In this document: positions 1 to 64,000 of the stretch, one piece after another
Numbering within the stretch: position 1 is the first letter of the stretch
How the letters are laid out: every line of letters starts with the position of its first letter
Assembly: GCA_021813945.1 (NCBI GenBank)
Contig: JAKAJD010000001.1
Coordinates: 335,072 to 399,071, forward strand
Source: a bacterium
GTDB lineage: Bacteria > Patescibacteriota > Microgenomatia > Curtissbacterales > GWA2-41-24
Reading direction: 5' to 3'
Length of the DNA stretch: 64,000 nt
Program-made: the position numbers and the translations under genes
The notes under the pieces: generated by a model
The model's database searches: none
What the model saw: the letters and a program-made list of their open reading frames with translations, nothing else
What the model was told of the DNA's origin: nothing

Positions 1-43
1 TACTACTCCAAACCCAACTCCAAAGGAAGCAGCCGTTTTCAAA

Positions 44-568
44 ATGGAAACCTCTCAAATGCCGATTCCAGAAATGACAAGTGACCAAAAGACACTAATC
101 GAAAAATATAGATCTGAACTCCCCGAAATAATTGCCAAAATCAATCCAACTCCTCAACAAATAAAAGACCTCGAAATTTATTATCCAATTTACAGGGTCG
201 GCCAAGACCGATTCAAAACACCATGGTATTTAACCTGGATCGTTCATGAAGAAGAAAGTACAGCCTCGAGAAATCCAAATGCTTTTTTAGAAAATTGCCT
301 CCAGTGCGGTGCCATGCAAAGAGATATCCGTTATCATCCGCAAGCAGACGTCGATCGCGCCAACACAGGTCTCGAGTATTTTAGGCTCCTGCCGACAAGA
401 GAAAAGAAATGGGATACAACAGACTTAATTTGGGGAGCGTCTGCAATAAGAGAGTACATCGATCAAGCTGGAAGCGTATTGGGGGGACTTAAAAAATACT
501 CCGCAGTCGGACCAGCACAAGATCGCTATCAAAAATACTTACTATATCAATCTGAACTTGGATATTAA
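44..568 (+). CDS. hypothetical protein; the reading frame stays open to the window start, so the N-terminus may lie upstream
   Basis: 174-aa ORF at ATG 44. The upstream in-frame sequence back to position 2 has no stop codon. No motif recognised. Confidence 0.4.
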   Translation: METSQMPIPEMTSDQKTLIEKYRSELPEIIAKINPTPQQIKDLEIYYPIYRVGQDRFKTPWYLTWIVHEEESTASRNPNAFLENCLQCGAMQRDIRYHPQADVDRANTGLEYFRLLPTREKKWDTTDLIWGASAIREYIDQAGSVLGGLKKYSAVGPAQDRYQKYLLYQSELGY

Positions 569-1219
569 TTACTTTGAATAAGCTTCGCAAGCAGCTTTTG
601 CTTGAGGATCTGTTATAGAAGCACACATTGAAGTTCCTGATTGGCCAGAAGGAGCTTGTGAGGCACCAGGACTTTTGGTCATCGCCGAAATATCCATAAA
701 CTGCACAGTCGATGGCGGGTTAAACTTAGAATCGTCAACTCCCCAGGGTGAACACTTATATTGCACTTGCTGATTCGGATTAAATCCCGTGCTCACACCG
801 CTTGGAGCAGGCGTTGGGCTTGCAGACTCTGCAGGAATTTTCATTTTGGTTCCTTGCGGTAACGCGGAAGACCAAGAATAAATGTACCCATCTTTTTGGA
901 TCATATGCATATCCATTGTTTTTCCATCAGAAGTTGTTATTGTAAAATCTCCACTCATCTTTTGCCCAGCTACATTTATTTTCCCGACGGTCTTATTCTG
1001 CTCAACCGAATATGAAACATCACAGGTAAGATCCTTGCCCATTGCCAAAAGACCCTTTATCGTACCTGTCTGCTCGGAAACTGGAGCTTCAGTTGCTTGA
1101 GAAGCCGGTTTTTCTGCTTGTGTTTTTTGGGATTTTTGTGAAATGTAAAAGCCGGCCGCTAAAATAAGAATAAGAATGATTACAGCACCGACTATTAAAA
1201 GAACCTTTCTTGGCATCAC
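569..1219 (-). CDS. hypothetical membrane-anchored or secreted protein with a Ser/Thr/Pro-rich C-terminal region
   Basis: N-terminal hydrophobic segment MMPRKVLLIVGAVIILILILAAGFYIS. The C-terminal part is low-complexity and rich in Ser, Thr and Pro. Confidence 0.5.
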   Translation of the reverse strand: MMPRKVLLIVGAVIILILILAAGFYISQKSQKTQAEKPASQATEAPVSEQTGTIKGLLAMGKDLTCDVSYSVEQNKTVGKINVAGQKMSGDFTITTSDGKTMDMHMIQKDGYIYSWSSALPQGTKMKIPAESASPTPAPSGVSTGFNPNQQVQYKCSPWGVDDSKFNPPSTVQFMDISAMTKSPGASQAPSGQSGTSMCASITDPQAKAACEAYSK

Positions 1220-1293
1220 GGCCAGTATAATAACTCGCTTCTAACAAATCAAGTGGAAAACGTAAATCTAGTCAAAAAAGCCGAACAGCCTAA

Positions 1294-3858
1294 TCAATCG
1301 GTCCAAGGCTGGCCGACAGAAACAGTAATTTCAGAATCAGCACTTTTACCGGCTTCGTTATATGCTTTAACCTTTATTTTGTGTTTACCAGAAGAGGCTG
1401 AAGAAAATGTAAAATGAAACTTTACACTGCTATCAGAAGAATCGGTACTGTCCTTTAAAGTGCCATCAATATAAAATTCAGCTTTGGTAATTTTTCGACC
1501 GGTAGAAACAGTTGCTTGGGTGTCAAAGCTGTAATCCACCTGGTTATGATCTCCCGGCGAATCAATATGAACACTGATATCATCCGGGTTTTGATTAGGT
1601 TGGTTCAAAAGCTCCGCAGGAGGATGATATTTGGAATCACCTTGGCTTGCTTCCCAAGCGTTTATTCCTTGCTGCCAACGGTTAACTCCATCACCTGAAA
1701 CGGGATCGAATTCCTGAAAAACATAGTAATCTTGGCCGTTCATTTTTTTCTCAACTGCGCAATCTTTTGTAGGCTCGGTACCTTTGATAAAATATTCACT
1801 TCTAACGGGATATCCTGGACAAGGAAGCCCGCCACCAAACGCATCTACTTGAATAGCATTTACATTGTCTGGCTTCTGAAAACCTTCATCGCCTTTTCCC
1901 GAAAGAGCAGCCTGCATAATCTTATTCCAAATAGGAGTTGCACCTGTGACACCCGAAGCAATCTGCTGATTCATCGGAGTATTGTCGTTGTTGCCAACCC
2001 AGACACCAACTGCAACGGAAGGCGTGTAACCGATAGCCCAGTTGTCTCGCTTGTCATCAGTAGTTCCCGTTTTGACAGCAACAGTCTTAGCGGGTACAAC
2101 TAAAAGAGAATTCGGCCCAAACTCCATGCTCCTGGCATTGTTATCAGAAAGAATGTGCGAGATGATAAACGCAATATCTGGAGTAATCACTTGTTTTGGT
2201 TGAGAATCGGTTGCTTTATCTATCACCTTGCCGCTTGAGTCTTTTACTTCCAAAATTGCGACTGGGCTAAGCTGCTTTCCCGAATCGGCTAAAGTAGAAT
2301 ATCCGTCAACCAAATCTAAAAGCTTAACCTCACCGCCTCCCAGTGTAACCGCAAGCCCGAATCTTTTGAGATTTTCATCGGTTGGTTGAAGTGTCGTAAG
2401 GCCGGCATCGGATGCAGTTCTTAACATATTCTTAATACCAACCATACCGAGCATCTTAACCGCAGTCACGTTTATTGAATTACCCAACGCAAAACGAACC
2501 TGAATTGGACCCCTAAACTTGCCATCATAATTCACCGGCTTATACATAGGCTGCCCAGCCCCGCCAGGAAACTCGGTTGGAACATCCATAATAACTGTAG
2601 CTGCTGTATAACCCGCTTTTAGTCCCGTGGCATAGGTAAAAGGCTTTAAAGATGAACCAGGCTGTCTAAGGGCAAGCGCCACGTTTACCTGACCGTCGTA
2701 GTCTTTGGCAAAGTAATCTTTGGAACCAACCATTGCCAGAATTTGACCGGTTTTCGGCTCCATCACAACTGCAGCTCCGTTGCCAACATGATAATTTCCA
2801 AGTTTACTGACCTCGTCGGAAACAATTTGCTGGGCTTTATTTTGAAGGTCGAGATCGAGAGTTGTCTTAACGGAAAGACCCCCTTGTTCCACAAATTTGT
2901 CGCCGTATTTGGAAACTAAAAGGTCTCGAACATAAAAAACAAAATGGGGAGCGTTTATTCCTTGTGTATCCTGAACAAACTTAACATTTGGAATTTCGCT
3001 ATCTACTTGTTTTTCCTGATCGGATGTTATGTAATTATCCTCTCGCATTCTCCTGGCCACATCTTTGGCCCTGCCAACATAAGCTTTGGGATTTGTACCA
3101 AATGGGGAATAATAAGTCGGACTTTGTGGAAGTCCTGCCAAAATTACTGCCTCTGTGAGCGTTAAATCCTTGGCCTCCTTGCCGAAATAAGTCTGGGCAG
3201 CAGCCTCAATTCCCCACGCCGTACCACCATAAGGGACCTCGTTAAGATAGATCTGTAGAATTTCATCTTTGGTGTATTTGCGCTCAACCTGAACTGCCAA
3301 AATAAATTCTTTAATCTTTCGGGTAACTGACCGCTCGGGGGTAAGAAGCGTATTTTTGACAACTTGCTGGGTAATCGTCGATCCACCCTCAACCCTTCCA
3401 AAAACAACAGTGCTGATAAGCGATCTGGCGATTCCAGTAATCGAAAAACCGCCATGACTATAGAAATTTTTGTCCTCAATAGAAACTGTTGCCTGCTTTA
3501 CGTATGGCGGCAAGCCCTTCCAGTCTACAAGAGCCCGATTTTTTTCGCCGTGAATATCATAAAGCGGCTTCCCGTTTCTATCAAAGATCTTAGTAGAAAG
3601 AGAAGAATCATGGGTCGTTAGCTTATTCGGAGAGGGTAAATCCTTCGCAAAAATTACAAACAAAAAAAGAGTTCCCACAATTGCTGCAATAAGTCCAAAA
3701 AAGGTAACCGTTGTCACAAGTCCGAAAAATCTTATCCAAAAACGCCTTCTGTTAAATGAAGAATGTTCGTAAAATGGATGGTTATTTTGGGCCGTGGGAA
3801 TTCTGGAAATTCGGGAAGTAAATTTGCGTGCCCCTGGTCTGTACTGTGAAAATTTCAT
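1294..3858 (-). CDS. mrcA: class A penicillin-binding protein 1A (bifunctional GT51 transglycosylase and transpeptidase) with a C-terminal Ig/FN3-like extension
   Basis: N-terminal membrane anchor. GT51 motifs (GGSTITQQ..KN, RKIKE, YLNEVPYG). Transpeptidase module downstream. An extra beta-rich domain of about 110 aa at the C-terminus. Confidence 0.9.
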   Translation of the reverse strand: MKFSQYRPGARKFTSRISRIPTAQNNHPFYEHSSFNRRRFWIRFFGLVTTVTFFGLIAAIVGTLFLFVIFAKDLPSPNKLTTHDSSLSTKIFDRNGKPLYDIHGEKNRALVDWKGLPPYVKQATVSIEDKNFYSHGGFSITGIARSLISTVVFGRVEGGSTITQQVVKNTLLTPERSVTRKIKEFILAVQVERKYTKDEILQIYLNEVPYGGTAWGIEAAAQTYFGKEAKDLTLTEAVILAGLPQSPTYYSPFGTNPKAYVGRAKDVARRMREDNYITSDQEKQVDSEIPNVKFVQDTQGINAPHFVFYVRDLLVSKYGDKFVEQGGLSVKTTLDLDLQNKAQQIVSDEVSKLGNYHVGNGAAVVMEPKTGQILAMVGSKDYFAKDYDGQVNVALALRQPGSSLKPFTYATGLKAGYTAATVIMDVPTEFPGGAGQPMYKPVNYDGKFRGPIQVRFALGNSINVTAVKMLGMVGIKNMLRTASDAGLTTLQPTDENLKRFGLAVTLGGGEVKLLDLVDGYSTLADSGKQLSPVAILEVKDSSGKVIDKATDSQPKQVITPDIAFIISHILSDNNARSMEFGPNSLLVVPAKTVAVKTGTTDDKRDNWAIGYTPSVAVGVWVGNNDNTPMNQQIASGVTGATPIWNKIMQAALSGKGDEGFQKPDNVNAIQVDAFGGGLPCPGYPVRSEYFIKGTEPTKDCAVEKKMNGQDYYVFQEFDPVSGDGVNRWQQGINAWEASQGDSKYHPPAELLNQPNQNPDDISVHIDSPGDHNQVDYSFDTQATVSTGRKITKAEFYIDGTLKDSTDSSDSSVKFHFTFSSASSGKHKIKVKAYNEAGKSADSEITVSVGQPWTD

Positions 3859-3933
3859 GAAAGAAAGCTATTCGTTATTATATCGCCCCGCCCTAATTGC
3901 CTCAAGCCTTCCTTTCATTGTAATATCTACTCA

Positions 3934-5085
3934 ATGGATAAAATCGAAGAAGTTCTAACACGCGGGGTGGCGTCAGTCCTTCCGGATAAAAACTCTCTCG
4001 CCAAATTAATGGCTGCAAAAAAGATTAGGGTATATTTGGGTATCGATCCAACGGGTCCAAGACTTCACGTCGGCCACACAATTCCCATGCGTAAACTTCA
4101 AGCATTTGCAGATTTGGGGCATGACACGATTTTGGTTTTTGGAACAGGAACGGTTTTAGCAGGAGACCCGTCTCAGCGCAAAGAAAAAAGGGCAGAAATT
4201 ACAGAAGAAGAAGTTGAAAAAAACATTGCAGACTGGAAAAAACAGGCCGAAAAAATTATTGATTTCGAAAAAGTGAAAATTGTCAAAAATGGCGATTGGC
4301 TCCTAAAGCTAACGATTCCTGAACTTATTAGAATTGAATCCCAGTTAAGCGCTACCCAACTTTTCAAGCGCGACATGTTCCAGGAAAGACTCAACAGAGG
4401 AGATGTAGTTTCTTATCACGAAACTTTATACCCAGTTTTGCAAGGATACGATTCAGTCCATTTGGACGTAGATTTGGAAATTGGCGGCACAGACCAAACC
4501 TTTAACATGCTCGTGGGCCGCGAGCTTCAGAAGAAAATCAATAACCGAGAAAAGTTTGTCCTAGCAACTCCTTTAATTTCGGGAACCGATGGCCAACAAA
4601 TGACAAAATCAACCGGCAATTGCATTTGGCTAGATGATTCTCCAAACGATATGTATGGCAAGGTAATGTCTGTCGCAGATTCTCAACTTGAGGAATATTG
4701 GACTAACTTGACCAATTTCCCATCTTCCGAACTAAAAGATCTAAAACCTCTTGATGCTAAAAAGAAGTTAGCATTTGAAATCGTAAAAACTTTTCATGGA
4801 GAAGCTGAGGCCCAAAAAGCTCAAGATGATTTCCAGTCCACTTTTCAAAAGGGTGTTGCGCCTCAAAACCTTCCGGAAATAAAAGTGCAAGAACCAGATG
4901 TCGAGTTAGTCGATTTTCTAGCAAAAAACAACCTCGCAGCGAGCAAATCGGAAGCAAAAAGATTGCTAAAAGAAGGAGCAATAGAAATAGACGGCCGAAC
5001 TATCACCGAATCTGAAGTAAAATTCGAAAACAATCAGGTCATGAGAATTGGAAAGAAAAAATTCGTGCGCATTGTGATATCCTAA
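3934..5085 (+). CDS. tyrS: tyrosyl-tRNA synthetase with a C-terminal S4 domain
   Basis: Class I HIGH motif (LHVGHTIP). KMSKS-like motif (KMTKSTGN). N-terminal GIDPTGPRLHVGH matches TyrRS. C-terminal S4-like RNA-binding segment. Confidence 0.88.
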   Translation: MDKIEEVLTRGVASVLPDKNSLAKLMAAKKIRVYLGIDPTGPRLHVGHTIPMRKLQAFADLGHDTILVFGTGTVLAGDPSQRKEKRAEITEEEVEKNIADWKKQAEKIIDFEKVKIVKNGDWLLKLTIPELIRIESQLSATQLFKRDMFQERLNRGDVVSYHETLYPVLQGYDSVHLDVDLEIGGTDQTFNMLVGRELQKKINNREKFVLATPLISGTDGQQMTKSTGNCIWLDDSPNDMYGKVMSVADSQLEEYWTNLTNFPSSELKDLKPLDAKKKLAFEIVKTFHGEAEAQKAQDDFQSTFQKGVAPQNLPEIKVQEPDVELVDFLAKNNLAASKSEAKRLLKEGAIEIDGRTITESEVKFENNQVMRIGKKKFVRIVIS

Positions 5086-5206
5086 AACAAATGAAGCTTT
5101 TCAAGCGCTCCTATCTTAAAAAACTCTGGTTAGCGGTAATAATTCTCGCTTCACTTTCTTTTATAATCGGCCAATTCGCCCTCTATATAACCTACGGAGC
5201 TAGATA

Positions 5207-5276
5207 AAAAGGTCAGGCCCGCATAAGGGCAGGCCTTTGTCAAGATTAATCTAAGGTTAAGGCCTGCCCTTTACCC
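5207..5276. repeat. intergenic palindromic repeat element, copy A (13-nt inverted arms AAGGGCAGGCCTT / AAGGCCTGCCCTT)
   Basis: Seen in the sequence between tyrS and recG. The 3' arm and tail GGTTAAGGCCTGCCCTTTACCC are near-identical to copy G. Confidence 0.6.
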
Positions 5277-5330
5277 AGGGCCTTGCGCTAATTTGACTAA
5301 AGACAATAGTCGATAGACAATAGTCGCATT

Positions 5331-7376
5331 ATGGACCCACAAACCCGGATTGAAGTACTTCCTGGTGTAGGCGACTTTTACGCAAAAAGGCTTGCCAAAC
5401 TAGATATCAAAACAATAGTCGACCTTATCTACCATTTTCCATTCCGTTACGACGATTTCTCCCAAATCGAAAGCATTGCCCGCGCAAACACAAACGAAAA
5501 AATTACAATCCAAGGCACAATCTGGCAGATTAAAAACATAAGAACGCCCAGAGGCAAATTTCTAACAACCGCAACTGTGGCAGACGAATCGGGAACTATA
5601 GAGATAATTTGGTTTAATCAGCCTTATCTGACCAAAACTCTAAAAGCTGGAACACCCGTTTCTCTTTCGGGAAAACTAGACCCTAAATCGCCTCGCCCAA
5701 AATTGGTCTCACCTTCCTACGAAGTCTTAAGAAACCAGTCACCTGTCACGAGTCATCAGTCACCAAATACTCTTCACACCGGCAGACTTGTCCCGATTTA
5801 TCCGGAAACCGAAGGCGTAACGTCCAAATGGCTACGGGCAAAAATAGGTGCAATCCTGCCTTTTTATGTCAAAACTTTAGACGATTTTCTACCCAAGGAG
5901 ATTGCCTCAAGGCAAAATTTAGAAGATTTAGAAAGCTCTCTTACAAAAATTCATTTCCCAAAAACCTACGATGATGTCGAAGAAGCTAGAAAACGCCTTG
6001 GCTTTGACGAGCTTTTCTTAACACAACTTGCATCGGCAATTAGAAAACGCGAGTGGCTTTCCCAAAAAATAGCTCCACAAATTAAAATTTCCCAGTCTGA
6101 TCTTCAAAATTTTCAAAATAATTTGCCCTTCACCTTAACAGATGCCCAAAAAAAAGCTATAGAAGATATTGTCTCGGATTTGGAAAGAAAAACCCCTGCC
6201 AACCGGCTTTTGGAAGGCGACGTCGGCTCCGGCAAAACTGTAGTTGCGGCAGCAGCTGCCTTGGCAGCATACAAAAACAATTTTGAAACAATTCTCGCAG
6301 CACCAACAGAAATACTAGCGTTTCAGCACCAAAAAACACTCTCGGAAATCTTTGCGCCATACGGAATCCAAATCGGGATCTGGACAGGCAGCAAAAAACA
6401 AAAAGGTGATATAACCTGCGGAACCCACGCTCTTCTTTCAACCTTCAAAAGCCAAAAACAAATCGGACTGGTGATTGTAGACGAACAACACCGCTTTGGC
6501 GTGGCCCAAAGGGCCAAACTTTTTATGGATCAGAACTTAAAACTTTCTCCACACGTTTTAACCATGACTGCTACACCCATTCCCAGGACCCTCGCCTTAA
6601 CTCTTTATGGGGACCTCGATCTTTCCGTTTTGGACGAAATGCCTAAAGGCCGGCAAAAAATTGCCACATTTGTTGTCCCTAACTTCAAACGGCAAGGTGC
6701 TTACGGTTTTATTGAAAAACAGGTTCAAGAGGGCAGGCAAGCGTTTATCTTAACACCCTTTGTTGAACCTTCCGAAACCTTAACCAGCGTAAAGGCTGCA
6801 AAGGTTGAATTTGAAAACTTAAAAGGTAAATTTTCAAAAAAAGTAAAACTGGGACTTTTGCATGGCCGTCTTAAATCCAAAGAAAAAGAAGAGATAATTA
6901 CCAAATTTAAAAACAATAAAATAAACGTCTTGGTAACAACTCCTGTAGTTGAAGTCGGAATAGATGTACCAAACGCAACCGTAATGCTCATTGAATCAGC
7001 AGAACGTTTCGGGTTAGCCCAACTCCATCAGCTCCGTGGGCGTGTCGGCAGGGGAGAGCATAAATCGTATTGCTTCTTATTTTCTGATTCTAGATCCGAA
7101 AATTCTATCAAACGCCTAAAAAGCATGGAGAAAGTTCATATCGGCTTTGAGCTTGCCGAAATTGACCTTAAAATGCGCGGCCCCGGTGAAATCTTCGGTC
7201 TAAAACAATCCGGCTTTTTCAATTTTAAAATTGCCGACATCACCGACCAAAAATCTGTCGCCGCAGCCCAAAACGAAGCCAAAAAACTTCTCGACTCAGA
7301 TCCCAGACTCAAAAACCACCTTCACCTCAAACAAAAACTCGAATCCGTCTCAAGCGAATACTCCCAGCCAAACTAA
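5331..7376 (+). CDS. recG: ATP-dependent DNA helicase RecG
   Basis: N-terminal wedge/HhH region (LPGVGDFYAKRL). Walker A motif GDVGSGKT. DEQH box. Helicase C motifs (QLHQLRGRVGRG). Confidence 0.9.
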   Translation: MDPQTRIEVLPGVGDFYAKRLAKLDIKTIVDLIYHFPFRYDDFSQIESIARANTNEKITIQGTIWQIKNIRTPRGKFLTTATVADESGTIEIIWFNQPYLTKTLKAGTPVSLSGKLDPKSPRPKLVSPSYEVLRNQSPVTSHQSPNTLHTGRLVPIYPETEGVTSKWLRAKIGAILPFYVKTLDDFLPKEIASRQNLEDLESSLTKIHFPKTYDDVEEARKRLGFDELFLTQLASAIRKREWLSQKIAPQIKISQSDLQNFQNNLPFTLTDAQKKAIEDIVSDLERKTPANRLLEGDVGSGKTVVAAAAALAAYKNNFETILAAPTEILAFQHQKTLSEIFAPYGIQIGIWTGSKKQKGDITCGTHALLSTFKSQKQIGLVIVDEQHRFGVAQRAKLFMDQNLKLSPHVLTMTATPIPRTLALTLYGDLDLSVLDEMPKGRQKIATFVVPNFKRQGAYGFIEKQVQEGRQAFILTPFVEPSETLTSVKAAKVEFENLKGKFSKKVKLGLLHGRLKSKEKEEIITKFKNNKINVLVTTPVVEVGIDVPNATVMLIESAERFGLAQLHQLRGRVGRGEHKSYCFLFSDSRSENSIKRLKSMEKVHIGFELAEIDLKMRGPGEIFGLKQSGFFNFKIADITDQKSVAAAQNEAKKLLDSDPRLKNHLHLKQKLESVSSEYSQPN

Positions 7377-7382
7377 GACATG

Positions 7383-7410
7383 TTGACTAAAAATTCTCAT
7401 TTGATATAAT
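7383..7410 (+). promoter_or_regulatory. sigma70-like promoter (TTGACT, 16-nt spacer, TATAAT) upstream of rpmF-nusB
   Basis: Exact -35 (TTGACT at 7383-7388) and -10 (TATAAT at 7405-7410) consensus hexamers about 60 nt upstream of the rpmF start codon. Confidence 0.5.
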
Positions 7411-7469
7411 CCCCAAAAGGCTAATTTAGCCACTAGTAACTGGCTGGTGGCAACTAGTAAACTAAAACT

Positions 7470-7664
7470 ATGACACCGTTACCAAAAAAGAGGCATGCTA
7501 AAGCAAGGTCTAAAGTCAGAAGAGCTTCAATAAAGCTCTCTATTCCAAACCTTGTTAAGTGCCCTAATTGTCAAAGCCTTAAATATCCGCACCAAGCATG
7601 CAAAAAGTGTGGATATTACAAGGAAAGCCCAAAAAGCAAGGTAGAAGAGATCAAAAAGGCTTAG
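7470..7664 (+). CDS. rpmF: 50S ribosomal protein L32
   Basis: Basic N-terminus PKKRHAKARSKVRR. CxxC...CxxC zinc-ribbon arrangement typical of bL32. Confidence 0.8.
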   Translation: MTPLPKKRHAKARSKVRRASIKLSIPNLVKCPNCQSLKYPHQACKKCGYYKESPKSKVEEIKKA

Positions 7665-7671
7665 GGCAAAA

Positions 7672-8043
7672 ATGAAACGTAAAGACGATCCTAGGCATAC
7701 ACAAAGGGTCGAGGCCATGAAAGCGCTTTTTGAAACAAGCTTCAGGGCCCAAAACCCAATTGCCAAAGATTCAGTTGCATCTGAAGTATTTAAAAGCAAG
7801 CGGAAAATCGACGCCTTAATAAAAAAGAATGCACCCGCTTGGCCTATATCGCAGATTGCACCAATAGATCTGGCACTTTTGAGATTAGCAATTTGGGAGC
7901 TAATACTTAAAAAAAAGCCTGAACCTTACAAGGTAATTGTAGACGAAGCAGTTGAGATAGCTAAAGAATACGGGTCTGAATCATCGCCTGCATTTATAAA
8001 CGGCGTTTTGGGATCGATAATTTCGAAGAAATTACATGACTAA
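7672..8043 (+). CDS. nusB: transcription antitermination factor NusB
   Basis: 123-aa all-helical protein. R..AR..ALQ-type N-terminus and the conserved ALLRLAIWEL and DEAVEIAKEYG segments. Confidence 0.85.
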   Translation: MKRKDDPRHTQRVEAMKALFETSFRAQNPIAKDSVASEVFKSKRKIDALIKKNAPAWPISQIAPIDLALLRLAIWELILKKKPEPYKVIVDEAVEIAKEYGSESSPAFINGVLGSIISKKLHD

Positions 8044-8088
8044 ATCAGGCAGTTGACGATTTACTATTAACTAATTAGGATAACTGTA

Positions 8089-8340
8089 ATGACAGACACA
8101 GAAATTTTAGAAGATATCAAAAAAATAATCTCAAAAGACTTCGGCGTTCCCGCGGAAGATATCGAAGAGGACTCCAATCTGGATGAAGACCTAAACATTA
8201 CAGATTTGGAAATAGAAGATCTGGCGGAAAAACTTAGTCTAAAATACGACATCCAAATCCCTCAGGAAAAAATATCTTCATTTGTTAAGGTTTCGGATAT
8301 AGTCAACTATCTTTATGAAAACGTCGACACCACGCTCTAA
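8089..8340 (+). CDS. acyl carrier protein-like small acidic protein; the phosphopantetheine-site Ser is replaced by Asp
   Basis: 83-aa acidic four-helix pattern that aligns to ACP. The EDLGADSLD motif corresponds to EDLNITDLE here. It sits immediately upstream of rnc and overlaps its start, matching the conserved acpP-rnc synteny. Confidence 0.55.
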   Translation: MTDTEILEDIKKIISKDFGVPAEDIEEDSNLDEDLNITDLEIEDLAEKLSLKYDIQIPQEKISSFVKVSDIVNYLYENVDTTL

Positions 8341-9079
8341 AATTTCGCCACAACAATTAAATACTGGATCGGATTTTTCAAGTCTTGAGCAAAAAATTGG
8401 GATTAAATTTTCCGATAAAAACCTACTTAAAAACGCTTTTATTCACAGGTCTTACTTAAACGAGCACAAAAATTACAGGGGACAATCAAATGAACGGCTG
8501 GAATTTCTAGGGGATTCAGTGCTATCCATTATTGTTTCATCGCATCTTTTTAAAAATCTTCCCCAAAGTCCCGAAGGTAAACTCACTCAGTTAAGAGCTG
8601 CTTTAGTGCGTACCGAAACCTTGGCAAAACTCGCGCAAAAACTTTCACTTGGGCAATATCTCTATCTTTCAAAAGGTGAGGAAGACTCGGGCGGCAGAAA
8701 CAACAACTCAATTCTGGCAAACACTTTTGAAGCCCTAACAGGAGCAATTTACCTGGATCAGGGCATGGAGTCAGCAAGAGATTTTCTTGCTGAAAACGTT
8801 CTTTCTAACTGGAAACAGTTGGCAGAAACTGCAGTTTCCGACAATAAATCAAAGCTTCAAGAGGTTTTGCAAAAACTCTACCACCAGTCGCCAAGTTATA
8901 AGATAATAAACACATGGGGCCCAGATCACGATCGCAGATTTGAAATGGGCGTCTACCTAGGCCAAGAATGCTTTGGAAAAGGAGAGGGTAAAAATAAACA
9001 AGAGGCAGCCCAAAACGCTGCCAAAAACGCCCTTTCAGAGTTGGATTTGAATAAACTCCAAAAAACACTTGAACTTTGA
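8315..9079 (+). CDS. rnc: ribonuclease III
   Basis: RNase III signature ERLEFLGDSVL. C-terminal dsRBD (KQEAAQNAAKNAL). Confidence 0.92.
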   Translation: MKTSTPRSKISPQQLNTGSDFSSLEQKIGIKFSDKNLLKNAFIHRSYLNEHKNYRGQSNERLEFLGDSVLSIIVSSHLFKNLPQSPEGKLTQLRAALVRTETLAKLAQKLSLGQYLYLSKGEEDSGGRNNNSILANTFEALTGAIYLDQGMESARDFLAENVLSNWKQLAETAVSDNKSKLQEVLQKLYHQSPSYKIINTWGPDHDRRFEMGVYLGQECFGKGEGKNKQEAAQNAAKNALSELDLNKLQKTLEL

Positions 9080-9143
9080 AGTGAAAATTTGAGATAATAC
9101 CAAAATCGTCGATAGTCAAAATTCTATAGACGACAATAAAAAT

Positions 9144-9368
9144 ATGAGCGTCAAATTAAGACTCGCCATAACGGGAAAAGCACACCAAAGATCGTACCGA
9201 ATAGTCGCGCAAGACACAAAAAGTAAGCGCGATGGGGCATTTTTGGAAATTCTTGGATCTCTTGATTCTAAAAAAACCGTACAAAATGTAAAAAAAGAGA
9301 GAGTCGATTTTTGGATTTCGAAAGGCGCCAAACCCACACAAACAGTCGCCAAAATCCTCAAAATTTAA
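9144..9368 (+). CDS. rpsP: 30S ribosomal protein S16
   Basis: MSVKLRLAITGKAHQRSYRIVAQDTKSKRDGAFLEILG matches the bS16 N-terminal consensus. Confidence 0.85.
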   Translation: MSVKLRLAITGKAHQRSYRIVAQDTKSKRDGAFLEILGSLDSKKTVQNVKKERVDFWISKGAKPTQTVAKILKI

Positions 9369-9369
9369 A

Positions 9370-9603
9370 ATGGAAGACCTCTTAAAATTTACACTCGAGC
9401 CCTTAGTTTCCGATCTTAAAAAGGTTAAAATCGAAAAAGCCCAGGAAGGCAAAGATGTCCGCTTTACGGTTTATGTGCCCAAAGAAGATATCGCTAAAGT
9501 TATAGGAAAAGGCGGCAAAATGATAAAGTCCATTAAAAATTTGCTAAAAATAAGAGCCATAAAAGAAGACCTTTTCGTCGCAATCGACGTTCAGGAAGCG
9601 TGA
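9370..9603 (+). CDS. KH-domain RNA-binding protein (YlqC/UPF0109-like)
   Basis: GKGG KH-loop motif (VIGKGGKMIKSI). Conserved position between rpsP and trmD. Confidence 0.7.
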   Translation: MEDLLKFTLEPLVSDLKKVKIEKAQEGKDVRFTVYVPKEDIAKVIGKGGKMIKSIKNLLKIRAIKEDLFVAIDVQEA

Positions 9604-10265
9604 ACATTGCATTAATTACTCTTTTCCCTGAAGTATTTACTCCCATCACTAAAGCAAGCATCCTCAAAAGAGCCCAAAACAAAAGCCTTGTTAAATTTAA
9701 GTTTGTAAATCCCAGAGATTTTGCTAAAGACAAAAGGAAAACTGTTGACGATAAACCATACGGCGGAGGAGCAGGTATGGTTATGAAAGTAGATGTACTG
9801 CATAAAGCAATCTCTTCGCTTAAACCAAAGCCTTATTTAGTTCTACTTTCGGCATCTGGTGCAAAATTCACCCAAAAAAAGGCAAGGGCTTTCTCTACGA
9901 AGGAAAATCTGGCCTTAATTTGCGGCCATTATGAAGGCGTTGATGCTAGAGTCGAGAATTATGTCGATGAAGTTGTCTCAATAGGCGATTATGTCCTAAC
10001 AGGTGGAGAAATACCGGCAATGGTCATTTTGGATTCAATAGTCCGCCTTATTCCAGGCGTAATAAATTCAAAATCACCACAAGACGAATCCTTCGAAAAA
10101 AATCTGCTTGAATATCCTCAATATACAAGGCCTGAAGTTTATCAAAAAAAATCTGTACCTAATATTCTTTTAACCGGAAATCACCAGCAAATTGCTGAAT
10201 GGCGCAAAGATCAATCAGAAAAACGTACAAAAAAGTACAGACCTGACCTCGCCAAATCTAGTTAA
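9600..10265 (+). CDS. trmD: tRNA (guanine37-N1)-methyltransferase TrmD
   Basis: GTG start that overlaps the upstream stop codon. N-terminus I.LITLFPEVF and SPOUT motifs (DDKPYGGGAGMVM, VLLSASG, GHYEGVD). rimM is absent between the KH gene and trmD. Confidence 0.9.
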   Translation: MNIALITLFPEVFTPITKASILKRAQNKSLVKFKFVNPRDFAKDKRKTVDDKPYGGGAGMVMKVDVLHKAISSLKPKPYLVLLSASGAKFTQKKARAFSTKENLALICGHYEGVDARVENYVDEVVSIGDYVLTGGEIPAMVILDSIVRLIPGVINSKSPQDESFEKNLLEYPQYTRPEVYQKKSVPNILLTGNHQQIAEWRKDQSEKRTKKYRPDLAKSS

Positions 10266-11068
10266 AATGGCGCAAATAGATCTGATCTGCCCATTGGAAC
10301 TTGGGGAACCGCAGAACTACTTGCTTGCTCGGTAGGTACTGTCACAACAGCATTAAGTCTTCCGACTTCGGCACTTGAAAGTTTATCGACAGGTTTATCA
10401 AGCGTTCCAAGATTAGTTGGCAGCGGTCTCCAGAAAGCATTTATTGTTATGGCAGCCCTCACAACTCCACCGCCTCCTTCCTTACCGCTTGAGGAAGTAA
10501 GCGATAAATCATCGATAGAAATAACCCTTGAGCCGTTATAAAGATAACTTAAAAAATCCAAAAACGATCTATAACCGCCAGTCAGGGCAACCTTCACAAC
10601 TACAGCCGGAGACAAGCCTGATACTGAAGAAGCATTTTTGTCCGGCGGAGGAGCGGGAGCTCCGGAGCCTTGTCCTCCACCTGAGCTTAAACTCTTTGGG
10701 TCTACATCAACTTTTTCCACAAGTACACCAGATGTGGCAGAAGCCACCTCGATTTCCCTAAGTAGTGGAAAAATGCCGTTTTTAGATGGTAATAATTGCT
10801 CAGATTGCGCAAGTTGCTTTTCCAGCGTGGGCTTGTCCTGCGAAAGCGTAGTCAAAGTTTGAGCTTTTTCATTAAGCTGTGAAGCCTGAACCTCAAGTTG
10901 TTGGTTTGATGTTCTCATAGAAAGCACCTCCCCAAATTTAGGCCAAATCACAAAATAAGCAACCAAAATGGAAATTACCAGGCTTCCAACCGGCATAGCA
11001 AAAGGTATGTACTTAGAAACGCCTAGACTAATACCCGCCTTGGGAACTGAAATTGCAGGTAAATTCAT
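10262..11068 (-). CDS. pilO: type IV pilus assembly protein PilO-like, with a Gly/Ser-rich linker and an extra C-terminal domain that may be PilP-like
   Basis: N-terminal TM segment, then a coiled coil. Lies downstream of pilN in a pilMNO operon. Its stop codon overlaps the trmD stop on the opposite strand. Confidence 0.55.
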   Translation of the reverse strand: MNLPAISVPKAGISLGVSKYIPFAMPVGSLVISILVAYFVIWPKFGEVLSMRTSNQQLEVQASQLNEKAQTLTTLSQDKPTLEKQLAQSEQLLPSKNGIFPLLREIEVASATSGVLVEKVDVDPKSLSSGGGQGSGAPAPPPDKNASSVSGLSPAVVVKVALTGGYRSFLDFLSYLYNGSRVISIDDLSLTSSSGKEGGGGVVRAAITINAFWRPLPTNLGTLDKPVDKLSSAEVGRLNAVVTVPTEQASSSAVPQVPMGRSDLFAPF

Positions 11069-11637
11069 GAATTGTCTCCTCCCGGCGGTTTGGCAGCAGA
11101 ACTTCCATTAAGTTGGCTAGATATACTAAAGGTATAGACACCGTCTTGGTCTGAGCTTAAAGAATCTATATTTACATTTGAAATTATTTTGGAGCCTGAG
11201 TCAGAAGCAAGAGACGATATAAATCCGGCAATGTCAGCGGATGTTTTTGCTTTTCCAGAAAACGTTGCCTTGGCTCCTGTAAATTTTATATCCGTGAAAT
11301 AAACATTCTGGGGAACCAATTGAGCAAACTGAGAAAAAACGTTAACCTGGTCAGATCTGCCACTCAGTACCTTTTCAGCAACAGATGCTTTGTCCTTTGT
11401 CACAACCACCAGTGCCTCGGTATCTTTAAGCGAATTTATCTCGGCAGTACTTGATTCAATTTCGTTCTCTATCTTTGCTCTACCTGAAGCATACCTTGTA
11501 AACATCACAAGCGTTACCACCCCGAAGGCAGCAACCAAAACCAAAACAAGAGCCGAAAACAATGTGAGCTTCTTGCGAATACCCTCAGCCGCTTCCGATC
11601 CCTTATCTTCAACCGGCAATAAATTTATATCAGGCAT
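11065..11637 (-). CDS. pilN: type IV pilus assembly protein PilN
   Basis: N-terminal INLLP motif followed by a single TM helix. Sits directly downstream of pilM. Confidence 0.7.
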   Translation of the reverse strand: MPDINLLPVEDKGSEAAEGIRKKLTLFSALVLVLVAAFGVVTLVMFTRYASGRAKIENEIESSTAEINSLKDTEALVVVTKDKASVAEKVLSGRSDQVNVFSQFAQLVPQNVYFTDIKFTGAKATFSGKAKTSADIAGFISSLASDSGSKIISNVNIDSLSSDQDGVYTFSISSQLNGSSAAKPPGGDNS

Positions 11638-11675
11638 CTTAATTTAGCGTAACAAAAGCTACATTTCAAAACAAC

Positions 11676-12695
11676 CTAAACTCTTTGTGCGAGCCCAGTT
11701 GCAACTGAATAAAAACTACCCTGACCCGGAATTTTCAAAATCACACCTTCCTTTTCAAAGTTCAGCCAAGGGTCTCCCAATGAAACCTCCAAACTTGTCC
11801 TGGTGGTTAAATACTCCGACAATCCTGGCAAATAAGCTCCACCTCCACAAACTATGATTCTTGAAAAAACCGTTCCCTGCAAATGATTTCTGGAATACTC
11901 AAGAGCCTTGAGGATCTCCAAAACTACTACTTCCAAAAGAGGCTTAAGTACGTTTGCCACTTTTCCCCCAAGCTGATCGGGCAACACTCCGTAAGTATGT
12001 TTATATTGCTCTGCTTGTACTTGGCCCATGTTAAATTCTGCCATCACAGCACGAGTCAAAGCATACCCACCGGTTGAAACTGATCTTGTAAAAAGCACGT
12101 TTCCTCCCTTAACCAAAACAAGCTCGCACGATGCAGCACCCAAAGAAACAATAACTGCCGGCAAATCGGAGGGCGTAGTCAATGCTCTAGCAAGAGAGCT
12201 GGATTCGGTTTCCATTGCTGAAAGATTCAAATCGGAATCGCGAACCAGTTTTACGTATTTTTCCACGATTCGCTTTGGGGCAGCAACCAAAAGCACATCC
12301 ATCATCCCGCTTTTGCCTAAAGCCGGCTTGGATACAACCTGATACTGCAAATTAACATCTTTCAAGGGAAGTGGAATATACTGATCAGCCTCCCAATTGA
12401 TAGCAGAAGAAAGCTCTTTGTCGGTAAGGTTAGGCATCTGAATCAGCCTTGTCACCACTTGCGACTCAACAATTGAAACATTACATTTATTGCCTTTTAC
12501 ACCAGAAGAGCGAACAACTGCCTTTATCGCCTCGGATACTTTTTTCATTTCCATTGGAGCATCTGTCTGAATCCCACCAGCAGGTGTCGGAGCATTTGCT
12601 GCCGCCGACAAAATTTTCTTTTTCCCAGAAACCTTAACTTCTACTACTTTAATAAATGACCTTCCTATATCTAGGCCAAATACATCGTTTGCCAT
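11676..12695 (-). CDS. pilM: type IV pilus assembly protein PilM (actin-like ATPase fold)
   Basis: N-terminus GLDIGRSFIKVVE. FtsA/PilM-like two-domain pattern. About 340 aa. Confidence 0.85.
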   Translation of the reverse strand: MANDVFGLDIGRSFIKVVEVKVSGKKKILSAAANAPTPAGGIQTDAPMEMKKVSEAIKAVVRSSGVKGNKCNVSIVESQVVTRLIQMPNLTDKELSSAINWEADQYIPLPLKDVNLQYQVVSKPALGKSGMMDVLLVAAPKRIVEKYVKLVRDSDLNLSAMETESSSLARALTTPSDLPAVIVSLGAASCELVLVKGGNVLFTRSVSTGGYALTRAVMAEFNMGQVQAEQYKHTYGVLPDQLGGKVANVLKPLLEVVVLEILKALEYSRNHLQGTVFSRIIVCGGGAYLPGLSEYLTTRTSLEVSLGDPWLNFEKEGVILKIPGQGSFYSVATGLAQRV

Positions 12696-12704
12696 AATAA
12701 ACCT

Positions 12705-13013
12705 CTATTGCGCCGAAGGGCTGCCCTGCGGCATTGTTTGGGCTGAAGAACTGGCAGGTTTGGGAATTGGAGTAGATACGACGACAGGAGCTGATGAAGG
12801 TTGAGAGTTGACTATATTTTCAATTGAACCGGTATCAAGGTTGCGGTTATTGTTTGATTGAGATGGTGAGGTGTTTACTTTCGGGCTCAAAAACAAAAGA
12901 AGCAGCGCTGGAATTATAATCGCCCCAAGACCAACTAAAGAAAGTAGAATTTTGGCAGTTTTGCTCATAACTTTATTTAAGGATGTCTCCCTCGGAAAAC
13001 ATTGTGTAGTCAA
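12705..13013 (-). CDS. hypothetical small membrane protein
   Basis: One TM helix and a Ser/Pro-rich tail. Overlaps the upstream gene by 41 nt. Weak support. Confidence 0.3.
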   Translation of the reverse strand: MTTQCFPRETSLNKVMSKTAKILLSLVGLGAIIIPALLLLFLSPKVNTSPSQSNNNRNLDTGSIENIVNSQPSSAPVVVSTPIPKPASSSAQTMPQGSPSAQ

Positions 13014-13839
13014 AAATAGCCGGCATCATTGGAAGTGCAGTTCTTTTTACCTGAACTGCACGAGTTACACCCGCATTACTGGAAGCTGACGAGGAGATAT
13101 CATAAGTTTGCACGGGCAAATCAAACCCCACACCGAAAACTTTCACTGTCGTACTGGCCCAAAACGGTTTAATACGCAAAGCAAGTGGGGTACTTGAAGT
13201 AACTGCAACCCGTATACATTGCGTATACCCGTCAGAAGGTGGGCTGGGACAAGAAGACGTTCCAAATGTATTAATGCCTAATGTTTCGTTTGGTCGGGTA
13301 GAGGGATTTGGTACATACCACCTCATCATGCCGTATGAAGAAGACCCGTACAATTGTCCTATCTCCAAAGAAGCTGGCCCTCCGTTGCTATTTTCTGCTG
13401 AGCCTTTAGCCCAGTGAACTTCAACTTGAGAAGCTGGTGGATTTACCAGGCCGGTTAGATCAATTTGTCCGACTTCACCCAGTTCCACCTTGCTTTCGTA
13501 AACCTTTGAACCTTTTACATTAACGCTGGCAGTAATATCAGAAGAAACTGGTACGCTACACGTTGCCGTACTGCCTACAACTGAGCATCCCGATGTACTG
13601 GTGCCTAATTTAATATCGCTAGAAATTTTCGTAAGCTTAGATAAAACATCCTCAACCCCACCTTCAGCAGCCCCAAATGCCCTTTGCGATTCTTTGGTCT
13701 GTGTAGATGTTCTCAAATTGACTATATTTCTGGAAGCAACAGAAAGACCAACAGCCAAAGCAACAACCACAATAAGAAGTACCAATATCAAAATTTGGCC
13801 TGATTTCATCTTCCTCATTCTATTGTCAGGCGTCACCAC
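12973..13839 (-). CDS. PilX-like minor pilin or pilus-associated protein
   Basis: N-terminus KSGQILILVLLIVVVALAVGLSV followed by RAFGAAEGG. This resembles the PilX N-terminal domain. Confidence 0.5.
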   Translation of the reverse strand: MVTPDNRMRKMKSGQILILVLLIVVVALAVGLSVASRNIVNLRTSTQTKESQRAFGAAEGGVEDVLSKLTKISSDIKLGTSTSGCSVVGSTATCSVPVSSDITASVNVKGSKVYESKVELGEVGQIDLTGLVNPPASQVEVHWAKGSAENSNGGPASLEIGQLYGSSSYGMMRWYVPNPSTRPNETLGINTFGTSSCPSPPSDGYTQCIRVAVTSSTPLALRIKPFWASTTVKVFGVGFDLPVQTYDISSSASSNAGVTRAVQVKRTALPMMPAIFDYTMFSEGDILK

Positions 13840-13906
13840 TCACTTGTCAAATACCCACCTTGGCTCACACCTTAGTCCTTCGTCGTTATTCGTTAAGACC
13901 TCATAT

Positions 13907-14566
13907 CTAATACGTCCTCAGCGATATCGTGGTATTAAAATTGGCAGATGCCATAAAATCAGCTCTAGTGGGAGCATCAAGCCCTTGAGAAGCAGTAAAC
14001 TGGACAGAAACAACAGCTGGGATATTGGAGCCTTGTGATGCTGATTTTGAAGTCACACCAAACGAGCAGTTAGTAATTTCCACCCCTTTGACTCGATCGT
14101 CATTGCTCACAGAAATAAAGTTAGAGTCAGAAGGTGAGCCGGAAGCCATAGACACCGACCCAATACGATCATTTTGAGTAGCGGTTGAACTTAAGCACTT
14201 TATGTAAAGTGGATCGTCATTTGGCCTGGTTAAAACAATAGTTGTGTAATTCGGGCCAGCACCAATCCCGGCTACATTAGTTGCACCACGTATTTGCTTA
14301 TCCAAAGAATCCAAAACGGCCTGGCCGTTTTGCTTAACCTCTTGTGTAATATTTGTTTGATTTGCACCTCTTAATGTGGAATTCAAAAAGAGCATTATCG
14401 ATCCAAGCAAAAATCCCAAAACCCCCAAAACAACCACAAATTCAATTAAAGTGAAGCCGTATGGGCGAACTTTAATATCAGATCGCAACTGCGAAGCTGA
14501 TCTAAGCGTAAAACCCTCAAAAGTTTTGATTTTTGACCTTTGAATTTTGAGTTTATGGTAGGGCAT
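13907..14566 (-). CDS. type IV pilin-like protein (minor pilin or pseudopilin); the true start is probably downstream of the annotated Met
   Basis: Class III signal motif G/FTLIEFVVVLGVL with Glu at position +5. The annotated ORF carries a 37-aa leader, which is unusually long. Confidence 0.65.
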   Translation of the reverse strand: MPYHKLKIQRSKIKTFEGFTLRSASQLRSDIKVRPYGFTLIEFVVVLGVLGFLLGSIMLFLNSTLRGANQTNITQEVKQNGQAVLDSLDKQIRGATNVAGIGAGPNYTTIVLTRPNDDPLYIKCLSSTATQNDRIGSVSMASGSPSDSNFISVSNDDRVKGVEITNCSFGVTSKSASQGSNIPAVVSVQFTASQGLDAPTRADFMASANFNTTISLRTY

Positions 14567-14590
14567 TATCTAAACTATAGCACGAAAAAC

Positions 14591-15043
14591 TTACGGCCCC
14601 TGCCACAAAGAAAGGATCGTATGACTGGTAACAGTTTGGGTACCACCAGAATCAATCCACTGCACAGTTGCCGTTATAAGCTTTGTGTTTAAATCAGTAC
14701 CGTCAGCAATTGCAAGCTGTCTTGTGAAATTCATACCACCCTCAACTAGTGTTTGAGGGCAACTTCCGCCATCTGTTAAAGTCCAAGAACTGGGATCTGA
14801 ACTTGGCATATTTATAATGTAGCATGAGTTATTTGAAAGGGCACCATAGCCTTGTCTATCCCTAAAAACTCTAATTTCCTCAATATATTCCTCAGCAAGC
14901 TTAGTAGCCTGCGCGTTACTTCTGGCAGTACGCGCAGTTTTATTCGAAACTAAGCTTGCAGAAATAATGGCAACCGCTAAAATTGCCGCAATTCCAACGC
15001 TAACTATGACCTCAATTAAAGATTGACCATCAACCTGCTTCAT
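14591..15043 (-). CDS. type IV pilin-like protein (minor pilin or pseudopilin)
   Basis: MKQVDG/QSLIEVIVSVGIAAIL prepilin-type leader with Glu at position +5. Confidence 0.65.
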   Translation of the reverse strand: MKQVDGQSLIEVIVSVGIAAILAVAIISASLVSNKTARTARSNAQATKLAEEYIEEIRVFRDRQGYGALSNNSCYIINMPSSDPSSWTLTDGGSCPQTLVEGGMNFTRQLAIADGTDLNTKLITATVQWIDSGGTQTVTSHTILSLWQGP

Positions 15044-15630
15044 TGAACTTCACCAGCAGATGTCATGACAACATTGCTCGTGCCTTCAGAAGAAGAGAGA
15101 GTTACAGTAAAATTATTCTGCGGCGTAGTCCCATACAAATTCAAAAGAGAATCATCACTAGTGTTTATAAATGGGGTCGCACTGTGAAAAGTAACACCAT
15201 CCTTTAAATGTCTAAACAATTCATAAGCCGGTCCTGAAATAGACGTAGAACCATAAGCCATACCAGCCACGGTAACACCCGCCGGAAGGGTTACAGTTGA
15301 CGTGCCAAATGTAAATAAAGGACCTCCGCTTGCAATGGGCAATGTCTCGCATAAACCTGTCATAGTAATCTGATTGCTTGCAATAGTCAAAGTAACATAC
15401 CACCCCACAAGCCCACCGTTAGTTGCCGCACACTGCGATTTTCCAGACAAAGCATTATTTTGAGCCTGACGCACAGTGTTTTTTAAAACACTTGCCGCCT
15501 CCGTTAGCCTTTGCCGCTTCTCAAACGAAAGAAACGCTGCCGAAACGCTTGCTCCAAGTATTGCCATTAGAGAAATCACGATCAAAAGTTCCACAAAAGT
15601 AAAACCCGTTCTAAAATTTGGAATTTGCAT
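15040..15630 (-). CDS. type IV pilin-like protein (FimT/PilE-like minor pilin); start placed at the internal Met MQIPNFRTG/FTFVELL
   Basis: Prepilin motif G/FTFVELLIVISLMAIL. The longer ORF running to 15714 would overlap pilD by 46 nt. Confidence 0.6.
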   Translation of the reverse strand: MQIPNFRTGFTFVELLIVISLMAILGASVSAAFLSFEKRQRLTEAASVLKNTVRQAQNNALSGKSQCAATNGGLVGWYVTLTIASNQITMTGLCETLPIASGGPLFTFGTSTVTLPAGVTVAGMAYGSTSISGPAYELFRHLKDGVTFHSATPFINTSDDSLLNLYGTTPQNNFTVTLSSSEGTSNVVMTSAGEVQ

Positions 15631-15668
15631 TTTCGAAGAAAAAGTCTTCAATTTGGAATTTGGAATTT

Positions 15669-16466
15669 TCACAACAGTGCCCTCGTATACCAACTCAAAA
15701 CAAGCTCGCCCCAAAAAAGTGCAATTAAAAATCCGGCAACTAGAAACGGCGCAAATGGCACGGTTTGTCCAAATTTTTTCCGCCTTATGGCAATTAAGAT
15801 CAAGGAAAATAAAGCACCTAAAAAGAAAGCCAAAAACACCGCTACCAATACCCCTCGAATACCCAGTACTATGCCCATCAAAAATGCCAGAACAATATCC
15901 CCCTGACCCATACCTCGTCCACGAGTCGCAACAACTATTATCAAAAAGAAAAGTCCCGCACCAAAAGCAGCCATAATGTTTTCAATAAAAACCGCTGAAG
16001 ATAAGAAAAAATAATTATAGAATAAGGAAACGATAGCAGCAGCAAACACAAAAGTCGTCGGAATAAGTGAGAATTTCCAATCAACCACTGCAACCACCAC
16101 AACAGTCGAAACCAAAAATAGAATGTAGAAAGATGTGATTAGATCAAAATTCCCTGATTCAGCCAAATACCAAAAACTGACTGCAAAAAGAATAGCAGTT
16201 ATTGTTTCGACGATAGGGTATTGCCAGGAAAGTGGCTTTTTGCAATAACGACATTTTGCCCGAAGAACCGCAAAGCTTAGAAGCGGAACTAAATCAAATG
16301 TGCCTAGCTGGGCCTTACAGTAATCACAATAAGACCTACCCATAATTGTTTCGCCTCTGGTAGTCCTGTCGATAACAACATTCAAAAAACTGCCGACCGC
16401 CGAGCCTAAAATGAAAAAGATAATAAGATAAAGAACCACTACCTTGATAGTAGCCTTATTAGACAC
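15669..16466 (-). CDS. pilD: prepilin peptidase / N-methyltransferase PilD (A24 family)
   Basis: GTG start. N-terminal CxxC...CxxC zinc motif (CDYCKAQL...CRYCKKPL). Multi-TM body with conserved Asp residues. Confidence 0.88.
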   Translation of the reverse strand: MSNKATIKVVVLYLIIFFILGSAVGSFLNVVIDRTTRGETIMGRSYCDYCKAQLGTFDLVPLLSFAVLRAKCRYCKKPLSWQYPIVETITAILFAVSFWYLAESGNFDLITSFYILFLVSTVVVVAVVDWKFSLIPTTFVFAAAIVSLFYNYFFLSSAVFIENIMAAFGAGLFFLIIVVATRGRGMGQGDIVLAFLMGIVLGIRGVLVAVFLAFFLGALFSLILIAIRRKKFGQTVPFAPFLVAGFLIALFWGELVLSWYTRALL

Positions 16467-16522
16467 ATTCTGACAAGTTGAACCTATTTAAGCTAAAGTT
16501 TTTCTGCTAAACTTGCAAGTAG

Positions 16523-18667
16523 GTGATCTGGAAAATCTTAAAAAACTACTGGCCAGGGATAACAATCACAGTAGTAGTATTCGCTTTTCTATCAAACTTA
16601 TTCTTTCCAAGATTATCTCTTTTGGTCACTCCAGATTACGGAAGAAGCGATTCATGGAGTCTATCTATAGCAGACAGTTATTACTATGCCCAAGAACTTA
16701 AAAATAATCACTTTCCAATTTGGAATCCTCACATTGGAAATGGTTTTCCTACATTTGCAGAAGGTCAGACGGGTGAACTTTACCCGTTAAATTTTGTATT
16801 GTTTAGAATCTTGCCATTCCCACTTGCATATAACCTTACCATTACATTTACATTAATTATCGCTGCAACAGGTGCTTATCTTTTTTGCCGCTCCCTAAAA
16901 ATCTCAAGATATTCTGCAACATTTGCAGGTCTAATATTTTCTCTTGGAGGGTTTTTCGTTTTTCACCTACAGCATCACGCTCTAATAGAAACAGCATCAC
17001 TTTTACCGTGGTTATTTTGGGCAACTAATGAATTTATTAATAGTAAAAAAATTAAATTTCTACTCTTCATAAGTATCTTTTCATCTCTTCAAATTCTCTC
17101 CGGATTTCCACAGCTAGCCTTTTATGCTGAAGTTTCAATAGCTTTATATGTTTCACTACATTCCATCTTCAATAAATCAGCTAAACTTAAACCCCTAATC
17201 TTAGTCGTTTGTGCAATCATACTTGGACTTTTCCTGGCATCGATTCAACTTCTTCCAAGCTACGAATTCTTGAAACTGTCCACAAGATCAGCCAATCCAG
17301 GTGAAATTCTTTCTCAATTTCCTTATTTACCAAAAAATTTGCTACAGTTTTTAAACCCGTTCATACTCGGCAGTCCAAAAGACGGAACATACCCACTATG
17401 GCAACCTGGAAAATGGGGTATATTTTGGGAAAGTTCGGCATATATAGGAGTTCTTCCGCTAATCCTGGGTCTAGGCACAATATTTGGAACTGTTTTTAAA
17501 AGCAAAAAAAATATTATTGTTTTTTGCATGTCTGGGATTTTTGCGCTCACCCTATTGCTTGCTTTGGGAAAAGAATCACCACTTTATGTTATCTTCACAA
17601 TTCCACCATTTTCACTTTTTAGAGTCCCTTCAAGATTTTTACTCCCTGCCAGTTTCGCGCTTGTAACATTAAGCGCAATTTACCTTGATAAATTAAAAAA
17701 GTCCGTTGCCCTTCTTTTCATGACTCTATCTATTTTGGATATTTTTATATTCCTTAAAAACTATAATCCTACTCTAGAAGCCAGTGCACTTCTAAAAAAA
17801 CCAAAAACGGCACAATACTTAAGTGAAAACTTAGCTTCAAATGTCTATACCGTCGGAACAGTTAGCAAATGGAACGAAAGCTTTGTTAAAAACGGGTGGG
17901 GGAGCATCAAAAAATTTTTCTTTTTCAAAAATTATCTCGACCAAAACTCAAACTTAATTTTTAATATTGACCAATTCTCTGCTTATGAAAGTATCCAAAC
18001 CAGAAGACAGGCATTTTTGAAATCGCAAATTGCAAACAACATAAAATTTGTAAACCAAAAGTACTATTTCTCCGATAAAGCCATCAAGCTGCTTGCTGCC
18101 ACAAATACTAACCATATAATAAGTCCTTATGAGATAAACTCCTCGCTTGTAGACAAAGTGTTTACTTACCAGGAAGAAAATGGCAAGGTGAATATCTACA
18201 AAATTAAAGACTCGTTAGATCCGATTTTTCTTAGCAAAGAAGCTACAAGCGTCGAAACAATTCCAGATATTACAAGCGCTATTTCAAATGCCAACTTTGA
18301 TCCGCAAAAAGCTCCACTGGTGGAAAACCAAATAAGCCTGACCGGAAACGAACCTCGAACTTCACGACTTCAACTGATCAAACAATCCTCAACGGAAGTT
18401 ACTACAAAAACTCAAACCTCCGGTCCTCAAATTCTCACTTACAACCAAACTATTTACCCGGGATGGGAAGCTTATCTAGACTCCCAAAAAGTGGCAATTA
18501 TCCCATCAAATATAAACTCGATGGCAATAGAAATTCCAGAAGGTGATCATGTCATTACCTTTAGGTATTTCCCCAGAACCCTTGTTGTCGGTTTGCTAAT
18601 CAGTTTTGCGTCAGTGCTGATAACTTTAATGACTTTTTTAAAATATAGAAATCTTAAAGTAAGCTAG
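16523..18667 (+). CDS. large polytopic membrane protein, YfhO-like / GT-C-fold glycosyltransferase candidate
   Basis: 714 aa. At least ten hydrophobic segments in the N-terminal two thirds. Soluble C-terminal domain. Confidence 0.5.
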   Translation: MIWKILKNYWPGITITVVVFAFLSNLFFPRLSLLVTPDYGRSDSWSLSIADSYYYAQELKNNHFPIWNPHIGNGFPTFAEGQTGELYPLNFVLFRILPFPLAYNLTITFTLIIAATGAYLFCRSLKISRYSATFAGLIFSLGGFFVFHLQHHALIETASLLPWLFWATNEFINSKKIKFLLFISIFSSLQILSGFPQLAFYAEVSIALYVSLHSIFNKSAKLKPLILVVCAIILGLFLASIQLLPSYEFLKLSTRSANPGEILSQFPYLPKNLLQFLNPFILGSPKDGTYPLWQPGKWGIFWESSAYIGVLPLILGLGTIFGTVFKSKKNIIVFCMSGIFALTLLLALGKESPLYVIFTIPPFSLFRVPSRFLLPASFALVTLSAIYLDKLKKSVALLFMTLSILDIFIFLKNYNPTLEASALLKKPKTAQYLSENLASNVYTVGTVSKWNESFVKNGWGSIKKFFFFKNYLDQNSNLIFNIDQFSAYESIQTRRQAFLKSQIANNIKFVNQKYYFSDKAIKLLAATNTNHIISPYEINSSLVDKVFTYQEENGKVNIYKIKDSLDPIFLSKEATSVETIPDITSAISNANFDPQKAPLVENQISLTGNEPRTSRLQLIKQSSTEVTTKTQTSGPQILTYNQTIYPGWEAYLDSQKVAIIPSNINSMAIEIPEGDHVITFRYFPRTLVVGLLISFASVLITLMTFLKYRNLKVS

Positions 18668-18704
18668 TGCTGAATTAAAATCCAAAAGTGTTTAGAATCA
18701 AATT

Positions 18705-20024
18705 GTGACAATTTTAGGAATTTCAATACTGTTGATTTTCTTCGCGACAACGCCAAATTTAGGTTTTTTTACAATTCCGTCTATTTTAACAGTTACATCA
18801 GTAATTCTTATTTTAATTTTAAACACGTCAAGCCTCATAAAAATAAAGTCGTTTGACATAAAGAGTGAGAAGGTTCTCACAATTTACTTATTCTTCATCC
18901 TGCTGTTTTATTCCGCAATTTACTATGGTGGTCTTTATCAAAACAAGAATTCGATAGTTTTAGGTTATTTTGTGCTAACAGGTTTCATTCTCATAAATTT
19001 CATCCGGTATCATTTTTTTAAAAAAACTTTCTCTTTTATATTCATTTGCACTGTATACGTCCTAATGTCTCTTTGGACGATTTTCAACTCTCCACACCCC
19101 GTAGTTGATACTGTAGTAGTTTTAAAAGAAGCACCGCAGATGTTAATTAGGGGAAAAAATCCTTATTCCTCAACCTTCACACAAGTTTATCCTAACGTAA
19201 ATCCCAACTATTACAATTATCTTCCTTTTAGTTTTTTCTACGAATTACCCTTTGTACTTTTATTTAAAGATCCCCGATCAGTGATCGTCTTTTCAAATTT
19301 GCTTTCTGCGATTTTAATCTACAAATTATTTAAAAAAACAGACAAGGAGCGTGTCATAAATGTTTTCGTTCTAACATTCTTATTCCTTCCCAGGACTTTC
19401 TATATGCTCGAACATGCATACCTGGATCCGGTAATCTTCTCCTTCTTCCTTCTCTTCATTTTTTTCTATGTGAACAAAAATAAAAACAAATTTGCATATT
19501 TATTTTTGGGATTGTTCCTTTCATTCAAGCAACCACCCATACTAACCATTCCGCTATTTTTAAAAGAGAACTTTTTTAGGAAAGACTTTTTTAAATTAAA
19601 AAATTTTTCGCTTTTCCTGCTACCCCTAATACTGCCATTAATTTATTTAGCAATAAACAGTAAGGCGTTTTTGGAAGATATCGTTTTTGGACTAAATCCA
19701 GCTAAGATTACCAGTCCTATTTCCTCAAGTCTAACATTGCCAACTCTTTTGAAATATCTCAGTATTAACGCAAATTTTGCTTATCTAATAGGGTTAATTC
19801 TATTTGCAGTAACTTTTATTTATCTGTTTTTTAAAAAAACTTCACCTTTAACAAAAATCGTTATAACATTTCTCGCCTTCAACTATTTTACCTATCATGC
19901 TTTTTTCAATAGCTATTTTCTGGTAATTCAATTTTTGCTGTTAGCAATTACAACCGAATATTTTGGGCAGGCAGATAAAGCACATTCGAAAAAGTCATTG
20001 CAACTTTTCCATCTGGGATCTTAA
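18705..20024 (+). CDS. polytopic membrane protein, possibly a GT-C-like glycosyltransferase
   Basis: 439 aa and almost entirely hydrophobic helices. No soluble-domain motif recognised. Confidence 0.45.
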   Translation: MTILGISILLIFFATTPNLGFFTIPSILTVTSVILILILNTSSLIKIKSFDIKSEKVLTIYLFFILLFYSAIYYGGLYQNKNSIVLGYFVLTGFILINFIRYHFFKKTFSFIFICTVYVLMSLWTIFNSPHPVVDTVVVLKEAPQMLIRGKNPYSSTFTQVYPNVNPNYYNYLPFSFFYELPFVLLFKDPRSVIVFSNLLSAILIYKLFKKTDKERVINVFVLTFLFLPRTFYMLEHAYLDPVIFSFFLLFIFFYVNKNKNKFAYLFLGLFLSFKQPPILTIPLFLKENFFRKDFFKLKNFSLFLLPLILPLIYLAINSKAFLEDIVFGLNPAKITSPISSSLTLPTLLKYLSINANFAYLIGLILFAVTFIYLFFKKTSPLTKIVITFLAFNYFTYHAFFNSYFLVIQFLLLAITTEYFGQADKAHSKKSLQLFHLGS

Positions 20025-22046
20025 CAAACGCTGTGCTTCATCATCATATTGTTTTGCTAAAGCTTCGTTAGACTCACACCGCCTGGCTTCATCTGCTAAT
20101 TCGTTTAAAACTCTCACGTTTGTCTTGTTTAACCTATACGATTTTTCAAGATAATCTTTTGCCTCCTGGCATTCTCCTAATTCCAAATCAGATCGGCCAA
20201 CCCCAAAAGAAGCTCTTGGATCATCTGGTTGTATCAAAAGTGCTATCGTGTAATACTTTTTAGCATCCCCATAATTATTAGCCACTAACATTTGGTCACC
20301 AACTTCATTGAAAGAAAAAGAATAAAATCGTTTTATACTTTGCTCTATAAAATTGCTATATCCCCAAGTCGGATAGTTTCCTTTCATTTCCATTGAGGCA
20401 AACGCTTTCTCGTTTAGCTCCCTTATGTACTCCTTGTCCTTAATCTCGCCTTCCGGAACAAGCTTTTTTAATAGACCGCTAACGACCCAACCGTATCCTT
20501 CTATCTTTGGAGAATATGAAACTGTGTAAATCGGCACTTTATTTATATTTGACCTTATGAGTTGCTCCATGTAAGCTGCGCTTTGAGCTTCGGTAGTATC
20601 AAAAAACCCCAAAGGGAAGGTAAGATCTGGATATTCTCTTGCAAGCTGCTGTCTGTAAAAAAAATGCCTCAAAATCCCGCCTAATACTATTTTTCTGTCT
20701 CTAAATCGATCGCTAGTATAGTAAATATACTCTGTATTGAAAGCAGTCGTATCGTCGAACAAAAAAATGAGAGAGCCCGGTTCAGACGAAACTAATACGT
20801 CGTGTCCGAGCCAATCACCTAATTGGAATCCAGACATATCGGCTTTGGGCCAATTTGTCCTAAACATATAAAGAGGTATCAAGAAAAATGACAATCCCAA
20901 AATCAAAAGACCCAACTCTTTTTTTAACTTAATCCTTTTGAAAATTTTTGGGCTCACTTGATAAAGAAACAGTAATCCAAAAGCAAAATCAATCGTCAGA
21001 AAAAAATAGCTCAGGAGAATAAATCGTTCCCAAATTCCAAAAAGAAAATCAGATGAAAGAGAAAAACTTGAGTAAAAAAGAAAAATTGGACCGGAAACAA
21101 ATACTGCCAAGATCAAAAACCAGAAAAGTTTACGTTCTTTGAAAAAAGTATATACAGCACCCAAAATGATAAAAAATGATCCAATTAAACCGAAGTCGCT
21201 TTTTAAAAAAGCAAGATACGAGGCCACTTGAAGAAGTCTGGCTTTGTAATCCATCCCGACAAAGTCTTGCGATGCCGCAAAAGTACCATAGTCTGCCCTC
21301 GTTATCAAATGTAATAAGTTTCCAACATTCACGGCGTAATCCCAGTTAACCGGCGTATGCCTCAAAGCCAAAAGCGGAACAGCTAAATATGGAATTCCAC
21401 CCAATAAAAACGTTAATCCCAAAACAGCGGCCTTTTTTGAAATTTGGGTGTAAGTTCTTTGCGTCTTATGTATCAAATATAAATATGCAGGAAGAACCAA
21501 AACCGATGTTTGGTGATGAAAAACAGCAAGCCCAAGAAAAAAAATGCTTAAAAAAAGCCACTTCTCAAGTCTTATTCGTATCTCCTTCTTGTAAGCAACT
21601 CCCGTGATCCATAAAGTCAAAAAATAGAAACTTGCAGAAATCAAAAGAAGATTAAGCTGAAATACTTCAGTCACATGTGCATAAAGCCAAAAAAGGGGAG
21701 TAAAAGCCAGCGCCAAAGAAGCTGTAAGGGCAATAAAGTAACTTTTGGTTAGATTCCGAAGCGAAAGAAAAAGAAACGCAAGCGTCCCTGCAGAAAAAAA
21801 GGCCATCATCAAACCGGTTCGGTATGCAATGCTTCCGGCAATTGGTAAGTGGGTAAACAAAAAACCAAGAAGGGAATTCAACGGATATCCAGGGGGATGG
21901 GCAACGCCTCCAAAATATGCGGCCAAAATAACATCTCCGCTATCACCACCATAAACGGACGAAGAGACACCTAGCAAATAAATGAAAAAGGCAGCGGCAA
22001 AAAGAAAAATGGCGAGAAAGAACTCAAGCTTAAGCCTAAAAATCAC
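19995..22046 (-). CDS. GT-C-like polytopic membrane protein with C-terminal TPR repeats; candidate pilin O-glycosyl/oligosaccharyl-transferase
   Basis: N-terminal region of about 450 aa with multiple TM helices. C-terminal TPR-like repeats (YYTIALLIQPDD...EAKDYLEKSYRLN). Immediately downstream of pilA on the same strand. Confidence 0.5.
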   Translation of the reverse strand: MIFRLKLEFFLAIFLFAAAFFIYLLGVSSSVYGGDSGDVILAAYFGGVAHPPGYPLNSLLGFLFTHLPIAGSIAYRTGLMMAFFSAGTLAFLFLSLRNLTKSYFIALTASLALAFTPLFWLYAHVTEVFQLNLLLISASFYFLTLWITGVAYKKEIRIRLEKWLFLSIFFLGLAVFHHQTSVLVLPAYLYLIHKTQRTYTQISKKAAVLGLTFLLGGIPYLAVPLLALRHTPVNWDYAVNVGNLLHLITRADYGTFAASQDFVGMDYKARLLQVASYLAFLKSDFGLIGSFFIILGAVYTFFKERKLFWFLILAVFVSGPIFLFYSSFSLSSDFLFGIWERFILLSYFFLTIDFAFGLLFLYQVSPKIFKRIKLKKELGLLILGLSFFLIPLYMFRTNWPKADMSGFQLGDWLGHDVLVSSEPGSLIFLFDDTTAFNTEYIYYTSDRFRDRKIVLGGILRHFFYRQQLAREYPDLTFPLGFFDTTEAQSAAYMEQLIRSNINKVPIYTVSYSPKIEGYGWVVSGLLKKLVPEGEIKDKEYIRELNEKAFASMEMKGNYPTWGYSNFIEQSIKRFYSFSFNEVGDQMLVANNYGDAKKYYTIALLIQPDDPRASFGVGRSDLELGECQEAKDYLEKSYRLNKTNVRVLNELADEARRCESNEALAKQYDDEAQRLLRSQMEKLQ

Positions 22047-22130
22047 TTTTTTATTCTAAACTATCGCTAGTCCATAAAAAAGCACGGCAACCCATACGAC
22101 GTCACCGTGCTTTTTAATAATTCTCAGAGC

Positions 22131-22610
22131 TTATGGTGTACAACTACCTGATGTAATCTCAGTTGCCTTACCGGATGTTGATTCCCAACACCACAGCCAA
22201 TTTCCGACGCCTGAGTTAGGGTCTTCAAGTGTTGCATAAACAGCAGCTTCCGTCGTCGCAGCATTCAAAGTTATACAGTAGTCCTCAGCTGCACCACCAA
22301 TTCCAGGTCCTGTAGGTATCTGTTTCAAATCACCTTTTGCAGTGAGAGTCTGCAATGCACCGGCCCCTGAACCACATCCACCACCACCTGGGTAAGATCC
22401 TTGCCCTGGTGTTGTGTAGTAAGCCTGAAGAGCAGTTGCGATTTGTCCAACATCACTCTTTCGGGTCGCGTCTTTAGCCTGTTTTGTTCTCTTTCCGGGA
22501 TTTGCGGCAACCAAAACTGCTGCAGCCAAAATACCAAGGATTGCAATAACGATAAGAAGCTCGATTAATGTAAAACCACGAAGAAATTTCTTTTGGGCAG
22601 TAAAAATCAC
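22131..22610 (-). CDS. pilA: type IV major pilin
   Basis: Leader MIFTAQKKFLRG/FTLIELLIVIAILGILAA with Glu at +5. Two C-terminal Cys residues (disulfide loop). Ser/Thr-rich C-terminus ESTSGKATEITSGSCTP. Confidence 0.85.
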   Translation of the reverse strand: MIFTAQKKFLRGFTLIELLIVIAILGILAAAVLVAANPGKRTKQAKDATRKSDVGQIATALQAYYTTPGQGSYPGGGGCGSGAGALQTLTAKGDLKQIPTGPGIGGAAEDYCITLNAATTEAAVYATLEDPNSGVGNWLWCWESTSGKATEITSGSCTP

Positions 22611-22778
22611 TAAATTATCTCACCTCCCTCTGGAATAAAAAATATTCCTCTCCAATTAAAGTATGATTCAATTTAGCTTTCTTTGTCAAGCAAAAAGAAG
22701 TGATTAAAATTGGCTTGTCAGATTTAGGCCCGCAACGTAGTGAGGACAGCAATTTAACTTCCTTATTATTTAGATTAT

Positions 22779-23990
22779 TTAGAATTGTGAAGTTAAATTA
22801 TAGATTGGAAGTATTATCGAAAGGACCAATATTCCAACTCCTAAACCCAAAATAACCAAAATTATCGGCTCAAGTGCTGTGGTTAAATTACGGATCGAAT
22901 TTTCGCTTTCACCCTCAAAGTAAAGCGACAGCCTTCCCAAAACTTCATCCATTTTGCCAGTTTCTTCCCCAACTCTTATCATTTGCGAAATAATTGGCGG
23001 AAAAGCAGGGTCGGCAGCCAATGGCTGAAATAAAGGTGAACCACGCTCTACTCTGGCAATAGCTTTATCTATACCTTCCTGGTACGATGGCGACGAGAGT
23101 ATATCCCGAACAACCCTCAGCGCCGAAATAATTGGGATTCCGGTCCCGATAAGAAGTCCTAAGGTTCTTGTAAATTCAGCTAGGATCAAAGTCTTTCGAA
23201 TCTTTCCCCAGATTGGCAAGCTTAAAACAATCCTCGACATTATTTTAGCTCCAGTTGGCGTTCTGGAAAAAACTTTAAGGCCATAAATGGCACATGCAAT
23301 AACAATAATAAGAAGCCACCAAAAAGATCGCAAAAAATTAGACATTGCAATAAGAATTCGGGTAGGCAGTGGCAATTGGGTTCCTATTTGGCTATAAAGG
23401 CCGGTCAGCTTTGGAATAACAAAAATCATCATTAAAACCATCACAACTATCATGACGGTTACAACAATGGAAGGATAAATAAACGCACCTCTTGTTTTAG
23501 ATTTAAACTCGCGCTCTTTTTCTAGTGATTGCGCCAGCTTTGAAAGGACTTTATCTAAAACTCCTCCGGTTTCACCGGCCTCGATCAACTTTACGTATAC
23601 AATTCCAAAAACCCTGTCGTGCTTTCCTAGTGCTTGGGAAAGCGAAAGGCCTCCCTCAACATCCGAAACAACTTCTCCTAAAATTCTTGCAAAGGTTCCG
23701 CTTTTTGTCTGCTTTTGCAAAATGATCAAAGCATCGGTTAGGGGCAATCCCGCAGAAACCATTGTCGAAAGCTGTCTTGTAAAATTGACAACCTCCGATG
23801 AGGAAACACCTTTTCCAATATTTAAAATGGAAATGTTTATAACCTGCTTTTTTTCTCTACTTCGAACCTCAATTGGAATCAACTTTTCCTGTTGCAGGAT
23901 TTTAACCAAGGCATTTTCATCAACCGCCTCCACCTCACCTGTAAACTTTTTACCAGTTGAATCTTTTGCAACAAATTTAAAAAGAGGCAT
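22779..23990 (-). CDS. pilC: type IV pilus platform protein PilC (two GspF domains)
   Basis: About 400 aa with duplicated T2SS-F domain architecture. Characteristic N-terminus MPLFKF.AKDSTGK. Confidence 0.9.
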   Translation of the reverse strand: MPLFKFVAKDSTGKKFTGEVEAVDENALVKILQQEKLIPIEVRSREKKQVINISILNIGKGVSSSEVVNFTRQLSTMVSAGLPLTDALIILQKQTKSGTFARILGEVVSDVEGGLSLSQALGKHDRVFGIVYVKLIEAGETGGVLDKVLSKLAQSLEKEREFKSKTRGAFIYPSIVVTVMIVVMVLMMIFVIPKLTGLYSQIGTQLPLPTRILIAMSNFLRSFWWLLIIVIACAIYGLKVFSRTPTGAKIMSRIVLSLPIWGKIRKTLILAEFTRTLGLLIGTGIPIISALRVVRDILSSPSYQEGIDKAIARVERGSPLFQPLAADPAFPPIISQMIRVGEETGKMDEVLGRLSLYFEGESENSIRNLTTALEPIILVILGLGVGILVLSIILPIYNLTSQF

Positions 23991-23992
23991 AG

Positions 23993-25063
23993 CTATTGCT
24001 GGGAAACTTCGCCCTTATCAACAAGTCTTTCAAGCTCCTCTGGCCTTATACTGTAAGCCCTGGCTGTTTCAAGTGATAATCTACCGGCTTTAACGAGATA
24101 GGCAAGGGAAGCATCCATTAAAATCATCCCCGAAGCGCCAGACGTTTGGATGATATTATCAATTTGGTGGGTTTTGCCATCTCGGATTGCGGTTTGGACA
24201 GCCGGGGAAGAAAGCAAAATCTCGGCAACCGGAAGCCTGCCTCCGCCAATTGCAGGAACAAGACGCATCGAAACAATCCCCGCCATCGTTGCTGCCAACT
24301 GCAACCTAACCTGTGCTTGTTGGGTTTCCGGAAATACATCAATTATTCGGTCAATTGACTGTGATGCTGAATTCGTATGCAAAGTCGCAAAAACCAAATG
24401 TCCTGTTTCGGCAACTGTAATAGCAGATGCAATCGTTTCAAAATCACGCATTTCACCAACTAAAACTACGTCTGGATCCTCACGAAGTGCAGATCTTAAG
24501 GCAATTTCCCAGGAATGTGTATCCAAATGCATTTCCCGCTGGGAAACCAAGGCTTTACCTTTTGGATAAACGTATTCAATCGGATCCTCAATTGTCAAAA
24601 CATGAACAGGCCGTGTCTGGTTAATCTCGTTGATAATAGATGCAATTGTCGTCGATTTTCCGTGACCCGTGGGGCCAGTCACCAAAATAAATCCTTGCCT
24701 GAGTTTTGCAAAGCTATGGCAAATTCGCGGCAAATTCAATTCTTCTATTGTCTTGATATAGGAAGGGATAAGTCTTAAAGCTGCCGAGAGATAACCTTTT
24801 TGGTAATACGCGTTGACCCTGAACCTTGCAACTTCGCCAAGCGCAAACGAAAAATCGATTTCCTTGTTGACAGAAAGCATCTCCTTTTGTTCAGGAGAAA
24901 GTAACTCATACACCAAATTTTCAGTATCATCCGACGTCAAAAGGGCAGATGCAATCGGGAGAAGCTGCCCGTCAATTCTAATAACTGGGGGCGAACCAAC
25001 CACCAGATGTAAATCCGACGCTTCCTTTTTAACAACTATTTCCAAATACTCTTGTATCGACAT
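23993..25063 (-). CDS. pilT: twitching-motility retraction ATPase PilT
   Basis: Walker A motif GPTGHGKSTT. Asp box and His box. PilT-type N-terminus. About 355 aa. Confidence 0.9.
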   Translation of the reverse strand: MSIQEYLEIVVKKEASDLHLVVGSPPVIRIDGQLLPIASALLTSDDTENLVYELLSPEQKEMLSVNKEIDFSFALGEVARFRVNAYYQKGYLSAALRLIPSYIKTIEELNLPRICHSFAKLRQGFILVTGPTGHGKSTTIASIINEINQTRPVHVLTIEDPIEYVYPKGKALVSQREMHLDTHSWEIALRSALREDPDVVLVGEMRDFETIASAITVAETGHLVFATLHTNSASQSIDRIIDVFPETQQAQVRLQLAATMAGIVSMRLVPAIGGGRLPVAEILLSSPAVQTAIRDGKTHQIDNIIQTSGASGMILMDASLAYLVKAGRLSLETARAYSIRPEELERLVDKGEVSQQ

Positions 25064-25124
25064 TAAGTTTTGACTTTTGCGTTTTGCGTTTCCGAAGGAA
25101 AAGTTTTCCTTTTGATTTCTTTTC

Positions 25125-26885
25125 TCATTCTTCTGCCACTCTCAAAACTTCCTCAATTGTCGTTATTCCCTCGACAACTTTCAAAAATCCGTCTTGTTTC
25201 ATAGTTATCATACCGTCTAAAATTGCCTGGTTTTCAATAGCCTGAGAAGTTTCATGGCCAATAATCATCCTTGATATTTTCTCAGTCACAACTAGAGCCT
25301 CAAAAATTCCAATTCGCCCTAAATAGCCTGTGTTGTTACATTCAGGGCAGCCTCTACCGCTAAATAGAGTGACCTTTTTTTTGAAATCATATAGATTTCC
25401 CAAGACAGTTTGCAGCCGGTCCAAAGCTTCCTTGGTAACCGGTTTTGGGACTTTGCAAGAAGGGCACGCTCTTCTAACAACACGCTGGCCCATAACAGCC
25501 GTCACCGTCGAAGCAATAAGATAAGGCTCTGCGTGCATATCCAAAAGCCTGGGCAGCGCCCCAGCGGCGTTATTGGTGTGCAGGGTCGAAAAGACCAAGT
25601 GACCAGTCAAGGAAGCCTGTACGGCAAGCTCAGTTGTTTCTGCATCACGAATCTCTCCAACCATCAAAATATTAGGATCTTGCCTTAAAATCGACCTCAA
25701 ACCAGATGCAAAAGTTAAACCTGCTTGTGGATTTATCTGGACCTGGTTAACACCTGGGATTTGATACTCAATTGGATCTTCAAGGGTAATAATATTGACC
25801 CTTGTTGAATTAAGCTTTGAAAGTATTGAGTAAAGTGTAGTTGTCTTACCGGAACCGGTAGGCCCTGTAATTAGAATAATTCCATGAGGTCTTAAAATCG
25901 TCTCTTCTATATTGGCAAGTGCTTTGCCCCGAAGACCCAATTCCGGAAGAGAAGGCACGCCACCGGTTTTTTTAAGAAGCCTCATAACGACCTTTTCACC
26001 AAATGCAGTGGGGAGCGTAGAAATACGCAAATCCAATTCCTCCCGCCCAATTTTAAAATTGAAGCGGGCGTCTTGAGGAATACGCTTTTCATCAATTTTC
26101 ATATTGCCCAAAATTTTGATTCTGGAAACAATTGCTTCGTGAATTCGCTTTGGCAAAATTAGCTTTTCGTGCAGGATTCCATCAATTCTGTACCTCACTC
26201 GAGTCTCGTTCTCCAAAGGTTCTATGTGAATATCGGAAGCCCTAACTTTAATACCGTACTCAAGTAGGGTCGAAACAATCCTTGCAACGGGCGCCTCCCC
26301 TAAAACTGCCGTTGCTTCAGGCTGCTCTATGTAAGTTTTAGAGGCCCCTGTTGTAGTTTCCTTAAGCGCTTCTGTGACCTCTGTCGAAAGACCTCTGGTG
26401 TATTGTTCGGAAATCGCCTTAATAATAGAGGGGCCGGTAGAAATATACGGCTTTACCGAAAGGCCGGACTTTTTCTCCAAAAACTCTAAAGTCTGCAAAT
26501 CCAAGGGGTCAACCATGGCAACCGAAAGAGTTTCCTTATCTTTTGCAATCGGAATAACCGTAAAACGCTTTGCTACATCTTCAGGGATATATCCTAAAAC
26601 TTCAGGAGAAATAGGCTGTTCAGAAGGCTCAAAAAACTCAACTCCAATAGCCTCCGCCTTTGCCTTAACCAGCTCTTCATCGCTCACCCAGGCCATCTGA
26701 GAAAGAACCTGCTCTGGCGTTTCTTGTCGCCTTTTTGCTTCGTTTTTTACAAATGAAAGCTGCTCAGAGGTGATAAGCCCACGCTTTGCCAAAACATCCT
26801 CAATAGAAAATCCAAAGCCGGAGCCTGGATAACTCGTACCAGTTTGGGCAGTAGTTGGCATTGCAAAGAAAGTACACAAAACCAC
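25125..26885 (-). CDS. pilB: type IV pilus assembly ATPase PilB (GspE family)
   Basis: Walker A motif GPTGSGKTTT. Tetracysteine zinc motif CPSC...CPEC. N-terminal GSPII domains. Confidence 0.9.
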   Translation of the reverse strand: MVLCTFFAMPTTAQTGTSYPGSGFGFSIEDVLAKRGLITSEQLSFVKNEAKRRQETPEQVLSQMAWVSDEELVKAKAEAIGVEFFEPSEQPISPEVLGYIPEDVAKRFTVIPIAKDKETLSVAMVDPLDLQTLEFLEKKSGLSVKPYISTGPSIIKAISEQYTRGLSTEVTEALKETTTGASKTYIEQPEATAVLGEAPVARIVSTLLEYGIKVRASDIHIEPLENETRVRYRIDGILHEKLILPKRIHEAIVSRIKILGNMKIDEKRIPQDARFNFKIGREELDLRISTLPTAFGEKVVMRLLKKTGGVPSLPELGLRGKALANIEETILRPHGIILITGPTGSGKTTTLYSILSKLNSTRVNIITLEDPIEYQIPGVNQVQINPQAGLTFASGLRSILRQDPNILMVGEIRDAETTELAVQASLTGHLVFSTLHTNNAAGALPRLLDMHAEPYLIASTVTAVMGQRVVRRACPSCKVPKPVTKEALDRLQTVLGNLYDFKKKVTLFSGRGCPECNNTGYLGRIGIFEALVVTEKISRMIIGHETSQAIENQAILDGMITMKQDGFLKVVEGITTIEEVLRVAEE

Positions 26886-26924
26886 CGGTCAAAAACCGGC
26901 AGATGGTACTAAATAGATCATAGC

Positions 26925-26947
26925 AATTCCAAGCTTAAATTGGAATT
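26925..26947. promoter_or_regulatory. perfect 8-bp inverted repeat AATTCCAA-N7-TTGGAATT in the divergent pilB/holB promoter region
   Basis: Read directly from the sequence. Candidate operator site. Confidence 0.3.
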
Positions 26948-26979
26948 AGCTGGCCAAGTCAGGTAAAATCCAAGCTGCA

Positions 26980-27642
26980 ATGTACCCACAAAGTAAATTT
27001 CAATGCTACCTTATTATAGGAGAGCCCACAGATACTAAAACGGAATCTCAAAAGATCGCAAAAACACTTGGCGTTGACCTTAATAAAACATCACCCGATA
27101 TTTTCGAAATAGTGCCAGCAAAACAAAGCATCTCGATAGATGAGGTCAGAAACCTCAAAAAACATATATTTCAAAAACCTGTTAAGCTTCCTGTAAAAAT
27201 GATTATTTTTCGCGAAGCACACAAATTGACCCTCGAAGCCCAAAACGCGCTTTTAAAAATCCTCGAAGAACCGCCTGGAAAAGCCATAATAATTCTTGAA
27301 TCAGAAAACAAGCAAAATTTGCTCCCAACAATAAGATCAAGGGTCGTTATTCGCGAATTGAAAAAAGGAGGGGCCGAAAATTCAGATCTTTACCTTAACC
27401 ACAGCCTCGATAATTTGCTCGAACGGCTGCCGCTTATCGAAAACCACCAGAAATGGCTAGACATTCAAATAGAAATCGCCCACAGCCAAATAATAAAAAA
27501 TGCAAAAAGCTCAAAAAATACTCCAAAAGAAATCACAAATGCCATCGAGGCCTGCATAGCTACCAAAAAAATGATCTCGGCCAATGTCAACCCGACTTTT
27601 GCCATTGCAAATCTTTATCTTCAGACCGTGAAATCGGACTAA
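26980..27642 (+). CDS. holB: DNA polymerase III delta-prime subunit (clamp-loader AAA+ protein lacking a Walker A motif)
   Basis: Clamp-loader motifs NALLKILEEPP and TIRSRV (sensor/SRC). No P-loop. Confidence 0.72.
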   Translation: MYPQSKFQCYLIIGEPTDTKTESQKIAKTLGVDLNKTSPDIFEIVPAKQSISIDEVRNLKKHIFQKPVKLPVKMIIFREAHKLTLEAQNALLKILEEPPGKAIIILESENKQNLLPTIRSRVVIRELKKGGAENSDLYLNHSLDNLLERLPLIENHQKWLDIQIEIAHSQIIKNAKSSKNTPKEITNAIEACIATKKMISANVNPTFAIANLYLQTVKSD

Positions 27643-27670
27643 AAACTTAGCCTCAAAATAGCTTGCATAA

Positions 27671-29668
<1,998 letters not shown>

Positions 29669-30181
29669 ATGGACGCAAGAGCTACAGAACTTGAACCAAC
29701 TGTAAAAACGGTCATCTTAAACCAATCTTTCGGTTTTTTCGACAGGCCAGTTCCATCCGGCGACGATGAAATAATGGAAACAGCGGACATCAGAAATCCC
29801 GCCATGGAAAATCCTATAGGTGGCTTAATCGGCATCGCAAAAACAGATAACGGCCGAAGCATCACCGGCAATGATTCTTTACAAGTAGCCTTCGAAATTA
29901 GGGCAAAGGCAGAACGTCCAGGACAAACTCACCAGATACTTACAGGTCACCCTTTTCACAATCCTGTATTTTATATGGAAACACCTCAAGGCTTGTTTGC
30001 AAGCTTAGGGGAAAGATCCGGACAAAACACAGAGTCAATTCTTTTCGATCGATGGGTCGAAATCACTAACCGCCGCCAGGCTTCAAAGTCGGATATTGCT
30101 CAAATGGTCAGAAACAATAAAGCCCAGCCTAGACCTGTAAGATTAAGCGATCTCCCAAAAACAAAATTCAAAATAACCTAA
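29669..30181 (+). CDS. hypothetical protein encoded between gyrB and gyrA
   Basis: 170-aa ORF that fills the gap exactly: its ATG directly follows the gyrB stop, and its stop lies 1 nt before the gyrA ATG. No recognisable motif. Confidence 0.5.
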
Positions 30182-30182
30182 C

Positions 30183-32750
30183 ATGGCAGATATAGGCAAA
30201 ATCCAACCGGTCGAAATAACCACAGAAATGCAAAGGTCTTACCTCGACTACGCCATGTCGGTTATTGTCGCCCGCGCTCTTCCGGACGTGCGCGACGGCC
30301 TAAAACCGGTTCACCGCAGAATAATCTACGCCATGCAGAGAATGGGTGTCACCCATAGCGCCCATTACACCAAAAGTGCCAAGGTAGTCGGTGAAGTTTT
30401 AGGCAAATACCATCCGCACGGCGACACATCTGTCTACGACGCAATGGTCCGAATGGCCCAGGATTTTGCAATGCGAAACCCGCTTGTCGACGGCCAGGGG
30501 AACTTCGGTTCAGTCGACGGCGATTCTCCGGCTGCCATGCGTTATACCGAAGCGCGCCTTGCCACAATCGCAGAAACCCTGCTTTACGATTTAGACAAGG
30601 ACACAGTCGATTGGACCGACAACTTTGACGGCAGCCTCAAAGAACCTGTTTTTCTGCCTGCACTTCTTCCCAACCTTCTCATAAATGGTGCCTCGGGAAT
30701 TGCGGTCGGTATGGCCACAAATATTCCGCCTCATAACCTTGGAGAAATAATAGATGCCACCATTCAACTAATCGATAAACCGGAAAGTTCTATTGAAGAT
30801 TTGATGGAGCATGTTAAGGGTCCAGATTTCCCAACAGGTGCCCAAATCTACGACATATCGGAAATTACGGCAGCCTACGCCACTGGCCGGGGCAAAATTA
30901 TGATGCGTGCCAAAGCCGATATCGAAGAAACAAAAGGTGGGCGCTTCCAAATTGTCGTCACCGAAATCCCGTATCAGGTCAACAAAGCCGTTTTGGTTTC
31001 CAGAATCGCGGAGCTGGTAAAAGACAAGAAATTGGATGGCATCTCCGACCTTCGCGACGAATCAGACAGAAAAGGTCTTCGGGTTGTAATAGAGTTAAAG
31101 CGAGATGCCAAGCCAAAATCGGTTCTGAATAACCTTTACAAACATACTGCCCTTCAGCAATCGTTCCCTGTGAATACAGTCGCCCTTGTCGACGGCACTC
31201 CGCAGACTTTAACCCTCAAGATGATTCTTGAGGAATTCATAAAACATCGCCAGAGTGTCATTACCCGAAGAAGCAAATTTGAACTTGAAGAAGCCAGAAA
31301 ACGCGAACACATTTTGGAGGGATTAAAAATTGCCGTCGACAACATCGACGCGGTCATAGAGACTATCAAGAAGAGTAAGGATACAACCGATGCAAAAGTA
31401 AACTTGATGTCCAAATTCAAGCTTTCCGAAATCCAAGCTTTGGCAATTTTGGACATGCAGCTCAAGCGTCTGGCCGCGCTAGAACGTCAAAAGATAGAAG
31501 AAGAATTGGCCATGGTCCGCGAAGAAATTGCATATCTTGAAGATCTTCTTGCCCATCCGGAAAAAATCCTTCTGGTTGCCAAAAACGAACTTTTAAAACT
31601 CAAGGAACGTTTTGCAGAGCCCAGAAGAACAAGGGTTTTCAAACAGAAAATTGGAGAATTTTCGGAAGAAGACCTAATTGCTAACGAGCCGACAATCGTA
31701 ACAATCACTGTAGGAGGATATGTTAAGCGTCAGGACATCGGGTCTTTTAGAACCCAACGCCGCGGCGGAAAAGGTATCTCGGGAATCACCACCAAGGAAG
31801 AAGACACAGTTGCCCAGCTTATGGCAGCACAAACTCACGACTTTTTGCTATTTTTTACAGACCGCGGCCGTGTTTTCCAGCTCAAAGTCTGGGAGCTTCC
31901 GGAATCTTCCAGAACCGCCAAGGGTGTTGCAATAGTTAATCTTTTAGACCTTCAGGCAGAAGAAAAAGTGCTTTCTATTCTAAAGATTCAAAAAGCCTCA
32001 AAAGACAGTGGTGAAAAAGCGAAATATGTTATTTTGGCAACCAAAAACGGTGTTATCAAAAAATCCGAAATCGCAGCCTACGAAAATATCCGCAAAACCG
32101 GAATCATTGCTATAAAGTTAACCGCCGGCGATTATCTTAGATGGGCAAAACTCACAAAGGGTGACGATATTGTCTTTTTAATATCCAAAAAAGGTATGTC
32201 CATCAAGTTTTCTGAAAAAGATGTTCGTCCAATGGCCCGCGACACAATGGGCGTTCGCGGAATCAAAATCAAACCGGGAGATGAACTGATCGGTATGGAT
32301 GTTATCGACAAAGACGATATAAAAGCCGACCTTTTGGTAATAACCCAAAAAGGAATCGGCAAAAAAACCAGCGTTTCAGCTTGGCCCACACAGCTCAGGG
32401 GGGGGGTTGGAGTGAAAGCGGCAAACCTGGCGGATAAAACAGGGGATATAGTCAATGCCCAAATCCTCACAAAAGACGACGAAGGGATTATCCTAACAAG
32501 CCAAAAAGGTCAGGTGATGCGAACCACCTTAAGATCTGTCCCACGTCTAACCCGCGATACTCAGGGCGTAATTATCATGCGTCTTTCAGGCGAAGATAAA
32601 GTTGCGGCAGCAACAGTTATTCAGAAGAAAAAAGAAGATGAGCAAGATTTAGAAGGGGAAATTAAAAAAGAAACGCAAAAAGCAGCACCTAAAAAGCCGG
32701 TCAAAAAACCGGCACCAAAAAAACCTGTCCAGAAAGCAAAGAAAAAGTAA
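30183..32750 (+). CDS. gyrA: DNA gyrase subunit A with a lysine-rich C-terminal tail
   Basis: Active-site region [28 protein letters not shown]. GyrA-box and beta-pinwheel repeats. C-terminal tail [19 protein letters not shown]. Confidence 0.95.
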
Positions 32751-32774
32751 GATGGCAAAATCAAAAACAGTCTA

Positions 32775-32798
32775 AGGGCCCCTCGGGGTCTTTTTTTT
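32775..32798 (+). terminator. intrinsic terminator after gyrA (GC-rich stem GGGCCCCTCGGGGTC followed by T8)
   Basis: Hairpin followed by a run of 8 T within 50 nt of the gyrA stop codon. Confidence 0.6.
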
Positions 32799-32805
32799 AG
32801 AAAAC

Positions 32806-33876
32806 GTGAGCAACAAAAAAGCAAGACTAATTCTAGAAGACGGCACAATTATTGAAGGCCAGGCGTTCGGGGCATCAACCTCAAAAGCCGGTGAAGTTGT
32901 TTTTGCAACAGGCATGACAGGCTACGACCTTTCTTTAACCGACCCTTCCTATGCCGGGCAAATTCTGACATTTACTTATCCTCTCATCGGGAATTGGGGA
33001 GTGCCGCCAAAAGAATTTTGGGAATCGGAAAAAATCCACGTTGAAGGTGTCGTCATTTCAGACCTGACCACAAATCCCAACCACTGGCAAAACGAAAAGT
33101 CGTTAAACGATTGGCTCGTGGAACAAAACGTTCCGGCAATTGTCGGAATCGACACTAGAGCTCTCACTCAAAAACTACGCGAAAAAGGTGTGATGCTAGG
33201 AAAAATCTTGGTAGGAAATCAGGATGTCGACTTCATCGATCCAAATGAAAAAAATTTGGTTGCAGAAGTTTCGATCGCAGAAGTCAAAATTCACAAATCG
33301 CCAATATTAAATCATAAATCAGAAATCCGAATAGGGCTACTCAACTGCGGCGCAAAGAAAAACATTACACGTTGTCTTACAAATCGGGGAGCCACAGTTT
33401 ATGAACTTCCCTGGAATTTCGACCCGTTTGCCAGTAAACTGCCGCTCGACGGACTGGTTATCTCCAATGGTCCTGGCGATCCAAAAATGGCTAAAGAAAG
33501 CATCAATATAATAAAGAAGGCTCTTTCCAAAAAACTGCCAACATTCGGAATATGTCTTGGCAACCAGCTTTTGGCCCTCGCCGCCGGCGCCAACACTTAC
33601 AAATTAAAATTTGGTCATCGGGCCCAAAACCAACCAACAATCGAAGTCGGCACAAAACGCTGCTACATCACAACCCAAAATCATGGCTTTGCAGTTGATG
33701 ACAAAAAGCTTCCGGACGGTTTCAAAAAATGGTTCACAAACGCCAATGACGGCTCAAACGAGGGGATCATACACTCAAAACTCCCTTTTATGAGCGTCCA
33801 GTTTCACCCCGAAAGTTTCCCTGGCCCGACAGATACCGAATTTTTATTCGATAAATTTATGGAGAATTTTAAATGA
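32806..33876 (+). CDS. carA: carbamoyl-phosphate synthase small (glutaminase) subunit
   Basis: CarA N-terminal domain (LILEDGTIIEGQAFGA). Class I GATase Cys in the GICLGNQ motif. Confidence 0.9.
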   Translation: MSNKKARLILEDGTIIEGQAFGASTSKAGEVVFATGMTGYDLSLTDPSYAGQILTFTYPLIGNWGVPPKEFWESEKIHVEGVVISDLTTNPNHWQNEKSLNDWLVEQNVPAIVGIDTRALTQKLREKGVMLGKILVGNQDVDFIDPNEKNLVAEVSIAEVKIHKSPILNHKSEIRIGLLNCGAKKNITRCLTNRGATVYELPWNFDPFASKLPLDGLVISNGPGDPKMAKESINIIKKALSKKLPTFGICLGNQLLALAAGANTYKLKFGHRAQNQPTIEVGTKRCYITTQNHGFAVDDKKLPDGFKKWFTNANDGSNEGIIHSKLPFMSVQFHPESFPGPTDTEFLFDKFMENFK

Positions 33877-36800
33877 AGATTTTACTTCTAGGTTCCGGAG
33901 CACTGCAAATCGGCCAAGCAGGTGAATTCGACTATTCCGGCTCGCAGGCAATAAAAGCCTTAAAAGAGGAAGGCCACCAAGTGATATTGATAAATCCAAA
34001 TATAGCAACAATCCAAACATCTCAAGGTTTTGCCGATAAAGTTTACTTCCTGCCAATCACCCCTCATTTCATAGAAGAAGTGATAAAAAGCGAAAAACCG
34101 CATGGAATCATTCTCTCATTTGGCGGACAGACTGCCTTAAATTGCGGTCTGGAGCTGGTCAAAAATAAAACACTTGCAAAGAACAAGGTTAGGGTTCTGG
34201 GAACACCAACCGCAGCAATTGAAAAAACCGAAGACAGACAATTATTTGTCCAAACCTTAGACGAAATAGGTGCAAAATATCCAAAAAGCATAGCGGTAAA
34301 AAACGAAAAAGAAGCAACAAATGCCGCCCGAAAAATTGGCTATCCAGTAATGGTTCGTGGCGGTTTTTCGCTTGGGGGTCAGGATTCAGGCCTTGCCAAA
34401 AACAAGAAAGAGCTTTTGGAAATTGCTTCCCGGGCTCTTGCCAAAACGAAGCAAATTTTAATTGAAGAATACCTAAAGGGATGGAAAGAAATTGAATACG
34501 AAGTAGTCCGCGATAAATTCGACAACTGCATAACTGTTTGTAACATGGAAAATTTCGACCCTATGGGCATCCATACAGGAGAATCTATAGTGGTCGCACC
34601 CTCTCAAACTTTGAACAATTTTGAATACCATGGTCTTCGTGAAGTGGCAATTCGCGTTATTCGTCATCTTGGAATAGTAGGCGAATGTAATATTCAGTTC
34701 GCCTTAAATCCCAATCCAGATACCAGTGACCAGAAACCAGAGACCAGGTCTGGGAACTGGAACCTGGAAGCTGGAAACTTGCTCGATTATCGCATTATCG
34801 AAGTTAATGCCCGCCTTTCCCGGTCATCCGCTTTAGCCTCAAAAGCAACCGGCTATCCGCTCGCGTACGTCGCAGCCAAACTCGCTTTGGGATATTCACT
34901 CACAGAAATAAAAAACTCTGTGACTAAAAAAACTATCGCTGCATTTGAACCGGCACTGGATTATCTTGTTGTTAAAATCCCACGATGGGATCTTTCAAAA
35001 TTCAAAAACAGCCACACTCAAATTGGCTCATCCATGCAATCTGTAGGCGAAGTCATGGCGATCGGTCGCAAATTTGAAGAAGCCCTGCAAAAAGCAACCA
35101 GAATGCTCGATATTGGCACTCAAGGCATATGTGACGAATCTTATGCCACCGGTGACTATAAAACCCCAAGCCCTTCACGTGTATTTTCAATAGCAAGAGC
35201 AATAAAAAAAGGCAAAAGCACTGAAACAATTGCCCAAAAAACCGGAGTCGACCTGTTTTTTCTTGAAAAAATAAAAAATATTACAGAAGTCGAAAAAGAC
35301 CTCAAAAAAGAAAATTTAACGAAAGAAAATTTGCTGCTTGCCAAGCAACTTGGAACATCCGACAAAAGAATTGCCCAAATAAAAAAAACGGACCCTCAAA
35401 AAATCACCGACCAAAGGACTGGGTGGGGGATAAAACCGTCTGTAAAACAAATCGACACGCTTGCTGCCGAATATCCCGCACAAACTAATTATCTTTATCT
35501 GACTTATAATGGCAACAAAGACGACCTTTCTTTTTCCAACTCTAAATTAAAGAATTCAAAATCAGTCATTGTTTTGGGCTCCGGTCCTTACCGCATCGGC
35601 TCTTCCGTGGAATTCGATTGGTGCTCCGTCACATGCGCCCAAACTGTCAGAGAAAATGGACTTAAGCCAATAATCATAAACTGCAACCCGGAAACCGTTT
35701 CCACAGACTATGATATGGCCGAAAGGCTTTATTTTGAGGAACTTACACTAGAAACCGTTCTGGAAATTTACGAAAAGGAAAAACCGCATGGGGTCATTGT
35801 TTCAATGGGTGGACAAACTCCAAATAACCTTACTCCAAAGCTAGAAAGTGTCGGAGTCAAAATCCTTGGCACAAAACCCCAAAATATAGATATGGCAGAA
35901 GACAGAAGCAAATTTTCAGCTCTTTGCGACACACTAGGAATCGATCAGCCGAAATGGGCAATGCTAAAAGACGTTAAGAGTGCAGGCCGATTCGCCAAAA
36001 AAATCGGCTTCCCTGTACTGGTTCGTCCTTCTTATGTTTTATCCGGGGCTGCCATGAATGTAGCCTTTAATAAAGAAGATCTGGAACAATATCTAAAAGC
36101 AGCTGCCAACGTTTCACCGGAGCACCCGGTTGTTGTTTCTAAATTCCACGAAAACGCCAAGGAGTTGGAAATAGACGCGGTTGCAAAAGATGGCAAAATT
36201 CTATGCCAGGCAATCTCCGAACACATTGAAAACGCCGGCGTTCATTCAGGCGACTCAACAATTGTCCTTCCGGCCCAAAGGCTTTATCAGGAAACCATAG
36301 AAAAAGTAAACGAAATTTCAAAAAAGATCGCTCTAAATCTTAAAATAACCGGCCCTTTCAACATCCAGTTTTTGGCGGTCGAAAACCATATCAGAGTCAT
36401 TGAATGCAACCTACGCGCATCCCGAAGCCTTCCGTTTGTATCTAAAGTTTCAGGCATCAATTTTGCCAAAGTAGCAACCGAAGCAATTTTGGATAAAAAG
36501 CCTATAGTCAATGATCGGTCAACAATAGTCAAAAGTTCTGAAAGAACCCTGCCTTATGTTGGAGTCAAGGCACCTCAATTTTCCTTTGCCAGAATAAAAG
36601 GCGCCGACCCAATTCTTCGCGTTGAAATGGCCTCAACCGGTGAAGTTGCCACATTCGGGAGTGACGTTTACGAAGCGTTTCTAAAATCGCTTTTGGCAAC
36701 AGGAAACCGGCTGCCCGCAAAATCAGTCTTTATCTCACTTGCCGGCGATGAAAACAAGATTAAATTTTTAGAAAGTGCCAAACTGCTCAAGTCTATTGGC

Positions 36801-37133
36801 CTAAAGATCTACGCCACAGAAGGGACCGCTAAATTCCTAGCCGAAAACGGAGTCAAATCAACAAAACTTTATAAAATCCACGAGCACAAAAAACCAAACG
36901 TTTTGGATATTTTGCACAACAAAAAAGTGGATCTTGTGATAAATATTTTCGACCCTTATTTTAAAAAAGAATTCGATGACGATTACCTGATAAGAAGAAA
37001 CACCATCGATTTCGGCATCCCACTTCTTACAAATTTGCAAACTGCTGAACTTTTCGCCAAAGCAATCTCACTCAAAAAACTTCCGGATCTAAAAGCTCTT
37101 CCCTGGGAAAGCTACGTGACATTCCTAAATTAG
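33873..37133 (+). CDS. carB: carbamoyl-phosphate synthase large subunit
   Basis: 1086 aa. Duplicated ATP-grasp modules (MKILLLGSGALQIGQAGEFDYSG and a second VIVLGSGPYRIGSSVEFDW). MGS-like C-terminus. Its start overlaps the carA stop (ATGA). Confidence 0.95.
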   Translation: MKILLLGSGALQIGQAGEFDYSGSQAIKALKEEGHQVILINPNIATIQTSQGFADKVYFLPITPHFIEEVIKSEKPHGIILSFGGQTALNCGLELVKNKTLAKNKVRVLGTPTAAIEKTEDRQLFVQTLDEIGAKYPKSIAVKNEKEATNAARKIGYPVMVRGGFSLGGQDSGLAKNKKELLEIASRALAKTKQILIEEYLKGWKEIEYEVVRDKFDNCITVCNMENFDPMGIHTGESIVVAPSQTLNNFEYHGLREVAIRVIRHLGIVGECNIQFALNPNPDTSDQKPETRSGNWNLEAGNLLDYRIIEVNARLSRSSALASKATGYPLAYVAAKLALGYSLTEIKNSVTKKTIAAFEPALDYLVVKIPRWDLSKFKNSHTQIGSSMQSVGEVMAIGRKFEEALQKATRMLDIGTQGICDESYATGDYKTPSPSRVFSIARAIKKGKSTETIAQKTGVDLFFLEKIKNITEVEKDLKKENLTKENLLLAKQLGTSDKRIAQIKKTDPQKITDQRTGWGIKPSVKQIDTLAAEYPAQTNYLYLTYNGNKDDLSFSNSKLKNSKSVIVLGSGPYRIGSSVEFDWCSVTCAQTVRENGLKPIIINCNPETVSTDYDMAERLYFEELTLETVLEIYEKEKPHGVIVSMGGQTPNNLTPKLESVGVKILGTKPQNIDMAEDRSKFSALCDTLGIDQPKWAMLKDVKSAGRFAKKIGFPVLVRPSYVLSGAAMNVAFNKEDLEQYLKAAANVSPEHPVVVSKFHENAKELEIDAVAKDGKILCQAISEHIENAGVHSGDSTIVLPAQRLYQETIEKVNEISKKIALNLKITGPFNIQFLAVENHIRVIECNLRASRSLPFVSKVSGINFAKVATEAILDKKPIVNDRSTIVKSSERTLPYVGVKAPQFSFARIKGADPILRVEMASTGEVATFGSDVYEAFLKSLLATGNRLPAKSVFISLAGDENKIKFLESAKLLKSIGLKIYATEGTAKFLAENGVKSTKLYKIHEHKKPNVLDILHNKKVDLVINIFDPYFKKEFDDDYLIRRNTIDFGIPLLTNLQTAELFAKAISLKKLPDLKALPWESYVTFLN

Positions 37134-39226
37134 GGACAAGTTGCCGCAGTTATAGATTGCCCCGGTGCTCCGGTAGAATTTGGTGGATATATGTGATTGC
37201 TTCCTTTATCAAAACTAAAAGCCTTCACTCGCCAAAAGTAAGTTGTCCCATTTTGCGGCATTAACTGATCTCCCGCCGTCTGTGAATCTGCATCACCGCT
37301 ATCCATAGGCCCAACTGTCATTGTTGGTGTCTCGCTATCCCACTTAAACAGCACAGGATTACCACTATCCGACATTTGTTTTTGGGTTCTGTAAATTCCT
37401 TTAACTCCCCAAACCGAAGGTCTTACGCTTGTACTCGAAGGGCCACCAAATGGATCGCGGCTTATATCGAGCCAAAAACCTGTTTCGAAAGTACTACTAT
37501 CCAAAAAGCTAAAGGTAACAACAGGGTTGGCGCCACTGCATGTTGTAGTAGCCGTTAAACCGGAAGGGTCACCGATAATAGGCGTAACAGTGGGACTAGG
37601 GGTTACAGTCGGACCTGTCGTCGGTGTGGCAGTGGGAAGCGGAGGTTGCGCAGTCCCGGTATCGCCCTGGGCGTAAAACGATGGTGTAGCAGATTTTGTA
37701 TATCCCAAAGGAGCTAAATCAAAAGTGGAATATACATTACCACCGGTTGGGACCTGCCACCTGTAAACTGCAATTAAGTTATTCTTAGTATCCTGATAAT
37801 TTTTCGCATAAAAGGCAATACCTTGAGATGCATAACTCCCACCAGGCGAGCTTGTCTCATAAAGATGAACACCGCTTGAATTGTCCAACCAGTCATAAAT
37901 GGGCACCAAATCGGAAGCCGAAACAGAGGAGGCGGTAAATGCATTACCTTCAAACGTGTACCCCGAAGGGCCGCTCGTCGAACTTTGCAAATAAACCGTA
38001 TTTCCTTTGCTGTCACGCCATTGATAAATAAAAGACCCTAAAACTATTTCCTGCATGTACACCTGATAATCTGTACCATTTGAATATGTCTCGTAAATAA
38101 TCGGTCCCTTGGCAAATTGCTCATGCTGAGCCCCTCCGTAACAAAAAAATCCGGTAGCGCCGCTAACCCATTGGTCGCAATGCACAAGAATTTGCTCGCT
38201 ACTCCAAGGACCACTTAAGCTGTCTGAGGTTCTTGCGGCTACCACACTTACAATTCCGGTATTGTAAGTTGCCACCCATTTACCAACAAAGGTGTTGTAT
38301 CTGACCGAGACACCATGAATATAAGTGAACGGATTCACATCGTTAAGCCATAAAAGCCCCGAGCCAGCCCTCCATAAAGGTGCAACAGCGGAAATATTTG
38401 ACACAAAGGAGCTACCATTCCAATATTGGTAGTCAGCAATATTATTTTTGGCAACAGACGCAATCGGTACCTTCATAAGACCAATTCCTATCTGTTGGCT
38501 CGTATTTTCAACAGAAACGTAAATATAAATATCACTTCCGGAAATTGTCGTCTGCGCACCCATCAACTTGATGCCATAAGTGCTGTAAAGCGTGTTATTA
38601 TTCCACAAATAGCAATTACTGGGATTCGTACAGGTACCAATCCTCTGCGTAGACAAATCCGTGACATTCATTTTTGCCAAACCTGTGCCTTGGGGATTAC
38701 CTGAAAAATCGACACCAACGTAGTAAAAATAAATGTAGCCGCTTGTAATAGTTGAATCAATCCAGGAAACAGGCCACGCGGTTAACTCACCAACCGTCGA
38801 AAGTAGGGGAAACATAGGCGTAGCAGTTGCTCCGGACGCCTTACTTGTTAAATTCATACACACAGAAGGGTCTGTATCGGTGGTATAACTTACGCTGTTT
38901 GGCATAATCCAAATACCACCACTTCCGGTAATATCCCCGAACATAAAATAGCTTTTTCCGCCAAGATAAGTACCGACCCCGCCATCCTGTCCGTAAATAC
39001 CAACACTGCGTTGATTCGCACCCAAAAGGGAACAAACTTTTCTGCTTGCAAAGGAAACAATTGGTTTATCCGTCTGAAAGGGAACACCGCTTGTGCTTGC
39101 CGATTTAACCTTGGATCTTGCCATGTCTTGACCCAGAAACAAAAGCGCACCGAAAACTAAAATTACTGAAAAAAATACAAAAAGGAACCTAAGATGATAA
39201 AGGCGTTCAATAAACATTACGGACAA
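37130..39226 (-). CDS. secreted or membrane-anchored Asp-box (BNR-like) beta-propeller protein with a Pro/Thr linker and a conserved C-terminal FN3-like domain (paralog A)
   Basis: N-terminal TM anchor. Degenerate Asp-box (TSDSLSGPW). PT-rich linker TPTTGPTVTPSPTVTP. The last ~150 aa are about 65 percent identical to the C-terminus of the upstream gene and end in YFWRVKAF...ATCP. Confidence 0.7.
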   Translation of the reverse strand: MSVMFIERLYHLRFLFVFFSVILVFGALLFLGQDMARSKVKSASTSGVPFQTDKPIVSFASRKVCSLLGANQRSVGIYGQDGGVGTYLGGKSYFMFGDITGSGGIWIMPNSVSYTTDTDPSVCMNLTSKASGATATPMFPLLSTVGELTAWPVSWIDSTITSGYIYFYYVGVDFSGNPQGTGLAKMNVTDLSTQRIGTCTNPSNCYLWNNNTLYSTYGIKLMGAQTTISGSDIYIYVSVENTSQQIGIGLMKVPIASVAKNNIADYQYWNGSSFVSNISAVAPLWRAGSGLLWLNDVNPFTYIHGVSVRYNTFVGKWVATYNTGIVSVVAARTSDSLSGPWSSEQILVHCDQWVSGATGFFCYGGAQHEQFAKGPIIYETYSNGTDYQVYMQEIVLGSFIYQWRDSKGNTVYLQSSTSGPSGYTFEGNAFTASSVSASDLVPIYDWLDNSSGVHLYETSSPGGSYASQGIAFYAKNYQDTKNNLIAVYRWQVPTGGNVYSTFDLAPLGYTKSATPSFYAQGDTGTAQPPLPTATPTTGPTVTPSPTVTPIIGDPSGLTATTTCSGANPVVTFSFLDSSTFETGFWLDISRDPFGGPSSTSVRPSVWGVKGIYRTQKQMSDSGNPVLFKWDSETPTMTVGPMDSGDADSQTAGDQLMPQNGTTYFWRVKAFSFDKGSNHIYPPNSTGAPGQSITAATCP

Positions 39227-42129
39227 GTTGCTGCTTTAATTGAAGTGCCGGGTGGGGTAAGACCTCCAGGGTAAATATGGTTGCTTCCTTGGCCAAAATT
39301 GAAAGCCTTAACACGCCAAAAGTAAGTTACACCGCTTTGAGGAGTTTTTTGATCAGCACCAATTGAAGAATCGGTATCTCCACTATCCGCTGGTCCAACA
39401 GTTAAACTCGGCGTTTCATTGTCCCAGGTAAATTGGACTGTGCCCCCAAGCCCTGTCATATCTGCAGCGCTTCTGTAAATTCCTTTTACACCCCAAACGG
39501 AAGGATTGGCGCTTGTATTTGAAGGACCATTAAAAGGGTCCTTAGATATATCAAGCCAAAACCCACTCTCAAAATTGCTATTGTCCAAAAAGCTAAAGGT
39601 GATCTTAGGGCTGGCGCCATTGCAAGAAGTGGTGGCAGTCAGATTCGACGGGTCACCGGCAATTGGAACGACAGTCGGGGATGGTGTTGGCGTTGGCATG
39701 GGAGTAGGTGTTGCTAAAGTGGGATCCTTTTGAAGGGTTACCTTCATCCAGTAAGTACTGTAAGGATTAAACCCTGTACAAAATCTGGACATTCTAAAAT
39801 ATACCACCTGTCCGTCGTTTTCCTCGTAACCTTCACGCATATAAGGTGCATACAAGCAAGGGTAAGTATTACCATTTACAATATCCTGTGGAGCACCCCA
39901 TGGTCCCCACAAATCAGGCGCCGACCTTAACTGAATTGTATACGGAGAAACATCCTTTAAATACATCATTATGTATTTTCCTAAATAGTTATCCCAACGG
40001 ACGCTTAATTCTCCAACGGGAGCAGGCACAACAATAACCGCAGAACTTTCAGCATTCACTGTCCAAGTTGGATTGCCGGAAGGGTCGAAACCCGTTACAT
40101 ATTCGTAGGCTGCCTTGTTTTCAATCGAACCCTCCAAAACTCGCATCAACTTTGCTCCGCCGGTCCTTCCACAGGGAATACCAAAAAAGTAGACATACCC
40201 GCCCTTCTTGTAAATTGCCACCTGGTTAAAGTTGCCGGGAGACCACTTTAGCCCCGAAAGTTTTGTCCAATTCTGGCCACCATCTGTCGATTTGGCAACA
40301 GATGAGTAATTGCAACTCCAGCTCGGTGAAATGGTGCCCTCAAAATAGAAGAGGTATCCTGTTGTTCCAATACTTACCCCATATGTTGGAATTGCCGTTT
40401 CGGTAGCCGGTCCGGCATCATGGGGGATAAGTGCCTTGGCTTTTCCGTCTGCACCGACAATCCAGCCGTCAAAAGTTATTCCGTCACTGGGATTACTATC
40501 AGTAGTATAAGAAAGAGTATTGCTTCGCCAGTTGACAGGGGTAGCGCTTAAGGGACACCCAAACGTGTCACCAAAAACGTTATAAACTTTCCCGTTCCAG
40601 TCAAACATGCTGCCTAAATCAGCACCACAAACATCGACATTTTGGGTAGAATTATTTCCATCCGGGCCAATTTCCTTGTTTACAGAACTCTGACGCGGCG
40701 TTGTACAAGTTTTGCCTGAGTATGAACCCTCTAAAGTCAAATCAGAAGCACTAATAAAGCCATCTGCATTAAGATCAAATCGCTTATCGTAAGTAGCACC
40801 GCCAGTCCTAGAGCCATAATGCGCAGAAATCAAACTCATATCAGCAGAGTCTGATATTCCGTCATTATTAAAATCAGGCGGCCAAGCGTTGGGTCCACAA
40901 GCAAGGTTAATATCTGTTCCCATGTAATTTTCTACATAATCGGTAAACCCATCTTTATCGGTATCCAAGGTAGGCAACGGAGTAGGTGTTGGAGTAGGCG
41001 GGGGATAATAAAGCTTTTCGCCAGCCGCCTTAGCCGCATCAAAATCAGCGATAAAATCCCACCAGTTGGAAAGCTCAGGATTAGGATTGTTAAGTCCCGG
41101 CATATTTTGCCACTGCCAAATGTGAAATTTTACTTCGTCACACTTCCACTCGTCACAATTTATGTTTACAGTTTGCCCTGTTCCACCTGGATTCCAATCT
41201 TCGCAATCCGTCCAAACAAATCTAGTATTGGAATAATCGTACGAACCCCATATCATATCCGGCGTCGCAGGAGTATTAGGCGGATCGTGCGTCCACCCAC
41301 AACGATGGGCGTTACCGGCGCCACTGCCGTCGTTATTGTAATAAGTCCTCCATGGACCCTCAAATTTACCTGTATAAGTTGTAGAGTCAATATTGTTATA
41401 AACTGCCTCAAGCTGATGCCCATGGTCATGGACGGCTGCATCTGTACCTCGTCCGTAATTGTAGTTGTATAAAACATACGTTTTGGAACAAACCGGCATA
41501 TCAGCTATTCCTTCGCTGTTGCTGATGTCCCCATAAGGCCCAGCCATATTCGACTCGGTTGGCTCAATGTTTCCCCAATGGTAACCAAAAACCCAAACTT
41601 CCTTTATCCCCTGTGTATCCACATAGTTGCAAATATTCAGATCAGTTAAAATTTTCATATAATCTGGCCTGTAAATGTTTGTGCCCGCCGGATACCAGGG
41701 GACAGCATTAGTACTAACCGGCATTGCAGCTAAATATTCCTTATCGTCAATAAAACTATAGTGCATAGAAACGGGAGCTGCGGCATCCTTATAACCATGC
41801 AACCTGCTTGCTTCTTCGAGGGCATTTAAAGTACCGCTCTTAAGGGTATCTACATAGGCTCTTACATCGGTAAGACTAGAAGAAACCCCCGTAATAGTCG
41901 AATCAAGGTTTATGCCATCTGCCGTCGGGAAATACCTCAACACCAAAACAGGCATATTATATTGCTTGGATTTATCCGGCACCCCAGCCGCCGCGGCCAG
42001 CACTTGAGGTTTTGCGGCAATCTTAACCTGATATCGTCCAAACCAAACGCCGATTGCTACCAATACAAAAAAGGAGGTGATAAAACCGTAAGAAGCAAAT
42101 TTTCTAAACCTAAAAGAAGCCCGAACCAT
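39217..42129 (-). CDS. large secreted or membrane-anchored protein: unknown N-terminal domain, dockerin-like Ca-binding repeat pair, Asp-box beta-propeller domain, PT linker and conserved C-terminal FN3-like domain (paralog B)
   Basis: N-terminal TM anchor. Dockerin-type repeats DFNNDGISDSADMSLISAHYG and DLNADGFISASDLTLEGSY. Canonical Asp-box STDGGQNWTK. PT linker. C-terminal module shared with paralog A. Overlaps paralog A by 10 nt, so the two are likely co-transcribed. Confidence 0.7.
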   Translation of the reverse strand: MVRASFRFRKFASYGFITSFFVLVAIGVWFGRYQVKIAAKPQVLAAAAGVPDKSKQYNMPVLVLRYFPTADGINLDSTITGVSSSLTDVRAYVDTLKSGTLNALEEASRLHGYKDAAAPVSMHYSFIDDKEYLAAMPVSTNAVPWYPAGTNIYRPDYMKILTDLNICNYVDTQGIKEVWVFGYHWGNIEPTESNMAGPYGDISNSEGIADMPVCSKTYVLYNYNYGRGTDAAVHDHGHQLEAVYNNIDSTTYTGKFEGPWRTYYNNDGSGAGNAHRCGWTHDPPNTPATPDMIWGSYDYSNTRFVWTDCEDWNPGGTGQTVNINCDEWKCDEVKFHIWQWQNMPGLNNPNPELSNWWDFIADFDAAKAAGEKLYYPPPTPTPTPLPTLDTDKDGFTDYVENYMGTDINLACGPNAWPPDFNNDGISDSADMSLISAHYGSRTGGATYDKRFDLNADGFISASDLTLEGSYSGKTCTTPRQSSVNKEIGPDGNNSTQNVDVCGADLGSMFDWNGKVYNVFGDTFGCPLSATPVNWRSNTLSYTTDSNPSDGITFDGWIVGADGKAKALIPHDAGPATETAIPTYGVSIGTTGYLFYFEGTISPSWSCNYSSVAKSTDGGQNWTKLSGLKWSPGNFNQVAIYKKGGYVYFFGIPCGRTGGAKLMRVLEGSIENKAAYEYVTGFDPSGNPTWTVNAESSAVIVVPAPVGELSVRWDNYLGKYIMMYLKDVSPYTIQLRSAPDLWGPWGAPQDIVNGNTYPCLYAPYMREGYEENDGQVVYFRMSRFCTGFNPYSTYWMKVTLQKDPTLATPTPMPTPTPSPTVVPIAGDPSNLTATTSCNGASPKITFSFLDNSNFESGFWLDISKDPFNGPSNTSANPSVWGVKGIYRSAADMTGLGGTVQFTWDNETPSLTVGPADSGDTDSSIGADQKTPQSGVTYFWRVKAFNFGQGSNHIYPGGLTPPGTSIKAATCP

Positions 42130-42350
42130 TAGCCTAAATTAAGTATACCAACTTATCGATTATTTACCTATTTATTACATTAAGCATGCACCATTCAGAA
42201 TAATTTAAGGCTACAATCAGTTTATCAGGGAGGTGAAAATAATATGTACAAAGTAGATGATAATGAAGAAGAGCCCGAATCAAAAAACATTGTAGACGAT
42301 ACGGTACAACAAATCACAGGAACAGGGGACTATGATGAAGACAAGTAGCT

Positions 42351-43280
42351 CTATTTGTTTCCCGAATGAAAGCTTTTATGAACGTCCTTTAATTGAGCAT
42401 TTGTAACGTGCGTGTAAATTTGAGTCGTTGCCACATTTTTGTGACCTAAAAGCTCCTGAACCGATCTTAAATCCGCGCCGTTCATCAAAAGGTCTGTTGC
42501 AAATGAATGCCTCAAAACGTGAGGCGACGCTTTAACAGGCAACTTCGCTTTTCTCACATATTTGTCGACAAGCCTCTGGACCGATCGGGGAGTAAGCCTC
42601 ATTTTTTCACCACTTATTGTTGGATCCTGGTTTCCCGAATATCTAATAAAAAGCGGCCCGAAAGCATCGCTTCTTTTGGCAAGATAACGCTCAAGCCACA
42701 AACAGGCTCTGTCCGAAAGAAAAACCACCCTGGCTCGGCCACCTTTACCGATTACCCCAAACTCGCGCCTTTCCAAATTAACCTGGTCCCTGTTAAGTCG
42801 GCACAATTCCGAAACCCTCAACCCTGTTGAAAAGAGCATCTCCATAAGCGCTTTATCCCTTAAACCCCGCTCTACTGAAACATCTGGTTGGCCCAAAAGC
42901 CGGTCAAGCTGGTCTCTGTCTAAAAACTTCAAAGACCTCGATTCCGTTTTCGGAAGTTCTATCTTATCCGGCGTCACAACCTTTAAATCTTTTTTGACTA
43001 AATATCGCAAAAATGATCTCAAAGCGATTACATAGTAGTTCTGTGTCACTTTTTTAATCGGTAAATTACCGTTTGGACTGTTATAATGGGCTAAATAGAC
43101 ACGAAATTTGCGAACAACCTCTAAAGTCAAATCCTGCGGCTTTAAAATAGGGGAGTTAGCTTTCGACCAATCGGAAAAAAACTCTAAATAATGTCGGTAG
43201 TCCCGGATTGTAAGAGGGGAAAGATTCCGTTCAATTTCGCAATATTCCAAAAATTCGTCAACCAGAGCAGGCAGGTCCAT
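42351..43280 (-). CDS. tyrosine site-specific recombinase XerC/XerD family
   Basis: N-terminal SAM-like core-binding domain. Catalytic-domain motifs ...R...HVLRHSFATDLL...LGH...TTQIYTHV (the R-H-R-Y set). Confidence 0.85.
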   Translation of the reverse strand: MDLPALVDEFLEYCEIERNLSPLTIRDYRHYLEFFSDWSKANSPILKPQDLTLEVVRKFRVYLAHYNSPNGNLPIKKVTQNYYVIALRSFLRYLVKKDLKVVTPDKIELPKTESRSLKFLDRDQLDRLLGQPDVSVERGLRDKALMEMLFSTGLRVSELCRLNRDQVNLERREFGVIGKGGRARVVFLSDRACLWLERYLAKRSDAFGPLFIRYSGNQDPTISGEKMRLTPRSVQRLVDKYVRKAKLPVKASPHVLRHSFATDLLMNGADLRSVQELLGHKNVATTQIYTHVTNAQLKDVHKSFHSGNK

Positions 43281-43406
43281 AACTATATTCTACGACGTGG
43301 CTAAATAGAAAATCAACAAGCCATGAACCTAAAGCCAAAATTGTGCGACGTCGCATTAACCCTATAGTTTGCAATCCGAAATTCCTTCCGATATAATAAA
43401 GAGTCG

Positions 43407-44060
43407 ATGGGAAGGCTTATCGAAACCGAGCAGGGATTTGGTGGATTTAATGGTATGTTCACCTTAGCCGAAATGGACCGGGGAAGTAACGCTTACTGCG
43501 AAATCTTCAGAGACACCACCGGAAAACCGCTTGTACAAATTGCCGCAGATATTCTCAGGGAAAAGGGGCAACTTCGGGTGCTGGATGCTGGTTGTGGAAC
43601 AGGCCGGGCAATATACACCTTAAGGGAAGACGTCGCCCGTCAAACCGGATTGCCTCAAGCGGCAATCGACGTAACAGGTATAAACGACGTGGATTACCGG
43701 GGTAAAAGCAAAATGGTTGAGGTAAGAAGAGCAGCCGCAAGCGGAAGCCTAAGGTATATAGTCCAAGATCTGGACATAGCAGATTTAAGCGCCGACCATT
43801 ACGATTTAATAACAAGCGTTGAGGTCCTCATCTATAACGGCTACGAAAAAGCTGCAAGAATTGTTCATAAATTAACATCGGCCATGGCACCTGGGGGAAA
43901 AATGTTTATGACCCTAAAAAGTCGACAAAAACAACATTTAGAAAGCTATATGAGAACTCTTCAGTCGAACGGTTTTAAACTGTTTGAAAGGTCTATTCCT
44001 CCATTCGACCGGGTAGCAGTGATGGTAGAAAAACCAGCCGTTCGACAGGAGCAAGTATAA
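43407..44060 (+). CDS. class I SAM-dependent methyltransferase
   Basis: Motif I VLDAGCGTGRAI. Rossmann-type pattern. Confidence 0.65.
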   Translation: MGRLIETEQGFGGFNGMFTLAEMDRGSNAYCEIFRDTTGKPLVQIAADILREKGQLRVLDAGCGTGRAIYTLREDVARQTGLPQAAIDVTGINDVDYRGKSKMVEVRRAAASGSLRYIVQDLDIADLSADHYDLITSVEVLIYNGYEKAARIVHKLTSAMAPGGKMFMTLKSRQKQHLESYMRTLQSNGFKLFERSIPPFDRVAVMVEKPAVRQEQV

Positions 44061-44061
44061 A

Positions 44062-44799
44062 TTGTTAAAATACTTAAAGATGCCTCAGGAAAACACCTAC
44101 AAACGCGTCATCTTAAAACTCTCCGGAGAAATGTTTCTGGGAAACCGCGAATTCGGAATCGATCCTAAATTCACTACCTGGCTTGCCAGAGAAATCATAA
44201 AAGCCCAAAAAGGCGGCACTCAAATAGCGGCAGTTGTCGGTGGCGGCAACATTTTCCGTGGAACTTCAGCAGAAGAAAACGGTCTTGAGCGAACCGTCGG
44301 CGATTACATCGGCATGCTCGCAACAATCATGAACTCCTTAGCCCTGCAAGCTGCTTTGGAAAAAGAAGGCCAACCTGCGCGGGTGCTTTCTGCAATTGAA
44401 ATTAAAGATGTCTGCGAACCATACATCCGCCGCCGGGCAATTCGCCATTTGGAAAAGGGGCGTGTTGTCATTTATGCGGGAGGTACCGGTAACCCTTACT
44501 TTACCACCGACACGACCGCGGCCTTGAGAGCCCTTGAAACCGGCTGCGACGTTATTCTAAAAGCCACAAAAGTGGATGGTGTTTACGAAAAAGACCCTAC
44601 CAAACACGAAGGCGCCAAAAAATTCGACCACCTAACTTTTTCCCAAGCCCTATCAAGCGACGATATCCAGGTTCTTGATAACAGCGCGCTATCTCTTTGC
44701 AAGGAACACAAAATCCCAATCATCGTTTTTGACCTAGATAAAGAGGATAATATCCAAAAAGCCGTCTCCGGCGAAAAAATAGGGACCTTAATTTCTTAA
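44062..44799 (+). CDS. pyrH: UMP kinase
   Basis: Amino-acid-kinase family motifs (RVILKLSGEMF, VVGGGNIFRG, GTGNPYFTTDT). Confidence 0.9.
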   Translation: MLKYLKMPQENTYKRVILKLSGEMFLGNREFGIDPKFTTWLAREIIKAQKGGTQIAAVVGGGNIFRGTSAEENGLERTVGDYIGMLATIMNSLALQAALEKEGQPARVLSAIEIKDVCEPYIRRRAIRHLEKGRVVIYAGGTGNPYFTTDTTAALRALETGCDVILKATKVDGVYEKDPTKHEGAKKFDHLTFSQALSSDDIQVLDNSALSLCKEHKIPIIVFDLDKEDNIQKAVSGEKIGTLIS

Positions 44800-44858
44800 C
44801 CTCCACATTCTTTTTATCCTATAGTTTTAATCTCCTTTTTGTGGTAAAATCGTAGTTT

Positions 44859-45266
44859 ATGAAAGAAGCCCCTGGTAATCTAAATCTAGATCCGGAAGAA
44901 CAAGCCGTAATAGAAAGCGCAAACTTGGCAATAGCTACAGCCAAAAAAAGGAAACGCTTGGATCTGGTCTATATGGTAAAAGGCCAAAAATACTCAACTA
45001 TAAAAATTGCCTTGCGTCGGAAATTTACACATCTTACAACAGCATTTGCCCAAACTGAATATGGTCCGCAAGAAACTCCACTTGTTCCGCTGGAAATAAA
45101 AGTTGATGCAGACAATTTAACAGACGATGTTTTAATCGATTCAACTATAGCTTTTTGCGAAAGTAATTTTCCTAACCTTAACAGGGCAACAGTAAATATT
45201 TTTGGAAGCCTTCGAGAATATATCAATAAAAGACCCTCAGTAAGTTTTGTAACGATTTCCAGATAA
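44859..45266 (+). CDS. hypothetical protein
   Basis: 135-aa ORF with no recognisable motif. Sits where frr would follow pyrH, but the sequence is not RRF-like. Confidence 0.35.
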   Translation: MKEAPGNLNLDPEEQAVIESANLAIATAKKRKRLDLVYMVKGQKYSTIKIALRRKFTHLTTAFAQTEYGPQETPLVPLEIKVDADNLTDDVLIDSTIAFCESNFPNLNRATVNIFGSLREYINKRPSVSFVTISR

Positions 45267-45318
45267 AGGGCAGGTCTTTTTCTTGCATTTTAGCCATGGT
45301 TAAGGCCTGCCCTTAACC
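45265..45318. repeat. intergenic palindromic repeat element, copy B
   Basis: AAAGGGCAGGTCTTT, 18-nt spacer, GGTTAAGGCCTGCCCTTAACC. Begins 1 nt before the stop of ORF 44859-45266. Confidence 0.6.
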
Positions 45319-46131
45319 TATTTTTAGCCTCGTTTTAGCCTCGCCGAGCCTCTAATTGCCCTTTAAAAGGCTTTTTATAAACCTAGTCGATAAATGGGCC
45401 AGAGTATATAGATCAATTTCCATCAATCCGGACCAAAAATTAACTATTTGTTATAAACAGGGGATAAGTGGATCGAAATTGGTCCGCAACAAAAAAAGAA
45501 AGAAAACTGAAAAAAGCGGGAAAACACGAAAAATATAAAAACGAGAAAGTCCATAAATTATGATAAGTTAAAAAGCTTCGCCCCCTCTCTCAGCCTCAGC
45601 TCGCGTCGCAAAAGTATCATTGTGCGACGTGGAAGCTAATAGGAAATAAGGCCCTACCATAGGGAATATAAGGGACAAATTTTTTGAAGTGATTTAAAAC
45701 TGTTTATTCTATTTTTGGTCACTTTTCGCCTCATTTTAGCCCTTCCCCGAAAAAGGCAAAAATGCCACTTTCTAATGCCTTTAGCAGTTAACTTGTCAAC
45801 ATGCCAAAAAATATGTAAGAATCTCTTACGTAGAGTAGCAGAGTCTTATAGTCCTCCGTCAGGATCGCCTTAATATATTATTTATATCTTTAGTTGCGGG
45901 AATTTTTTTCATCATCTAACTTTTTCACGGTTCCTTTTTTCACGATTTCACAAACTATAACTATATCACACTATATCACCTGTTTCCCTTCCCCACCTCC
46001 TCTATCCCCGGTTTTTATAATTTTTCCTGAAGCTAATTTGAAGCTAAAATTTTCTCTATTTTTGGAGGAAAATAACTAAAATATACCACTTCTCTACAAA
46101 ATACTATAGGTTAATAATCGTTCACTTATTC

Positions 46132-46177
46132 AAGGTCAGGTCTTAGCCCTAGATTAACCCAACAAAGGCCTGACCTT
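46132..46177. repeat. intergenic palindromic repeat element, copy C (divergent)
   Basis: AAGGTCAGG, 28-nt spacer, CCTGACCTT. Sits just after the stop of the gene at 46194-47024. Confidence 0.45.
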
Positions 46178-46193
46178 CACTTATCACTTACAA

Positions 46194-47024
46194 TTACCCT
46201 CCCCATCTGGACGAAATCATAATTATCACAGCTACAACTAAAGCAACCGATAAGTGCTCCCACACAATCCTTGGCCTCAGCTTTTCGTGAAACACAAACT
46301 GCCCCAGCCCCAAAAGAACATACATGACAGTGATAACGACAAGAGAAGCGTTTATTGGTGCCAGCGGCCAAAGCGAAAAAACTGTAGCGACTTGGGCAGT
46401 CACAAGAGCAAAAACGATTGTATGCCAAAACACTTTTCTGGTAATGTATTCCTCAAGTCCAAAAGACCACAAGTTAACTAAATATATGGGGCCACAAACT
46501 GCCGCAACCCCCAACACTGTTAAAAATATTGAACCGTGAAGTGAAAACAGGACGTTTAGCAAAAAAAACGCAGCCACCAGAGAAAACAAATGTCCAACCG
46601 CATGGGCTGCCCTAAGAAGCGCAATCGTGCGGATTGCGGCGACATTATAGATATTTGAAGTCAACATTAAAAGGTAAACCGAGATTCCAAATGCCAGGGC
46701 AAACGGCAAGCGCGTAATCCACCTAACCGGAAGTAAAAAGTAAAAAAGAGTCGCGCCCATTACAAAATAAACCGGCAGCAAAAGAAGCAAAAAATATTTG
46801 ATTCCCGAAAGCTCTCCCCAAAGCGAAAAAACAGCCAAAAGCAAGGTCGACAAGGCTAAAAAGGCCATCACTTGATACCTAAGTGATTCGGAAACGGTTT
46901 GTGTGGCAATCAAAATTGCAGTTAGAAAAAACGACATCAAAATGAACCTTTGACGTTTGGTTATTTCGTACGACGTTATTTTCGGAAAAAATTTAAATGG
47001 ATTTGAAAAAATTTTTAGCTTCAT
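46194..47024 (-). CDS. hypothetical polytopic membrane protein
   Basis: 276 aa with about eight hydrophobic helices. No motif recognised. Confidence 0.55.
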   Translation of the reverse strand: MKLKIFSNPFKFFPKITSYEITKRQRFILMSFFLTAILIATQTVSESLRYQVMAFLALSTLLLAVFSLWGELSGIKYFLLLLLPVYFVMGATLFYFLLPVRWITRLPFALAFGISVYLLMLTSNIYNVAAIRTIALLRAAHAVGHLFSLVAAFFLLNVLFSLHGSIFLTVLGVAAVCGPIYLVNLWSFGLEEYITRKVFWHTIVFALVTAQVATVFSLWPLAPINASLVVITVMYVLLGLGQFVFHEKLRPRIVWEHLSVALVVAVIIMISSRWGG

Positions 47025-47050
47025 ACCTTACACCTATTTCGGTTCTTAGC

Positions 47051-47101
47051 AAAGGCCAGGCCTTTACCCTAGACAATACGTAGTTAAGGCCTGGCCTTAA
47101 C
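47051..47101. repeat. intergenic palindromic repeat element, copy D (the best-conserved copy)
   Basis: AAAGGCCAGGCCTTT, 17-nt spacer, GTTAAGGCCTGGCCTTAAC. The ruvC stop codon lies inside the second palindrome. Confidence 0.65.
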
Positions 47102-47683
47102 ATTCGGCTTCGGCTTCGGCTTTGACTTCCCTACCTTTGTATTTCGACTTATCGAAACCTTTTTTACGTTTGATACATCTGTTAACTGTGTAACCTTTAT
47201 GTAGTGGCATATTGCAACTGCCAGCGCGTCTGCCGCATCGTCTATATAACCATTTTTCGGTTTTGCCAATTTCCTTTTACCTAAATACTTCATCACGTAC
47301 TTTTGGATTTCTTTTTTATCCGCCTTCCCGGAACCTGTTATTGTGTGCTTTACATGAAGACCTTGGTATTCAAATATGGGTATCCTATAGGATGCGACAG
47401 TCGAGAGTACTACTCCCCTTGCCTGCCCAACAGTCATTGCCGTTCTGGAATTTACTCCAAAGAACAATTGTTCAATAGAAACGCAATCGGGTTTATATTG
47501 TTTCAGTAGCTTGTGAAGGTCTTTTTGAATACTAAAAAGCCTCATAGGCATTTCCATCTCCTTTGGAGTGACAATACAACCGTATTCTATTAACTGAAAT
47601 TGCTTTCCAGAGCTTTCAACGAGGGTCTCAACAAGCCCATAGCCTGTTGTTGCAGTACCTGGATCTATGCCTAAAATCAACAT
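47084..47683 (-). CDS. ruvC: Holliday junction resolvase RuvC with a lysine/proline-rich C-terminal tail
   Basis: N-terminus MLILGIDPGTATTGYGLVE. RNase H-like catalytic acidic residues. C-terminal tail KSKPKPKPNVKARP. Confidence 0.9.
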   Translation of the reverse strand: MLILGIDPGTATTGYGLVETLVESSGKQFQLIEYGCIVTPKEMEMPMRLFSIQKDLHKLLKQYKPDCVSIEQLFFGVNSRTAMTVGQARGVVLSTVASYRIPIFEYQGLHVKHTITGSGKADKKEIQKYVMKYLGKRKLAKPKNGYIDDAADALAVAICHYIKVTQLTDVSNVKKVSISRNTKVGKSKPKPKPNVKARP

Positions 47684-47686
47684 GGA

Positions 47687-48421
47687 TTAATCCCTAACTC
47701 TGGGTCCGTCGTATTCGACTTCGTTTTCGTCCAAACGTCTGACCGGTTTTTCCCTCAGTGACTCTTCAACTACGTGTGCAACCAACCCTGGTACTCTGGC
47801 AATTATAAAAATACCTTTACCTACTTTAGGATTAAATCCCATCTCGAGAAGTAACGCCCCGAAAATTCCGTCTATATTTAGCGGCAATTTTTTGACACCT
47901 TTGGAAACTTCTGCTTCAACTTCCAGCGCAAACTTTACATACTTTCCGTAGAATCCAAGCTTCTTGGCAATCTCCAAAAGCTTTTGCGTTCTCGGATCAA
48001 CCGTATAAAGCCTGTGGCCAAAACCGCTGACCCGTTCTCCCCTTTTTGCAAAATCGGCAACCATTTCCGCAGCGCCAACACTCTGCCACTTTTTAAAATT
48101 CTCCATCGTCTGCTGTATTGCACCGCCATGGAATTCACCAAACGCCAAAACTCCGGCTGCAACAGCTGCCTGTACCGGCGACCCAGCCGAATAAACGTTT
48201 CTGGCCGCAACCACAGAAGAAGGTTCAACTCCATGATCAATAGCAATCGTAAATATTGCATCAAGCATTCTTTCCGAATTTTTGTCCGGCATCTTACCCA
48301 TCAAAATTAAATAGATTGTTCTTGTGAAAGATGGAGATTCTGCAAGTTTGGTCAAATCGTAACCATAAACATACGGCTTGCCGTTGTGATGTGTCGAAAT
48401 TGAAGTTTTATACTTTGCCAT
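47687..48421 (-). CDS. truncated citrate-synthase-family protein (candidate citryl-CoA lyase, or the ATP-citrate lyase C-terminal module)
   Basis: Citrate synthase signature GFGHRLYTVDPRT. Only 244 aa, which corresponds to the C-terminal catalytic half of citrate synthase. Confidence 0.7.
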   Translation of the reverse strand: MAKYKTSISTHHNGKPYVYGYDLTKLAESPSFTRTIYLILMGKMPDKNSERMLDAIFTIAIDHGVEPSSVVAARNVYSAGSPVQAAVAAGVLAFGEFHGGAIQQTMENFKKWQSVGAAEMVADFAKRGERVSGFGHRLYTVDPRTQKLLEIAKKLGFYGKYVKFALEVEAEVSKGVKKLPLNIDGIFGALLLEMGFNPKVGKGIFIIARVPGLVAHVVEESLREKPVRRLDENEVEYDGPRVRD

Positions 48422-48438
48422 TATCTAAATTATTATAC

Positions 48439-49332
48439 CTACTTAATAACTTTCTTCAAAATTCCAGGAATATCTTCAAAGTTTTCGGCCAAAATTGCGC
48501 CGGATTTTTTGATTGATGCCACTTTTTGCTCCATCGTTGAATCCAGCCCCACAATTGCACCGGCGTGGCCTAATGCAGTATCCTTTGGCAGTTTTTCCGC
48601 AAACTTTCCTGCCAAAAATATGATCAGGGGTTTTGTGAATTTTTTCTCCGCGACTAATTTAGCCGCCTCTATTTCCGCATTTCCACCAACCTCTCCAAAC
48701 ATCACGGCAACCTTTGTTTGAGGATCCCCTTCAAACATTTCCAAAACATCTACAAACGTTGTCCCGACAAGCAAATCACCACCAATTCCTACAACTGTTG
48801 ATTGCCCAAAACCGGCATTTGTAATCATGGAACCCAACTCCGAACACATTCCGCCGGATTTAGAAATCACTCCAACCGGACCCTTAGAAAAGGTAATCTT
48901 GGCATTCGGCCCGCCGATAGAACCGACCTTTCCTTCGCTCGGCGAAATTGCCCCAACAGAGTTTGGTCCTAAAACCCTAACCCCTTTTTCTTTTGCTCGA
49001 TACAATATTCGGCATGTATCTAAAACCGGAACCCTTTCCGCAAAAATATGTATTAGTGGAATCCCGGCATCAATTGCTTCCATCGCCGCATCCAATGTTA
49101 AAAGTGGTGGCACGTTGACCATTGCACAATCAACCGGACCAAGATCGGAAACCAACTCTTTGACCGAATTAAAAACCGGCAAATCCAACGCTTCCTGTCC
49201 ACCCTTTCCCGGCGTTACTCCCCCCACAACTTTCATCCCGTAATCTAAAAGATCGGCACATGCCGAAAGCCCCGATTTCCCGGTAATTCCCTGAATTAAA
49301 ACTTTAGTTTCGCTATCAACTAGAATTGCCAT
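48439..49332 (-). CDS. succinyl-CoA synthetase alpha-subunit-like protein (CoA-binding and CoA-ligase domains; phosphohistidine loop present)
   Basis: CoA-binding Rossmann N-terminus (KVLIQGITGKSG). GHAGAIVG phosphohistidine motif. 297 aa. Confidence 0.85.
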   Translation of the reverse strand: MAILVDSETKVLIQGITGKSGLSACADLLDYGMKVVGGVTPGKGGQEALDLPVFNSVKELVSDLGPVDCAMVNVPPLLTLDAAMEAIDAGIPLIHIFAERVPVLDTCRILYRAKEKGVRVLGPNSVGAISPSEGKVGSIGGPNAKITFSKGPVGVISKSGGMCSELGSMITNAGFGQSTVVGIGGDLLVGTTFVDVLEMFEGDPQTKVAVMFGEVGGNAEIEAAKLVAEKKFTKPLIIFLAGKFAEKLPKDTALGHAGAIVGLDSTMEQKVASIKKSGAILAENFEDIPGILKKVIK

Positions 49333-49340
49333 AATCTTTC

Positions 49341-49392
49341 GTTAAGGCCTGGCCCTAAAGTTTGATTTTCCCAGCCTAAAGGCCAGGCCTTT
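49341..49392. repeat. intergenic palindromic repeat element, copy E (inverted orientation)
   Basis: GTTAAGGCCTGGCCCTAA, 19-nt spacer, AAAGGCCAGGCCTTT. Located between the sucC-like stop and the sucD-like start. Confidence 0.65.
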
Positions 49393-50578
49393 CTCTTTTG
49401 AATTCTTCCGAAAGCTCAACCATTTTCTTGCATGCCACAGATATCGGTGTTTCCGGTCCAAACAAATGGATATCAAATCCTTCTTTTTTGGCAAAACGCT
49501 CAAGCATTTCGTATGCTTCTTTTTGCCTGGGCCCGCCGCGGCGAATAACGATCGGGTAATTCGGTTTTGGTTTTACTTTCAAAAGCCCGTCACAAAATCC
49601 GGCTAACGTTGCGTAAATATCCGTAAAATTGGCAACGGCTCCTGCGACCAAACAACCTGCCAAACCTTCTTTTCCTAATGTAATTTCGGTTAACTTTTCA
49701 ACTTTTTCCTGCGGCGGATTCCCGGAATATTCCGTGTAATTTGAAGGTTTGCCACCGACTTCTGAAAGCGCATCCATCACCAAAAGCGACGCTCCTCCGC
49801 CGGATGCCAAAACCGCGATATCTCCACCAAATTCTATAAAGGTGGAACCTGCACTTCCGCGATAATCTTCCTCGTCGATTTTTCTGGCCGCCAGCTCTCT
49901 TTCTGTCGGTACTGCTCCAGCAGAACCTTTTTGTAAAACATCCAAATCACGATGTCGCGCCAGGCCCGCATCATCCAAAATAATCTTTGCATCAACTGCT
50001 AAATAATCATCTCCGACCTTCGCAATCGGGTTCACCTCAACTAAACGACAATCGTATCTAACAAACGCATCCCAAAGCCTCACCAAGAAATCAACAAGTT
50101 TTTCGTCGCCCAAATTTTTAAAAAGTTCTTTTTTGTTTGGCCCCGAAAACGGATCAATGTCGAACCGCAAAATTTCATCCGGTGAATTCTTCTTAACCTC
50201 TTCTATATCCATTCCCCCGCTTTTGGAAAATAAAAGAAACGGAATTTTTAAAGTTGTGTCGTAAGTAATAGAAGCATAATATTCGCCTTCAATTTGCGCC
50301 TTTTCCGCAAGTGATATAAACCGCACTTGCTCATCAGCAAAAGTTGACCCAAACATTCCTTTGCAAAAATCCAGAAGCTGTTTTTCGTTTGTACAGATTT
50401 TTATTCCCCCACCTTTTCCCCGTTTTCCGGAAAGCACCTGCACTTTGGCAACTATCGGAAATCTCAACCTTTGTCTCGCTTGTTCGACTTCTTCCATGTT
50501 GGAGCAAGCCACAAAAAAAGGGCTTTCAATTCCCACCTTGGAAAGCAAATTGTGCCCTTCAAATTCGTAGAGTTTCAC
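49376..50578 (-). CDS. succinyl-CoA synthetase beta-subunit-like ATP-grasp protein
   Basis: ATP-grasp motifs KVQVLSGKRGKGGGIKI and EVNPI. C-terminal CoA-ligase domain (GGDIAVLASGGGASLLVMDAL). 400 aa. Confidence 0.85.
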   Translation of the reverse strand: MKLYEFEGHNLLSKVGIESPFFVACSNMEEVEQARQRLRFPIVAKVQVLSGKRGKGGGIKICTNEKQLLDFCKGMFGSTFADEQVRFISLAEKAQIEGEYYASITYDTTLKIPFLLFSKSGGMDIEEVKKNSPDEILRFDIDPFSGPNKKELFKNLGDEKLVDFLVRLWDAFVRYDCRLVEVNPIAKVGDDYLAVDAKIILDDAGLARHRDLDVLQKGSAGAVPTERELAARKIDEEDYRGSAGSTFIEFGGDIAVLASGGGASLLVMDALSEVGGKPSNYTEYSGNPPQEKVEKLTEITLGKEGLAGCLVAGAVANFTDIYATLAGFCDGLLKVKPKPNYPIVIRRGGPRQKEAYEMLERFAKKEGFDIHLFGPETPISVACKKMVELSEEFKRERPGL

Positions 50579-50634
50579 CAGGAAATTTTATCATAAACTT
50601 GGCTTAGTTTGGGCAAATCCTTTACAATATAGCC

Positions 50635-51060
50635 ATGGAAATTAGAACTGCTGTGGCAGAAGATTCAGATCAAATCCTGGCCCTGCAAACGCAAATCTAT
50701 CGCACCGATAAAATTGCCGAAAACGCCAAAGATGTTTTGGAAAAACAATTGGCGGATGAAAGTTGCGAAATTCTGGTGGCCGTCGATGAAGGCAAAATCG
50801 TCGGTACTTGCGCCATATATTATATAGAAGTCCCCGCCCGCGGCGGGCCCTATGCATTTTTGGAAGGCCTGGTTGTCGATTCAACAACCCGCGGAAAAGG
50901 AATAGGAACAAAAATGTTTGAGGAAATTATAAAAATCTGCCGAGCCAAAAACTGCTACAAACTTCTCTTTACTTCAGGCGCTGACAGAGAAGACGCCCAC
51001 AAACTCTACGAAAAACTAGGCTTCAAGAAATGGGGTCTGGAATTTCGGATGGATTTGTGA
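50635..51060 (+). CDS. GNAT family N-acetyltransferase
   Basis: 141 aa. Acetyl-CoA binding motif (GLVVDSTTRGKGIGTKM). Confidence 0.8.
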   Translation: MEIRTAVAEDSDQILALQTQIYRTDKIAENAKDVLEKQLADESCEILVAVDEGKIVGTCAIYYIEVPARGGPYAFLEGLVVDSTTRGKGIGTKMFEEIIKICRAKNCYKLLFTSGADREDAHKLYEKLGFKKWGLEFRMDL

Positions 51061-51066
51061 AAGAAA

Positions 51067-51561
51067 CTAGCCTCTTTTTCCCAAGTTCTTTAACGCGAGC
51101 TTAACTTTTCCTATCGGTAATCCTAGGGTTCGAGAAATCTCTGGGATTGATTTGCCCTGAGTATCAAGCTCATGAACTTCCCGCAAATGTCCCCCTCTTG
51201 AATCACTCCTCTTAAACATTGATCTTTCTGTGTGCGGTTTTGGTATTTTTATCTCAGAAAGTCGATATTTAGCGCGGATATCTAAAGAAGAGTTAAGCCA
51301 TAAATACTTTGTAAACCTTTCTACAATTTGACTGACACGCTCCCCGCTTAAACGATACATTTCGCCAATATCATAAATAGTTGCCCCGCTTGAGAAATAT
51401 ATCCCGGCTATATTTCTTTCTTTAATCCAAACATCTTCTGCATCAGAATAACGCATTAGCCTTTTGGGTACTTTTAAGTGCGCGCCCTCGGCCACAGCTT
51501 CCTTTAAAAACTCAAAAGTTTTCGGCTGAGCATACGGATATGGCCTTTCAGCTCTTTCCAT
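51067..51561 (-). CDS. hypothetical DNA-binding protein with two sigma-70 region-4-like HTH motifs
   Basis: HTH-like segments DIGEMYRLSGERVSQIV and IPEISRTLGLPIGKV. Confidence 0.4.
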   Translation of the reverse strand: MERAERPYPYAQPKTFEFLKEAVAEGAHLKVPKRLMRYSDAEDVWIKERNIAGIYFSSGATIYDIGEMYRLSGERVSQIVERFTKYLWLNSSLDIRAKYRLSEIKIPKPHTERSMFKRSDSRGGHLREVHELDTQGKSIPEISRTLGLPIGKVKLALKNLGKRG

Positions 51562-51602
51562 AACCCTATAGTATATAGACCTCGAGGCTAAAAGTCAATT
51601 TT

Positions 51603-52349
51603 TTAGTTCAAAAGATTGTCCGGAATATCGAAGTTGCTGTAGACCTTTTGTACCGCATCTAAATCTTCTAATTTTTCCACAAATGCCAAGACTTTTTCCG
51701 CTTCCGCTTTGTCGGTTATTGAAGCGGTTGTCGTTGCTTTTTTAAATAGTTCTGCAGATTGAACATTGAAGCCTTTTTCCGCCAAAGCATTTTTAACCTT
51801 TTCTACATCTGCCGGTTTTGTATAAACTTCAACAGAATCTCCTACATCCTCAACATCATCCGCTCCTACTTCCACCGCCGCTTCGAAAACATCATCGAGA
51901 GATTTGCCGTCTTTGGCAACAGTGACCATTCCGACATCGGTAAACATCCACGAAACAGCACCTGGCGATGCAAATGTTCCACCGTTTTTTTCTATCGTTC
52001 CACGGACTTCCGGAGTTGTCCGATTTTTGTTATCCGTCGCCGCTTCAATAATAATCGCAACTTTTCCGGGTCCGTATCCTTCGTAAACTACGGTTTCGAA
52101 TGCCGCTCCGCCTGCCTTTCCGGTCCCGCGGTCTATCGCCCTCTGGATATTAACGTTCGGCATATTAACCGCTCTTGCAGTATCCATCGCCAGCCGCAAT
52201 TTAAAATTGGATGCCGGATCCCCGCTTCCGCCGCCTTCGCGAACGGCAATCGTTATGGCGTTTGCCAACTTCGTAAACACCTGCCCGCGCTTGGCGTCGT
52301 TTAACCCCTTTTGTCTCTTTATTGTCGACCATTTGGAATGTCCGCTCAT
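51603..52349 (-). CDS. yebC: YebC/PmpR family DNA-binding regulator
   Basis: N-terminus MSGHSKWSTIKRQKG. Three-domain YebC/DUF28 pattern. 248 aa. Confidence 0.9.
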   Translation of the reverse strand: MSGHSKWSTIKRQKGLNDAKRGQVFTKLANAITIAVREGGGSGDPASNFKLRLAMDTARAVNMPNVNIQRAIDRGTGKAGGAAFETVVYEGYGPGKVAIIIEAATDNKNRTTPEVRGTIEKNGGTFASPGAVSWMFTDVGMVTVAKDGKSLDDVFEAAVEVGADDVEDVGDSVEVYTKPADVEKVKNALAEKGFNVQSAELFKKATTTASITDKAEAEKVLAFVEKLEDLDAVQKVYSNFDIPDNLLN

Positions 52350-52418
52350 ATTTTAGTTGGAAAAATTATATATCAGTCTTGTTTCTAGAACAATCGATAT
52401 AGTTGATTTATTTGAAAA

Positions 52419-53351
52419 TTATCTCGACCCAGGAACTTCGCCTTTCCAAGGCCTCATGGTTGTATATCTTAGAACAACAGGATGAGGAAAATCTGCAGTT
52501 GCACTTGCAGCACCGACAATAAAATCTCCACCTGTTTTTTCTGGGACAACTCTAACAACATTGCCACGCTTAAACTCAATTGGAGTGCCCCCGCGATTAA
52601 TAACCTCTTCATAATCGAGCGGTGAAATATATGTGTCAATTGGTAATAGTCGCGTCTTATCTAAGTGAACCATTTGAATATTAATATGGGAGCCATGCTC
52701 CCCCATGCATAGATCTCTATTCGCCCAAAAACCCATCTGCCCATAAATTATTCCTTTTTGGAAAAATTTACCTCTACCCATTACGCCACCTTTTACATGA
52801 GCAACCCTGATTTCTGATGACCCGCCGTTTAGGGGGTAGTCCTCAATATTGATATCCCCATAGCCGGATTTCAACACTTCGGAAACTTGTGTATCCCACG
52901 CTGCGTGCCAAATCAGAGCAGTGTCACGCTGTCCGGTGACAAACATTACAAACTCGCGTCTTGCTCTTGAAGCATTAACCATGTCAGCTTCAGTTAATGA
53001 AGGCTCGCAATTGTATTTGAAAACTGTGTAAGTCGAGTAAGAGTTGAGAGCTTCTCCATTTTCTGTTACTGCTAATACATCAATTAACGGGTCTCTTCTT
53101 TCTCGCCTCGCCTGAACCAGCTGTGCATCAACCCAGGGACCATTATGCTTCTCGGCAAACCCTTGTCTTCGCCTTAGCTGATCAATCAACCTGCCCCTTT
53201 CGGCAAAACCGTCGCCAAATATTGCTTGGTAAGTTGAACCGGAATCAACGAAGTTAGCAAGTCGAAAAATCGGTCTGTCAGCACTCATAGCCACGTAATA
53301 TACGCTTAAAATTTCCAAAAAACAACCATTTAAAACGCTTTTGAACAACAT
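52419..53351 (-). CDS. hypothetical protein (weak M23-peptidase-like HxxxD motif; function unknown)
   Basis: 310-aa ORF. The start is more likely at the internal MSADRP. HAAWD and GEHGSH segments are only weak hints. Confidence 0.4.
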   Translation of the reverse strand: MLFKSVLNGCFLEILSVYYVAMSADRPIFRLANFVDSGSTYQAIFGDGFAERGRLIDQLRRRQGFAEKHNGPWVDAQLVQARRERRDPLIDVLAVTENGEALNSYSTYTVFKYNCEPSLTEADMVNASRARREFVMFVTGQRDTALIWHAAWDTQVSEVLKSGYGDINIEDYPLNGGSSEIRVAHVKGGVMGRGKFFQKGIIYGQMGFWANRDLCMGEHGSHINIQMVHLDKTRLLPIDTYISPLDYEEVINRGGTPIEFKRGNVVRVVPEKTGGDFIVGAASATADFPHPVVLRYTTMRPWKGEVPGSR

Positions 53352-53393
53352 GAGTACTCAAATTATTCAAAATCGTTTCATTATTTTCACTTA

Positions 53394-54134
53394 TTGACTA
53401 CTTTGCGCCAATATTCTAACTTACTTGCTATGCTTCCAACTGACGATAACAAGTGGCAGGACGTTGAAAACTGCGACCTCCTTAGCCAGCTGGCCATAGA
53501 ACAAGCCCTCAGTGCAAACTGGGAAGAGGCAGCAAAGATAAACGAAAAAATAGCCAAGCTAGACCCCCAAAACGTAGCAGCCCTAAACCGCCTGGCAAGG
53601 GCACAATGCTGCATGGGGCTAGTTACAAAAGCCAACAAAACCTATCAAAAAGTCTTGGAGCTTGACCCCTACAATGTAATCGCCAAAAAAAACCAGGAAA
53701 AAATCGGGAAACTCAAAACCGAAGTGAAAGCTCCAACTAATGGCAACACCCAAGCCGATGGAGCAAGTGTCGACCTTTCCGCAATATTCGTTTTTGAACC
53801 TGGAAAAACCAAAGTAATAAATCTGCTAAATCTTGCATCTCCCGCAATCCTAGCGGGTCTTAATTGTGGAGACAAAGTGACAATCTTGCCCAAAAAACAC
53901 TCGGTCGCCATTGCAAAAGACGACGGCACCTATCTTGGCGCCCTCCCAGACGATCTCTCTTTTAAACTAATTGGATTTTTGGCCGGCGGCAACAAATATG
54001 AAGTTTTCGTTAAATACGCAACCACCAAAAGCCTGACAATTTTTATCCGGGAAATAGAAAGATCCAACAAATTTACAAATCAGCCTTCTTTTGCCGAAAG
54101 CCATACGGAAGAAAAGCACATCGCTTTTGCCTAA
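53394..54134 (+). CDS. TPR-repeat protein with a C-terminal domain of unknown function
   Basis: TPR-like helices (AAKINEKIAKLDPQNVAALNRLARA...VLELDPYNV). Confidence 0.5.
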   Translation: MTTLRQYSNLLAMLPTDDNKWQDVENCDLLSQLAIEQALSANWEEAAKINEKIAKLDPQNVAALNRLARAQCCMGLVTKANKTYQKVLELDPYNVIAKKNQEKIGKLKTEVKAPTNGNTQADGASVDLSAIFVFEPGKTKVINLLNLASPAILAGLNCGDKVTILPKKHSVAIAKDDGTYLGALPDDLSFKLIGFLAGGNKYEVFVKYATTKSLTIFIREIERSNKFTNQPSFAESHTEEKHIAFA

Positions 54135-54140
54135 AGAAAC

Positions 54141-54707
54141 TTATCCCTTTAAATCTGAAATTGAAACTTCTCCCGTTAATCTTTGCGCCGGTTCTTGAAC
54201 TTTAACCTTGGGTTGTGGTTTTGGTTCGAGAACAATTTCTTGCTGCTGATCCTGAAGAGGAGCTTGCGGTTGATTCAACGCAGGTCCCGGTTCTGGCGGC
54301 ACGATTGGTTCTGGCTCGGCCGGTACGTCTTGCGAGATCTCGCTTGCAACCTCTGTGCCAGCTGCTACCGCCCTTGATTTTAGTTCGGCTAGCTGGCTTC
54401 TAAGCGCCTCAACCTTCGCCCTATCTGCCTCCATCTCACCACTTCCGGTTTTATATTTGCCCTCCTCCCAAGGAAAAAGGTCTCTATTAACTACCGGTTT
54501 TGAAGTTTCTTGCAAAGGAGCTTCTACTGGCGTTTTGCTTTGGGTTACAGGCCCAACTTTAGCAGCATCTTCACCTATACTTGGGCTTGCGCTTTTTGAC
54601 TCTTCGCTCTCTTCATCTTTAGCCTTGTTTTGCTCACGAACCAAAGTGATAAGGGCAATCAAAAACGAAGCTACCAAAACTATAATTCCCAAAATAACAA
54701 AAATCAT
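54141..54707 (-). CDS. membrane-anchored coiled-coil and proline-rich protein
   Basis: N-terminal TM helix. Charged coiled-coil segment. Pro-rich C-terminal segment. Its start overlaps the upstream gene's stop (ATGA). Confidence 0.4.
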   Translation of the reverse strand: MIFVILGIIVLVASFLIALITLVREQNKAKDEESEESKSASPSIGEDAAKVGPVTQSKTPVEAPLQETSKPVVNRDLFPWEEGKYKTGSGEMEADRAKVEALRSQLAELKSRAVAAGTEVASEISQDVPAEPEPIVPPEPGPALNQPQAPLQDQQQEIVLEPKPQPKVKVQEPAQRLTGEVSISDLKG

Positions 54708-55690
54708 CTAAAGTATCTTTCGGCAAAATCCTCACCAAGAAGTAGTGTTACAACTGCCCCTTCGTTTGGATCTTTTGCGAAACCTGTTATATCACAGCCA
54801 AACATATTTGCCAAATAGGCTGGCGTGTAATCTTTAGGAGAAGAAGCTGCTATTTGACACTTTGGGCGGTTTTTATCGCCATCTTCAGTAGAAATTACAT
54901 TACCCCCTACAGCGGAAATAAATCGAGTCGCAACAACTCCAGCGTATTGATTAGACGATTCGTTAACTATGGTTATTTTGTAGCCTTCCTTTTCGATCTC
55001 CGGGTTGTTCAAATAATTTCCTATTTCCCGGTTTAGCGATAATGTGTCAGCTCCCAGTACTTTTGTTTTTCCCGAAAGTATTTCTTCACTCATACTAGAA
55101 ACATTCGTCAAATTTACCTGATTTATGCTTAAACTTTTAGCTTGCCACCACAGCCTAAAAGCAGTAGAACGAGTAATATTAGTATCTGCTATATATCCAG
55201 GCTTAATACCAGCCAAAATTTCAAAGGGCGTACCAATTGATGCAAAACTTTTGAAAATCTGTCTTGCACTTTGGGTATCCAATTTTTGCACTTTGGAAAA
55301 TTTAACATAGTCAGGTATAGAAGCACCAAACACTAAAGACATCGAGTCCGAAAATTCTAATCCGGTGCCAGCTGCCGCACTTGATAGCTGCTTTATAGAT
55401 TTTAAGTCCCCTCTCTCAAAATATATATTTTTGTCAACAGTCAAAAAAACTATCCGCTTGGGTTCCTTTTCAAAAACCAAAACCGCAGGAGGGTCGGTCT
55501 TAAGAGCAACGGCGAAAGAAGAACTACCGTCCCATGAATACGTTTTTGAACTTGTATGAGCTGGAAATTTAAAACTTTTCAAAAATCCCGAAAAAATAAG
55601 AAGAACCAAAACCGCACAAATCAAAACAGAAAGAAGCGTCCCTCTACCTCTGGGTTCATTCCTTTTGTATGAAGTTCGTCGGGTCATCAA
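54704..55690 (-). CDS. membrane-anchored protein with a LytR_C-like C-terminal domain
   Basis: N-terminal TM helix. C-terminal segment YKITIVNESSNQYAGVVATRFISAVGGNV is LytR_C-like. Confidence 0.45.
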   Translation of the reverse strand: MMTRRTSYKRNEPRGRGTLLSVLICAVLVLLIFSGFLKSFKFPAHTSSKTYSWDGSSSFAVALKTDPPAVLVFEKEPKRIVFLTVDKNIYFERGDLKSIKQLSSAAAGTGLEFSDSMSLVFGASIPDYVKFSKVQKLDTQSARQIFKSFASIGTPFEILAGIKPGYIADTNITRSTAFRLWWQAKSLSINQVNLTNVSSMSEEILSGKTKVLGADTLSLNREIGNYLNNPEIEKEGYKITIVNESSNQYAGVVATRFISAVGGNVISTEDGDKNRPKCQIAASSPKDYTPAYLANMFGCDITGFAKDPNEGAVVTLLLGEDFAERYFR

Positions 55691-55738
55691 ATTATTTTTT
55701 TACTTTGCTGCCCGACTTCTTATTAAATAAGCAAGAAG

Positions 55739-55876
55739 TTACTTCCCTTTTTTGCGGCCGATTATCTCAACCTTCGGCACCACATTAACCTTCGGAATAT
55801 GAGAAGCTTTTTTTTCTAAAACTTCCTTTTTTAATTTTCTCTTTTCGCCTTTGTAAAATCCGCCAAAATTACCCAT
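55739..55876 (-). CDS. small basic 45-aa ORF (MGNFGGFYKGEKRKLKKEVLEKK...); hypothetical
   Basis: The only ORF in a 310-bp gap, and it is shorter than the ORF-track cutoff. Identity unknown. Confidence 0.2.
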   Translation of the reverse strand: MGNFGGFYKGEKRKLKKEVLEKKASHIPKVNVVPKVEIIGRKKGK

Positions 55877-56000
55877 AAAATTGTTAATTTTATATCAGAG
55901 GAGCGCCATTGGCATGACTTGAAAAGGTGCCAAGGCGACCTGCTGACATAGAATAATTACCTCTAAACCATTTTATCAGGCCAGATCAACAGCTACAACA

Positions 56001-57701
56001 TTAGAAAATTTTGTGTGCCAAAAGCTCCTCAAAATGTTTGCTCTTATCCTTTTTCATCTTGCCTAAATTATCCCAATGCTCAGAAAGAATCCGGGCTATG
56101 TGCTTTCCTCCAACAGTTTCTGGTACCACCACATAATCTGCTCCCATTTCATAAAGTTTGACAGCATCGTGAATCCAGTAACTGGTTCCAATAACCGGCC
56201 CCTTGTAATTTTTCGCCCTGGCAAACGTAATAATCTGATGACTGTCGGAAATATCCGGGTCGGTAATAATAAGAAGTTTAGCTCGGCCCAGCTCCAGCTC
56301 TTCCAAGACCTCCGGATCGGAAATATCTCCAAACACTGCATTAAAACCCGAAGCCTTAAGGGAATTAAAAATTTTCGGATTAAAATCCACAACCACAATC
56401 TGGTCGTGGTCGGATATCTTACCCTTCAAAAAATCCAAAATGTCCCAGCCCATTTGTTCCCCACCAACCAAAACAACATGGTCTTTTAAATTCTCCCGAT
56501 TGGCAACATAAGGGTCATGTTGTTTTTCGGGAAACAGCTTTGCCATCGGAGCGCTTATATATTTGTAGATTTTATCTCCATATAAAATAAGGTAGGAAGA
56601 AAGCGTAATTGTAACTATGGCAACCGCAGCGACCAGGGCAACTTCGGAGGAATTGACTTGACCCAGTCTCGCCCCCGTTGCCATCAGAATTAGCGAAAAC
56701 TCCGAAACTTGCGCAACGGTTACGGATGCCAAAAAAGCGGTTCTGTTTCTGAATTTCAAAGTCATCATAATTGCCATTGCAATCAGCGGATTTCCAATAA
56801 GAATAAAAACCGAAAGGATAATAATATGTGAGGCAACCAAACCCGATGTGCCTTTAGAAAGAGTCAGCCCCAGAAGAATAAAAAAGACTACCACAAAAAA
56901 ATCTCGAAGCGGCTTGACTCGACCTGAAATTTGGATCCTGTAAGGCGAAGCTGCAATGGCAACTCCTGCCAAAAACGCACCTATTGCAACCGAAAATCCG
57001 GCTTGTTCCGCCAGAGCAGACATAATAAAAGCCCAAGAAATGGCAGCCACAAACAAAAGTTCAACCGATGAAGAAACAAGCCGAAACACCGATTTTAAGG
57101 CATATTTTGAAACAATGTATGTAAAAGCAATTAAAATTGCGCCTTTGGCAAAAATCAAAAGTATGGCAGCCAAATTTGGAGCTTCGCCGCCTTTGCCGAA
57201 GCCTGATAGTATCATCAGGGTCAAAATCGCCACAAAATCCTGAACCAGCAAAAACCCAACCGCAATTTTGCCATGCAAAGATTGCAAGTCATTTTTCTCG
57301 GCTAAAAGTTTAACAATAATTACAGTTGAAGAAAAGGTCATTGCAAAAGCAATGTAAAAAGCGGCAACAACCGAAAAGCCCAAAGCGCTAACTATTACAA
57401 ATCCAACAAGTGTTGTAAAAAGAATTTGACCCAAACCAGTATAAATTGCTGCCCGACCGACGTACTTTAAATCTTCAATCCTCAAATCTATACCTACTAA
57501 AAATAAAAGGAAGGCTATTCCAAAATTAGAAAGCAAATCGAAAACGTTCTGCCCTACTCCGCGAAACACACCAAGATACGAAATAACAACTCCGGTAAAA
57601 ATATAGGCAACTATAAGTGGCTGCCTAAGCGACCTTGCCAAAATTCCAAGGACTGTTGCCAACACCAAAACAGAAGCTATTTGAAAAAATAAATGCGGCA
57701 T
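56001..57701 (-). CDS. Kef-type monovalent cation:proton antiporter (CPA2) with a C-terminal RCK/TrkA domain
   Basis: About 12 TM helices in the N-terminal two thirds. Rossmann-fold RCK domain (VVLVGGEQMGWDI). Confidence 0.85.
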   Translation of the reverse strand: MPHLFFQIASVLVLATVLGILARSLRQPLIVAYIFTGVVISYLGVFRGVGQNVFDLLSNFGIAFLLFLVGIDLRIEDLKYVGRAAIYTGLGQILFTTLVGFVIVSALGFSVVAAFYIAFAMTFSSTVIIVKLLAEKNDLQSLHGKIAVGFLLVQDFVAILTLMILSGFGKGGEAPNLAAILLIFAKGAILIAFTYIVSKYALKSVFRLVSSSVELLFVAAISWAFIMSALAEQAGFSVAIGAFLAGVAIAASPYRIQISGRVKPLRDFFVVVFFILLGLTLSKGTSGLVASHIIILSVFILIGNPLIAMAIMMTLKFRNRTAFLASVTVAQVSEFSLILMATGARLGQVNSSEVALVAAVAIVTITLSSYLILYGDKIYKYISAPMAKLFPEKQHDPYVANRENLKDHVVLVGGEQMGWDILDFLKGKISDHDQIVVVDFNPKIFNSLKASGFNAVFGDISDPEVLEELELGRAKLLIITDPDISDSHQIITFARAKNYKGPVIGTSYWIHDAVKLYEMGADYVVVPETVGGKHIARILSEHWDNLGKMKKDKSKHFEELLAHKIF

Positions 57702-57732
57702 AGGCAGTTTTGTTAGATGTCAGGTCCCGGCA

Positions 57733-57785
57733 AAAGGCCAGGCCTTTACGCTTTGACTTTCGATGGTTAAGGCCTAGCCTTAACC
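57733..57785. repeat. intergenic palindromic repeat element, copy F
   Basis: AAAGGCCAGGCCTTT, 17-nt spacer, GGTTAAGGCCTAGCCTTAACC. Located between the rluA-family gene stop and the kef start. Confidence 0.65.
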
Positions 57786-58594
57786 TAAGCCTGATTCCTT
57801 TCGTCAGTCGTTAGAAAAAGCATCGCATTTTTGAGATCGTTTGGCAAGTCGCACTCGAACGTTAAGACTTTCTTGGACCTTGGGCTGGAAAAGTAAATCT
57901 TTTTTGCGTGCAAATATAGCCTTGGACACCACACTTGATCAAACTTTAAAAGCTTTGACGGAGTGTAAATTAAATCGGAAACAACCGGATGGCCGATTGA
58001 TTTTAAATGTACTCTGATTTGATGAGTTCTTCCTGTTTTTGGGAAAACCGAAAGCAGTGTGTAATCCTGTCCATGCTGGTCAAGATATCTAACACGAGAT
58101 CTGTTATATCCTTTTTCAACAATTATATTTTCAAAATTTGAAATTTGAAATTTGAAATTTGAAATTCTTTCATAATCGGTAACAGCCTCCCTACCTCCCT
58201 CTTGTCGATTTTTGAGATTACCAAATTTGCCAAACTTGCCAATTCTAGCGATATTACTTGCAATTTCTCCACTGTCATCCTTTACCAATCCATGAACCAA
58301 AGCTATATATTCTTTTTTAACTCTCCTCTCTTTAAACTCGCCCTGCAAAAATTCAAAAGTCTTCTGGTTTTTAGCAACAACCAAAACTCCGGATGTCTCC
58401 CTATCCAATCGATGTACGATTCCAGCCCTTTCCCCTATTCCCAAATCGCCGTTGGCTAATTTGAAATAATCGGACAACTGATCCTGTAGAGTTTCCTCTC
58501 TGGAAGTTTCAGATTTGTTGACCGTCAACCCTGAAGGTTTGTCCAAAACTAAAAAATCTTTGTCTTCAAAAATAATATTAAGATTAGGCTTCAT
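57785..58594 (-). CDS. RluA-family pseudouridine synthase
   Basis: Catalytic motif HRLDRETSGVLVVAKN. Family motifs DKDFLVLDKPSGL and HQIRVHL. Confidence 0.85.
   Translation of the reverse strand: MKPNLNIIFEDKDFLVLDKPSGLTVNKSETSREETLQDQLSDYFKLANGDLGIGERAGIVHRLDRETSGVLVVAKNQKTFEFLQGEFKERRVKKEYIALVHGLVKDDSGEIASNIARIGKFGKFGNLKNRQEGGREAVTDYERISNFKFQISNFENIIVEKGYNRSRVRYLDQHGQDYTLLSVFPKTGRTHQIRVHLKSIGHPVVSDLIYTPSKLLKFDQVWCPRLYLHAKKIYFSSPRSKKVLTFECDLPNDLKNAMLFLTTDERNQA
58133..58165. repeat. heptanucleotide tandem repeat (AAATTTG)x4.7 inside the pseudouridine synthase CDS
   Basis: Read directly from the sequence. Encodes ...RISNFKFQISNFE... on the minus strand. Confidence 0.8.
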
Positions 58595-58988
58595 CCTTAT
58601 TTGCGAAAATTAAATTATAAAAAATTAAAATTGCGCCAACTGTAATTGCTGTATCTGCCAAATTGAAACTTGGAAAAACTTTAAAATCAACAAAATCCCG
58701 AACGCAACCTACAGTAAACCTATCTATTAAATTTGAAAATCCTCCAGAAAAAACCAATGAAAGCGCAACCAAATTCAATCTGTTTTTTTCTTTCAAAAAA
58801 AGCCACAAGACCACTATCAAAACTAAAATAGAAATTACAGCAAAATTACCAGAAATACCAAAAGCCCCGCCCCTATTGCAAGAAATCTCAAAAAATTTAA
58901 CTGCAATAAATTTAGTTAGCTGGTCTAAAACTAAAACAGAGAAAATTAAAAGACCTAATTGAAGATTATTTTTTGTTTTCAACTTCAC
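58584..58988 (-). CDS. lspA: lipoprotein signal peptidase (signal peptidase II)
   Basis: Four TM helices. Conserved motifs NRGGAFGI, FSNLIDR and FNLADTAIT. Confidence 0.85.
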   Translation of the reverse strand: MKLKTKNNLQLGLLIFSVLVLDQLTKFIAVKFFEISCNRGGAFGISGNFAVISILVLIVVLWLFLKEKNRLNLVALSLVFSGGFSNLIDRFTVGCVRDFVDFKVFPSFNLADTAITVGAILIFYNLIFANKDEA

Positions 58989-59316
58989 TCTCGCACTTCA
59001 AGCAATAGACAGCTTGAGGTTTAACTTCTAGTCTTCCTGCATCAATCGACTTGCCGCAGCGTTCACACAAACCATATGTTCCTTTTTTAATCTTTTTGAG
59101 AGCAGACTCAATTTCTTTAAGATCAGCCTTTAGTCTATCTTCTAAAACTACTGCCCGTTCATGCCCAGATAAAACTGCAGCATCTGTTCCGGGTTCGACA
59201 ATAAGCGATCTGTCCTCTGAAGAAAATGGGTCTTCTTCTTTTACCCGACCGAGCTTTTTTAAAATTAAATTCCTTTGTTTTTCAACCTTACCTCGAAATT
59301 TCGCGACATCTATCAT
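58966..59316 (-). CDS. DksA/TraR family C4-type zinc-finger protein
   Basis: C-terminal CERCGKSI...CLKCESE four-Cys finger, preceded by a coiled-coil region. Confidence 0.75.
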   Translation of the reverse strand: MIDVAKFRGKVEKQRNLILKKLGRVKEEDPFSSEDRSLIVEPGTDAAVLSGHERAVVLEDRLKADLKEIESALKKIKKGTYGLCERCGKSIDAGRLEVKPQAVYCLKCESEVENKK

Positions 59317-60320
59317 TTTCTAACTCCTAACGCGTGAGCAAAATCCAAAAGTCCTCCGGAAATCTCACGACTTACTAATTTTACTAAAAACCATACTCCT
59401 TTTACCAACCTGAAGGGAAAAAGCAGTATTAGCTTGGCAATTCCATCTGCTTCCGTGACACTAAAAATTACGCGTTTTGTCTTAAAGATAAAAAGTAAAA
59501 CCCATCCAAAAAAACTTTTTAAATCGTTCCAAACTCTGCGCTTTGCCAAAATATACCAAGCCGGAACAATGTAGATTAACGCTAAAATCCCCCACGAAAG
59601 TTGATATGAAATCTGAAAATTAAAAGGTCTTCTAATTGGGAAAAATCCCAAAGCCAGATCGGTAAGAACTACCGAAGTAATTGCAAAACAGGCAAAAAAG
59701 CCCCGATGCCGTTTTCTCTTTTCAAGCCTTTTTATAATCCAGAAAACTGCAAAAAAGTAAAGGGCAAGAAACAACCCGTTCTTGCCAACCGTAAACCCTT
59801 TTGCCAGTGACAAAAAAAGATAAGCTATCGCATAGTAAAAGCTTAATGCAAATATCATAGGAGCAGCAGCTAAATCAAAAACAAACCAAAAACTTTCTCG
59901 TCTGCCCTTCATGTAAAACCAAACTGCAAAAACCCCTCCCAAAAATGCCAGATACCAATCAAAACCGGAAAAAACGTTAAAGAAAAAAAGTCTGGTAAAC
60001 GACCATTTGTAAAAACCAGATCTAACGAAAAAATCGCCTATTCTTCCTAAAAATAATGCGCCTACTAAAAAAAGTAAGAGCACATCGAAAATGTCTTGTG
60101 AATCTACAAGCTCATAGCGGCTTGACCTCCAAAAAAGAAAGGCTCCAAAAATAAAGCCAAGAATAATTCCAAGCGGGCTTGCTAAGATTTCCAAAAGCTT
60201 GGGGGAAAGGTGCAGCATAGGAGCCTTATTATAGAAAAGATAGACTCCCAAATTCAAACAGTATTTTTCAACAAAGGTCATGCCTGTCTCGAGCACAGAA
60301 CGTAGGTTAAGGCCTACCAT
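59313..60320 (-). CDS. probable prolipoprotein diacylglyceryl transferase (Lgt-like polytopic membrane protein); true start probably at an internal Met
   Basis: Multi-TM protein with an Lgt-like GRIGDFF motif. Sits next to lspA and the DksA-like gene. The first 13 codons are encoded by the palindromic repeat copy G. Confidence 0.5.
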   Translation of the reverse strand: MVGLNLRSVLETGMTFVEKYCLNLGVYLFYNKAPMLHLSPKLLEILASPLGIILGFIFGAFLFWRSSRYELVDSQDIFDVLLLFLVGALFLGRIGDFFVRSGFYKWSFTRLFFFNVFSGFDWYLAFLGGVFAVWFYMKGRRESFWFVFDLAAAPMIFALSFYYAIAYLFLSLAKGFTVGKNGLFLALYFFAVFWIIKRLEKRKRHRGFFACFAITSVVLTDLALGFFPIRRPFNFQISYQLSWGILALIYIVPAWYILAKRRVWNDLKSFFGWVLLFIFKTKRVIFSVTEADGIAKLILLFPFRLVKGVWFLVKLVSREISGGLLDFAHALGVRK

Positions 60321-60326
60321 TTACCC
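60305..60326. repeat. partial copy (G) of the palindromic repeat
   Basis: GGTTAAGGCCTACCATTTACCC, two mismatches from the matching arm of copy A. Overlaps the annotated 5' end of the Lgt-like ORF. Confidence 0.45.
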
Positions 60327-60402
60327 GGCTTTGATCTAAACCTAAAATATGATATATTGGATTTTGTACTAACTGCGTCTCAGCCTGCAGTCCAAACATT
60401 AA

Positions 60403-60882
60403 ATGACCGCAACTTCACATGCACTAATTGGGGCAAGCCTGGCTGCAAAGATCGCCAATCCCCTAATTGGAATCCCGCTTGCATTCGTCTCACACTTTCT
60501 GGCAGATCTCACACCGCATTGGGACGCCGGAACCAATCACCGAAATAAAACAAAAATGAGGCTCAGAATGGAAGCTGTTTTTGACGTTCTTTTGGGTTTT
60601 GCCCTAGTTGCGATTCTCTTCCGCTCGCTCGCATTTGACAAGCCCGTTTACTTGCTTTCTATGATAATAACCGCCCAGCTTCCCGACTGGCTTGAAGCTC
60701 CAAGTTCAATGTTTGGTTTTCAAGTTCCGCCTTTTTCTTGGATGGATTGGATCGGCCACCGAACTCAAACCCGCATGCAGCTTCCCTGGGGTCTTGTTAC
60801 TCAGGTTGTATTGGTAGGACTTCTAGTCCTTTTTGCACTCGGCGGCCCAAGCCAAATTACAACCGTCCTCGCCTACCACTGA
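60403..60882 (+). CDS. small inner-membrane protein, possibly a YdjM/DUF457-like metal-dependent hydrolase
   Basis: Four hydrophobic helices. H...D..PHWD motif (SHFLADLTPHWDAG). Confidence 0.4.
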   Translation: MTATSHALIGASLAAKIANPLIGIPLAFVSHFLADLTPHWDAGTNHRNKTKMRLRMEAVFDVLLGFALVAILFRSLAFDKPVYLLSMIITAQLPDWLEAPSSMFGFQVPPFSWMDWIGHRTQTRMQLPWGLVTQVVLVGLLVLFALGGPSQITTVLAYH

Positions 60883-60890
60883 GCTGAAGC

Positions 60891-61214
60891 CTAATTTCCT
60901 GATCCCTGAGGTCTGTATTTATTCCTTAAAATAACTGTGACACCGTGCTCAACTGCTTTATGAAATACATCCGAGTTATATCTTTTTGCTCCGGATCCCA
61001 TTATCTGCGCCACTAATCGAATCTCTCGAAGTGCAGCCTCGTCAAGCAACCTACCGGGAAGAACACCACTCAACGCATCTTGAAGATCCAACTCAAAAGT
61101 GGCCGCGGGGAAAAATCTCTGACTGTTACTGCGAATTTCCTGCCCTGCTGGTGTCCTGACCAGGATACCTAGAATTGCAGAATATTCTGGTATACGTACA
61201 TGACGCTCGTTCAT
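60891..61214 (-). CDS. hypothetical protein
   Basis: 107-aa Arg-rich ORF upstream of efp. No confident motif. Confidence 0.4.
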   Translation of the reverse strand: MNERHVRIPEYSAILGILVRTPAGQEIRSNSQRFFPAATFELDLQDALSGVLPGRLLDEAALREIRLVAQIMGSGAKRYNSDVFHKAVEHGVTVILRNKYRPQGSGN

Positions 61215-61772
61215 CTATTTTGCCCGCTCAACATAATCACCGGATCTGGTATCAACCCGAATCACTTCGCCGTTTTTAATAAATAGTGGCACCTTAACAA
61301 CCAGCCCGTTTTCCAAGGCCGCGTCCTTATAGCTTGCCCCAACGGTATTTCCGCGAGCCGACCCACCGGTTTGGGTTACAGTGTAATCAACAATTTTTGG
61401 AATTTCCAGGTAAAGCGGTTTGCCTTCGATGGAAAAAAGCGTAATCTCCAAACCTTCTTTTAAGTATTTGGATACATCCTCCGCCAATTTCCTATCCAGT
61501 TCAAACTGCTCGTAAGTTGCCATATCCATGACGTGGATTTTGTCATCCGTATACAAATACTGGACCTTTTTACGATCGACAGTAATATCCTGAACCCTGG
61601 CGCCTGTTTGGAAAGATTTTTCGATATTGGCGCCTGTTTCTAGATTCTGGACTTTTACCTTTATGGTTCCGGAACCGCGAGCAACCTTAATATGTTCATA
61701 CGAAAGCACCAGAAAATACTTTCCTTGTTCCTCAAAAACAACACCGGAACGTAAATCAGTAACAGAAATCAT
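61215..61772 (-). CDS. efp: translation elongation factor P (Arg32 type)
   Basis: Gap-free alignment to B. subtilis EF-P across the first 48 residues and full-length similarity. The conserved loop reads KVARGSG, with Arg where Lys32/34 normally sits. Confidence 0.9.
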   Translation of the reverse strand: MISVTDLRSGVVFEEQGKYFLVLSYEHIKVARGSGTIKVKVQNLETGANIEKSFQTGARVQDITVDRKKVQYLYTDDKIHVMDMATYEQFELDRKLAEDVSKYLKEGLEITLFSIEGKPLYLEIPKIVDYTVTQTGGSARGNTVGASYKDAALENGLVVKVPLFIKNGEVIRVDTRSGDYVERAK

Positions 61773-61778
61773 GGGAAA

Positions 61779-62747
61779 TTAATTCTTTTTGGTCTTTGTG
61801 CGCTTTACTCTAATTAGTCCAGATGCGGGAACAACCGCAACACCTCGTTTTTCCAATTCATCCAGAAACAAATTCGCACCAATTGAATCAGCTGCCATAT
61901 GACCAACATCAATGGCGTTTATGTGTTCCTTTTTAAGCTCTTGCAATGATTCTTCCGGGATATGCATTTCAACCAAAGTACCCACCCCAGCCTCTGCCAA
62001 TGCTTTGTAAAGCTCCTTTGAAGGGTTTGTCCCTCCGGTAAAAGAAACCATAATCTTTCCGGTCCTGCCCTTTTCTGATCCGGATACAATACTCGGCCCA
62101 TTCTTGCCCTTTATGGCTTCCTTGAATTCGGGAATTTCACAAATTGCATCCAAAACATCCCCCAAAGAACCATACTCCCTTCCCAAAATGTGGTTTTTCA
62201 TAAAATTATCCCCGATGTTGTCCCAAACTGTATGAAGTGCCAAAAGCGGTACATCAAGAAGCCGGGCGGCATCTACAGCTTGTGAGTGGTTAATAGGACC
62301 AAATTTCCTTTTAACAAGCCCCATTGTTTCCTGCAGTAGCGAATAAGCTACATTTTCGTCTACACCGTTTGCGGAATAAATATCGACCAAAATATCCATT
62401 ACCTCGTGAAGACTTGCCAAAGCATGTCCAGCCGGATGATGCCCAATCAAAAGATCTATTCCGGCACCCTTTTGGTTTAACCTGTCAACCAAGAGTACTT
62501 CAGCCCCGTTAGAATCAATACCGGCAAGCACCTTTTTTACATTCTTTTTAGGATCGCCAAACAAAATCCTGGTGTCGGAATAAGGGTTGGTTAGGGTTTC
62601 TGTGTCGAAATGCTCCCTTTTTTTAGGAGTAAGTTGGTCGTAATCCTTATTTTGTCGCTTAAGGTAAGCCTCAACCCCTTTTTTGCCACGGGGATCCGCC
62701 TCCATACCCATTTTTAGAGCCAAAAGATATATTTCTTGGATGGTCAC
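61779..62747 (-). CDS. Nif3-family (YqfO/DUF34) dinuclear-metal-centre protein
   Basis: LLIGHHP motif and a C-terminal GHMAAD-type metal-ligand segment. 322 aa. Confidence 0.75.
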   Translation of the reverse strand: MTIQEIYLLALKMGMEADPRGKKGVEAYLKRQNKDYDQLTPKKREHFDTETLTNPYSDTRILFGDPKKNVKKVLAGIDSNGAEVLLVDRLNQKGAGIDLLIGHHPAGHALASLHEVMDILVDIYSANGVDENVAYSLLQETMGLVKRKFGPINHSQAVDAARLLDVPLLALHTVWDNIGDNFMKNHILGREYGSLGDVLDAICEIPEFKEAIKGKNGPSIVSGSEKGRTGKIMVSFTGGTNPSKELYKALAEAGVGTLVEMHIPEESLQELKKEHINAIDVGHMAADSIGANLFLDELEKRGVAVVPASGLIRVKRTKTKKN

Positions 62748-62783
62748 GTTAACTACAAATGATATAACAATAGGCTAAATCTA

Positions 62784-63125
62784 TCAAGGCTTGCGAAGAA
62801 CTAAAGTGGCGCCTTTGAGCATTTGCTCTGCAATTTTTTCGCCTTGTCCGGGTTTATAAGAATCAACAACCGTTTTCAATCCAAGTTTACTCATTGCACC
62901 ACCTTCATCAATCATTTGGCCATTGATATAAACCTCCACAGGGCCACCGTTAGCCAGTTCCGCTGCCGTCAATCTAACATCACCAGCACCGTGTGTAACC
63001 TGTTCGTCTATCCTAAACTTGGTAGCAAGGTAAGGATTAAATTTTTCAAGACGATGGCTTACAATTGCCTCATAAGAGGCCTGAGATACCGGCTGGTCAG
63101 CATCAAGAATGATTTCCCTTGCCAT
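62784..63125 (-). CDS. hypothetical protein
   Basis: 113-aa ORF with no recognised motif. Confidence 0.4.
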   Translation of the reverse strand: MAREIILDADQPVSQASYEAIVSHRLEKFNPYLATKFRIDEQVTHGAGDVRLTAAELANGGPVEVYINGQMIDEGGAMSKLGLKTVVDSYKPGQGEKIAEQMLKGATLVLRKP

Positions 63126-63238
63126 TTATAGAATTATCTTCCCCAAAAAATAAGATATCAGCAGTTCGCTGATATAATTTCTCTTCCAATGGGAATTGGA
63201 TTCAAAAAATAATATAATATGTAAGCCGATTTTTCAAT

Positions 63239-63265
63239 GCCGAAGTGGCGGAACCGGCAGACGCG
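63239..63265 (+). pseudogene. 5' fragment (acceptor and D arm) of a tRNA-Leu-like gene; no matching 3' half
   Basis: GCCGAAGTGGCGGAACCGGCAGACGCG matches the canonical tRNA-Leu 5' end. The downstream sequence cannot form an anticodon arm, a T arm or a CTTCGGC 3' acceptor strand. Confidence 0.4.
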
Positions 63266-63341
63266 TAAGTATCCTTTTTTGAAGTTCTCTTCAAAAACGT
63301 TTTAGCTTTTAGCTAAAACCAAAACTTATGCCTGCAGACTA

Positions 63342-63426
63342 GGCCGGGTGCTGGAACTGGTAGACAGTTACGTCTCAAAAACGTATGGGCTTAACGCCCG
63401 TGAGGGTTCGACTCCCTCCCCGGCTA
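63342..63426 (+). tRNA. tRNA-Leu (anticodon CAA), class II with a long variable arm
   Basis: Hand-folded: 7-bp acceptor stem GGCCGGG/CCCGGCT, 3-bp D stem with a GG loop, 5-bp anticodon stem TACGT/ACGTA, loop CTCAAAA (U33, anticodon CAA), 4-bp variable stem, T arm GAGGG-TTCGACT-CCCTC, discriminator A. Confidence 0.8.
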
Positions 63427-63433
63427 CAAATAT

Positions 63434-64000
63434 ATGCAAAAGCGCGTCATCATTGTTCATGGTTGGGACGGATATCCTGAAGAAGGATGGTTTCCGTGGC
63501 TAAAAAGTAATCTTGAGCAAAAGGGCTTTCAAGTCATTGTTCCCCAACTTCCAGAGGCAGATATGCCAAAAATTGAACCTTGGGTGAAAGGTTTATCTGA
63601 AGCCGTCGGCAAACCGGATTCCCAAACCTATTTTGTCGGCCACAGCATCGGTTGTTCCACAATCGCCCGTTACCTCGACACACTTTCTGCAAATACAAAA
63701 GTAGGCGGAGCAGTTTTTGTCGCCGGCTTTTTCAAAAGATTAACCAAATTGGAAGGCGAAGAAGCAAAAGAAATTGTAAATCCCTGGCTTACAACACCAC
63801 TTGACTTTGATAAAGTGAAAAACATACTAGGAAAAAGCGTCGCAATTTTTTCGGACAATGACCCTTATGTCCCGTTGGACAATCAAGACGATTTTCGCGA
63901 CAAGCTAGGCTCAAAAATCATAATAGAGCACAACATGGGCCACTTTTCCGGATCCACCGGCACAACCCAACTCCCCATCGCACTCGAGAAACTACTTGAG
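63434..64000 (+). CDS. alpha/beta-hydrolase-fold serine hydrolase (RBBP9/YdeN-like); 3' end truncated by the window edge
   Basis: ATG at 63434 opens a frame with no stop before the window end, which is why it is missing from the ORF track. N-terminus MQKRVIIVHGWDGYPEEGWFPWL. Nucleophile elbow GHSIGC. Confidence 0.65.
   Translation, partial: MQKRVIIVHGWDGYPEEGWFPWLKSNLEQKGFQVIVPQLPEADMPKIEPWVKGLSEAVGKPDSQTYFVGHSIGCSTIARYLDTLSANTKVGGAVFVAGFFKRLTKLEGEEAKEIVNPWLTTPLDFDKVKNILGKSVAIFSDNDPYVPLDNQDDFRDKLGSKIIIEHNMGHFSGSTGTTQLPIALEKLLE

Follow-up and report, generated by a model that had tools for sequence, protein, structure and literature searches.

The 64-kb stretch of DNA analysed here (the window) comes from a ~1-Mb Patescibacteria (CPR) genome close to Ca. 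Curtissbacteria. It contains six intact copies of an inverted repeat and one decayed remnant, where the chance expectation is ~0. The copies follow the consensus AAGGNCWGGYCTT, a spacer of 20–23 nt and AAGGCCWGN'CCTT, and all of them are intergenic or overlap stop codons, with none inside a gene. The sites are as follows:

5209–5271, unstranded: copy 1, in the tyrS–recG spacer; arms 5225–5237 (AAGGGCAGGCCTT) and 5259–5271 (AAGGCCTGCCCTT), 13/13 paired, 21-nt loop; covariance model 55.7 bits
5209–5221, unstranded: extra partial third arm of copy 1, before the hairpin (AAGGTCAGGCCCG)
45266–45314, unstranded: copy 2; arms 45266–45278 and 45302–45314, one T.G pair; 52.5 bits
46132–46177, unstranded: copy 3; arms 46132–46144 and 46165–46177, T-A variant, one T.G pair; 49.2 bits
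47052–47098, unstranded: copy 4; arms 47052–47064 and 47086–47098, 13/13 paired; 55.6 bits
49344–49391, unstranded: copy 5; arms 49344–49356 and 49379–49391; 46.7 bits
57734–57781, unstranded: copy 6; arms 57734–57746 and 57769–57781, one C.A mismatch (plus strand); 45.8 bits
60274–60321, unstranded: decayed remnant (seventh site); 60274–60286 (AAGGTCATGCCTG) and 60309–60321 (AAGGCCTACCATT)

A motif search of the window found three exact matches to AAAGGCCAGGCCTTT (0 expected from shuffling), four to TTAAGGCCWGGCCTTAA at ≤1 mismatch (0.01 expected) and 11 to AGGCCWGGCCT at ≤1 mismatch (0.8 expected). The arm pairs of copies 1–4 are also picked up by an inverted-repeat finder, and a covariance model trained on 82 family members matches the window exactly six times, with scores of 40–56 bits and the next best match at ≤10 bits. 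The sequence-only reading had listed seven sites of one element; six of these stand as intact copies, and the last, placed at 60305–60326, is a decayed remnant only, which gives no covariance-model match and no longer forms the hairpin (folding z about 0). The only unpaired near-match of an arm in the window lies at 32855 (one mismatch), and a weak match at 9877–9918 in trmD was rejected as an insertion.

Alignment of the 82 members reveals a nearly invariant 13-bp stem, 5'-AAGG-N-C-W-GGCCTT / AAGGCC-W-G-N'-CCTT-3', in which 99% of the stem cells are paired. Pair 5/9' exchanges freely (U-A, n=39; C-G, n=29; G-C, n=14) and pair 7/7' is A-U in 70 members and U-A in 11, at positions on which the scan pattern imposed nothing. 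Arm 1 is the reverse complement of arm 2, and self-complementarity within an arm is confined to the C-G variant; in the commonest form, with T-A at 5/9', this symmetry is lost and the pairing between the arms is retained. The self-complementarity of the individual arms is thus incidental, and what is conserved is a single 13-bp hairpin, not the two self-complementary 13- to 15-mers originally taken as the core. The earlier spacer estimate of 17–28 nt likewise narrows to the measured 20–23 nt, and, since the element is almost symmetric, its reported occurrence in both orientations carries no meaning. Across the family the element is 42–56 nt long (mostly 46–49 nt), with loop lengths peaking at 20–23 nt. 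The minimum-energy fold is the long hairpin for both DNA and RNA (−14.4 and −25.5 kcal/mol, respectively, for copy 1), and the predicted stability of the RNA hairpins is −19 to −28 kcal/mol. Overall, 131 hairpin pairs stand against roughly two dozen unpaired arms (exact or one mismatch). Some of the unpaired arms adjoin a decayed partner or sit at the edge of a locus. In the lineage of the window, the alignment shows the arms embedded in a longer palindrome, roughly CTAGGTT-arm-AACCTAG, forming 27-nt palindromic units, so that a copy resembles a REP doublet (REPIN).

The elements are tolerated directly after stop codons, often recoding the final codons and the stop. Copy 2 overlaps the stop codon (45264–45266) of a 135-aa gene, copy 3 lies 16 nt 3' of the stop of a DUF5656-like gene (46194–47024, minus strand), and copy 4 occupies the spacer between ruvC and the downstream gene and encodes the final codons and stop of RuvC (...KARP-stop). 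The intra-operonic copy noted before between the sucC-like and sucD-like genes is copy 5 (49344–49391), which gives the SucC-like protein its end (...RPGL-stop). Copy 6 separates an rluA-family gene from a Na+/H+ exchanger gene. All three of the ruvC, sucC-like and rluA-family stops had been placed inside arms; the ruvC stop (47084–47086) does overlap an arm edge, but the sucC-like stop (49376–49378) only abuts an arm, and the rluA-family stop (57785–57787) lies 4 nt beyond it, in the flanking AACC. The remnant is located in a divergent spacer. The annotated start of the adjacent Lgt-like gene had been suspected to be wrong, and ortholog alignment agrees, indicating that the start is probably ATG 60218 and, consequently, that the remnant lies upstream of the gene.

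The family extends well beyond the window. One further copy is found 8 kb to the left on the same contig, giving about seven to eight intact copies in ~81 kb (one of them outside the window), and an additional copy lies inside the lepA gene of the same genome. The density is ~1 copy per 11 kb, or an estimated ~85 per Mb. A scan of a genome collection yielded at least 101 loci and, among the matches listed, the multi-copy ones are mostly CPR MAGs. Many CPR MAGs (Microgenomates groups, Saccharibacteria) carry several copies of this stem, each lineage with loops of its own, and in some cases, for example JACREM, CAIOTC and CAZRER, loops are near-identical within a single genome. The repeat has no match in IMG/VR viral contigs; Rfam gives no match at the gathering threshold across the window and nothing at E≤1 over 45200–46250, which contains copies 2 and 3. 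The proposal of a dispersed palindromic repeat of REP/BIME or MITE type is borne out by this multi-copy distribution. Chance similarity or a metagenome-assembly artefact can safely be dismissed: the window does derive from metagenome assemblies, but six ENA/Logan assemblies, each made independently, contain the identical sequence, the shuffle expectation is ~0 and dozens of independent MAGs carry members of the family.

Comparison with syntenic relatives shows that the elements are copied to new places within genomes and that close relatives differ by gains or losses of copies, which likewise supports the reading as a dispersed repeat. Against L108, L110 and L111, copy 2 stands out as a cleanly inserted stretch of ~48 nt, and both copy 2 and copy 3 are absent from the same sites in L108–L111. 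The ortholog of copy 4 is present in L108 (10611–10663) and absent in L109–L111; L108 carries an additional copy at 14770, and L109–L111 have no copies in 11.6–20 kb of the same synteny. Copy 1 is 87–91% identical, loop included, to copies in L009, L023 and L013 at non-orthologous loci, and copy 3 is ~90% identical, loop included, to a non-orthologous copy in L030 (5810–5858). Taken together, copies 1 and 3 share 88–91% identity, loop included, with copies at non-orthologous loci of relatives in which orthologous genes are ~75% identical in nucleotides.

Some orthologous sites keep the element over long periods with stem pairing maintained. The sites of copies 4–7 have orthologous counterparts, with compensatory changes, in a relative whose nucleotide identity is ~75%. 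The ortholog of copy 5 (L108, 7765–7816) shows two compensatory double substitutions alongside a largely different loop, that of copy 6 (L050, 6803–6851) shows a compensatory C-G to T-A change, and the remnant has an intact counterpart at the orthologous place (L050, 4223–4267). A host function under selection would account for this retention too.

In relatives, hairpins are found in frame within UvrC, AspRS, PriA, RecF, Obg, SufC, RecJ, the CCA-adding enzyme and FolD, and the LepA of the window's own genome carries one too. The arms contain stop codons in none of the six frames, and all three reading frames are used, giving differing peptides (RPGL/KARP/GQAL...). Aligned with solved SufC, the insert in SufC appears as a clean gap of 19 aa. 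In LepA, the insert falls within the linker joining the G domain and domain II, a segment that other LepA sequences lack or have only in short form; residues 182–197 are predicted to be disordered (pLDDT <50). Housekeeping proteins tolerate in-frame copies in their disordered linkers or loops. At least three further palindromic families occur at the same LepA hot spots.

From these observations we conclude that the sites probably belong to a family of short, mobile, non-autonomous palindromic repeat elements of Patescibacteria, similar to REP/REPIN or to Rickettsia palindromic elements (RPE). By analogy with REP/REPIN–RAYT and IS200/IS605, the spreading form would be a single-stranded DNA hairpin, and an enzyme whose gene lies elsewhere in the genome would recognise it in trans. 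Judging from Pfam lists, the window and its 18-kb extensions (~100 kb of contig) contain no transposase or RAYT-like gene, and tblastn with an approximate IS200 TnpA query, a weak test, found no match in ~990 kb of DNA. No gene family recurs near the copies, and the genes between neighbouring copies are housekeeping genes. Direct repeats of 2–6 nt at any offset are not in excess over shuffled pairings, whereas single flanking bases are identical more often (45/95); position −1 is A, C or T, position +1 is T, A or G, and GTAG is not seen. The lack of target-site duplications leaves a classical MITE mechanism unsupported and is compatible with spread through single-stranded hairpins.

It is unlikely that the hairpins are instead chiefly RNA elements serving the host, either factor-independent terminators or 3'-end stabilisers of mRNA, including an attenuating or stabilising element inside the operon, between sucC-like and sucD-like. 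The stability of the RNA hairpins and the retention of copies 4–7 with compensatory changes would both suit such a role, as would the position of copies in tandem spacers, where 32 of 44 sit nearer the stop of the preceding gene, at a median distance of 23 nt as against 73.5 nt from the following start (p=0.004). Purifying selection that keeps promoters intact would account for this proximity no less well than a 3'-end function. However, the tandem, convergent and divergent spacers used (42/12/8) match in proportion those available (332/62/67), and divergent (promoter) spacers hold eight to nine copies. According to flank base counts, no T-run follows the stem on either side, the flanks reading WAC...; nor is there a strand bias, as G.U and A.C mismatches (about 6 vs 4) and the orientations of asymmetric loops (5 vs 4) are independent of the transcribed strand. 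With neither a U-tract nor a strand bias, a dedicated terminator role is unsupported. As intrinsic (Rho-independent) terminators, the elements have the stem but not the U-tract, and copies are found in divergent spacers as well as inside an operon; a canonical A-tract/stem/T-tract terminator is found elsewhere in the window, at 22074–22118. Moreover, terminators require no set stem sequence, yet this stem is invariant across classes, and close relatives have the same operons without these or substitute hairpins. Gene-end enrichment, which had been offered as a sign of terminator function, does not serve as one in view of the spacer usage, the missing T-run and the in-frame genic copies in relatives. 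These genic copies do not in themselves rule out terminator activity, because translating ribosomes silence intragenic hairpins. If the hairpins protect 3' ends, terminate weakly or affect transcripts in some other way, this is probably incidental and does not explain why the elements exist.

We consider it quite improbable that the arms are double-stranded recognition sites of a conserved Patescibacteria protein, with the hairpin secondary. Candidates would be an uptake receptor as for DUS/USS, a nucleoid or Xer-type protein, or a methylation system for GGCC, CCWGG or AGGCCT, all of which sites occur in the perfectly palindromic C-G variant of the arm. The conservation across CPR classes of stem sequence, beyond pairing, points in this direction, as do the longer palindromes around the arms in the window lineage and the full type IV pilus set encoded in the window; DUS of Neisseria are frequently inverted pairs downstream of genes. 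Against this, paired arms far outnumber single ones, the copy density is well under that of DUS/USS, the commonest variant gives up arm symmetry for inter-arm pairing, and close relatives lack the sites entirely. A DNA uptake sequence was rejected since the arms occur almost solely as pairs and not as abundant single copies. Outside the repeats GGCC shows mild depletion (0.71) and AGGCCT occurs as often as expected, so that neither is strongly avoided; together with the pairing, this makes the alternative of a restriction–modification palindrome scattered randomly, including inside genes, inapplicable.

For the mobile, non-autonomous family favoured here, a wider reading can be put forward tentatively. 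The invariant 13-bp stem may be the recognition element of a Patescibacteria-wide enzyme, either a RAYT-like HUH protein or a new one, and the hairpins may be long-lived within-genome replicators in several CPR classes. With the other families at the LepA hot spots, they could form a general source of lineage-specific insertions in CPR housekeeping proteins. If true, this would be an RPE-like phenomenon at phylum scale in 'streamlined' genomes.

Among known systems, the REP/REPIN elements of E. coli and Pseudomonas fluorescens, mobilised by RAYT tyrosine (HUH) transposases, are also short GC-rich multi-copy palindromes in AT-richer genomes, mostly right behind stop codons and within operons. 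REPs are imperfect palindromes of 20–40 nt, and their inverted doublets are the unit that replicates. In both cases, two near-palindromic inverted units form one long hairpin whose stem is preserved by compensatory changes, there are no target-site duplications and copy content differs among relatives. However, the GT[AG]G 5' head of REP is absent from the Patescibacteria repeat (flank counts, alignment), and the cognate RAYT (Y1/HUH), typically flanked by REPs, was not seen in ~100 kb of the host contig. REPs are extragenic, whereas the Patescibacteria repeat is also found in frame within genes and is less dense; REP families are normally specific to a species or genus, and a stem common to several classes is unusual.

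Bacterial MITEs (Correia/NEMIS, ERIC, RUP, Coxiella QMITE) are likewise non-autonomous, have terminal inverted repeats and occasional intragenic copies, and can change the 3' ends of genes and transcripts. They are usually >100 bp with target-site duplications and ends matching a resident IS, whereas the Patescibacteria repeat has no duplication and no parent IS was found in the sampled DNA. The DUS of Neisseria and USS of Haemophilus share a fixed short sequence, inverted pairs forming hairpins after genes, occasional coding read-through and a host with type IV pili, but they are mostly single, occur at ~1 per kb and are conserved in sequence; the Patescibacteria arms come almost always in pairs, are rarer by a factor of ten and vary in a compensatory manner.

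The RPE (Ogata et al. 2000, as summarised in PMC10969869) differ, as far as that summary describes them, in being ~100–150 bp long and forming about ten Rickettsia-specific families with a conserved peptide. The Patescibacteria repeat is 42–56 nt, conserves only the two 13-nt arms, is read in all frames and belongs to an unrelated phylum. By the same summary, the RPE share with it the occurrence of palindromic repeats in a reduced genome, in frame in unrelated housekeeping genes, where they add a peptide at permissive places, as well as intergenic copies and certain positions conserved among species.

The 15-mer AAAGGCCWGGCCTTT occurs three times in the window and in none of the shuffles, TTAAGGCCWGGCCTTAA is found four times at up to one mismatch (0.01 expected), and the 11-nt core AGGCCWGGCCT is found 11 times at the same tolerance (0.8 expected). 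Reading of the sites and a fuzzy arm search give one common layout, which consists of arm AAGGNCWGGYCTT (13 nt), a spacer of 20–23 nt and arm AAGGCCWGN'CCTT; four of these arm pairs rank among the top matches of a generic inverted-repeat finder. A covariance model trained on 82 members of the family has exactly six matches in the window, with scores of 40–56 bits, and the next best match reaches 10 bits at most. The motif counts and the model matches confirm the repeat noticed in the sequence-only reading, and six of the seven sites named there carry an intact element. The seventh, copy 7, is a decayed remnant that neither matches the model nor folds into a hairpin; it is still a genuine copy, since in a relative an intact hairpin occupies the corresponding position of the syntenic locus (L050 4223–4267).

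Copy 1: 5209–5271, intact hairpin
Copy 2: 45266–45314, intact hairpin
Copy 3: 46132–46177, intact hairpin
Copy 4: 47052–47098, intact hairpin at the end of ruvC
RuvC gene: 47084–47683, minus strand
Operon with SucC-like and SucD-like genes: 47687–50578, minus strand
Copy 5: 49344–49391, intact hairpin between the sucC-like and sucD-like genes
Copy 6: 57734–57781, intact hairpin
Longest Lgt-like ORF: 59313–60320, minus strand, 335 aa (L114)
Copy 7: 60274–60321, decayed remnant upstream of the Lgt-like gene

A 976-kb ENA metagenome contig and five further independent assemblies contain the window sequence with 100% identity, and the closest named matches to its RuvC and LepA come from Candidatus Curtissbacteria, which places it in Patescibacteria/Microgenomates.

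The conserved unit of the repeat is a single 13-bp hairpin and not two small ones. In 82 non-identical members, 99% of the stem positions are paired; pair 5/9' is U-A in 39, C-G in 29 and G-C in 14, and the central stem pair is A-U in 70 and U-A in 11. Since the database pattern used to collect the members left pair 5/9' and the central positions free, this complementarity is not a search artefact. The commonest variant, T-A, has lost the self-complementarity of its arms but keeps the pairing between them, which establishes the single hairpin as the conserved unit and rules out two small hairpins as a conserved feature. The self-complementary 15-mers previously taken as the repeat unit are thus a property of the C-G variant, which happens to dominate the window. 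The long hairpin is the minimum-energy structure of all six intact copies as RNA (−19 to −28 kcal/mol) and of five as DNA; the two-hairpin fold is found only for copy 6, and only as DNA. The edges of the stem are sharp, with Watson–Crick pairing just outside and just inside depleted to 10 and 11 of 95 (about 29 expected). Loop length peaks at 20–23 nt, with minor classes of 10 and 16 nt, and a recurrent T.G at stem pair 10/4' marks a subfamily. In the window lineage, the arms are embedded in a longer palindrome, roughly CTAGGTT-arm-AACCTAG, so that a full copy is a doublet of ~27-nt palindromic units with a REPIN-like layout.

The repeat has been copied to new sites, gained and lost, and its pairing has been maintained. 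We obtained four syntenic loci from relatives (L108–L111) via RuvC homologues and scanned them with the covariance model. In L108 (WY5.bin133), the copies that follow ruvC and separate the sucC-like from the sucD-like gene are shared with the window, copies 2 and 3 are missing, and one additional copy lies at 14770. Gene order in L109, L110 and L111 is that of the window, but these loci contain zero copies in 11.6–20 kb each, and our search of these loci for a substitute hairpin family found none; L109 is 92% identical to the window in RuvC and 86% in the DUF5656-like protein. In the alignment, copy 2 appears as ~48 nt inserted cleanly where a conserved non-coding block ends. Copies 1 and 3 share 88–91% identity, over arms and loop alike, with copies in relatives (L009, L023, L013; L030, L079) at loci that contain no homologue of the window genes flanking them, whereas orthologous genes of the same relative have only ~75% DNA identity to the window.

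The degenerate two-arm pattern, scanned over species-representative genomes, matches at least 101 loci. Among the matches listed, the multi-copy carriers are, as labelled, CPR metagenome-assembled genomes (MAGs; Saccharibacteria, Gottesman-, Collier- and Curtissbacteria, Microgenomates and 'Patescibacteria group'), and the single isolated matches in other phyla look like chance or direct repeats. Loops are lineage-specific and, in some genomes, near-identical (AAAACGGCTTGGCC.CG..AG.G in JACREM/JBBTTM, TAATGCCCAATTTCCC in CAIOTC), which is the signature of copying bursts. Three carriers, CAYTEJ (L009–L092), CAZEDQ (L017–L083) and CAZRER (L020/L026/L048), are MAGs labelled 'Gammaproteobacteria' or 'Bdellovibrionales'. 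The two 'Gammaproteobacteria' MAGs, CAYTEJ and CAZEDQ, have loops of the same subfamily as the window copies, and of these two only CAYTEJ (L047) gives a short nucleotide match to the window; CAZRER has the same stem with a different loop. We infer that CAYTEJ and CAZEDQ are relatives of the window organism, and the labels of all three are probably wrong. No IMG/VR viral contig contains the two-arm pattern, and we rejected phage as a vector of the repeat. Rfam has no family that matches the hairpins at either gathering or E-value thresholds.

Copies are tolerated in frame within genes. No window gene contains a copy, and many hairpins in the fetched loci lie deep within long ORFs, assigned by NCBIfam to UvrC, AspRS, PriA, RecF, Obg, SufC, RecJ, CCA-adding enzyme and FolD; the profile alignments are interrupted at the hairpin. 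Comparison with solved structures shows 19 cleanly inserted residues at the SufC copy and places the LepA copy between the G domain and domain II. A weak model match within trmD (9877–9918) was discarded, TrmD aligning to solved structures without an insertion at this position. The arms are free of stop codons in all six frames, and their translations (KARP/KAWP, RPGL, GQAL/GLAF) show every frame in use. LepA of the window genome (P0123; L115 1779–3569; same 976-kb contig) carries LRPGLNKDESGQKAWPL, encoded by a slightly decayed hairpin (L115 2328–2379). Here, a synonymous change breaks one stem pair, so the constraint on the arms is not absolute. In the AlphaFold model, LepA residues 182–197 have pLDDT values below 50, are devoid of secondary structure and sit between the last helix of the G domain and the first strand of domain II.

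An alignment of 31 LepA homologues reveals two insertion hot spots, the linker between the G domain and domain II and a second site within the G domain; in Curtissbacteria relatives (P0121–P0221), these lie between RIPxP and ALIFDS and after AIRL.Y, respectively. The hot spots hold nothing, the family studied here, or peptides typical of other palindromic repeats. Since such peptides represent at least three other apparently palindromic families (SSSFIVHSK..EPLTINH; RHSE.SEES..QDD / VIPANAGI; NTPGV..TPGV), in-frame palindromic insertions look like a general feature of these genomes that extends beyond the present repeat.

Where it sits at the end of a gene, the hairpin has taken the place of the native C-terminus and stop codon. 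RuvC terminates in KARP in the window and in KKGRP in L108; the SucC-like protein terminates in RPGL in the window, and in L108 its reading frame crosses the whole hairpin. Both tails are unrelated in relatives without the hairpin. Canonical RuvC has ~165 amino acids and no C-terminal extension. Window RuvC, whose NCBIfam match stops at residue 164, and its close relatives (L108–L111) have a Lys/Ser/Val-rich extension of ~35 residues, which predates the hairpin insertion. The longest Lgt-like ORF begins inside copy 7, and gene callers of public assemblies use the same repeat-internal start. That this start is wrong, as suspected earlier, is supported by alignment with the WY5.bin133 orthologue, which indicates ATG 60218 (codon 35) as the probable real start. 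The SucC-like gene belongs to an operon that encodes, by Pfam, a SucC-like ATP-grasp/citrate-binding protein, a SucD-like CoA-ligase alpha subunit and a short citrate-synthase-fold protein; NCBIfam scores fall below the cut-offs for succinyl-CoA synthetase. The gene order is reminiscent of ATP-citrate lyase or citryl-CoA synthetase/lyase, and such metabolism would be unusual for a ~1-Mb Patescibacteria genome.

By analogy with REP/REPIN–RAYT and IS200/IS605 systems, copies would be mobilised as a single-stranded hairpin by a trans-acting enzyme. These systems likewise leave no target-site duplications, and we sought such duplications at the copies and found none. Our search for such an enzyme found none. 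Over ~100 kb of the contig, Pfam lists nothing but housekeeping genes, a type IV pilus cluster and an Xer-like integrase, the last of which hairpin-free relatives also have. The genes that lie between neighbouring copies are unremarkable, and the only families recurring near copies are pilins and housekeeping genes. A tblastn search of 990 kb with an IS200 TnpA query, a weak test, gave no match.

Alternatively, the arms could be sites that act at the DNA level, namely an uptake signal, a methylation-linked palindrome or a binding site for a dimeric protein. This reading is weakened by the nearly exclusive occurrence of arms in pairs (131 hairpins versus only a couple of dozen solo arms, exact or with one mismatch) and by the absence of the sites from close relatives. 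It is weakened as well by the site counts: outside the repeats, GGCC is only mildly depleted (observed/expected 0.71, similar to CTAG) and AGGCCT occurs at expectation, with no strong signal of restriction–modification avoidance.

A dedicated role as terminator or RNA element, proposed before as one function of the repeat, is not supported. Across 580 kb of carrier DNA with genes called simply as ORFs, hairpins number 42:12:8 in spacers of the tandem, convergent and divergent type, which is no significant departure from the available spacers (332:62:67, with summed lengths in similar proportion). Orthology verifies divergent placement in one case, copy 7 and its counterpart at L050 4223 upstream of lgt. 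No T-run was found in the flanks of the copies, and G.U and A.C mismatches do not track the transcribed strand (about 6 versus 4, an uninformative split). The window-lineage element is too symmetric to be oriented; in other lineages, the orientation of asymmetric loops is linked neither to transcription (5 versus 4) nor consistently to GC skew. A canonical, bidirectional-looking terminator with A-tract, stem and T-tract lies at 22074–22118 (ATAAAAAAGCACGG / CCGTGCTTTTTAAT) between two minus-strand genes, so the genome also uses ordinary A/T-tract hairpins.

Two facts favour some relevance to 3' ends. For 32 of 44 copies in tandem spacers, the distance to the upstream stop (median 23 nt) is shorter than that to the next start (median 73.5 nt; p=0.004), and copies 4–7 have been retained at orthologous positions, where substitutions are compensatory. 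Between copy 5 and its L108 counterpart there are two double changes in the stem, with largely different loops, and copy 6 differs from its L050 counterpart by a compensatory C-G to T-A change. Both facts are also expected of a REPIN-like replicator, for which the hairpin is needed for copying and promoter insertions are purged.

The stretch between copies 2 and 3 comprises ~815 nt, is AT-rich (35% GC) and has no ORF of 90 or more amino acids. It is kept in position and in sequence blocks (CCTATAGTAT, GGTGATATAGTGTGATATAGTTATAG, CGTGAAAA, hairpin GCGTCGCACAATGATACTTTTGCGACGC, TTATCCCCT, GGCTAAAA..GGCTAAAAATAG) in the four syntenic relatives.

Window: 45315–46131, conserved non-coding stretch
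L108: 11523–12396, counterpart
L109: 10175–10985, counterpart
L110: 11425–12251, counterpart
L111: 11483–12293, counterpart

Rfam gives no match to this stretch at E≤1. GC skew keeps its sign across it, and it is therefore probably not oriC; a large non-coding RNA not described before, or a regulatory region, may lie here. Directly 3' of the DUF5656-like gene, WY5.bin133 has about nine units of a 7-nt tandem repeat, GTGATAA (L108 ~11523–11600), and the window has two units at the equivalent site, flanking copy 3.

Patescibacteria have genomes of ~1 Mb that are considered streamlined, with little mobile DNA. A hairpin repeat that proliferates in them, altering gene ends and lying in frame within essential genes, would be a tractable marker for following genome dynamics and strain variation in this uncultured phylum, and would explain some lineage-specific protein insertions and altered C-termini. 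It would also cause annotation errors, such as those seen here at the start of the Lgt-like gene and at the C-termini of RuvC and the SucC-like protein, and point to a putative mobilising or binding protein conserved across CPR classes. In the searchable full-text literature, we found nothing on palindromic or MITE-like elements in Patescibacteria and no description of a short interspersed palindromic repeat family.

In architecture and placement, the closest likeness is to the REP doublet (REPIN), and the original REP/MITE-like interpretation was right in kind. The Patescibacteria hairpin nevertheless differs from REP in lacking the GTAG head and in not being restricted to extragenic DNA, and from MITEs in lacking a target-site duplication. 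In its in-frame colonisation of housekeeping genes, it resembles the Rickettsia palindromic elements as described in PMC10969869, from which it differs in size and host family. We file the repeat as a new family of a known kind, the short interspersed palindromic repeat; it is unusual in the invariance of its stem across CPR classes and in how frequently it lies in frame within essential genes of genomes of ~1 Mb.

Follow-up and report, generated by a model that had tools for sequence, protein, structure and literature searches.

Why should three large membrane proteins sit in the middle of a type IV pilus locus? In the ultra-small Curtissbacteria-like (Patescibacteria) bacterium considered here, three polytopic membrane-protein ORFs lie between pilD and pilA in a 64-kb window (the whole stretch of DNA analyzed), and an earlier sequence-only reading had proposed that they form a dedicated pilin glycosylation module. 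Its coordinates proved exact. ORF1 (16523..18667, plus strand, 714 aa) and ORF2 (18705..20024, plus strand, 439 aa) are followed by ORF3 (19995..22046, minus strand, 683 aa), which is convergent with ORF2 and overlaps it by 30 nt; hydropathy gives ~9, ~11, and ~11 TM-like segments, respectively. ORF3 lies 84 nt downstream of pilA (22131..22610, minus strand) on the same strand, a gap and orientation that we reproduced. At the other end, the prepilin peptidase gene pilD (15669-16466, minus strand; Pfam A24_N_bact, 8.5e-29, and Peptidase_A24) forms the downstream limit of the variable glycosylation slot discussed below, and the 56-nt divergent gap between it and ORF1 contains a weak promoter-like site (16470..16499, plus strand; 9/12 in a consensus scan, a pattern match only).

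The flanking genes are all pilus machinery by Pfam, in agreement with the earlier description of an otherwise pilus-biogenesis locus. Upstream (22779..26885, minus strand) are pilC (22779-23990), pilT (23993-25063), and pilB (25125-26885), identified by T2SSF, T2SSE, and MshEN matches. Downstream (10262..15714, minus strand) are three minor pilins (15040-15714, 14591-15043, and 13907-14566; N_methyl), PilX (12973-13839; PilX_N), a 102-aa ORF, and pilM, pilN, and pilO (10262-12695; PilM_2, PilN, and PilO). Both flanks are conserved, and the island between them is lower in GC than its surroundings. The 64-kb window encodes neither a donor-making GT2 enzyme nor a GtrA-type flippase. The explanation we prefer, and consider probable, is a cassette of pilin-accessory glycosylation genes. 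What the data show directly are the enzyme families, the conserved active site, the architecture, the conserved pilin linkage, and the variability of the cassette.

ORF3 matches Pfam TMEM260-like/DUF2723 at 99.1 bits (cut-off, 24.2). Human TMEM260, whose structure is solved, is a homolog (E = 1e-32), and ORF3 is predicted to share its layout: 11 TM helices (TM region, 1-402), an alpha/beta domain (409-550), and a TPR domain (566-682). The C-terminal TPR repeats noticed earlier fall in this last domain, where the Pfam TPR matches (580-660) are sub-threshold. In human TMEM260, mutation of D52, H67, R264, Y267, or D441 abolishes activity, and mutation of R355 reduces it to about 20% (preprint 10.64898/2026.03.17.711096; PMC10214176). 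Human D52, H67, R264, Y267, R355, and D441 correspond to D35, H50, R250, Y253, R341, and D432 of ORF3, and these key residues are kept in 29/29, 29/29, 29/29, 28/29, 29/29, and 29/29 bacterial family members, respectively. The closest folds are those of the protein-glycosylating enzymes Pmt4 and Pmt2; there is also weak TPR similarity to PilW and PilF. Because pilins of these loci do not conserve the acceptor sequon of the human enzyme, and the ORF3 family lacks an invariant TPR Asn, acceptor recognition is not transferable from human TMEM260. Homology predicts that ORF3 is a TMEM260-family GT-C protein O-glycosyltransferase, probably a mannosyltransferase.

The other two ORFs also belong with the GT-C enzymes, and Pfam, profile, and fold matches assigned none of the three to a non-glycosyltransferase family. 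The earlier description of ORF1 as YfhO-like stands, with a Pfam YfhO match of 45.7 bits (4.1e-12; cut-off, 28.5) and a topology of ~8 N-terminal TM segments, a ~275-aa extracytoplasmic domain, and a C-terminal TM anchor. PF09586 is carried by nearly all ORF1 homologs, and a match to NCBIfam PgfM2 is weak (33.7 bits; cut-off, 1500). As had also been claimed, YfhO proteins serve in protein glycosylation elsewhere: PgtC2 and PgfM1 are protein O-glycosyltransferases (PMC12041528). ORF2 had no Pfam or NCBIfam match. A profile of its family (1397 representatives at E ≤ 1e-30) searched against the PDB found GPI mannosyltransferase I (E = 4.5e-6), the top 12 Foldseek matches of its AF2 model (pLDDT, 91.9) were all GT-C proteins (PIG-U, PimE, GPI-MT-I, ArnT, and ALG6/12/3), and a minority of family members reach Pfam GT87. 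Profile and model together place ORF2 as a predicted GT-C enzyme whose uncurated family borders GT87 (PimE) and PIG-M; we propose that it elongates glycans, as PimE elongates protein O-mannose (PMC12757957).

The candidate substrate, PilA (159 aa), is a candidate major type IV pilin with a Pfam N_methyl match (1.4e-8), an NCBIfam prepilin domain, the leader MIFTAQKKFLRG followed by FTLIELL, and four Cys. Its C-terminal Cys-Cys loop, CWESTSGKATEITSGSC, is Ser/Thr-rich in alignment with pilins of related loci. The Ser/Thr-rich C terminus highlighted by the sequence-only reading, ESTSGKATEITSGSCTP, does contain 8 Ser/Thr among 17 residues, but it lies within this disulfide-bonded (D-region) loop rather than in a free tail, and the enrichment is modest (~0.27 versus 0.19 overall). 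Upstream of pilA is a promoter-like site, TTGACA-18-CATACT, followed by the RBS GGAGGTG (22660..22689, minus strand; 10/12 in the consensus scan, a pattern match only). The pilA-ORF3 gap contains an intrinsic-terminator-like hairpin with a U-run, AAAAAGCACGGUGAC...GUUGCCGUGCUUUUUU (22076..22115, minus strand; terminator scan and RNAfold); the 116-nt gap region folds at −39.1 kcal/mol (z = −5.2), and 0/200 shuffles were equally stable. Similar hairpins occupy the pilin-transferase gaps of L001, L002/L009, L007, L013, L011, L016, L032, and L048. The hairpin probably attenuates read-through into ORF3, and Pseudomonas pilin-accessory cassettes follow the same pilin-terminator-accessory gene logic (PMC11841053).

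Comparison with 87 loci related to ORF3, 41 of them pilus linked and 46 without pilus genes nearby, shows that the pairing of pilin and transferase is conserved. In 32/87 loci, the ORF3 homolog is preceded on the same strand by a prepilin ORF at a distance of less than 400 bp, a recurrence far beyond chance. All seven homologs with 65% to 33% identity directly follow a pilin within a pilus locus. Across several Patescibacteria groups the adjacency is kept from 68% to ~25% identity, with the transferase on the same strand, 87 to 250 bp 3' of the pilin, and it survives rearrangement, since in one locus (L088) the unit lies away from pilB/C/D yet still with its pilin. On a small number of Patescibacteria contigs (L043 and the short L027 and L076), the TMEM260-like gene does not adjoin a pilin. 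By sequence-record name or common gene order, 40/41 pilus-linked loci are from Patescibacteria; the sole other (L071, Auribacterota) has pilB/T/C 6 to 8 kb away. Homologs in other phyla had no YfhO and no pilus gene nearby.

The conserved core of the cassette is the pilin plus the TMEM260-like gene. The proposed three-transferase unit did not hold up: YfhO is found in 26/41 pilus-linked loci and ORF2-like genes in 8/41, and because both are missing from many of these loci, they are less tightly linked to the pilin than ORF3 is. The slot preceding pilD is a hot spot of variation. In L003 and L089 it holds polyprenyl/dolichyl-phosphate sugar synthase-like GT2, RmlC/D-like, and methyltransferase genes, and, besides the TMEM260-like unit, L088 and L089 carry true Wzy_C genes alongside a second pilin. 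Divergence or replacement is quicker in the island than in its flanks: relative to L001 and L002, the pilC/pilT/pilB flank is 87 to 94% identical and ORF3 52 to 65%.

Since the pilin and TMEM260-like pairing recurs across the lineage, the cassette most likely sugar-coats the pilus; we infer the pilin as acceptor, the identity of the sugar, and the order of action as follows. PilA would be transcribed from its own strong promoter, with a leaky intrinsic terminator letting a minority of transcripts run on into ORF3. The 11-helix membrane part of ORF3 would bind a polyprenyl-phosphate hexose, most likely mannose because ORF3 retains all four mannose-contacting residues and the phosphate-contacting residue of human TMEM260. 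The alpha/beta and TPR domains of ORF3, both extracytoplasmic, would grip an extended stretch of membrane-anchored pilin leaving the translocon, and the sugar would be transferred to a pilin Ser or Thr with D432 as catalytic base. ORF2 (PimE/PIG-M-like) and ORF1 (YfhO) may then use lipid-phosphate monosaccharides as donors to add further sugars on the outer side of the membrane, as actinobacterial PimE does on PMT-initiated O-mannose and streptococcal YfhO enzymes do on Ser/Thr-rich regions. Given the variable slot between transferase and pilD, the glycan is probably strain specific. Such a coat may mask the pilus from phages or tune attachment.

One might instead suppose that the three enzymes make up a general system for extracytoplasmic protein O-glycosylation, comparable to Neisseria PglL, actinobacterial PMT, or streptococcal PgtC2/Pgf, with the pilin as one or a minor substrate among many. 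PMT, PgtC2, and PgfM1 each serve many substrates, and human TMEM260 acts on several receptor families. Minor pilins encoded in the locus, like other envelope proteins, are plausible acceptors as well, and TMEM260-like genes of other phyla have no pilin linkage. We nevertheless regard this as unlikely, in view of the terminator-type cassette layout directly 3' of the pilin, the movement of the unit with its pilin, and the selective substrate choice that a C-terminal TPR acceptor-binding domain usually implies.

Less probable still is a non-protein envelope substrate (a teichoic-acid-like polymer, lipoglycan, or glycolipid), with the position in the pilus locus reflecting inherited order functionally uncoupled from the pilus. 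Bacillus subtilis and Listeria YfhO proteins glycosylate lipoteichoic acid (PMC5836110), PimE and PIG-M work on glycolipids, and ArnT-like folds work on lipid A. Moreover, the lineage strongly conserves the order of the flanking genes (gyrB ... trmD); since long-range gene order is well kept in Patescibacteria, part of the adjacency could be inheritance rather than function. Yet the contact between pilin and ORF3 persists as the slot changes content. The only characterized member of the ORF3 family is a protein O-mannosyltransferase whose six essential residues match; ORF3 also has the alpha/beta and TPR domains with which that enzyme grips peptides, with the invariant base D432 among their residues, and its nearest folds are those of enzymes that glycosylate proteins. 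The weak TPR similarity to PilW and PilF, together with the precedent of pilin accessory genes that encode assembly chaperones (TfpY), might suggest that ORF3 is mainly a noncatalytic factor in pilus assembly or stability. This seems highly improbable, as invariant donor-binding and catalytic residues in 29 divergent homologs would be unexpected had catalysis been lost. The GT-C families, the ORF3 key residues, and the conserved adjacency favor a dedicated pilin glycosylation cassette.

Among known systems, human TMEM260 (PF11028; PDB 9RQL-9RQN) is the closest to ORF3 in sequence, with a near-identical sugar-recognition motif and, as in ORF3, 11 TM helices followed by Rossmann-like and TPR domains and a catalytic side facing away from the cytoplasm. 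The human donor is dolichyl-phosphate mannose, whereas that of ORF3 must be a bacterial polyprenyl-phosphate sugar, and the human acceptor is the IPT domain, whereas that of ORF3 is presumably the type IV pilin; neither the human acceptor sequon nor the TPR asparagine ladder is recognizably kept in the bacterial system. Unlike its human relative, the ORF3 gene is tied to a pilin gene. For ORF1, the streptococcal systems (GtrB with PgtC2; PgfS/PgfM1/PgfE/PgfM2) offer a likeness at the family level only. There, YfhO-family GT-C enzymes take single sugars from undecaprenyl-phosphate sugars and attach them to extracytoplasmic regions rich in Ser/Thr, and those of Streptococcus mutans are clustered with their adhesin substrates, but ORF1 has no partner GT2 synthase in the window and its companions are a TMEM260-like enzyme and a pilin.

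TfpO/PilO, the analog originally suggested, and PglL share the membrane transferase gene directly after pilA, the pilin-terminator-accessory cassette, and, as proposed here, a glycosylated pilin. However, TfpO is a Wzy_C enzyme that moves a preassembled undecaprenyl-diphosphate-linked oligosaccharide en bloc, and a Wzy_C domain is absent from all three ORFs. TfpW, the pilin D-arabinofuranosyl transferase of Pseudomonas aeruginosa group IV, is closer in size, layout, and gene position: it is a GT-C protein of 646 aa (683 aa for ORF3), predicted to have 11 TM helices and ending in a periplasmic TPR domain. Its gene is immediately downstream of pilA, and it uses a polyprenyl-phosphate monosaccharide to glycosylate Ser/Thr of the cognate pilin. 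ORF3 and all 29 family members lack the two published TfpW motifs, DDX (loop 1) and YX6PFX7P (close to the TPR); no D-arabinofuranose biosynthesis genes lie near ORF3, and its sugar-contacting residues match a mannose-binding enzyme. The actinobacterial PMT/GT39 and PimE/GT87 pathway likewise uses two extracytoplasmic GT-C enzymes, with ORF3 in the place of the PMT-like initiator and ORF2 in that of PimE, and draws on polyprenol-phosphate mannose, where ORF3 and ORF2 would use a lipid-phosphate monosaccharide. It differs in that ORF3 is of the TMEM260 family rather than GT39 and ORF2 is peripheral to GT87, and in that it serves many secreted proteins, whereas the present locus is clustered with one substrate gene and adds a third, YfhO-type enzyme. 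TfpW and the PMT/PimE pathway, rather than TfpO, are the best analogs of this cassette.

Between pilD (15669-16466, minus strand) and pilA (22131-22610, minus strand, 159 aa), ORF calling recovered three large reading frames at the coordinates assigned to them in the sequence-only reading: ORF1, a YfhO-family protein (16523-18667, plus strand, 714 aa); ORF2, a predicted GT-C protein (18705-20024, plus strand, 439 aa); and ORF3, a TMEM260-like protein (19995-22046, minus strand, 683 aa). ORF3 does lie 84 nt downstream of the pilA stop on the same strand, as that reading had it, and ORF1 and ORF2 run in the opposite orientation and converge on it, the 3' ends overlapping by 30 nt. By hydropathy, ORF1 has about 9 TM-like segments, and ORF2 and ORF3 have about 11 each. 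The neighbors are all pilus machinery (pilB, pilT, and pilC upstream; pilD, three minor pilins, PilX, and pilM/N/O downstream), and the outer borders of the pilus locus are gyrA/gyrB/holB and trmD. Rfam and tRNA scans of the region returned no match. This feature of the pilus locus is real, nonrandom, and conserved lineage-wide, and it is best described, entirely on the basis of computation, as a pilin-accessory glycosylation cassette using an enzyme family not earlier tied to pili or given a bacterial function.

ORF3 matches Pfam PF11028 (TMEM260-like, formerly DUF2723) at 99.1 bits against a cut-off of 24.2, and phmmer aligns its residues 12-484 with human TMEM260 (9rql_A) at an E value of 1e-32. 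In the human enzyme, mutation of the sugar-recognition motif (D52 and H67), the donor-loading loop (R264 and Y267), R355 in TM helix 10, or D441, the general base in the Rossmann-like domain, kills or cripples activity (10.64898/2026.03.17.711096; PMC10214176). All six residues are present in ORF3, where the HMMER alignment places them at D35, H50, R250, Y253, R341, and D432, and they are kept, in that order, in 29, 29, 29, 28, 29, and 29 of 29 bacterial homologs ranging down to 28% identity. The 24-residue loop-1 motif is nearly identical, letter by letter, in ORF3 and human TMEM260. In the AF2 model of ORF3 (pLDDT 89.5), helices run as far as residue 402, an alpha/beta domain of five strands occupies 409-550, and six TPR-type helices make up 566-682; the domains of human TMEM260 span 24-415, 416-564, and 565-706 (10.64898/2026.03.17.711096). 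Compared by domain boundaries, the model shares the TMEM260 layout of an 11-TM GT-C core, an extracytoplasmic Rossmann-like domain, and a TPR region.

The acceptor side of the enzyme is another matter. The TPR region of the bacterial family alignment holds no invariant Asn that would correspond to the TPR asparagine ladder of human TMEM260. The human acceptor sequon, P-x5-P-x3-G-P-x2-[GA]-G-G-x2-[ST], was considered as a rule for the pilin and rejected: of the pilins compared, that of the window contains the core [GA]GGxx[ST] (as GGGCGS), and those of relatives lack it. Judging from sequence, the acceptor rule of ORF3 is expected to differ from that of human TMEM260. As ORF3 otherwise carries all the sequence and modeled architectural hallmarks by which membership was judged, we assign it to the TMEM260 family on alignment and predicted structure. 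A tblastn search of ORF3 against plasmids gave just four weak Bacteroidales DUF2723 matches and was uninformative.

The adjacency of pilA to a GT-C gene, which the sequence-only reading had proposed to look for in relatives, holds for the TMEM260-like gene. All seven ORF3 homologs examined (65% to 33% identity) lie in the same pilus locus, with the shared order gyrB, pilB-pilT-pilC-pilin(s)-TMEM260-like ... pilD-minor pilins-pilMNO, trmD. When these seven were combined with 80 loci from a scan of species-representative genomes, 41 of the 87 TMEM260-like loci were pilus linked, and 32 of the 87 had a same-strand ORF with a prepilin motif less than 400 bp upstream. Of the 41 pilus-linked loci, 26 have an adjacent YfhO gene and 8 an ORF2-like gene. 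These 41 loci are titled Curtiss-, Gottesman-, Woese-, Levyi-, or Roizmanbacteria or other Patescibacteria, or have the same gene order under evidently wrong labels; one is borderline (L071, Auribacterota, with pilus genes 6 to 8 kb away). The other 46 loci have neither pilus genes nor YfhO nearby and belong mostly to Verrucomicrobiota, Elusimicrobiota, Planctomycetota, Gemmatimonadota, Firestonebacteria, and similar groups, along with a few short or different Patescibacteria contigs. A unit of pilin, TMEM260-like, YfhO, and ORF2-like genes recurs around two ORF2 homologs (45% and 37% identity). In the related locus L088, the unit follows nusB/rnc, apart from pilB/C/D, and retains its pilin. 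The conserved contact is thus that between the pilin and the TMEM260-like gene.

Some records in this set call for a remark on labeling. Fourteen loci (L009, L013, L016, L017, L019, L021, L026, L028, L030, L033-L035, L039, and L058) are filed as "uncultured Gammaproteobacteria bacterium" and have the Patescibacteria-type order of gyrB, pilus locus, and trmD, and their proteins reach 52% identity with the window ORF3; the taxonomic labels of these records appear wrong. Separately, in L003, L004, and L005 (about 8.0 to 9.9 kb in the locus), two pilin genes lie upstream of the transferase with a conserved 251- to 253-aa gene between them, which has no Pfam match and is absent from the window.

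The contact between pilA and ORF3 also has the form of a regulated cassette. A good promoter-like site, recognized by pattern match, and an RBS precede pilA. In the 84-nt gap before ORF3, a U-run comes directly after a strong hairpin (z −5.2), and at least 9 related loci, although not all, have a similar one. A Rho-independent terminator between a pilin gene and its accessory gene, giving high pilin and low enzyme levels, is a cassette hallmark in Pseudomonas and other genera (PMC11841053), and pilA-ORF3 has the defining arrangement of a pilin-accessory gene cassette, namely, a pilin, an intrinsic terminator, and an accessory gene directly after it.

The window pilin has the leader MIFTAQKKFLRG followed by FTLIELL. 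Its C terminus had been described as Ser/Thr rich, and this stands in part: the region is enriched, but modestly (about 0.27 in the last 25 residues versus 0.19 overall), and the enrichment falls within a Cys-Cys loop, CWESTSGKATEITSGSC. A comparable loop rich in Ser/Thr/Gly is seen in transferase-adjacent pilins of other groups (CKSQTSGTAGTDCYYC, for example), and Ser/Thr is conserved in several pilin columns (YYT[TS]PG, xLT, [ST]E...ATL, and CWxS). Pilins are generally Ser/Thr rich. The pattern is compatible with glycosylation and is no proof of it.

The earlier assignment of all three proteins to the GT-C class is upheld by the TMEM260-like identity of ORF3, the YfhO identity of ORF1, and the predicted GT-C fold of ORF2. 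ORF1 matches Pfam YfhO (PF09586) at 45.7 bits against a cut-off of 28.5, nearly all of its homologs carry PF09586, and its hydropathy profile has the N-terminal TM bundle, large extracytoplasmic domain, and C-terminal TM anchor usual for YfhO. YfhO enzymes are GT-C transferases that use single sugars from undecaprenyl-phosphate donors, and the members PgtC2 and PgfM1 O-glycosylate Ser/Thr-rich regions of surface proteins (PMC12041528); others glycosylate lipoteichoic acid (PMC5836110). We make no residue-level claim for ORF1: the candidate catalytic motif TPDYGRSD is the majority motif and yet is not invariant across 27 homologs. ORF2 has no Pfam or NCBIfam match, and its family profile finds GPI mannosyltransferase I at an E value of 4.5e-6; the family is large (1,397 representatives at E ≤ 1e-30). 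The best 12 Foldseek matches of its AF2 model (pLDDT 91.9) are all GT-C enzymes or derivatives, with PIG-U, PimE, GPI-MT-I, ArnT, and ALG6/12/3 among the matches and TM-scores of about 0.5 for PimE and GPI-MT-I. The model thereby places ORF2 in the GT-C fold of the PimE/PIG-M/ALG type. Pfam GT87 matches were found in 4 of 35 close and 2 of 10 distant relatives, only one of them above the cut-off, and the ORF2 family would seem by sequence to border GT87 only at its edges.

ORF1 and ORF2 occupy a variable slot between the TMEM260-like gene and pilD. Across loci this distance can be as little as 38 bp or exceed 10 kb, and the slot may be empty or hold one small GT-C-like gene, YfhO alone, YfhO with an ORF2-like gene, or, in L003, an expanded set. 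The L003 island (12073-21474, between the TMEM260-like gene and YfhO) contains a GT87-type gene, two methyltransferase genes, a DUF218 gene, RmlD- and RmlC-like genes, and two GT2 genes. The latter match best to the polyprenyl/dolichyl-phosphate sugar synthases AglJ and PpgS and a Dol-P-hexose transferase, in all cases below curated cut-offs. The content of the island suggests that the glycan of that strain contains a methylated deoxyhexose. L089 has a GT2 gene in the same slot. In L088 (10314-13040) and L089 (12776-15493), a second pilin adjoins a 726- to 744-aa Wzy_C protein of the PglL/TfpO family, right beside the TMEM260-like/YfhO/ORF2-like unit, and these genomes may therefore have two different pilin glycosylation routes. 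Such variety in YfhO alleles, GT87-like genes, rhamnose and methyl-sugar genes, and extra pilins with Wzy_C suggests that selection acts on the diversity of the pilus glycan, as it does in Pseudomonas for phage evasion.

Two relatives illustrate how readily the slot changes. L001 and L002 are equally distant from the window in housekeeping genes and strongly different in the island: identities to L001 and L002 are 90% and 90% for GyrB, 89% and 88% for PilB, and 94% and 94% for PilT, versus 65% and 52% for ORF3 and 63% and 36% for YfhO, and ORF2 has only a partial match in L001 and is absent from L002. GC content is 0.32 to 0.38 over 16.5 to 21.5 kb, the stretch of the three transferase genes, versus about 0.43 in the flanks. 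The dip over 16500-21500 fits cassette exchange, and, taken with the island divergence, it points to the replacement of alleles within a cassette that is diversifying; part of the low GC may come from the Phe/Ile/Lys/Asn-rich composition, or codon content, of membrane proteins. A mobile-element origin was discarded, as the borders lack an integrase and their repeats are short, AT rich, and attributable to chance.

Other parts of the window hold genes of separate interest. Two adjacent large DUF4185 proteins (37130-39226 and 39217-42129, both minus strand; 698 and 970 aa) resemble secreted glycan-active proteins, which a genome of about 1 Mb would not ordinarily carry; the 970-aa protein (E value of 1e-72) has a dockerin domain, and the 698-aa protein also has DUF5648. 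A XerC/D-type integrase gene comes after the pair (42351-43280, minus strand). Three consecutive genes at 47687-50578 (minus strand) encode a citrate synthase C-terminal domain (244 aa), CoA_binding/Ligase_CoA (297 aa), and ATP-grasp_2 with Citrate_bind (400 aa). The trio resembles an ATP-citrate lyase or citryl-CoA synthetase/lyase set, not something to be expected of metabolically reduced Patescibacteria. A compact lipoprotein-processing cluster at 58584-60320 (minus strand) comprises an lgt-like gene, whose 335-aa product matches LGT weakly, a DksA/TraR-type zinc-finger gene, and lspA.

The analysis gives the enzyme families, an intact active site, extracytoplasmic acceptor-binding domains, contact with the pilin gene, and cassette-type regulation, along with variable accessory genes that in relatives include donor synthases. 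We consider it probable that ORF3 glycosylates the pilin. The donor would be a polyprenyl-phosphate hexose, and since the residues that contact mannose and phosphate are retained, the sugar is most likely mannose; ORF3 would transfer it outside the membrane to Ser/Thr of the membrane-anchored, still-extended pilin. ORF2 might then add further sugars, as PimE does after PMT in actinobacterial protein O-mannosylation (PMC12757957), and ORF1 might do so in the manner of the streptococcal YfhO enzymes; our confidence that these two act on the same glycan is lower than that for the pilin as the ORF3 substrate. Among all window ORFs of at least 110 aa, there is no GT2 polyprenyl-phosphate sugar synthase (CsbB/GtrB type) or GtrA/GtcA flippase, so both must be encoded elsewhere.

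Different roles for ORF3 have to be set against pilin glycosylation. That the genes form a general protein glycosylation system is a real possibility, and a nonprotein target is improbable. A noncatalytic role in pilus assembly is unlikely, as the catalytic residues are invariant. Extending pilin glycosylation by ORF3 to Patescibacteria at large, we tentatively propose a scheme that we would ourselves call speculative. The type IV pilin would be a dedicated TMEM260-family substrate. Up to three GT-C enzymes, a TMEM260-like initiator and extenders of the GT87-like and YfhO types, would build its glycan stepwise outside the membrane, using lipid-phosphate monosaccharides and involving neither cytoplasmic oligosaccharide assembly nor a Wzy_C-type transferase. 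The slot would serve these episymbionts as a cassette that varies from strain to strain and so diversifies their pilus surface, either as a defense against phages or for recognizing the host.

Among the surface machines of Patescibacteria (CPR), type IV pili are the best conserved. In cultivated members they mediate host-bacterium attachment and motility, and a study of Saccharibacteria pili named pilin glycosylation as an open question (PMC11623550). The locus offers a concrete, lineage-wide candidate enzyme for this modification and predicts a hexose on Ser/Thr of the upstream-encoded pilin; in the CPR literature we found no description of pilin-linked DUF2723/TMEM260-like or GT-C genes or of pilin glycosyltransferases. 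A congenital heart and kidney syndrome involves mutation of human TMEM260, whose bacterial relatives have been cited only as "distant homologs" (PMC10214176). Ours is the first specific substrate hypothesis for these relatives and, if true, would give the first function for any bacterial TMEM260 relative and possibly the evolutionary root of the human enzyme; a small bacterial enzyme-substrate pair could also be a tractable model of acceptor recognition.

Among known systems, the TfpO/PilO analogy of the sequence-only reading has to be given up, since none of the three ORFs matches Wzy_C (PF04932). The nearer parallel is TfpW of P. aeruginosa group IV, a 646-aa GT-C protein with 11 TM helices and a periplasmic TPR region, encoded directly after pilA (bioRxiv 10.1101/2020.04.19.049825); ORF3 is likewise a predicted GT-C protein with about 11 TM segments and a C-terminal TPR region immediately downstream of pilA. 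However, DDX (periplasmic loop 1) and YX6PFX7P (before the TPR) occur in 0 of 29 ORF3-family members, a separation drawn from the published motifs only; loop 1 of the ORF3 family reads GGDSGD where TfpW has DDX, and no D-arabinofuranose donor biosynthesis genes are found among the window ORFs scanned with Pfam. With both motifs absent, membership of ORF3 in the TfpW family was rejected, and we treat TfpW as an analog. The proposed pairing of ORF3 with ORF2, in turn, parallels the initiator-plus-elongator design of actinobacterial PMT and PimE.

Follow-up and report, generated by a model that had tools for sequence, protein, structure and literature searches.

Between gyrB and gyrA lies a genuine gene that is under purifying selection. 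Its 170-residue product, here called X, is by sequence comparison the first member of a new, clade-restricted and fast-evolving family. From gene linkage and apparent translational coupling, we tentatively propose that X is a non-enzymatic binding or protective factor associated with gyrase, a reading that we hold to be possible rather than probable. DNA gyrase, an essential enzyme, is among the main targets of antibiotics and toxins, and to our knowledge the known protein modulators of the enzyme (Qnr/MfpA, GyrI, YacG, CcdB, ParE and others) are all encoded elsewhere in the genome. A literature search for described gene families located between the two gyrase genes, or for partners of gyrase in CPR/Curtissbacteria, returned nothing relevant.

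X was located in a 64-kb window (the whole stretch of DNA analysed, 64,000 nucleotides), where the genes around it are arranged as follows:

26980..27642, + strand, holB-like gene (DNA polymerase III delta' family), opening the co-oriented block upstream of gyrB
27740..29668, + strand, gyrB, 642 aa from the ATG at 27740, C-terminus NATLDI and then TAA
29669..30181, + strand, X, 170 aa, with a TAA stop
30183..32750, + strand, gyrA, 855 aa, with a Lys-rich C-terminal tail
32774-32793, + strand, terminator-like GC hairpin and T-run just 3' of gyrA, a consensus match only

Orthologs of the holB-like gene in loci L002, L006, L087 and L089 match PF13177 (DNA_pol3_delta2) in Pfam. The start of gyrB was set by its 642-aa orthologs, which carry HATPase_c, DNA_gyraseB, Toprim and DNA_gyraseB_C domains; the mechanical ORF start is a TTG at 27692. 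The initial annotation had placed an ATG immediately after gyrB and the stop of the new ORF 1 nt before the gyrA ATG, and this is exact to the base: the X ATG (29669) follows the gyrB stop with a 0-nt spacer, and a single base (c) separates the X TAA from the gyrA ATG (30183). The gap between the gyrase genes is indeed entirely coding, being filled by ORF 29669-30181. The description of the ORF as unannotated holds as far as function is concerned, none having been assigned, but not for the ORF itself, which has been called by public gene callers (P0001 in NCBI, ENA and Logan).

No recognisable Shine-Dalgarno sequence precedes X or gyrA, and GC content and skews show no break across the gyrB-X-gyrA region. 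The hairpin downstream of gyrA, with 8 pairs, is the sole strong + strand terminator-like site in 27000-33000, and is likely to mark the 3' end of a gyrB-X-gyrA transcript. Two further + strand sites, of 5 pairs each, lie within gyrB and within gyrA, and none was found in the gap between them. An Rfam scan of the whole window at the gathering threshold gave no match, and thus no RNA element in the gyrB-gyrA interval; ARAGORN placed a tRNA-Leu(CAA) at window 63342-63427, though the same scan had given none. On the - strand, a 135-aa antisense ORF (window 29464-29871) spans the 3' end of gyrB and the 5' end of X. It is most likely a by-product of sense-gene composition, since gyrB and gyrA carry comparable antisense ORFs along their whole length.

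A word-indexed search of 5.8 billion proteins identified an identical protein and orthologs at 86, 83, 82 and 59% identity, in which the reading frame is preserved. For the three pairs with unsaturated dS, the Nei-Gojobori method gave dN/dS values of 0.07, 0.09 and 0.11, clearly away from the ratio of about 1 that the initial annotation had named as evidence against a coding region; the X protein is therefore under strong purifying selection. In the same genomes the ratio is 0.02-0.03 for gyrB and ~0.02 for gyrA, and dN of X is ~2-4 times that of gyrase. Were X a chance ORF, or a stretch of gyrB or gyrA extended by mis-assembly or frameshift, the reading frame that it shares with gyrB in the window (TAA then ATG) would be compatible with this, but we find such an artefact hardly credible. 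The termini of GyrB and GyrA are canonical and the proteins full-length, the stop codons and the separate ORF recur in independent assemblies and species, and dN/dS is ~0.1. In addition, the frame relation to the neighbours varies, with a gyrB-X spacer of +4 nt in L001 and an overlap of -4 nt in L087, and 0, 1, 4 or 6 nt before gyrA. Fusion of X to GyrB or GyrA by readthrough or frameshifting was ruled out, as these frame relations differ between lineages.

When 1.84 billion cluster representatives were searched exhaustively with a HMMER profile, about a dozen further full-length relatives came to light, with profile E-values from 6e-56 to 1e-4. The family thus comprises ~17 relatives of 165-190 aa with full-length similarity, annotated as Patescibacteria or Candidatus Curtissbacteria; the window protein shares this full-length similarity, the invariant residues and the site just upstream of gyrA. 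In an alignment of 19 sequences (A2), D2, F21, F24, F75, G114 and W129 (window numbering) are invariant, and G51, G55, G93, P95, F126, P154 and L162 nearly so. These conserved positions are core, turn and hydrophobic ones (hydrophobic residues, Gly and Pro), with no catalytic-looking constellation. Giant repetitive proteins with Calx-beta-like and similar arrays (P0016-P0019) were rejected, their scores being summed weak repeat matches and not homology. A pattern scan of JGI metagenomes with X alignment A3 gave 292 matches and 0 confirmed members, and no X homologs were found in 80 other gyrA loci.

Searches of Pfam, NCBIfam, PADLOC, PHROGs and PDB sequences gave no match for X alone, for the 19-member profile or for the members singly. 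Of the two checks that the initial annotation had suggested, homology and structure prediction, the first thus matched no known family, and for the second an AlphaFold2 model was obtained. Its pLDDT was 67.6 with five sequences and rose to 82.5, with a pTM of 0.77, when the 19-member alignment was employed. The model predicts ~11 beta-strands arranged as a sandwich, followed by two short C-terminal helices. Residues 1-9 are disordered in it, yet they hold the invariant Asp2, and the loop at 81-99, of low confidence, falls where indels are frequent in the alignment. X is hydrophilic (GRAVY ~-0.6) and carries no signal peptide; as previously proposed it has no TM segment, the highest 19-residue Kyte-Doolittle mean being 0.33. 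Cys is absent from X and from almost all family members, and the window protein has a net charge of 0 and a pI of 6.8, with family net charges ranging from -9 to +5. No gyrase-related fold or motif was found in X. Owing to the lack of a catalytic constellation and of Cys, the hydrophilic character and the variable, near-neutral charge, X looks like a cytoplasmic protein-binding module, with no resemblance to an enzyme, to a DNA mimic or, in any obvious way, to a DNA binder. Generic beta-sandwich interaction modules (MATH/TRAF, CBM56/CBM21, Ig-like) are among the closest known systems.

The position of X was compared across 14 distinct lineages with recovered context, namely the window, L002, L006, L001, L087, L093, L088/L100, L089, L094, L095, L096, L007/L103, L097 and the P0022 contig; members P0007, P0009, P0011, P0012 and P0015 stand outside this count. 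In 14/14 lineages X lies within the gyrB-to-gyrA interval, at X identities down to 23-27%, and the orthologous gyrB-X-gyrA linkage thus exists in relatives. The order is gyrB-X-gyrA in the window, L002-L005, L006 and L001, and gyrB-X in L087 and L093, where the contig runs out at the start of gyrA or a few bases into it. The P0022 contig displays the same three-gene size pattern and was scored by gene sizes alone. In the remaining lineages (L088/L100, L089, L094, L095, L096, L097 and L007/L103) a further gene, Y, precedes X, giving gyrB-Y-X-gyrA. Additional occupants of the interval, all from related loci, are as follows:

L089:4765-5067, Y, absent from the window
L088:436-735, Y, absent from the window
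L007:5171-5485, Y, absent from the window
L094:104-403, Y, absent from the window
L095:408-689, Y, absent from the window
L096:199-489, Y, absent from the window
L007:2050-5137, Z, four copies
L101:4392-4952, Z
L104:2472-3272, Z
L103:2-1153, Z
L007:3430-3975, TrpR-like gene (PF01371), in the gyrB-gyrA interval alongside the Z copies

The ~100-aa protein Y consists of a polar stretch of ~45 residues at the N-terminus and two very well conserved hydrophobic helices (2-TM). Its motif is ...SQIAxGxxGTxGLIxFALGxENL...SGLxxKKL, and it has no Pfam match. About half of the lineages have Y ahead of X, frequently with a 4-nt overlap (as in L089 and L096), and in the same genomes it is 49-68% identical where X is 23-51% identical. 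With 75 clusters, Y is also much more widespread than X, and nine independent JGI loci retrieved through it all read gyrB...Y...gyrA. Z (~175-215 aa, N-terminus MDPTPE...) was seen only inside the gyrB-gyrA interval, in L007 as four tandem copies and in L103, L101/L102 and L104. The joining of X and Z into one superfamily was ruled out by an hhalign probability of 0.8%, and no X paralogs and no relatives of Y or Z were found elsewhere within the window. In L095, positions 187-407, between gyrB and Y, hold a small hydrophobic ORF of ~73 aa (MKEATFVLATALATLLANIF...).

The distance from the X stop to the gyrA ATG is 0-6 nt in 10/12 lineages and 36-42 nt in the other two, which argues for co-transcription and putative translational coupling. 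The co-transcription with both gyrase genes that the initial annotation had expected is well supported by this spacing and by the lack of an internal + strand terminator-like site. In L007, X adjoins gyrA even though ~4 kb of other genes stand between X and gyrB. This adjacency suggests a need for co-production with GyrA specifically, and we regard it as the strongest argument for reading X as a gyrase partner.

Not all relatives carry X. The initial annotation had taken adjacent gyrB and gyrA genes without the ORF as evidence against its proposal, and exactly this arrangement was found in L008, the nearest reference-genome relative by GyrA (69%), in which the gyrB-gyrA gap is ~2 nt and X, Y and Z are missing; X is nevertheless present in the 14 lineages described above. 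L099, L101/L102 and L104 also lack X and keep Y, as gyrB...Y...gyrA. X can therefore be dispensed with and is no universal subunit of gyrase. The gyrA gene of L008 is itself split by an apparent frameshift near codon 75 (L008:1456-1700; ORFs 1456-1689 and 1607-3925); an assembly error in this short MAG contig is the probable cause. In L009, mur genes separate gyrB and gyrA, and the gap measures 19-200 nt in Firmicutes and Chloroflexi. A GyrA neighbour-joining tree places X and Y as ancestral to the clade, each having been lost independently several times. No obvious GyrA changes correlate with X, the N-terminal 80 residues being nearly identical in lineages with and without it. The window GyrA ends in a basic, Lys/Pro-rich tail; similar tails occur in L101 and L104, which lack X, and the tail is thus uncorrelated with its presence.

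These observations can be accommodated by a mechanism in which X, GyrB and GyrA would be translated from a single mRNA, with stop-start coupling on either side of X (0 nt and 1 nt) tying its synthesis to that of the gyrase subunits. As a predicted beta-sandwich binding module with a short, conserved, disordered N-terminal peptide, X would act as an accessory or protective factor that binds to DNA gyrase or to its complex with DNA, and where the 2-TM protein Y is present the two may act together at the membrane. Fast divergence and cassette-like replacement, described below, suggest that the binding surface of X could lie at an interface of evolutionary conflict, for example in shielding gyrase from phage-, host- or competitor-encoded poisons. 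Against a partnership with gyrase stand the dispensability of X, the absence of any visible correlated change in gyrase and the gathering of unrelated genes in the gap; moreover, synteny inside one clade can be inherited and not selected.

Indeed, X, together with Y if present, could be a passenger unrelated to gyrase. The gap would then be a permissive, constitutively expressed slot, in which X stays by inheritance since relocation would require a new promoter. We hold this explanation to be doubtful, yet nearly as good as that of a gyrase partner, the other alternatives being less likely. The content of the interval varies by lineage from 0 to 7 extra genes, that is, none (L008), X, Y, Y with X, Z with Y, or four Z copies with the TrpR-like gene, Y and X (L007); as the gap also gathers Y, Z and a TrpR-like gene, the position of X alone is weaker evidence for a link to gyrase. 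The independent losses of X and Y, the functionally mixed surroundings of the "operon" (holB upstream, carA/carB downstream) and the lack of a gyrase-related fold or motif agree with a passenger as well. It is less easily reconciled with the finding that X is never seen elsewhere (~17 family members, 14 contexts), or with its remaining 0-6 nt upstream of gyrA even when genes intervene toward gyrB. Conserved gene order with tight coupling usually reflects a need for stoichiometric co-production, and the coupling of X to one neighbour over >75% divergence would point the same way.

The tight spacing could alternatively serve in cis. Ribosomes would be passed from gyrB to gyrA by termination-reinitiation over a coupling ORF that sets the GyrB:GyrA ratio, with the protein itself secondary. 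The 0-nt and 1-nt spacers without a recognisable Shine-Dalgarno sequence are as expected for such an ORF, and so is the fact that the occupant can be swapped for an unrelated-looking ORF of ~170 aa (L097 versus L098; L105). We nonetheless judge this improbable, given that the amino-acid sequence of X is under strong purifying selection, that its predicted fold is well packed with conserved core residues, and that relatives cope with gyrB-gyrA or Y-gyrA directly adjoining.

The swap was seen in L097 and L098, both from metagenome Ga0209542, which are 99% identical in GyrB, 88% in Y and 98% in GyrA, with flanks at 91-93% nucleotide identity. Their slot ORFs of ~170 aa (L097:1406-1944 and L098:2234-2755) share no nucleotide similarity by BLASTN; the match between the two contigs breaks off precisely at the slot start codon and returns ~6 nt before the gyrA ATG. 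The L097 ORF is a bona fide X (profile E = 2e-23); that of L098 is a very remote relative at best, with a marginal hhalign P of 4e-4 over the C-terminal 70 columns only. The slot ORF of L105 was rejected as a member, having no detectable likeness to X, and weakly resembles that of L098; global identities below ~0.3 among slot ORFs are at noise level. Judged from the alignments, the L097/L098 difference has the form of a clean cassette replacement inside an essential operon. Such a replacement between near-identical backbones lends indirect support to the putative protective or immunity-like role that the initial annotation had raised. In the trio formed by the window, L002 and L006, dS of X is not elevated, and X has therefore co-diverged with its flanks. 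The family thus shows vertical descent with purifying selection within allele classes, plus at least one clean cassette replacement. A second putative trace of exchange is found in L002:9887-10000, and likewise in L003, L004 and L005, where gyrB and X are separated by a 114-nt insert that gene calling reads as a 37-aa ORF. The final 40 nt of the insert repeat the gyrB 3' end in a form closer to the window gyrB than to the resident one, and we regard the insert as a probable recombination footprint on the upstream side of X.

Such exchange could be taken as the mark of a selfish, addiction or toxin-antitoxin-like cassette, with X or Y-X retained inside an essential operon since its loss or a nonsense mutation would be polar on gyrA, or acting as a gyrase-directed toxin or antitoxin. 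The Y-X overlap of 4 nt in L089 and L096 resembles that of many toxin-antitoxin pairs, and the L097/L098 swap and the L002 footprint are in keeping with such a cassette. The operon is also a target of selfish elements in L100, where gyrB (L100:1412-4654) encodes 1081 aa and carries, at the Toprim region, an intein with an HNH homing-endonuclease domain (Intein_splicing, HNH_3). We consider a cassette of this kind quite unlikely. The two are no obligate pair, since the window clade, L087 and L093 have X and lack Y, and the reverse is seen in L099, L101 and L104; Y, as a 2-TM membrane protein, would be an atypical antitoxin; PADLOC gave no match and Pfam no toxin or antitoxin match. Clean deletions of X occur and are tolerated (L008, L099), and dN/dS of ~0.1 indicates selection on the protein beyond an open frame. 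X is no remnant of a homing endonuclease or intein either by Pfam, which gave no match to LAGLIDADG, HNH, GIY-YIG or splicing blocks; the same search found Intein_splicing and HNH_3 in the L100 gyrB, which served as a positive control.

The L097/L098 locus bears a resemblance to hypervariable islands (defence/immunity, surface-antigen), in that near-identical flanks enclose diverged occupants and footprints lie at the borders (L002). It differs from them in being a single ORF of ~0.5 kb inside an essential, translationally coupled operon, and not a multi-gene segment between independent transcription units; nor does any known defence family match X. A bolder form of the gyrase proposal would make X a hypervariable "gyrase guardian", that is, a shield or decoy against gyrase poisons. 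Strains living side by side would trade alleles of X through recombination in the conserved flanks (gyrB/Y and gyrA), and the 2-TM protein Y might anchor X to the membrane. This we regard as unlikely. If true, it would represent a new class of target protection or immunity built into the operon of the very enzyme that it protects.

The proposal that X protects or modulates gyrase draws on a functional analogy with Qnr, MfpA, McbG and AlbG. These are small non-enzymatic pentapeptide-repeat proteins whose sole known job is to bind and protect or modulate gyrase; they are built of A(D/N)LXX tandem repeats (PF00805) folded into a right-handed quadrilateral beta-helix, and they evolve amid gyrase poisons. 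A protective or decoy role of X against such poisons would fit this likeness. We know of no pentapeptide-repeat gene of this group between gyrB and gyrA. X itself is not a pentapeptide-repeat protein, as the initial annotation had stated: no Pfam match was obtained at E<=10, none of the 19 members has repeats, the model is a beta-sandwich with C-terminal helices instead of a beta-helix, and the charges given above are not those of an acidic DNA mimic. GyrI/SbmC, YacG, CcdB and ParE, at 60-160 aa, are small as well and exert their effect through binding to GyrA or GyrB. In contrast to YacG, X has no four-Cys zinc finger (~60 aa) and indeed no Cys; the GyrI-like (SHS2) domain PF06445 of GyrI/SbmC is missing from it; and it has no Pfam or PADLOC match to CcdB, ParE or other type II toxin-antitoxin proteins. 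Unlike type II systems, X in the window has no small partner gene, being directly flanked by gyrB and gyrA, and X and Y occur independently. As far as these comparisons reach, X seems akin to small proteins associated with topoisomerase genes, yet without homology to any of them.

Rv0004/DciA offers a precedent: once an uncharacterised small ORF of the ori-proximal dnaA-dnaN-recF-gyrB-gyrA cluster, it turned out to belong to the replication machinery (PMC5720831). The DciA gene stands upstream of gyrB, in an operon of its own, and its product is a highly basic DUF721 protein with a pI of ~12 (PMC5720831). X differs in having no DUF721/PF05258 match, in its pI of 6.8 and in its site between gyrB and gyrA.

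A selectively maintained X that is gyrase-coupled or cassette-swapped would, if confirmed, represent a new mode of topoisomerase regulation or protection, and a true link to gyrase would open a view on conflict biology in uncultivated Patescibacteria. Even if X is unrelated to gyrase, an unusual hypervariable slot in an essential operon is documented here, along with two or three new orphan families (X, Y and Z) for the Curtissbacteria-like lineage. In one of the loci, downstream of gyrA, carA is flanked by two 129-aa genes of the 23S_rRNA_IVP/bAvd family (L096:3767-4156 and 5289-5678); bAvd-like proteins are accessory proteins of diversity-generating retroelements.

Follow-up and report, generated by a model that had tools for sequence, protein, structure and literature searches.

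The canonical dif site is located at the GC-skew switch of the chromosome. A layout of two 11-bp arms around a 6-bp centre (11+6+11) is defining for dif, for Bsdif and for archaeal dif (PMC5357621). In the XerS/difSL and XerH/difH systems one recombinase and its site form a genetically linked module, and archaeal XerA/dif is FtsK-independent, with a dif that often does not lie 180 degrees from oriC (PMC5357621). The plasmid sites cer (ColE1) and psi (pSC101) hold a Xer core within accessory non-coding DNA, where helper proteins enforce resolution only; the accessory DNA of cer comprises 280 bp with ArgR and PepA, and both sites work anywhere on the replicon, independently of FtsK. Xer arms may also be solitary and serve a task other than recombination, as do the XerD-binding half-sites (XDS) in the terminus region of B. 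subtilis. To our knowledge, no large conserved flanks have been described for archaeal dif, and chromosome maintenance and segregation in the ultra-small, host-dependent bacteria of the CPR, with chromosomes of roughly 1 Mb, are almost unknown. A literature search for DUF5656, CPR dif sites and large CPR ncRNAs came back empty.

We analyzed a window of 64 kb (the whole stretch of DNA under study), in which a long non-coding gap carries a 28-bp inverted repeat, hereafter the core. Our preferred reading, which we hold to be reasonably probable, is that the gap is a single-recombinase Xer recombination locus of the dif type, with cer-like flanks and an off-terminus position, conserved in Microgenomates-type CPR. 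Like XerCD/dif of E. coli and CodV-RipX/Bsdif of B. subtilis, it combines a 28-bp site of two 11-bp, partly symmetric arms and a 6-bp centre, with inner arms of the form ..CGCAnAA/TGnnnn/TTnTG.., with a Xer-family tyrosine recombinase, and it appears to have one copy per chromosome, judged by exact matches in draft MAGs. Unlike these two systems, it shows one recombinase gene, near-identical arms, a position off the GC-skew switch, about 800 bp of conserved non-coding surroundings and an extra arm at the xer promoter. The single linked recombinase and the A-rich and T-rich inner ends of the arms are shared with XerS/difSL of streptococci and lactococci and with XerH/difH of Helicobacter and Campylobacter. 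However, difSL is 31 bp long with an 11-bp centre and an adjacent XerS, whereas the centre here is 6 bp and the recombinase is XerC/D/A-like and encoded 0.4-4.4 kb away; by centre length, XerS score and gene distance the locus is thus not a XerS/difSL single module. With archaeal XerA/dif it has in common the single recombinase and the 11+6+11 near-palindrome, and xerA/dif modules occur in some archaeal species; it differs in belonging to a bacterial (CPR) lineage, and in archaea dif falls where short polar motifs invert their skew. The proposed placing of a Xer core within accessory DNA resembles cer and psi, but the site is chromosomal and has conserved flanks on both sides, about 750 bp in total, in which no ARG-box or similar motif was identified. 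In contrast to the XDS, the solitary arm lies on the recombinase's own promoter. Like OLE RNA with OapA, the locus is a large conserved non-coding region beside a conserved membrane-protein gene; unlike OLE, an ornate RNA with many covarying helices, it has one supported helix, which behaves as a DNA site.

The gap and its 28-bp core

The gap separates two convergent genes, at 44859-45266 (+) and 46194-47024 (-). The first-pass annotation had described a spacer of about 920 bp as unusually long for the window, and it is: at 927 bp the gap is the longest ORF-free spacer of the window, where the median spacer has 37 bp and the runner-up 310 bp (median and ranking from a crude ORF map). The only ORFs inside it encode 60 aa (45356-45538) and 61 aa (45894-46079). 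In relatives the syntenic gaps span 780-1250 bp, about 0.8-1.2 kb, and a core-bearing gap follows the DUF5656 gene in Curtiss-, Woese- and Gottesmanbacteria. Its position, length and sequence blocks are kept across lineages in which the flanking membrane protein is just 26-40% identical, and the order and spacing of the blocks are kept as well, across CPR classes. Most loci were gathered by searching with the core itself; the relatives at 71-89% flanking-protein identity form a syntenic set that was found without using the core motif.

Table 1. Features of the locus and its neighbourhood. Positions are those of the window; offsets are relative to the core.
Feature	Position	Strand	Remarks
xer, 309-aa XerC/XerD/XerA-like tyrosine recombinase	42351..43280	-	Pfam Phage_integrase and SAM_1
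Solitary left arm GTCGCACAA in xer promoter region	43341..43349	-	70 nt upstream of xer start codon
REP-like palindrome B	45266..45314		lineage-specific, flagged terminator-like; outside conserved locus
Whole conserved non-coding locus	45267..46193	-	orientation set by DUF5656 and xer genes
3' block AAAAAGCC..GGGC..GGCTCGGCGAGGCTAAAACGAGGCTAAAAAT	45320..45376	-	conserved; holds two TTTTAGCC copies
C-box TTATCCCCT at +161	45459..45467	-	CTCTCCCCC in distant clades
T-rich, G-poor spacer	45482..45578	-	often 8-bp tandem repeats (ATTTCTAA)n in relatives
Purine box GAGGCTGAGAGAGGGGG at +34	45581..45597	-	conserved block, directly after core
dif-like 28-bp core ACGTCGCACAA/TGATAC/TTTTGCGACGC	45603..45630	-	near-perfect inverted repeat
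Asymmetric 6-bp centre TGATAC	45614..45619	-	presumed strand-exchange region; read from sequence, architecture by dif analogy (PMC5357621)
G-rich box CGGGGAAGGGC at -123	45739..45749	-	27/35 Curtissbacteria-type loci, IQR -124 to -122
TGCTAAAG box at -161	45779..45786	-	33/35 Curtissbacteria-type loci, IQR -163 to -159
CGTGAAAA repeats (the TTTTCACG run)	45922..45952	-	CGTGAAA in 44/73 lineages
GGTGATATAGTGTGATATAGTTATAG, two tandem extended -10-like elements (TGnTATAgT)	45955..45980	-	about 350 bp upstream of core
TTAGCTTCA twice, 11-bp spacing (the AAGCTAA repeat)	46028..46047	-	TAGCTTC in 39/73 lineages
CCTATAGT (-10-like), then G-rich box GAGAAGTGGTA	46084..46110	-	CTATAGT in 37/73 lineages
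REP-like palindrome C	46132..46177		lineage-specific, at end of DUF5656 gene
DUF5656 (PF18900) polytopic membrane-protein gene	46194..47024	-	ends where locus begins
ruvC, Holliday-junction resolvase	47084..47683	-	upstream of DUF5656; Pfam RuvC 1.5e-40

The short motifs flagged earlier in the gap are present, with coordinates 1-3 nt off. The four TTTTAGCC copies begin at 45288, 45322, 45333 and 45734, so that 4 of the window's 8 copies fall within 1.4% of its length; shuffled windows contain 5.75 copies each, which corresponds to about 0.08 expected in the gap. The TTTTCAC-type run consists of TTTTCACG at 45922-45929 and 45937-44 and TTTCACA at 45946-52, and the direct repeats are ACTATATCAC, twice at 45960-45979, and TGAAGCTAA, twice at 46028-46047. 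In the alignment with related genomes that the annotation had called for, the gap is conserved and these direct repeats are themselves conserved blocks. The two palindromes it had named B and C are likewise found in the gap. They are members of a family that is dispersed over the window in six copies (arm matches 31 vs 3.1 expected) and have the character of REP-like palindromes dispersed at gene ends. Copies of this type are absent from the syntenic gaps of relatives (for B, in L012, L016 and L017), and palindrome B probably serves the 135-aa gene as a terminator or stabiliser. What the annotation had not mentioned is the inverted repeat at 45603-45630, which is the most conserved element.

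The annotation had allowed for a decayed gene, a prophage remnant or neutral junk. Short low-complexity ORFs and lineage-specific REP-like palindromes at both ends are what such a spacer might show. Against this, position, length, block order and spacing are conserved across CPR classes; the locus contains invariant runs of 24-27 nt, codon periodicity is absent, and the syntenic relatives compared share no conserved ORF. We give decay practically no credence, and the conservation of position, length and blocks across lineages indicates a functional gap rather than junk. Small conserved ORFs were also considered and rejected: those called in L012 and L017, of 50 aa, are not in syntenic positions.

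The core consists of an 11-bp arm, a 6-bp centre and a second 11-bp arm, with dyad symmetry at 10 of the 11 arm positions, which is the dif-type arrangement of two partly dyad-symmetric arms of about 11 bp with a centre of 6-8 bp. Its inner 24 bp (45605-45628), and up to 26 bp, are invariant in the syntenic relatives found independently of the motif. An exact 20-mer of the core occurs once per genome in 30 CPR/GTDB species of several classes (exact matches, draft MAGs), and the window holds a single full copy when up to 3 mismatches to the 20-mer are allowed. Compared with the dif of E. coli, the sequence of which was checked in NC_000913.3, the core is identical at 13 of 28 positions and at 12 of 18 in the inner part. 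The outer arm positions change in step: we counted 30 double changes against 12.2 in shuffles, a number reached in 0 of 500 shuffles. These correlated changes indicate that the dyad symmetry of the arms is maintained. On the leading-strand side, the outer arm positions form 47 G-T pairs and 17 A-C pairs. This excess of G-T over A-C hints at one strand folding as RNA or single-stranded DNA, which is not required of a purely duplex site; by analogy with CTX-phage attP or integron attC, the core may, more speculatively, be used while folded as a single strand. Signs of recombination, such as a second full site, a structural variant or a mobile element integrated at the core, were not found, which counts against our reading. 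None of the viral contigs searched carries a core site, and carriage by a phage or IMEX was rejected.

The recombinase gene and the arm at its promoter

In all 51 loci with enough sequence, the core is followed downstream by a single xer gene of the same orientation, at a distance of 0.4-4.4 kb (nearest +416 bp) and sometimes with other genes in between. It is the only Xer-type gene in the window, and no FtsK-like gene was found in the 64 kb searched. The 309-aa product matches XerC, XerD and XerA models and structures over its full length, with XerD (1a0p) and XerA (4a8e) as the best PDB matches. The NCBIfam scores are 245 bits for XerC, 242 for XerD and 208 for XerA (XerA_Arch, cut-off 220), all under the equivalog cut-offs. 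On the XerS model, with its cut-off of 267, the protein reaches 122 bits, and its PDB match to XerH is no better than 4e-11. The genome thus encodes a presumably cognate Xer-family tyrosine recombinase, though one that scores below the equivalog cut-offs of the models. All homologues that a search with the protein retrieved come from Curtissbacteria and share at least 80% identity.

The left arm of the core recurs at the promoter of this gene. The 9-mer GTCGCACAA has exactly two copies in the 64-kb window, one at 45620 in the core and one at 43341. In 32 of 51 lineages a lone arm in the same orientation precedes xer by at most 250 nt, at 51-224 nt and mostly at 70-122 nt; the exact 9-mer is absent from the xer promoter in the other 19. 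Outside Curtissbacteria the lone arm abuts the TTGACA -35 box of promoters of the TTGACA-N17-TATAAT type. The repeated arm, GTCGCACAA(T), runs on for 3-4 nt into the would-be loop of a hairpin. Its solitary recurrence at the xer promoter, which we regard as the decisive observation, marks the left arm of the core, as read from sequence, as a putative protein-binding DNA arm rather than an RNA stem.

On the other side of the gap, 68 of 73 loci have a DUF5656 homologue (26-100% identity) upstream and on the same strand; in about 60 of them it is the gene immediately next to the gap. Its structure model has approximately 10 helices (pLDDT 79) and gave no informative fold match. The place of ruvC upstream of DUF5656 is typical of the Curtissbacteria-type clade, and in distant clades a yebC-like gene is found there. 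The neighbouring yebC, ruvC and xer genes each have a link to recombination.

The palindrome and the promoter half-site could instead be operators only, with no recombination. They would control transcription of xer and across the locus, and be bound by Xer as a repressor or roadblock or by another factor, such as the YebC-family neighbour. The half-site abutting the -35 box of the xer promoter is consistent with this, as are the promoter-like TGnTATAgT elements that face the core, the position of the site off the skew switch and the fact that no recombination products were seen. However, the 17-bp distance between arm centres, the invariant asymmetric 6-bp centre and the presumed single-arm binding resemble tyrosine recombinases and not dimeric regulators. 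There is one locus per genome, linked to xer in 51 of 51 loci, and operators leave about 800 bp of strictly spaced conserved flanks unexplained. We therefore regard a purely regulatory site as unlikely.

Flanking boxes, RNA folding and replication landmarks

The conserved flanks comprise about 450 bp on the upstream and 300 bp on the downstream side of the core, and several of their boxes are direct-repeat pairs. The spacing of the boxes is fixed within 1-2 bp although the intervening spacers vary in sequence, and the inner four (-161, -123, +34 and +161) have interquartile ranges of 1-4 bp. In 35 of 35 Curtissbacteria-type loci the TGnTATAgT element is present, at a median of -354 and with orientation and distance fixed; across all clades, TGATATA/GATATAG is present in 64-65 of 73 lineages (GATATAG in 65) and its reverse complement in 3-5. 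The promoter-like TGnTATAgT pair faces the core. A GGCTAAA block was found in 35 of 73 lineages, and GGGGAAG in 42 (reverse complement in 3). TCCCCY, at the C-box, occurs in 35 of 35 Curtissbacteria-type loci (IQR +160 to +162) and in 27 of the 38 others, at about +193. The T-rich spacer at 45482-45578 is poorly kept in sequence and fixed in length. In distant clades the CGTGAAAA pair is flipped, reading TTTTCACG, and has changed sides relative to the TGATATAGT block. Such inversion and relocation between clades fits protein sites on duplex DNA.

The first-pass annotation had also considered a structured ncRNA. At gathering score, neither the window nor any of 18 loci of 8 kb matched an Rfam family; E-value mode yielded chance matches only, with E>4 for the gap of the window and E>0.18 for 20 further short loci, which leaves the window and 38 related loci without a family match; the families covered include tmRNA, RNase P, SRP, 6S, OLE, GOLLD and ROOL. 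ARAGORN reported no tmRNA, and the tRNA/tmRNA scan yielded one distant tRNA-Leu only. Signature motifs of RNase P, tmRNA, SRP and parS are absent in 73 relatives. A known ncRNA was therefore rejected. A global MAFFT alignment with a covariation scan detected nothing, and RNAalifold, run on the clade and also on 87 sequences, returned the invariant stem only. The folding z-scores of the whole region are -0.45 and -0.79, and outside the core the mean z over 38 relatives is at least about -0.6 in each 100-nt window, with the exception of one on the opposite strand at +175 to +275 (z about -1.0). Base-pair-probability partners of the C-box are inconsistent, and complementarity between the flanks is weak on both strands (z -0.5 to -0.8). 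Since folding outside the core is no better than in shuffled sequence and one helix is supported, an ornate or large structured RNA was rejected as well.

A long, mostly unstructured ncRNA of about 650 nt is a separate proposal. It would start at the TGATATAGT promoter and run in the DUF5656 direction, with the invariant hairpin as a recognition element for protein or RNA and with DUF5656 as the partner of the RNA, by analogy with OapA and OLE RNA. It would account for an extended -10-like element at fixed distance and orientation in 64 of 73 lineages, for colinear blocks in one orientation, for the tight linkage to a membrane-protein gene, for the extension of the stem covarying through G-U intermediates (AU 28, GU 28, GC 8) and for a locus that, judged by skew in the related loci, is always on the leading strand. 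We nevertheless think it quite improbable: Rfam finds no family, folding z-scores are near zero, RNAalifold gives the invariant stem only, untranscribed DNA ahead of the -35 box of xer repeats half of the supposed stem and some of the loop, and the TTTTCACG repeats are inverted between clades. Such a transcript could coexist with a DNA site.

The GC skew keeps its sign over 45 kb on one side of the gap and 18 kb on the other, and does so for genes on both strands. Both flanks have positive skew in 24 of 27 related loci, and the remaining 3 are weakly negative downstream (at most -0.024). The locus is thus not a dif at a GC-skew switch, since there is no sign change in the window or in the 24 loci, and this counts against our reading. 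The annotation's proposal of a replication origin, which can be widened to an origin, terminus or DnaA-box cluster, could appeal to AT-rich stretches, to direct repeats at 10-11 bp spacing and to a perfect TGTGGATAA in 18 of 73 relatives. The skew sign is constant, however, and no DnaA box was found in the window's gap; an oriC would combine a DnaA-box cluster, an AT-rich unwinding element and a skew switch. In non-Curtissbacteria clades, the TGTGGATAA of relatives stands at the position of TGCTAAAG, with which it aligns (-158 to -222 in 17 of the 18 lineages bearing it), and is always in the same orientation, as a single box and not a cluster. Both oriC and terminus were rejected because the skew does not flip at the gap, and we consider this whole group of explanations very improbable. 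The related idea of a partition-type region came nearest, although none of the specific explanations in the annotation survives: the locus does resemble a chromosome-maintenance DNA site, but the actual signal is a Xer-linked dif-like palindrome.

Proposed function

We infer that Xer is the protein that binds the core, that recombination takes place there, that its role is the resolution of chromosome dimers and that the flanks are accessory. In this single-recombinase Xer locus, each 11-bp arm would be bound by one monomer of the neighbouring XerC/D/A-like recombinase, and strands would be cleaved and exchanged in the asymmetric centre TGATAC. The same recombinase may bind the solitary arm near its own -35 box and thereby probably represses xer. 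By analogy with the 280-bp cer of ColE1, we propose an accessory role for the flanks: in the Curtissbacteria-type clade, the boxes at -354, -161, -123, +34 and +161 would be accessory or architectural sequences, and helper proteins on them would shape the synapse in such a way that only dimer-to-monomer resolution occurs.

A wider proposal, which we put forward as tentative and doubtful, is that CPR of the Microgenomates type carry out dimer resolution or another programmed rearrangement with a single Xer at an off-terminus site. Selectivity would then come from about 750 bp of cer-like DNA and not from FtsK and the terminus, and DUF5656 might couple the reaction to the envelope or division site.

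The locus is a concrete candidate for a Xer recombination site of the CPR, with a 28-mer conserved across several classes and one partner recombinase. Several of its features have not been described for chromosomal dif: the off-switch position, the putative autoregulatory half-site at the xer promoter, the large and strictly spaced flanks and the obligate membrane-protein neighbour. If the reading is true, single-recombinase Xer systems (XerS, XerH, XerA) would extend to a major uncultured radiation, and the site would provide a landmark for the curation of CPR genomes. It would also suggest that the directionality of chromosomal recombination can be FtsK-independent and based on accessory sequences.

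Conservation of the gap and its repeats

The window belongs to a Candidatus Curtissbacteria genome (CPR, Microgenomates) and corresponds approximately to positions 670,723-734,722 of the 976-kb contig ena:ERZ27237587:k141_182599. On a simple ORF map its spacers have a median length of 37 bp, the largest after the gap being 310 bp, and the gap itself contains only ORFs of 60 aa and 61 aa. We located relatives through homologues of the flanking DUF5656 (PF18900) protein and their contigs. The syntenic gaps in relatives with 89%, 74% and 71% protein identity measure 874, 958 and 827 bp, and the alignment of the four gaps contains a dozen conserved blocks, one of them a stretch of 27 invariant bases (ACGTCGCACAATGATACTTTTGCGACG; 45601-45633 on the minus strand, like the DUF5656 gene). 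The alignment with related genomes proposed by the first-pass annotation bears out conservation: across 71-89% protein identity the gap keeps its position and shares its blocks. The suggestion that it is a decayed gene is rejected, and the gap is a real chromosomal locus that is deeply conserved.

Thirty species-level genomes from Curtissbacteria, Woesebacteria, Gottesmanbacteria and other Patescibacteria each contain a single exact copy of a 20-mer taken from the core, a dif-like inverted repeat within the gap; one additional chance match falls within an ORF of a Firmicute. An 18-mer of the core is found in 105 metagenome stretches. De-replication left 73 lineages whose full context is available. 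In 68 of these a DUF5656 homologue precedes the core on the same strand, and in about 60 the end of that gene is 400-950 bp from the core; the homologues in distant clades are just 26-40% identical. Since most loci were collected via the core itself, part of the core's invariance in this set follows from how the set was built; the three relatives found at the outset (89%, 74% and 71% identity) were collected independently of it. The searchable literature yielded no description of the locus or of DUF5656. The CPR-type locus, with DUF5656 and xer as neighbours, is also present on GTDB genome contigs (L018, L022, L028, L031, L035, L037, L044, L045 and L047) of several MAGs titled 'uncultured Gammaproteobacteria' or 'Pseudomonadales'; these titles are probably wrong.

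All motifs flagged in the gap from sequence alone were found, at positions off by 1-3 nt. The TTTTAGCC repeats are clearly enriched, with four of the eight window copies inside the gap against ~0.08 expected. Together with CTATATCAC and AAGCTAA, they form direct-repeat pairs with 10-11 bp spacing that make up several of the short conserved blocks (boxes) flanking the core. The two palindromic copies reported in the gap are present, but they are REP-like, lineage-specific and peripheral to the locus. They belong to a dispersed family with the layout AAGGCCWGGCCTT, ~20 nt, AAGGCCWGGCCTT, whose arm matches number 31 in the window against 3.1 expected. In the gap alignment these palindromes are missing from the syntenic gaps of close relatives, which marks them as young, lineage-specific additions; the two copies are probably terminators or stabilisers. 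A related palindrome is inserted within the gap of one other locus (L017). In the closest relative (L012, 89% protein identity) a (GTGATAA)n array of ~10 units at 5862-5930 directly follows the DUF5656 stop codon, at the position of a REP-like palindrome in the window.

The DUF5656 product is predicted to be an all-helical polytopic membrane protein of ~10 helices (model pLDDT 79), and its model has no informative structural relative. Gene content differs on both sides of the locus (L024, L033, L069, L089, L133, L143, L144 and L152 among the related loci; 43407-45266 in the window). Some lineages have one or two additional genes between DUF5656 and the locus, and in the window a methyltransferase, an amino-acid kinase and the 135-aa protein are encoded between the locus and xer. 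Insertions seem to be tolerated at the borders of the locus. The nearby citryl-CoA-type gene set is conserved in relatives and represents unusual metabolism for a CPR bacterium. The 970-aa DUF4185 protein, encoded beside xer in the Curtissbacteria clade, may be secreted or located at the surface.

Features of the locus and its surroundings (window coordinates; for boxes, median signed distance from the core in bp and interquartile range in 35 Curtissbacteria-type lineages)
Feature	Position	Strand	Description
REP-like palindromes, six copies	5225-5271, 45266-45314, 46132-46177, 47052-47098, 49344-49391, 57734-57781		Gene ends, dispersed
DUF4185 gene	39217-42129	-	970-aa protein, DUF4185 and weak dockerin match
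xer	42351-43280	-	309-aa tyrosine recombinase
Gap	45267-46193		927 bp, between 135-aa gene 44859-45266 (+) and 276-aa membrane-protein (DUF5656) gene 46194-47024 (-)
Core	45603-45630	-	ACGTCGCACAA / TGATAC / TTTTGCGACGC; 11-bp arms, 6-bp asymmetric centre; 10/11 arm positions symmetric
Tandem TGATATAGT pair	-354		-368 to -345
TGCTAAAG box	-161		-163 to -159
GGGGAAGGG box	-123		-124 to -122
Purine box	+34		+34 to +35
TTATCCCCT box	+161		+160 to +162
Citryl-CoA-type gene set	47687-50578	-	Three adjacent genes resembling citryl-CoA synthetase / citryl-CoA lyase (split ATP-citrate-lyase): ATP-grasp_2 + Citrate_bind; CoA_binding + Ligase_CoA; C-terminal half of citrate synthase

Replication and RNA readings of the gap

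The first-pass annotation had considered a replication origin or a structured RNA, and neither is borne out. The top strand of the window is C-rich on either side of the gap whichever strand the genes occupy, with GC skews of -0.077 (plus-strand genes) and -0.095 (minus-strand genes) to the left and -0.091 and -0.185 to the right. Among 27 non-redundant core-oriented loci the upstream flank is G-rich in all (mean +0.18) and the downstream flank in 24 (mean +0.06), the other three being weakly negative, at most -0.024. The locus is therefore always co-oriented with the leading strand and shows no consistent skew switch, and on this absence both the origin and the terminus readings are rejected. 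A DnaA-box cluster is likewise discarded: the gap of the window contains no DnaA box, and among 73 relatives 18 have a perfect TGTGGATAA, each time as one lone box whose orientation is fixed. In 17 of the 18 it lies at -158 to -222, and it occupies the position of the Curtissbacteria TGCTAAAG block.

A known RNA is rejected: the window and 18 related loci gave no Rfam matches at gathering thresholds, and E-value mode returned only chance matches for the gap and 20 further loci. ARAGORN found no tmRNA, and motifs diagnostic of RNase P, tmRNA and SRP RNA are absent. An ornate new RNA is rejected too, as the folding of a 641-nt region does not surpass that of shuffled sequence (z -0.45 and -0.79 on the two strands). 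Averaged over 38 relatives, z for 100-nt windows does not fall under about -0.6 outside the core, with one exception; the windows that stand out are the core (-1.4 and -2.0) and +175 to +275 on the opposite strand (about -1.0). From 87 sequences RNAalifold retrieves the invariant stem and nothing else, a covariation scan of the global alignment detects no further helices, and flank-to-flank complementarity is marginal (z -0.5 to -0.8, both strands). One of the two main rival readings, in which the gap encodes a long ncRNA that is unstructured apart from a protein-binding hairpin, is quite unlikely; such an RNA could also coexist with the DNA site.

The core and the recombinase gene

The 11 + 6 + 11 layout of the core is that of dif, Bsdif and archaeal dif (PMC5357621). 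Compared with E. coli dif, whose sequence we confirmed in NC_000913.3, the core is identical at 13 of 28 positions, and at 12 of 18 in the inner part. Dyad symmetry persists in 70-75% of sequences at the outermost three positions of the arms, and double changes number 30 against 12 in shuffles. G-T combinations exceed A-C combinations at outer positions on the leading-strand side (47 versus 17). This excess may mean that the core is at times recognised in a folded single-stranded form, as RNA or as DNA of the lagging-strand template, or it may be phylogenetic noise. We saw no recombination products or integrated elements at the core. In one metagenome lineage (L118, 344-440) a partial inverted copy comprising the right arm and the first 4 nt of the centre (GTCGCAAAAGTAT/GCG) lies 11 nt past the core, and a further palindrome comes after it. 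This partial copy could be coincidental, or it could be the trace left by an aberrant crossover in the central region.

The xer gene is the only tyrosine recombinase gene in the window. Its product gives full-length matches to the XerC, XerD and archaeal XerA models (245, 242 and 208 bits, each under the curated equivalog cut-off), and its best solved-structure matches are XerD and XerA. In all 51 lineages with enough sequence the core is followed by a co-oriented xer at +416 to +4369 bp, with zero to three unrelated genes between them that vary by clade. The ancestral order was evidently (yebC/ruvC) - DUF5656 - locus - xer.

A lone copy of the left arm, GTCGCACAA(T), precedes xer in 32 of the 51 lineages, lying 51-224 nt (mostly 70-122) before the start codon and oriented as in the core. 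The window contains exactly two copies of the arm 9-mer, one in the core (45620) and one 70 nt upstream of xer (43341). Outside Curtissbacteria the solitary arm is joined to a canonical promoter, GTCGCACAAT-A-TTGACA-N17-TAtAAT. The solitary copy is located upstream of the -35 box and so falls outside the xer transcript. It takes in one strand of the 'stem' and continues 3-4 nt into the presumed 'loop', which makes no sense for an RNA hairpin and is as expected of a monomer-bound 11-bp recombinase arm. Three results connect the core with a recombinase, namely the neighbouring gene, its linkage and the reuse of the arm, the last of which we consider decisive. The recombinase is predicted to bind both arms of the core and, in the simplest reading, would also bind the lone arm at its own promoter, leading to autoregulation. 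A purely regulatory operator system, the other main rival, appears unlikely. Roughly 10 nt before the start codon of xer (43281-43300 and equivalent Curtissbacteria positions) there is also a conserved (A/G)CGTCGTA(G/C) motif. It differs from the arm sequence CGTCGCA by a single mismatch and may provide the leader of xer with a second arm-like site, weaker than the first.

Flanking boxes and a proposed cer-like arrangement

The distances of the boxes from the core are near-constant in Curtissbacteria-type lineages; distant clades retain the box order with somewhat changed distances. The spacers between boxes are poorly conserved, T-rich and often composed of 8-bp tandem repeats. In run SRR13299515 (~45528-45540; related loci L005 and L010) the assembly breaks in the T-rich spacer ~80 nt past the core, where two contigs end from opposite sides, which suggests strain-level length variation or low complexity of the spacer; in relatives this spacer is made of 8-bp repeats. 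The TTTTCACG pair, already flagged from sequence, takes the form CGTGAAAA just downstream of the TGATATAGT block in Curtissbacteria, and lies in reversed orientation upstream of that block in other clades; this flip argues for protein sites on duplex DNA. The TGATATAGT block fits the extended -10 element, TGnTATAAT, and is found, always in one orientation, in 64 of 73 lineages, making transcription toward the core plausible.

Canonical dif is located at the skew switch, whereas the core has no switch for at least 45 kb terminus-ward. In plasmid Xer sites of the cer type, as in this locus, the core sits within a few hundred bp of strictly spaced flanking DNA, which in cer is protein-binding. 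The cer site spans 280 bp of non-coding DNA and involves ArgR and PepA (PMC5357621). Its accessory sequences restrict recombination to dimer resolution, independently of FtsK and chromosomal position. By analogy, the flanks described here would act as cer-like accessory sequences for putative helper proteins. The best explanation, which we regard as reasonably probable, is a single-recombinase Xer system in which a dif-type core is served by a recombinase gene that regulates itself and is flanked by accessory sequences of the cer kind. We class the locus as one that would work like dif and lies outside full classical membership, because its location was checked and is not at the terminus and its recombination activity is predicted. 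Accessory flanks of the cer type would make sense of such an off-terminus site.
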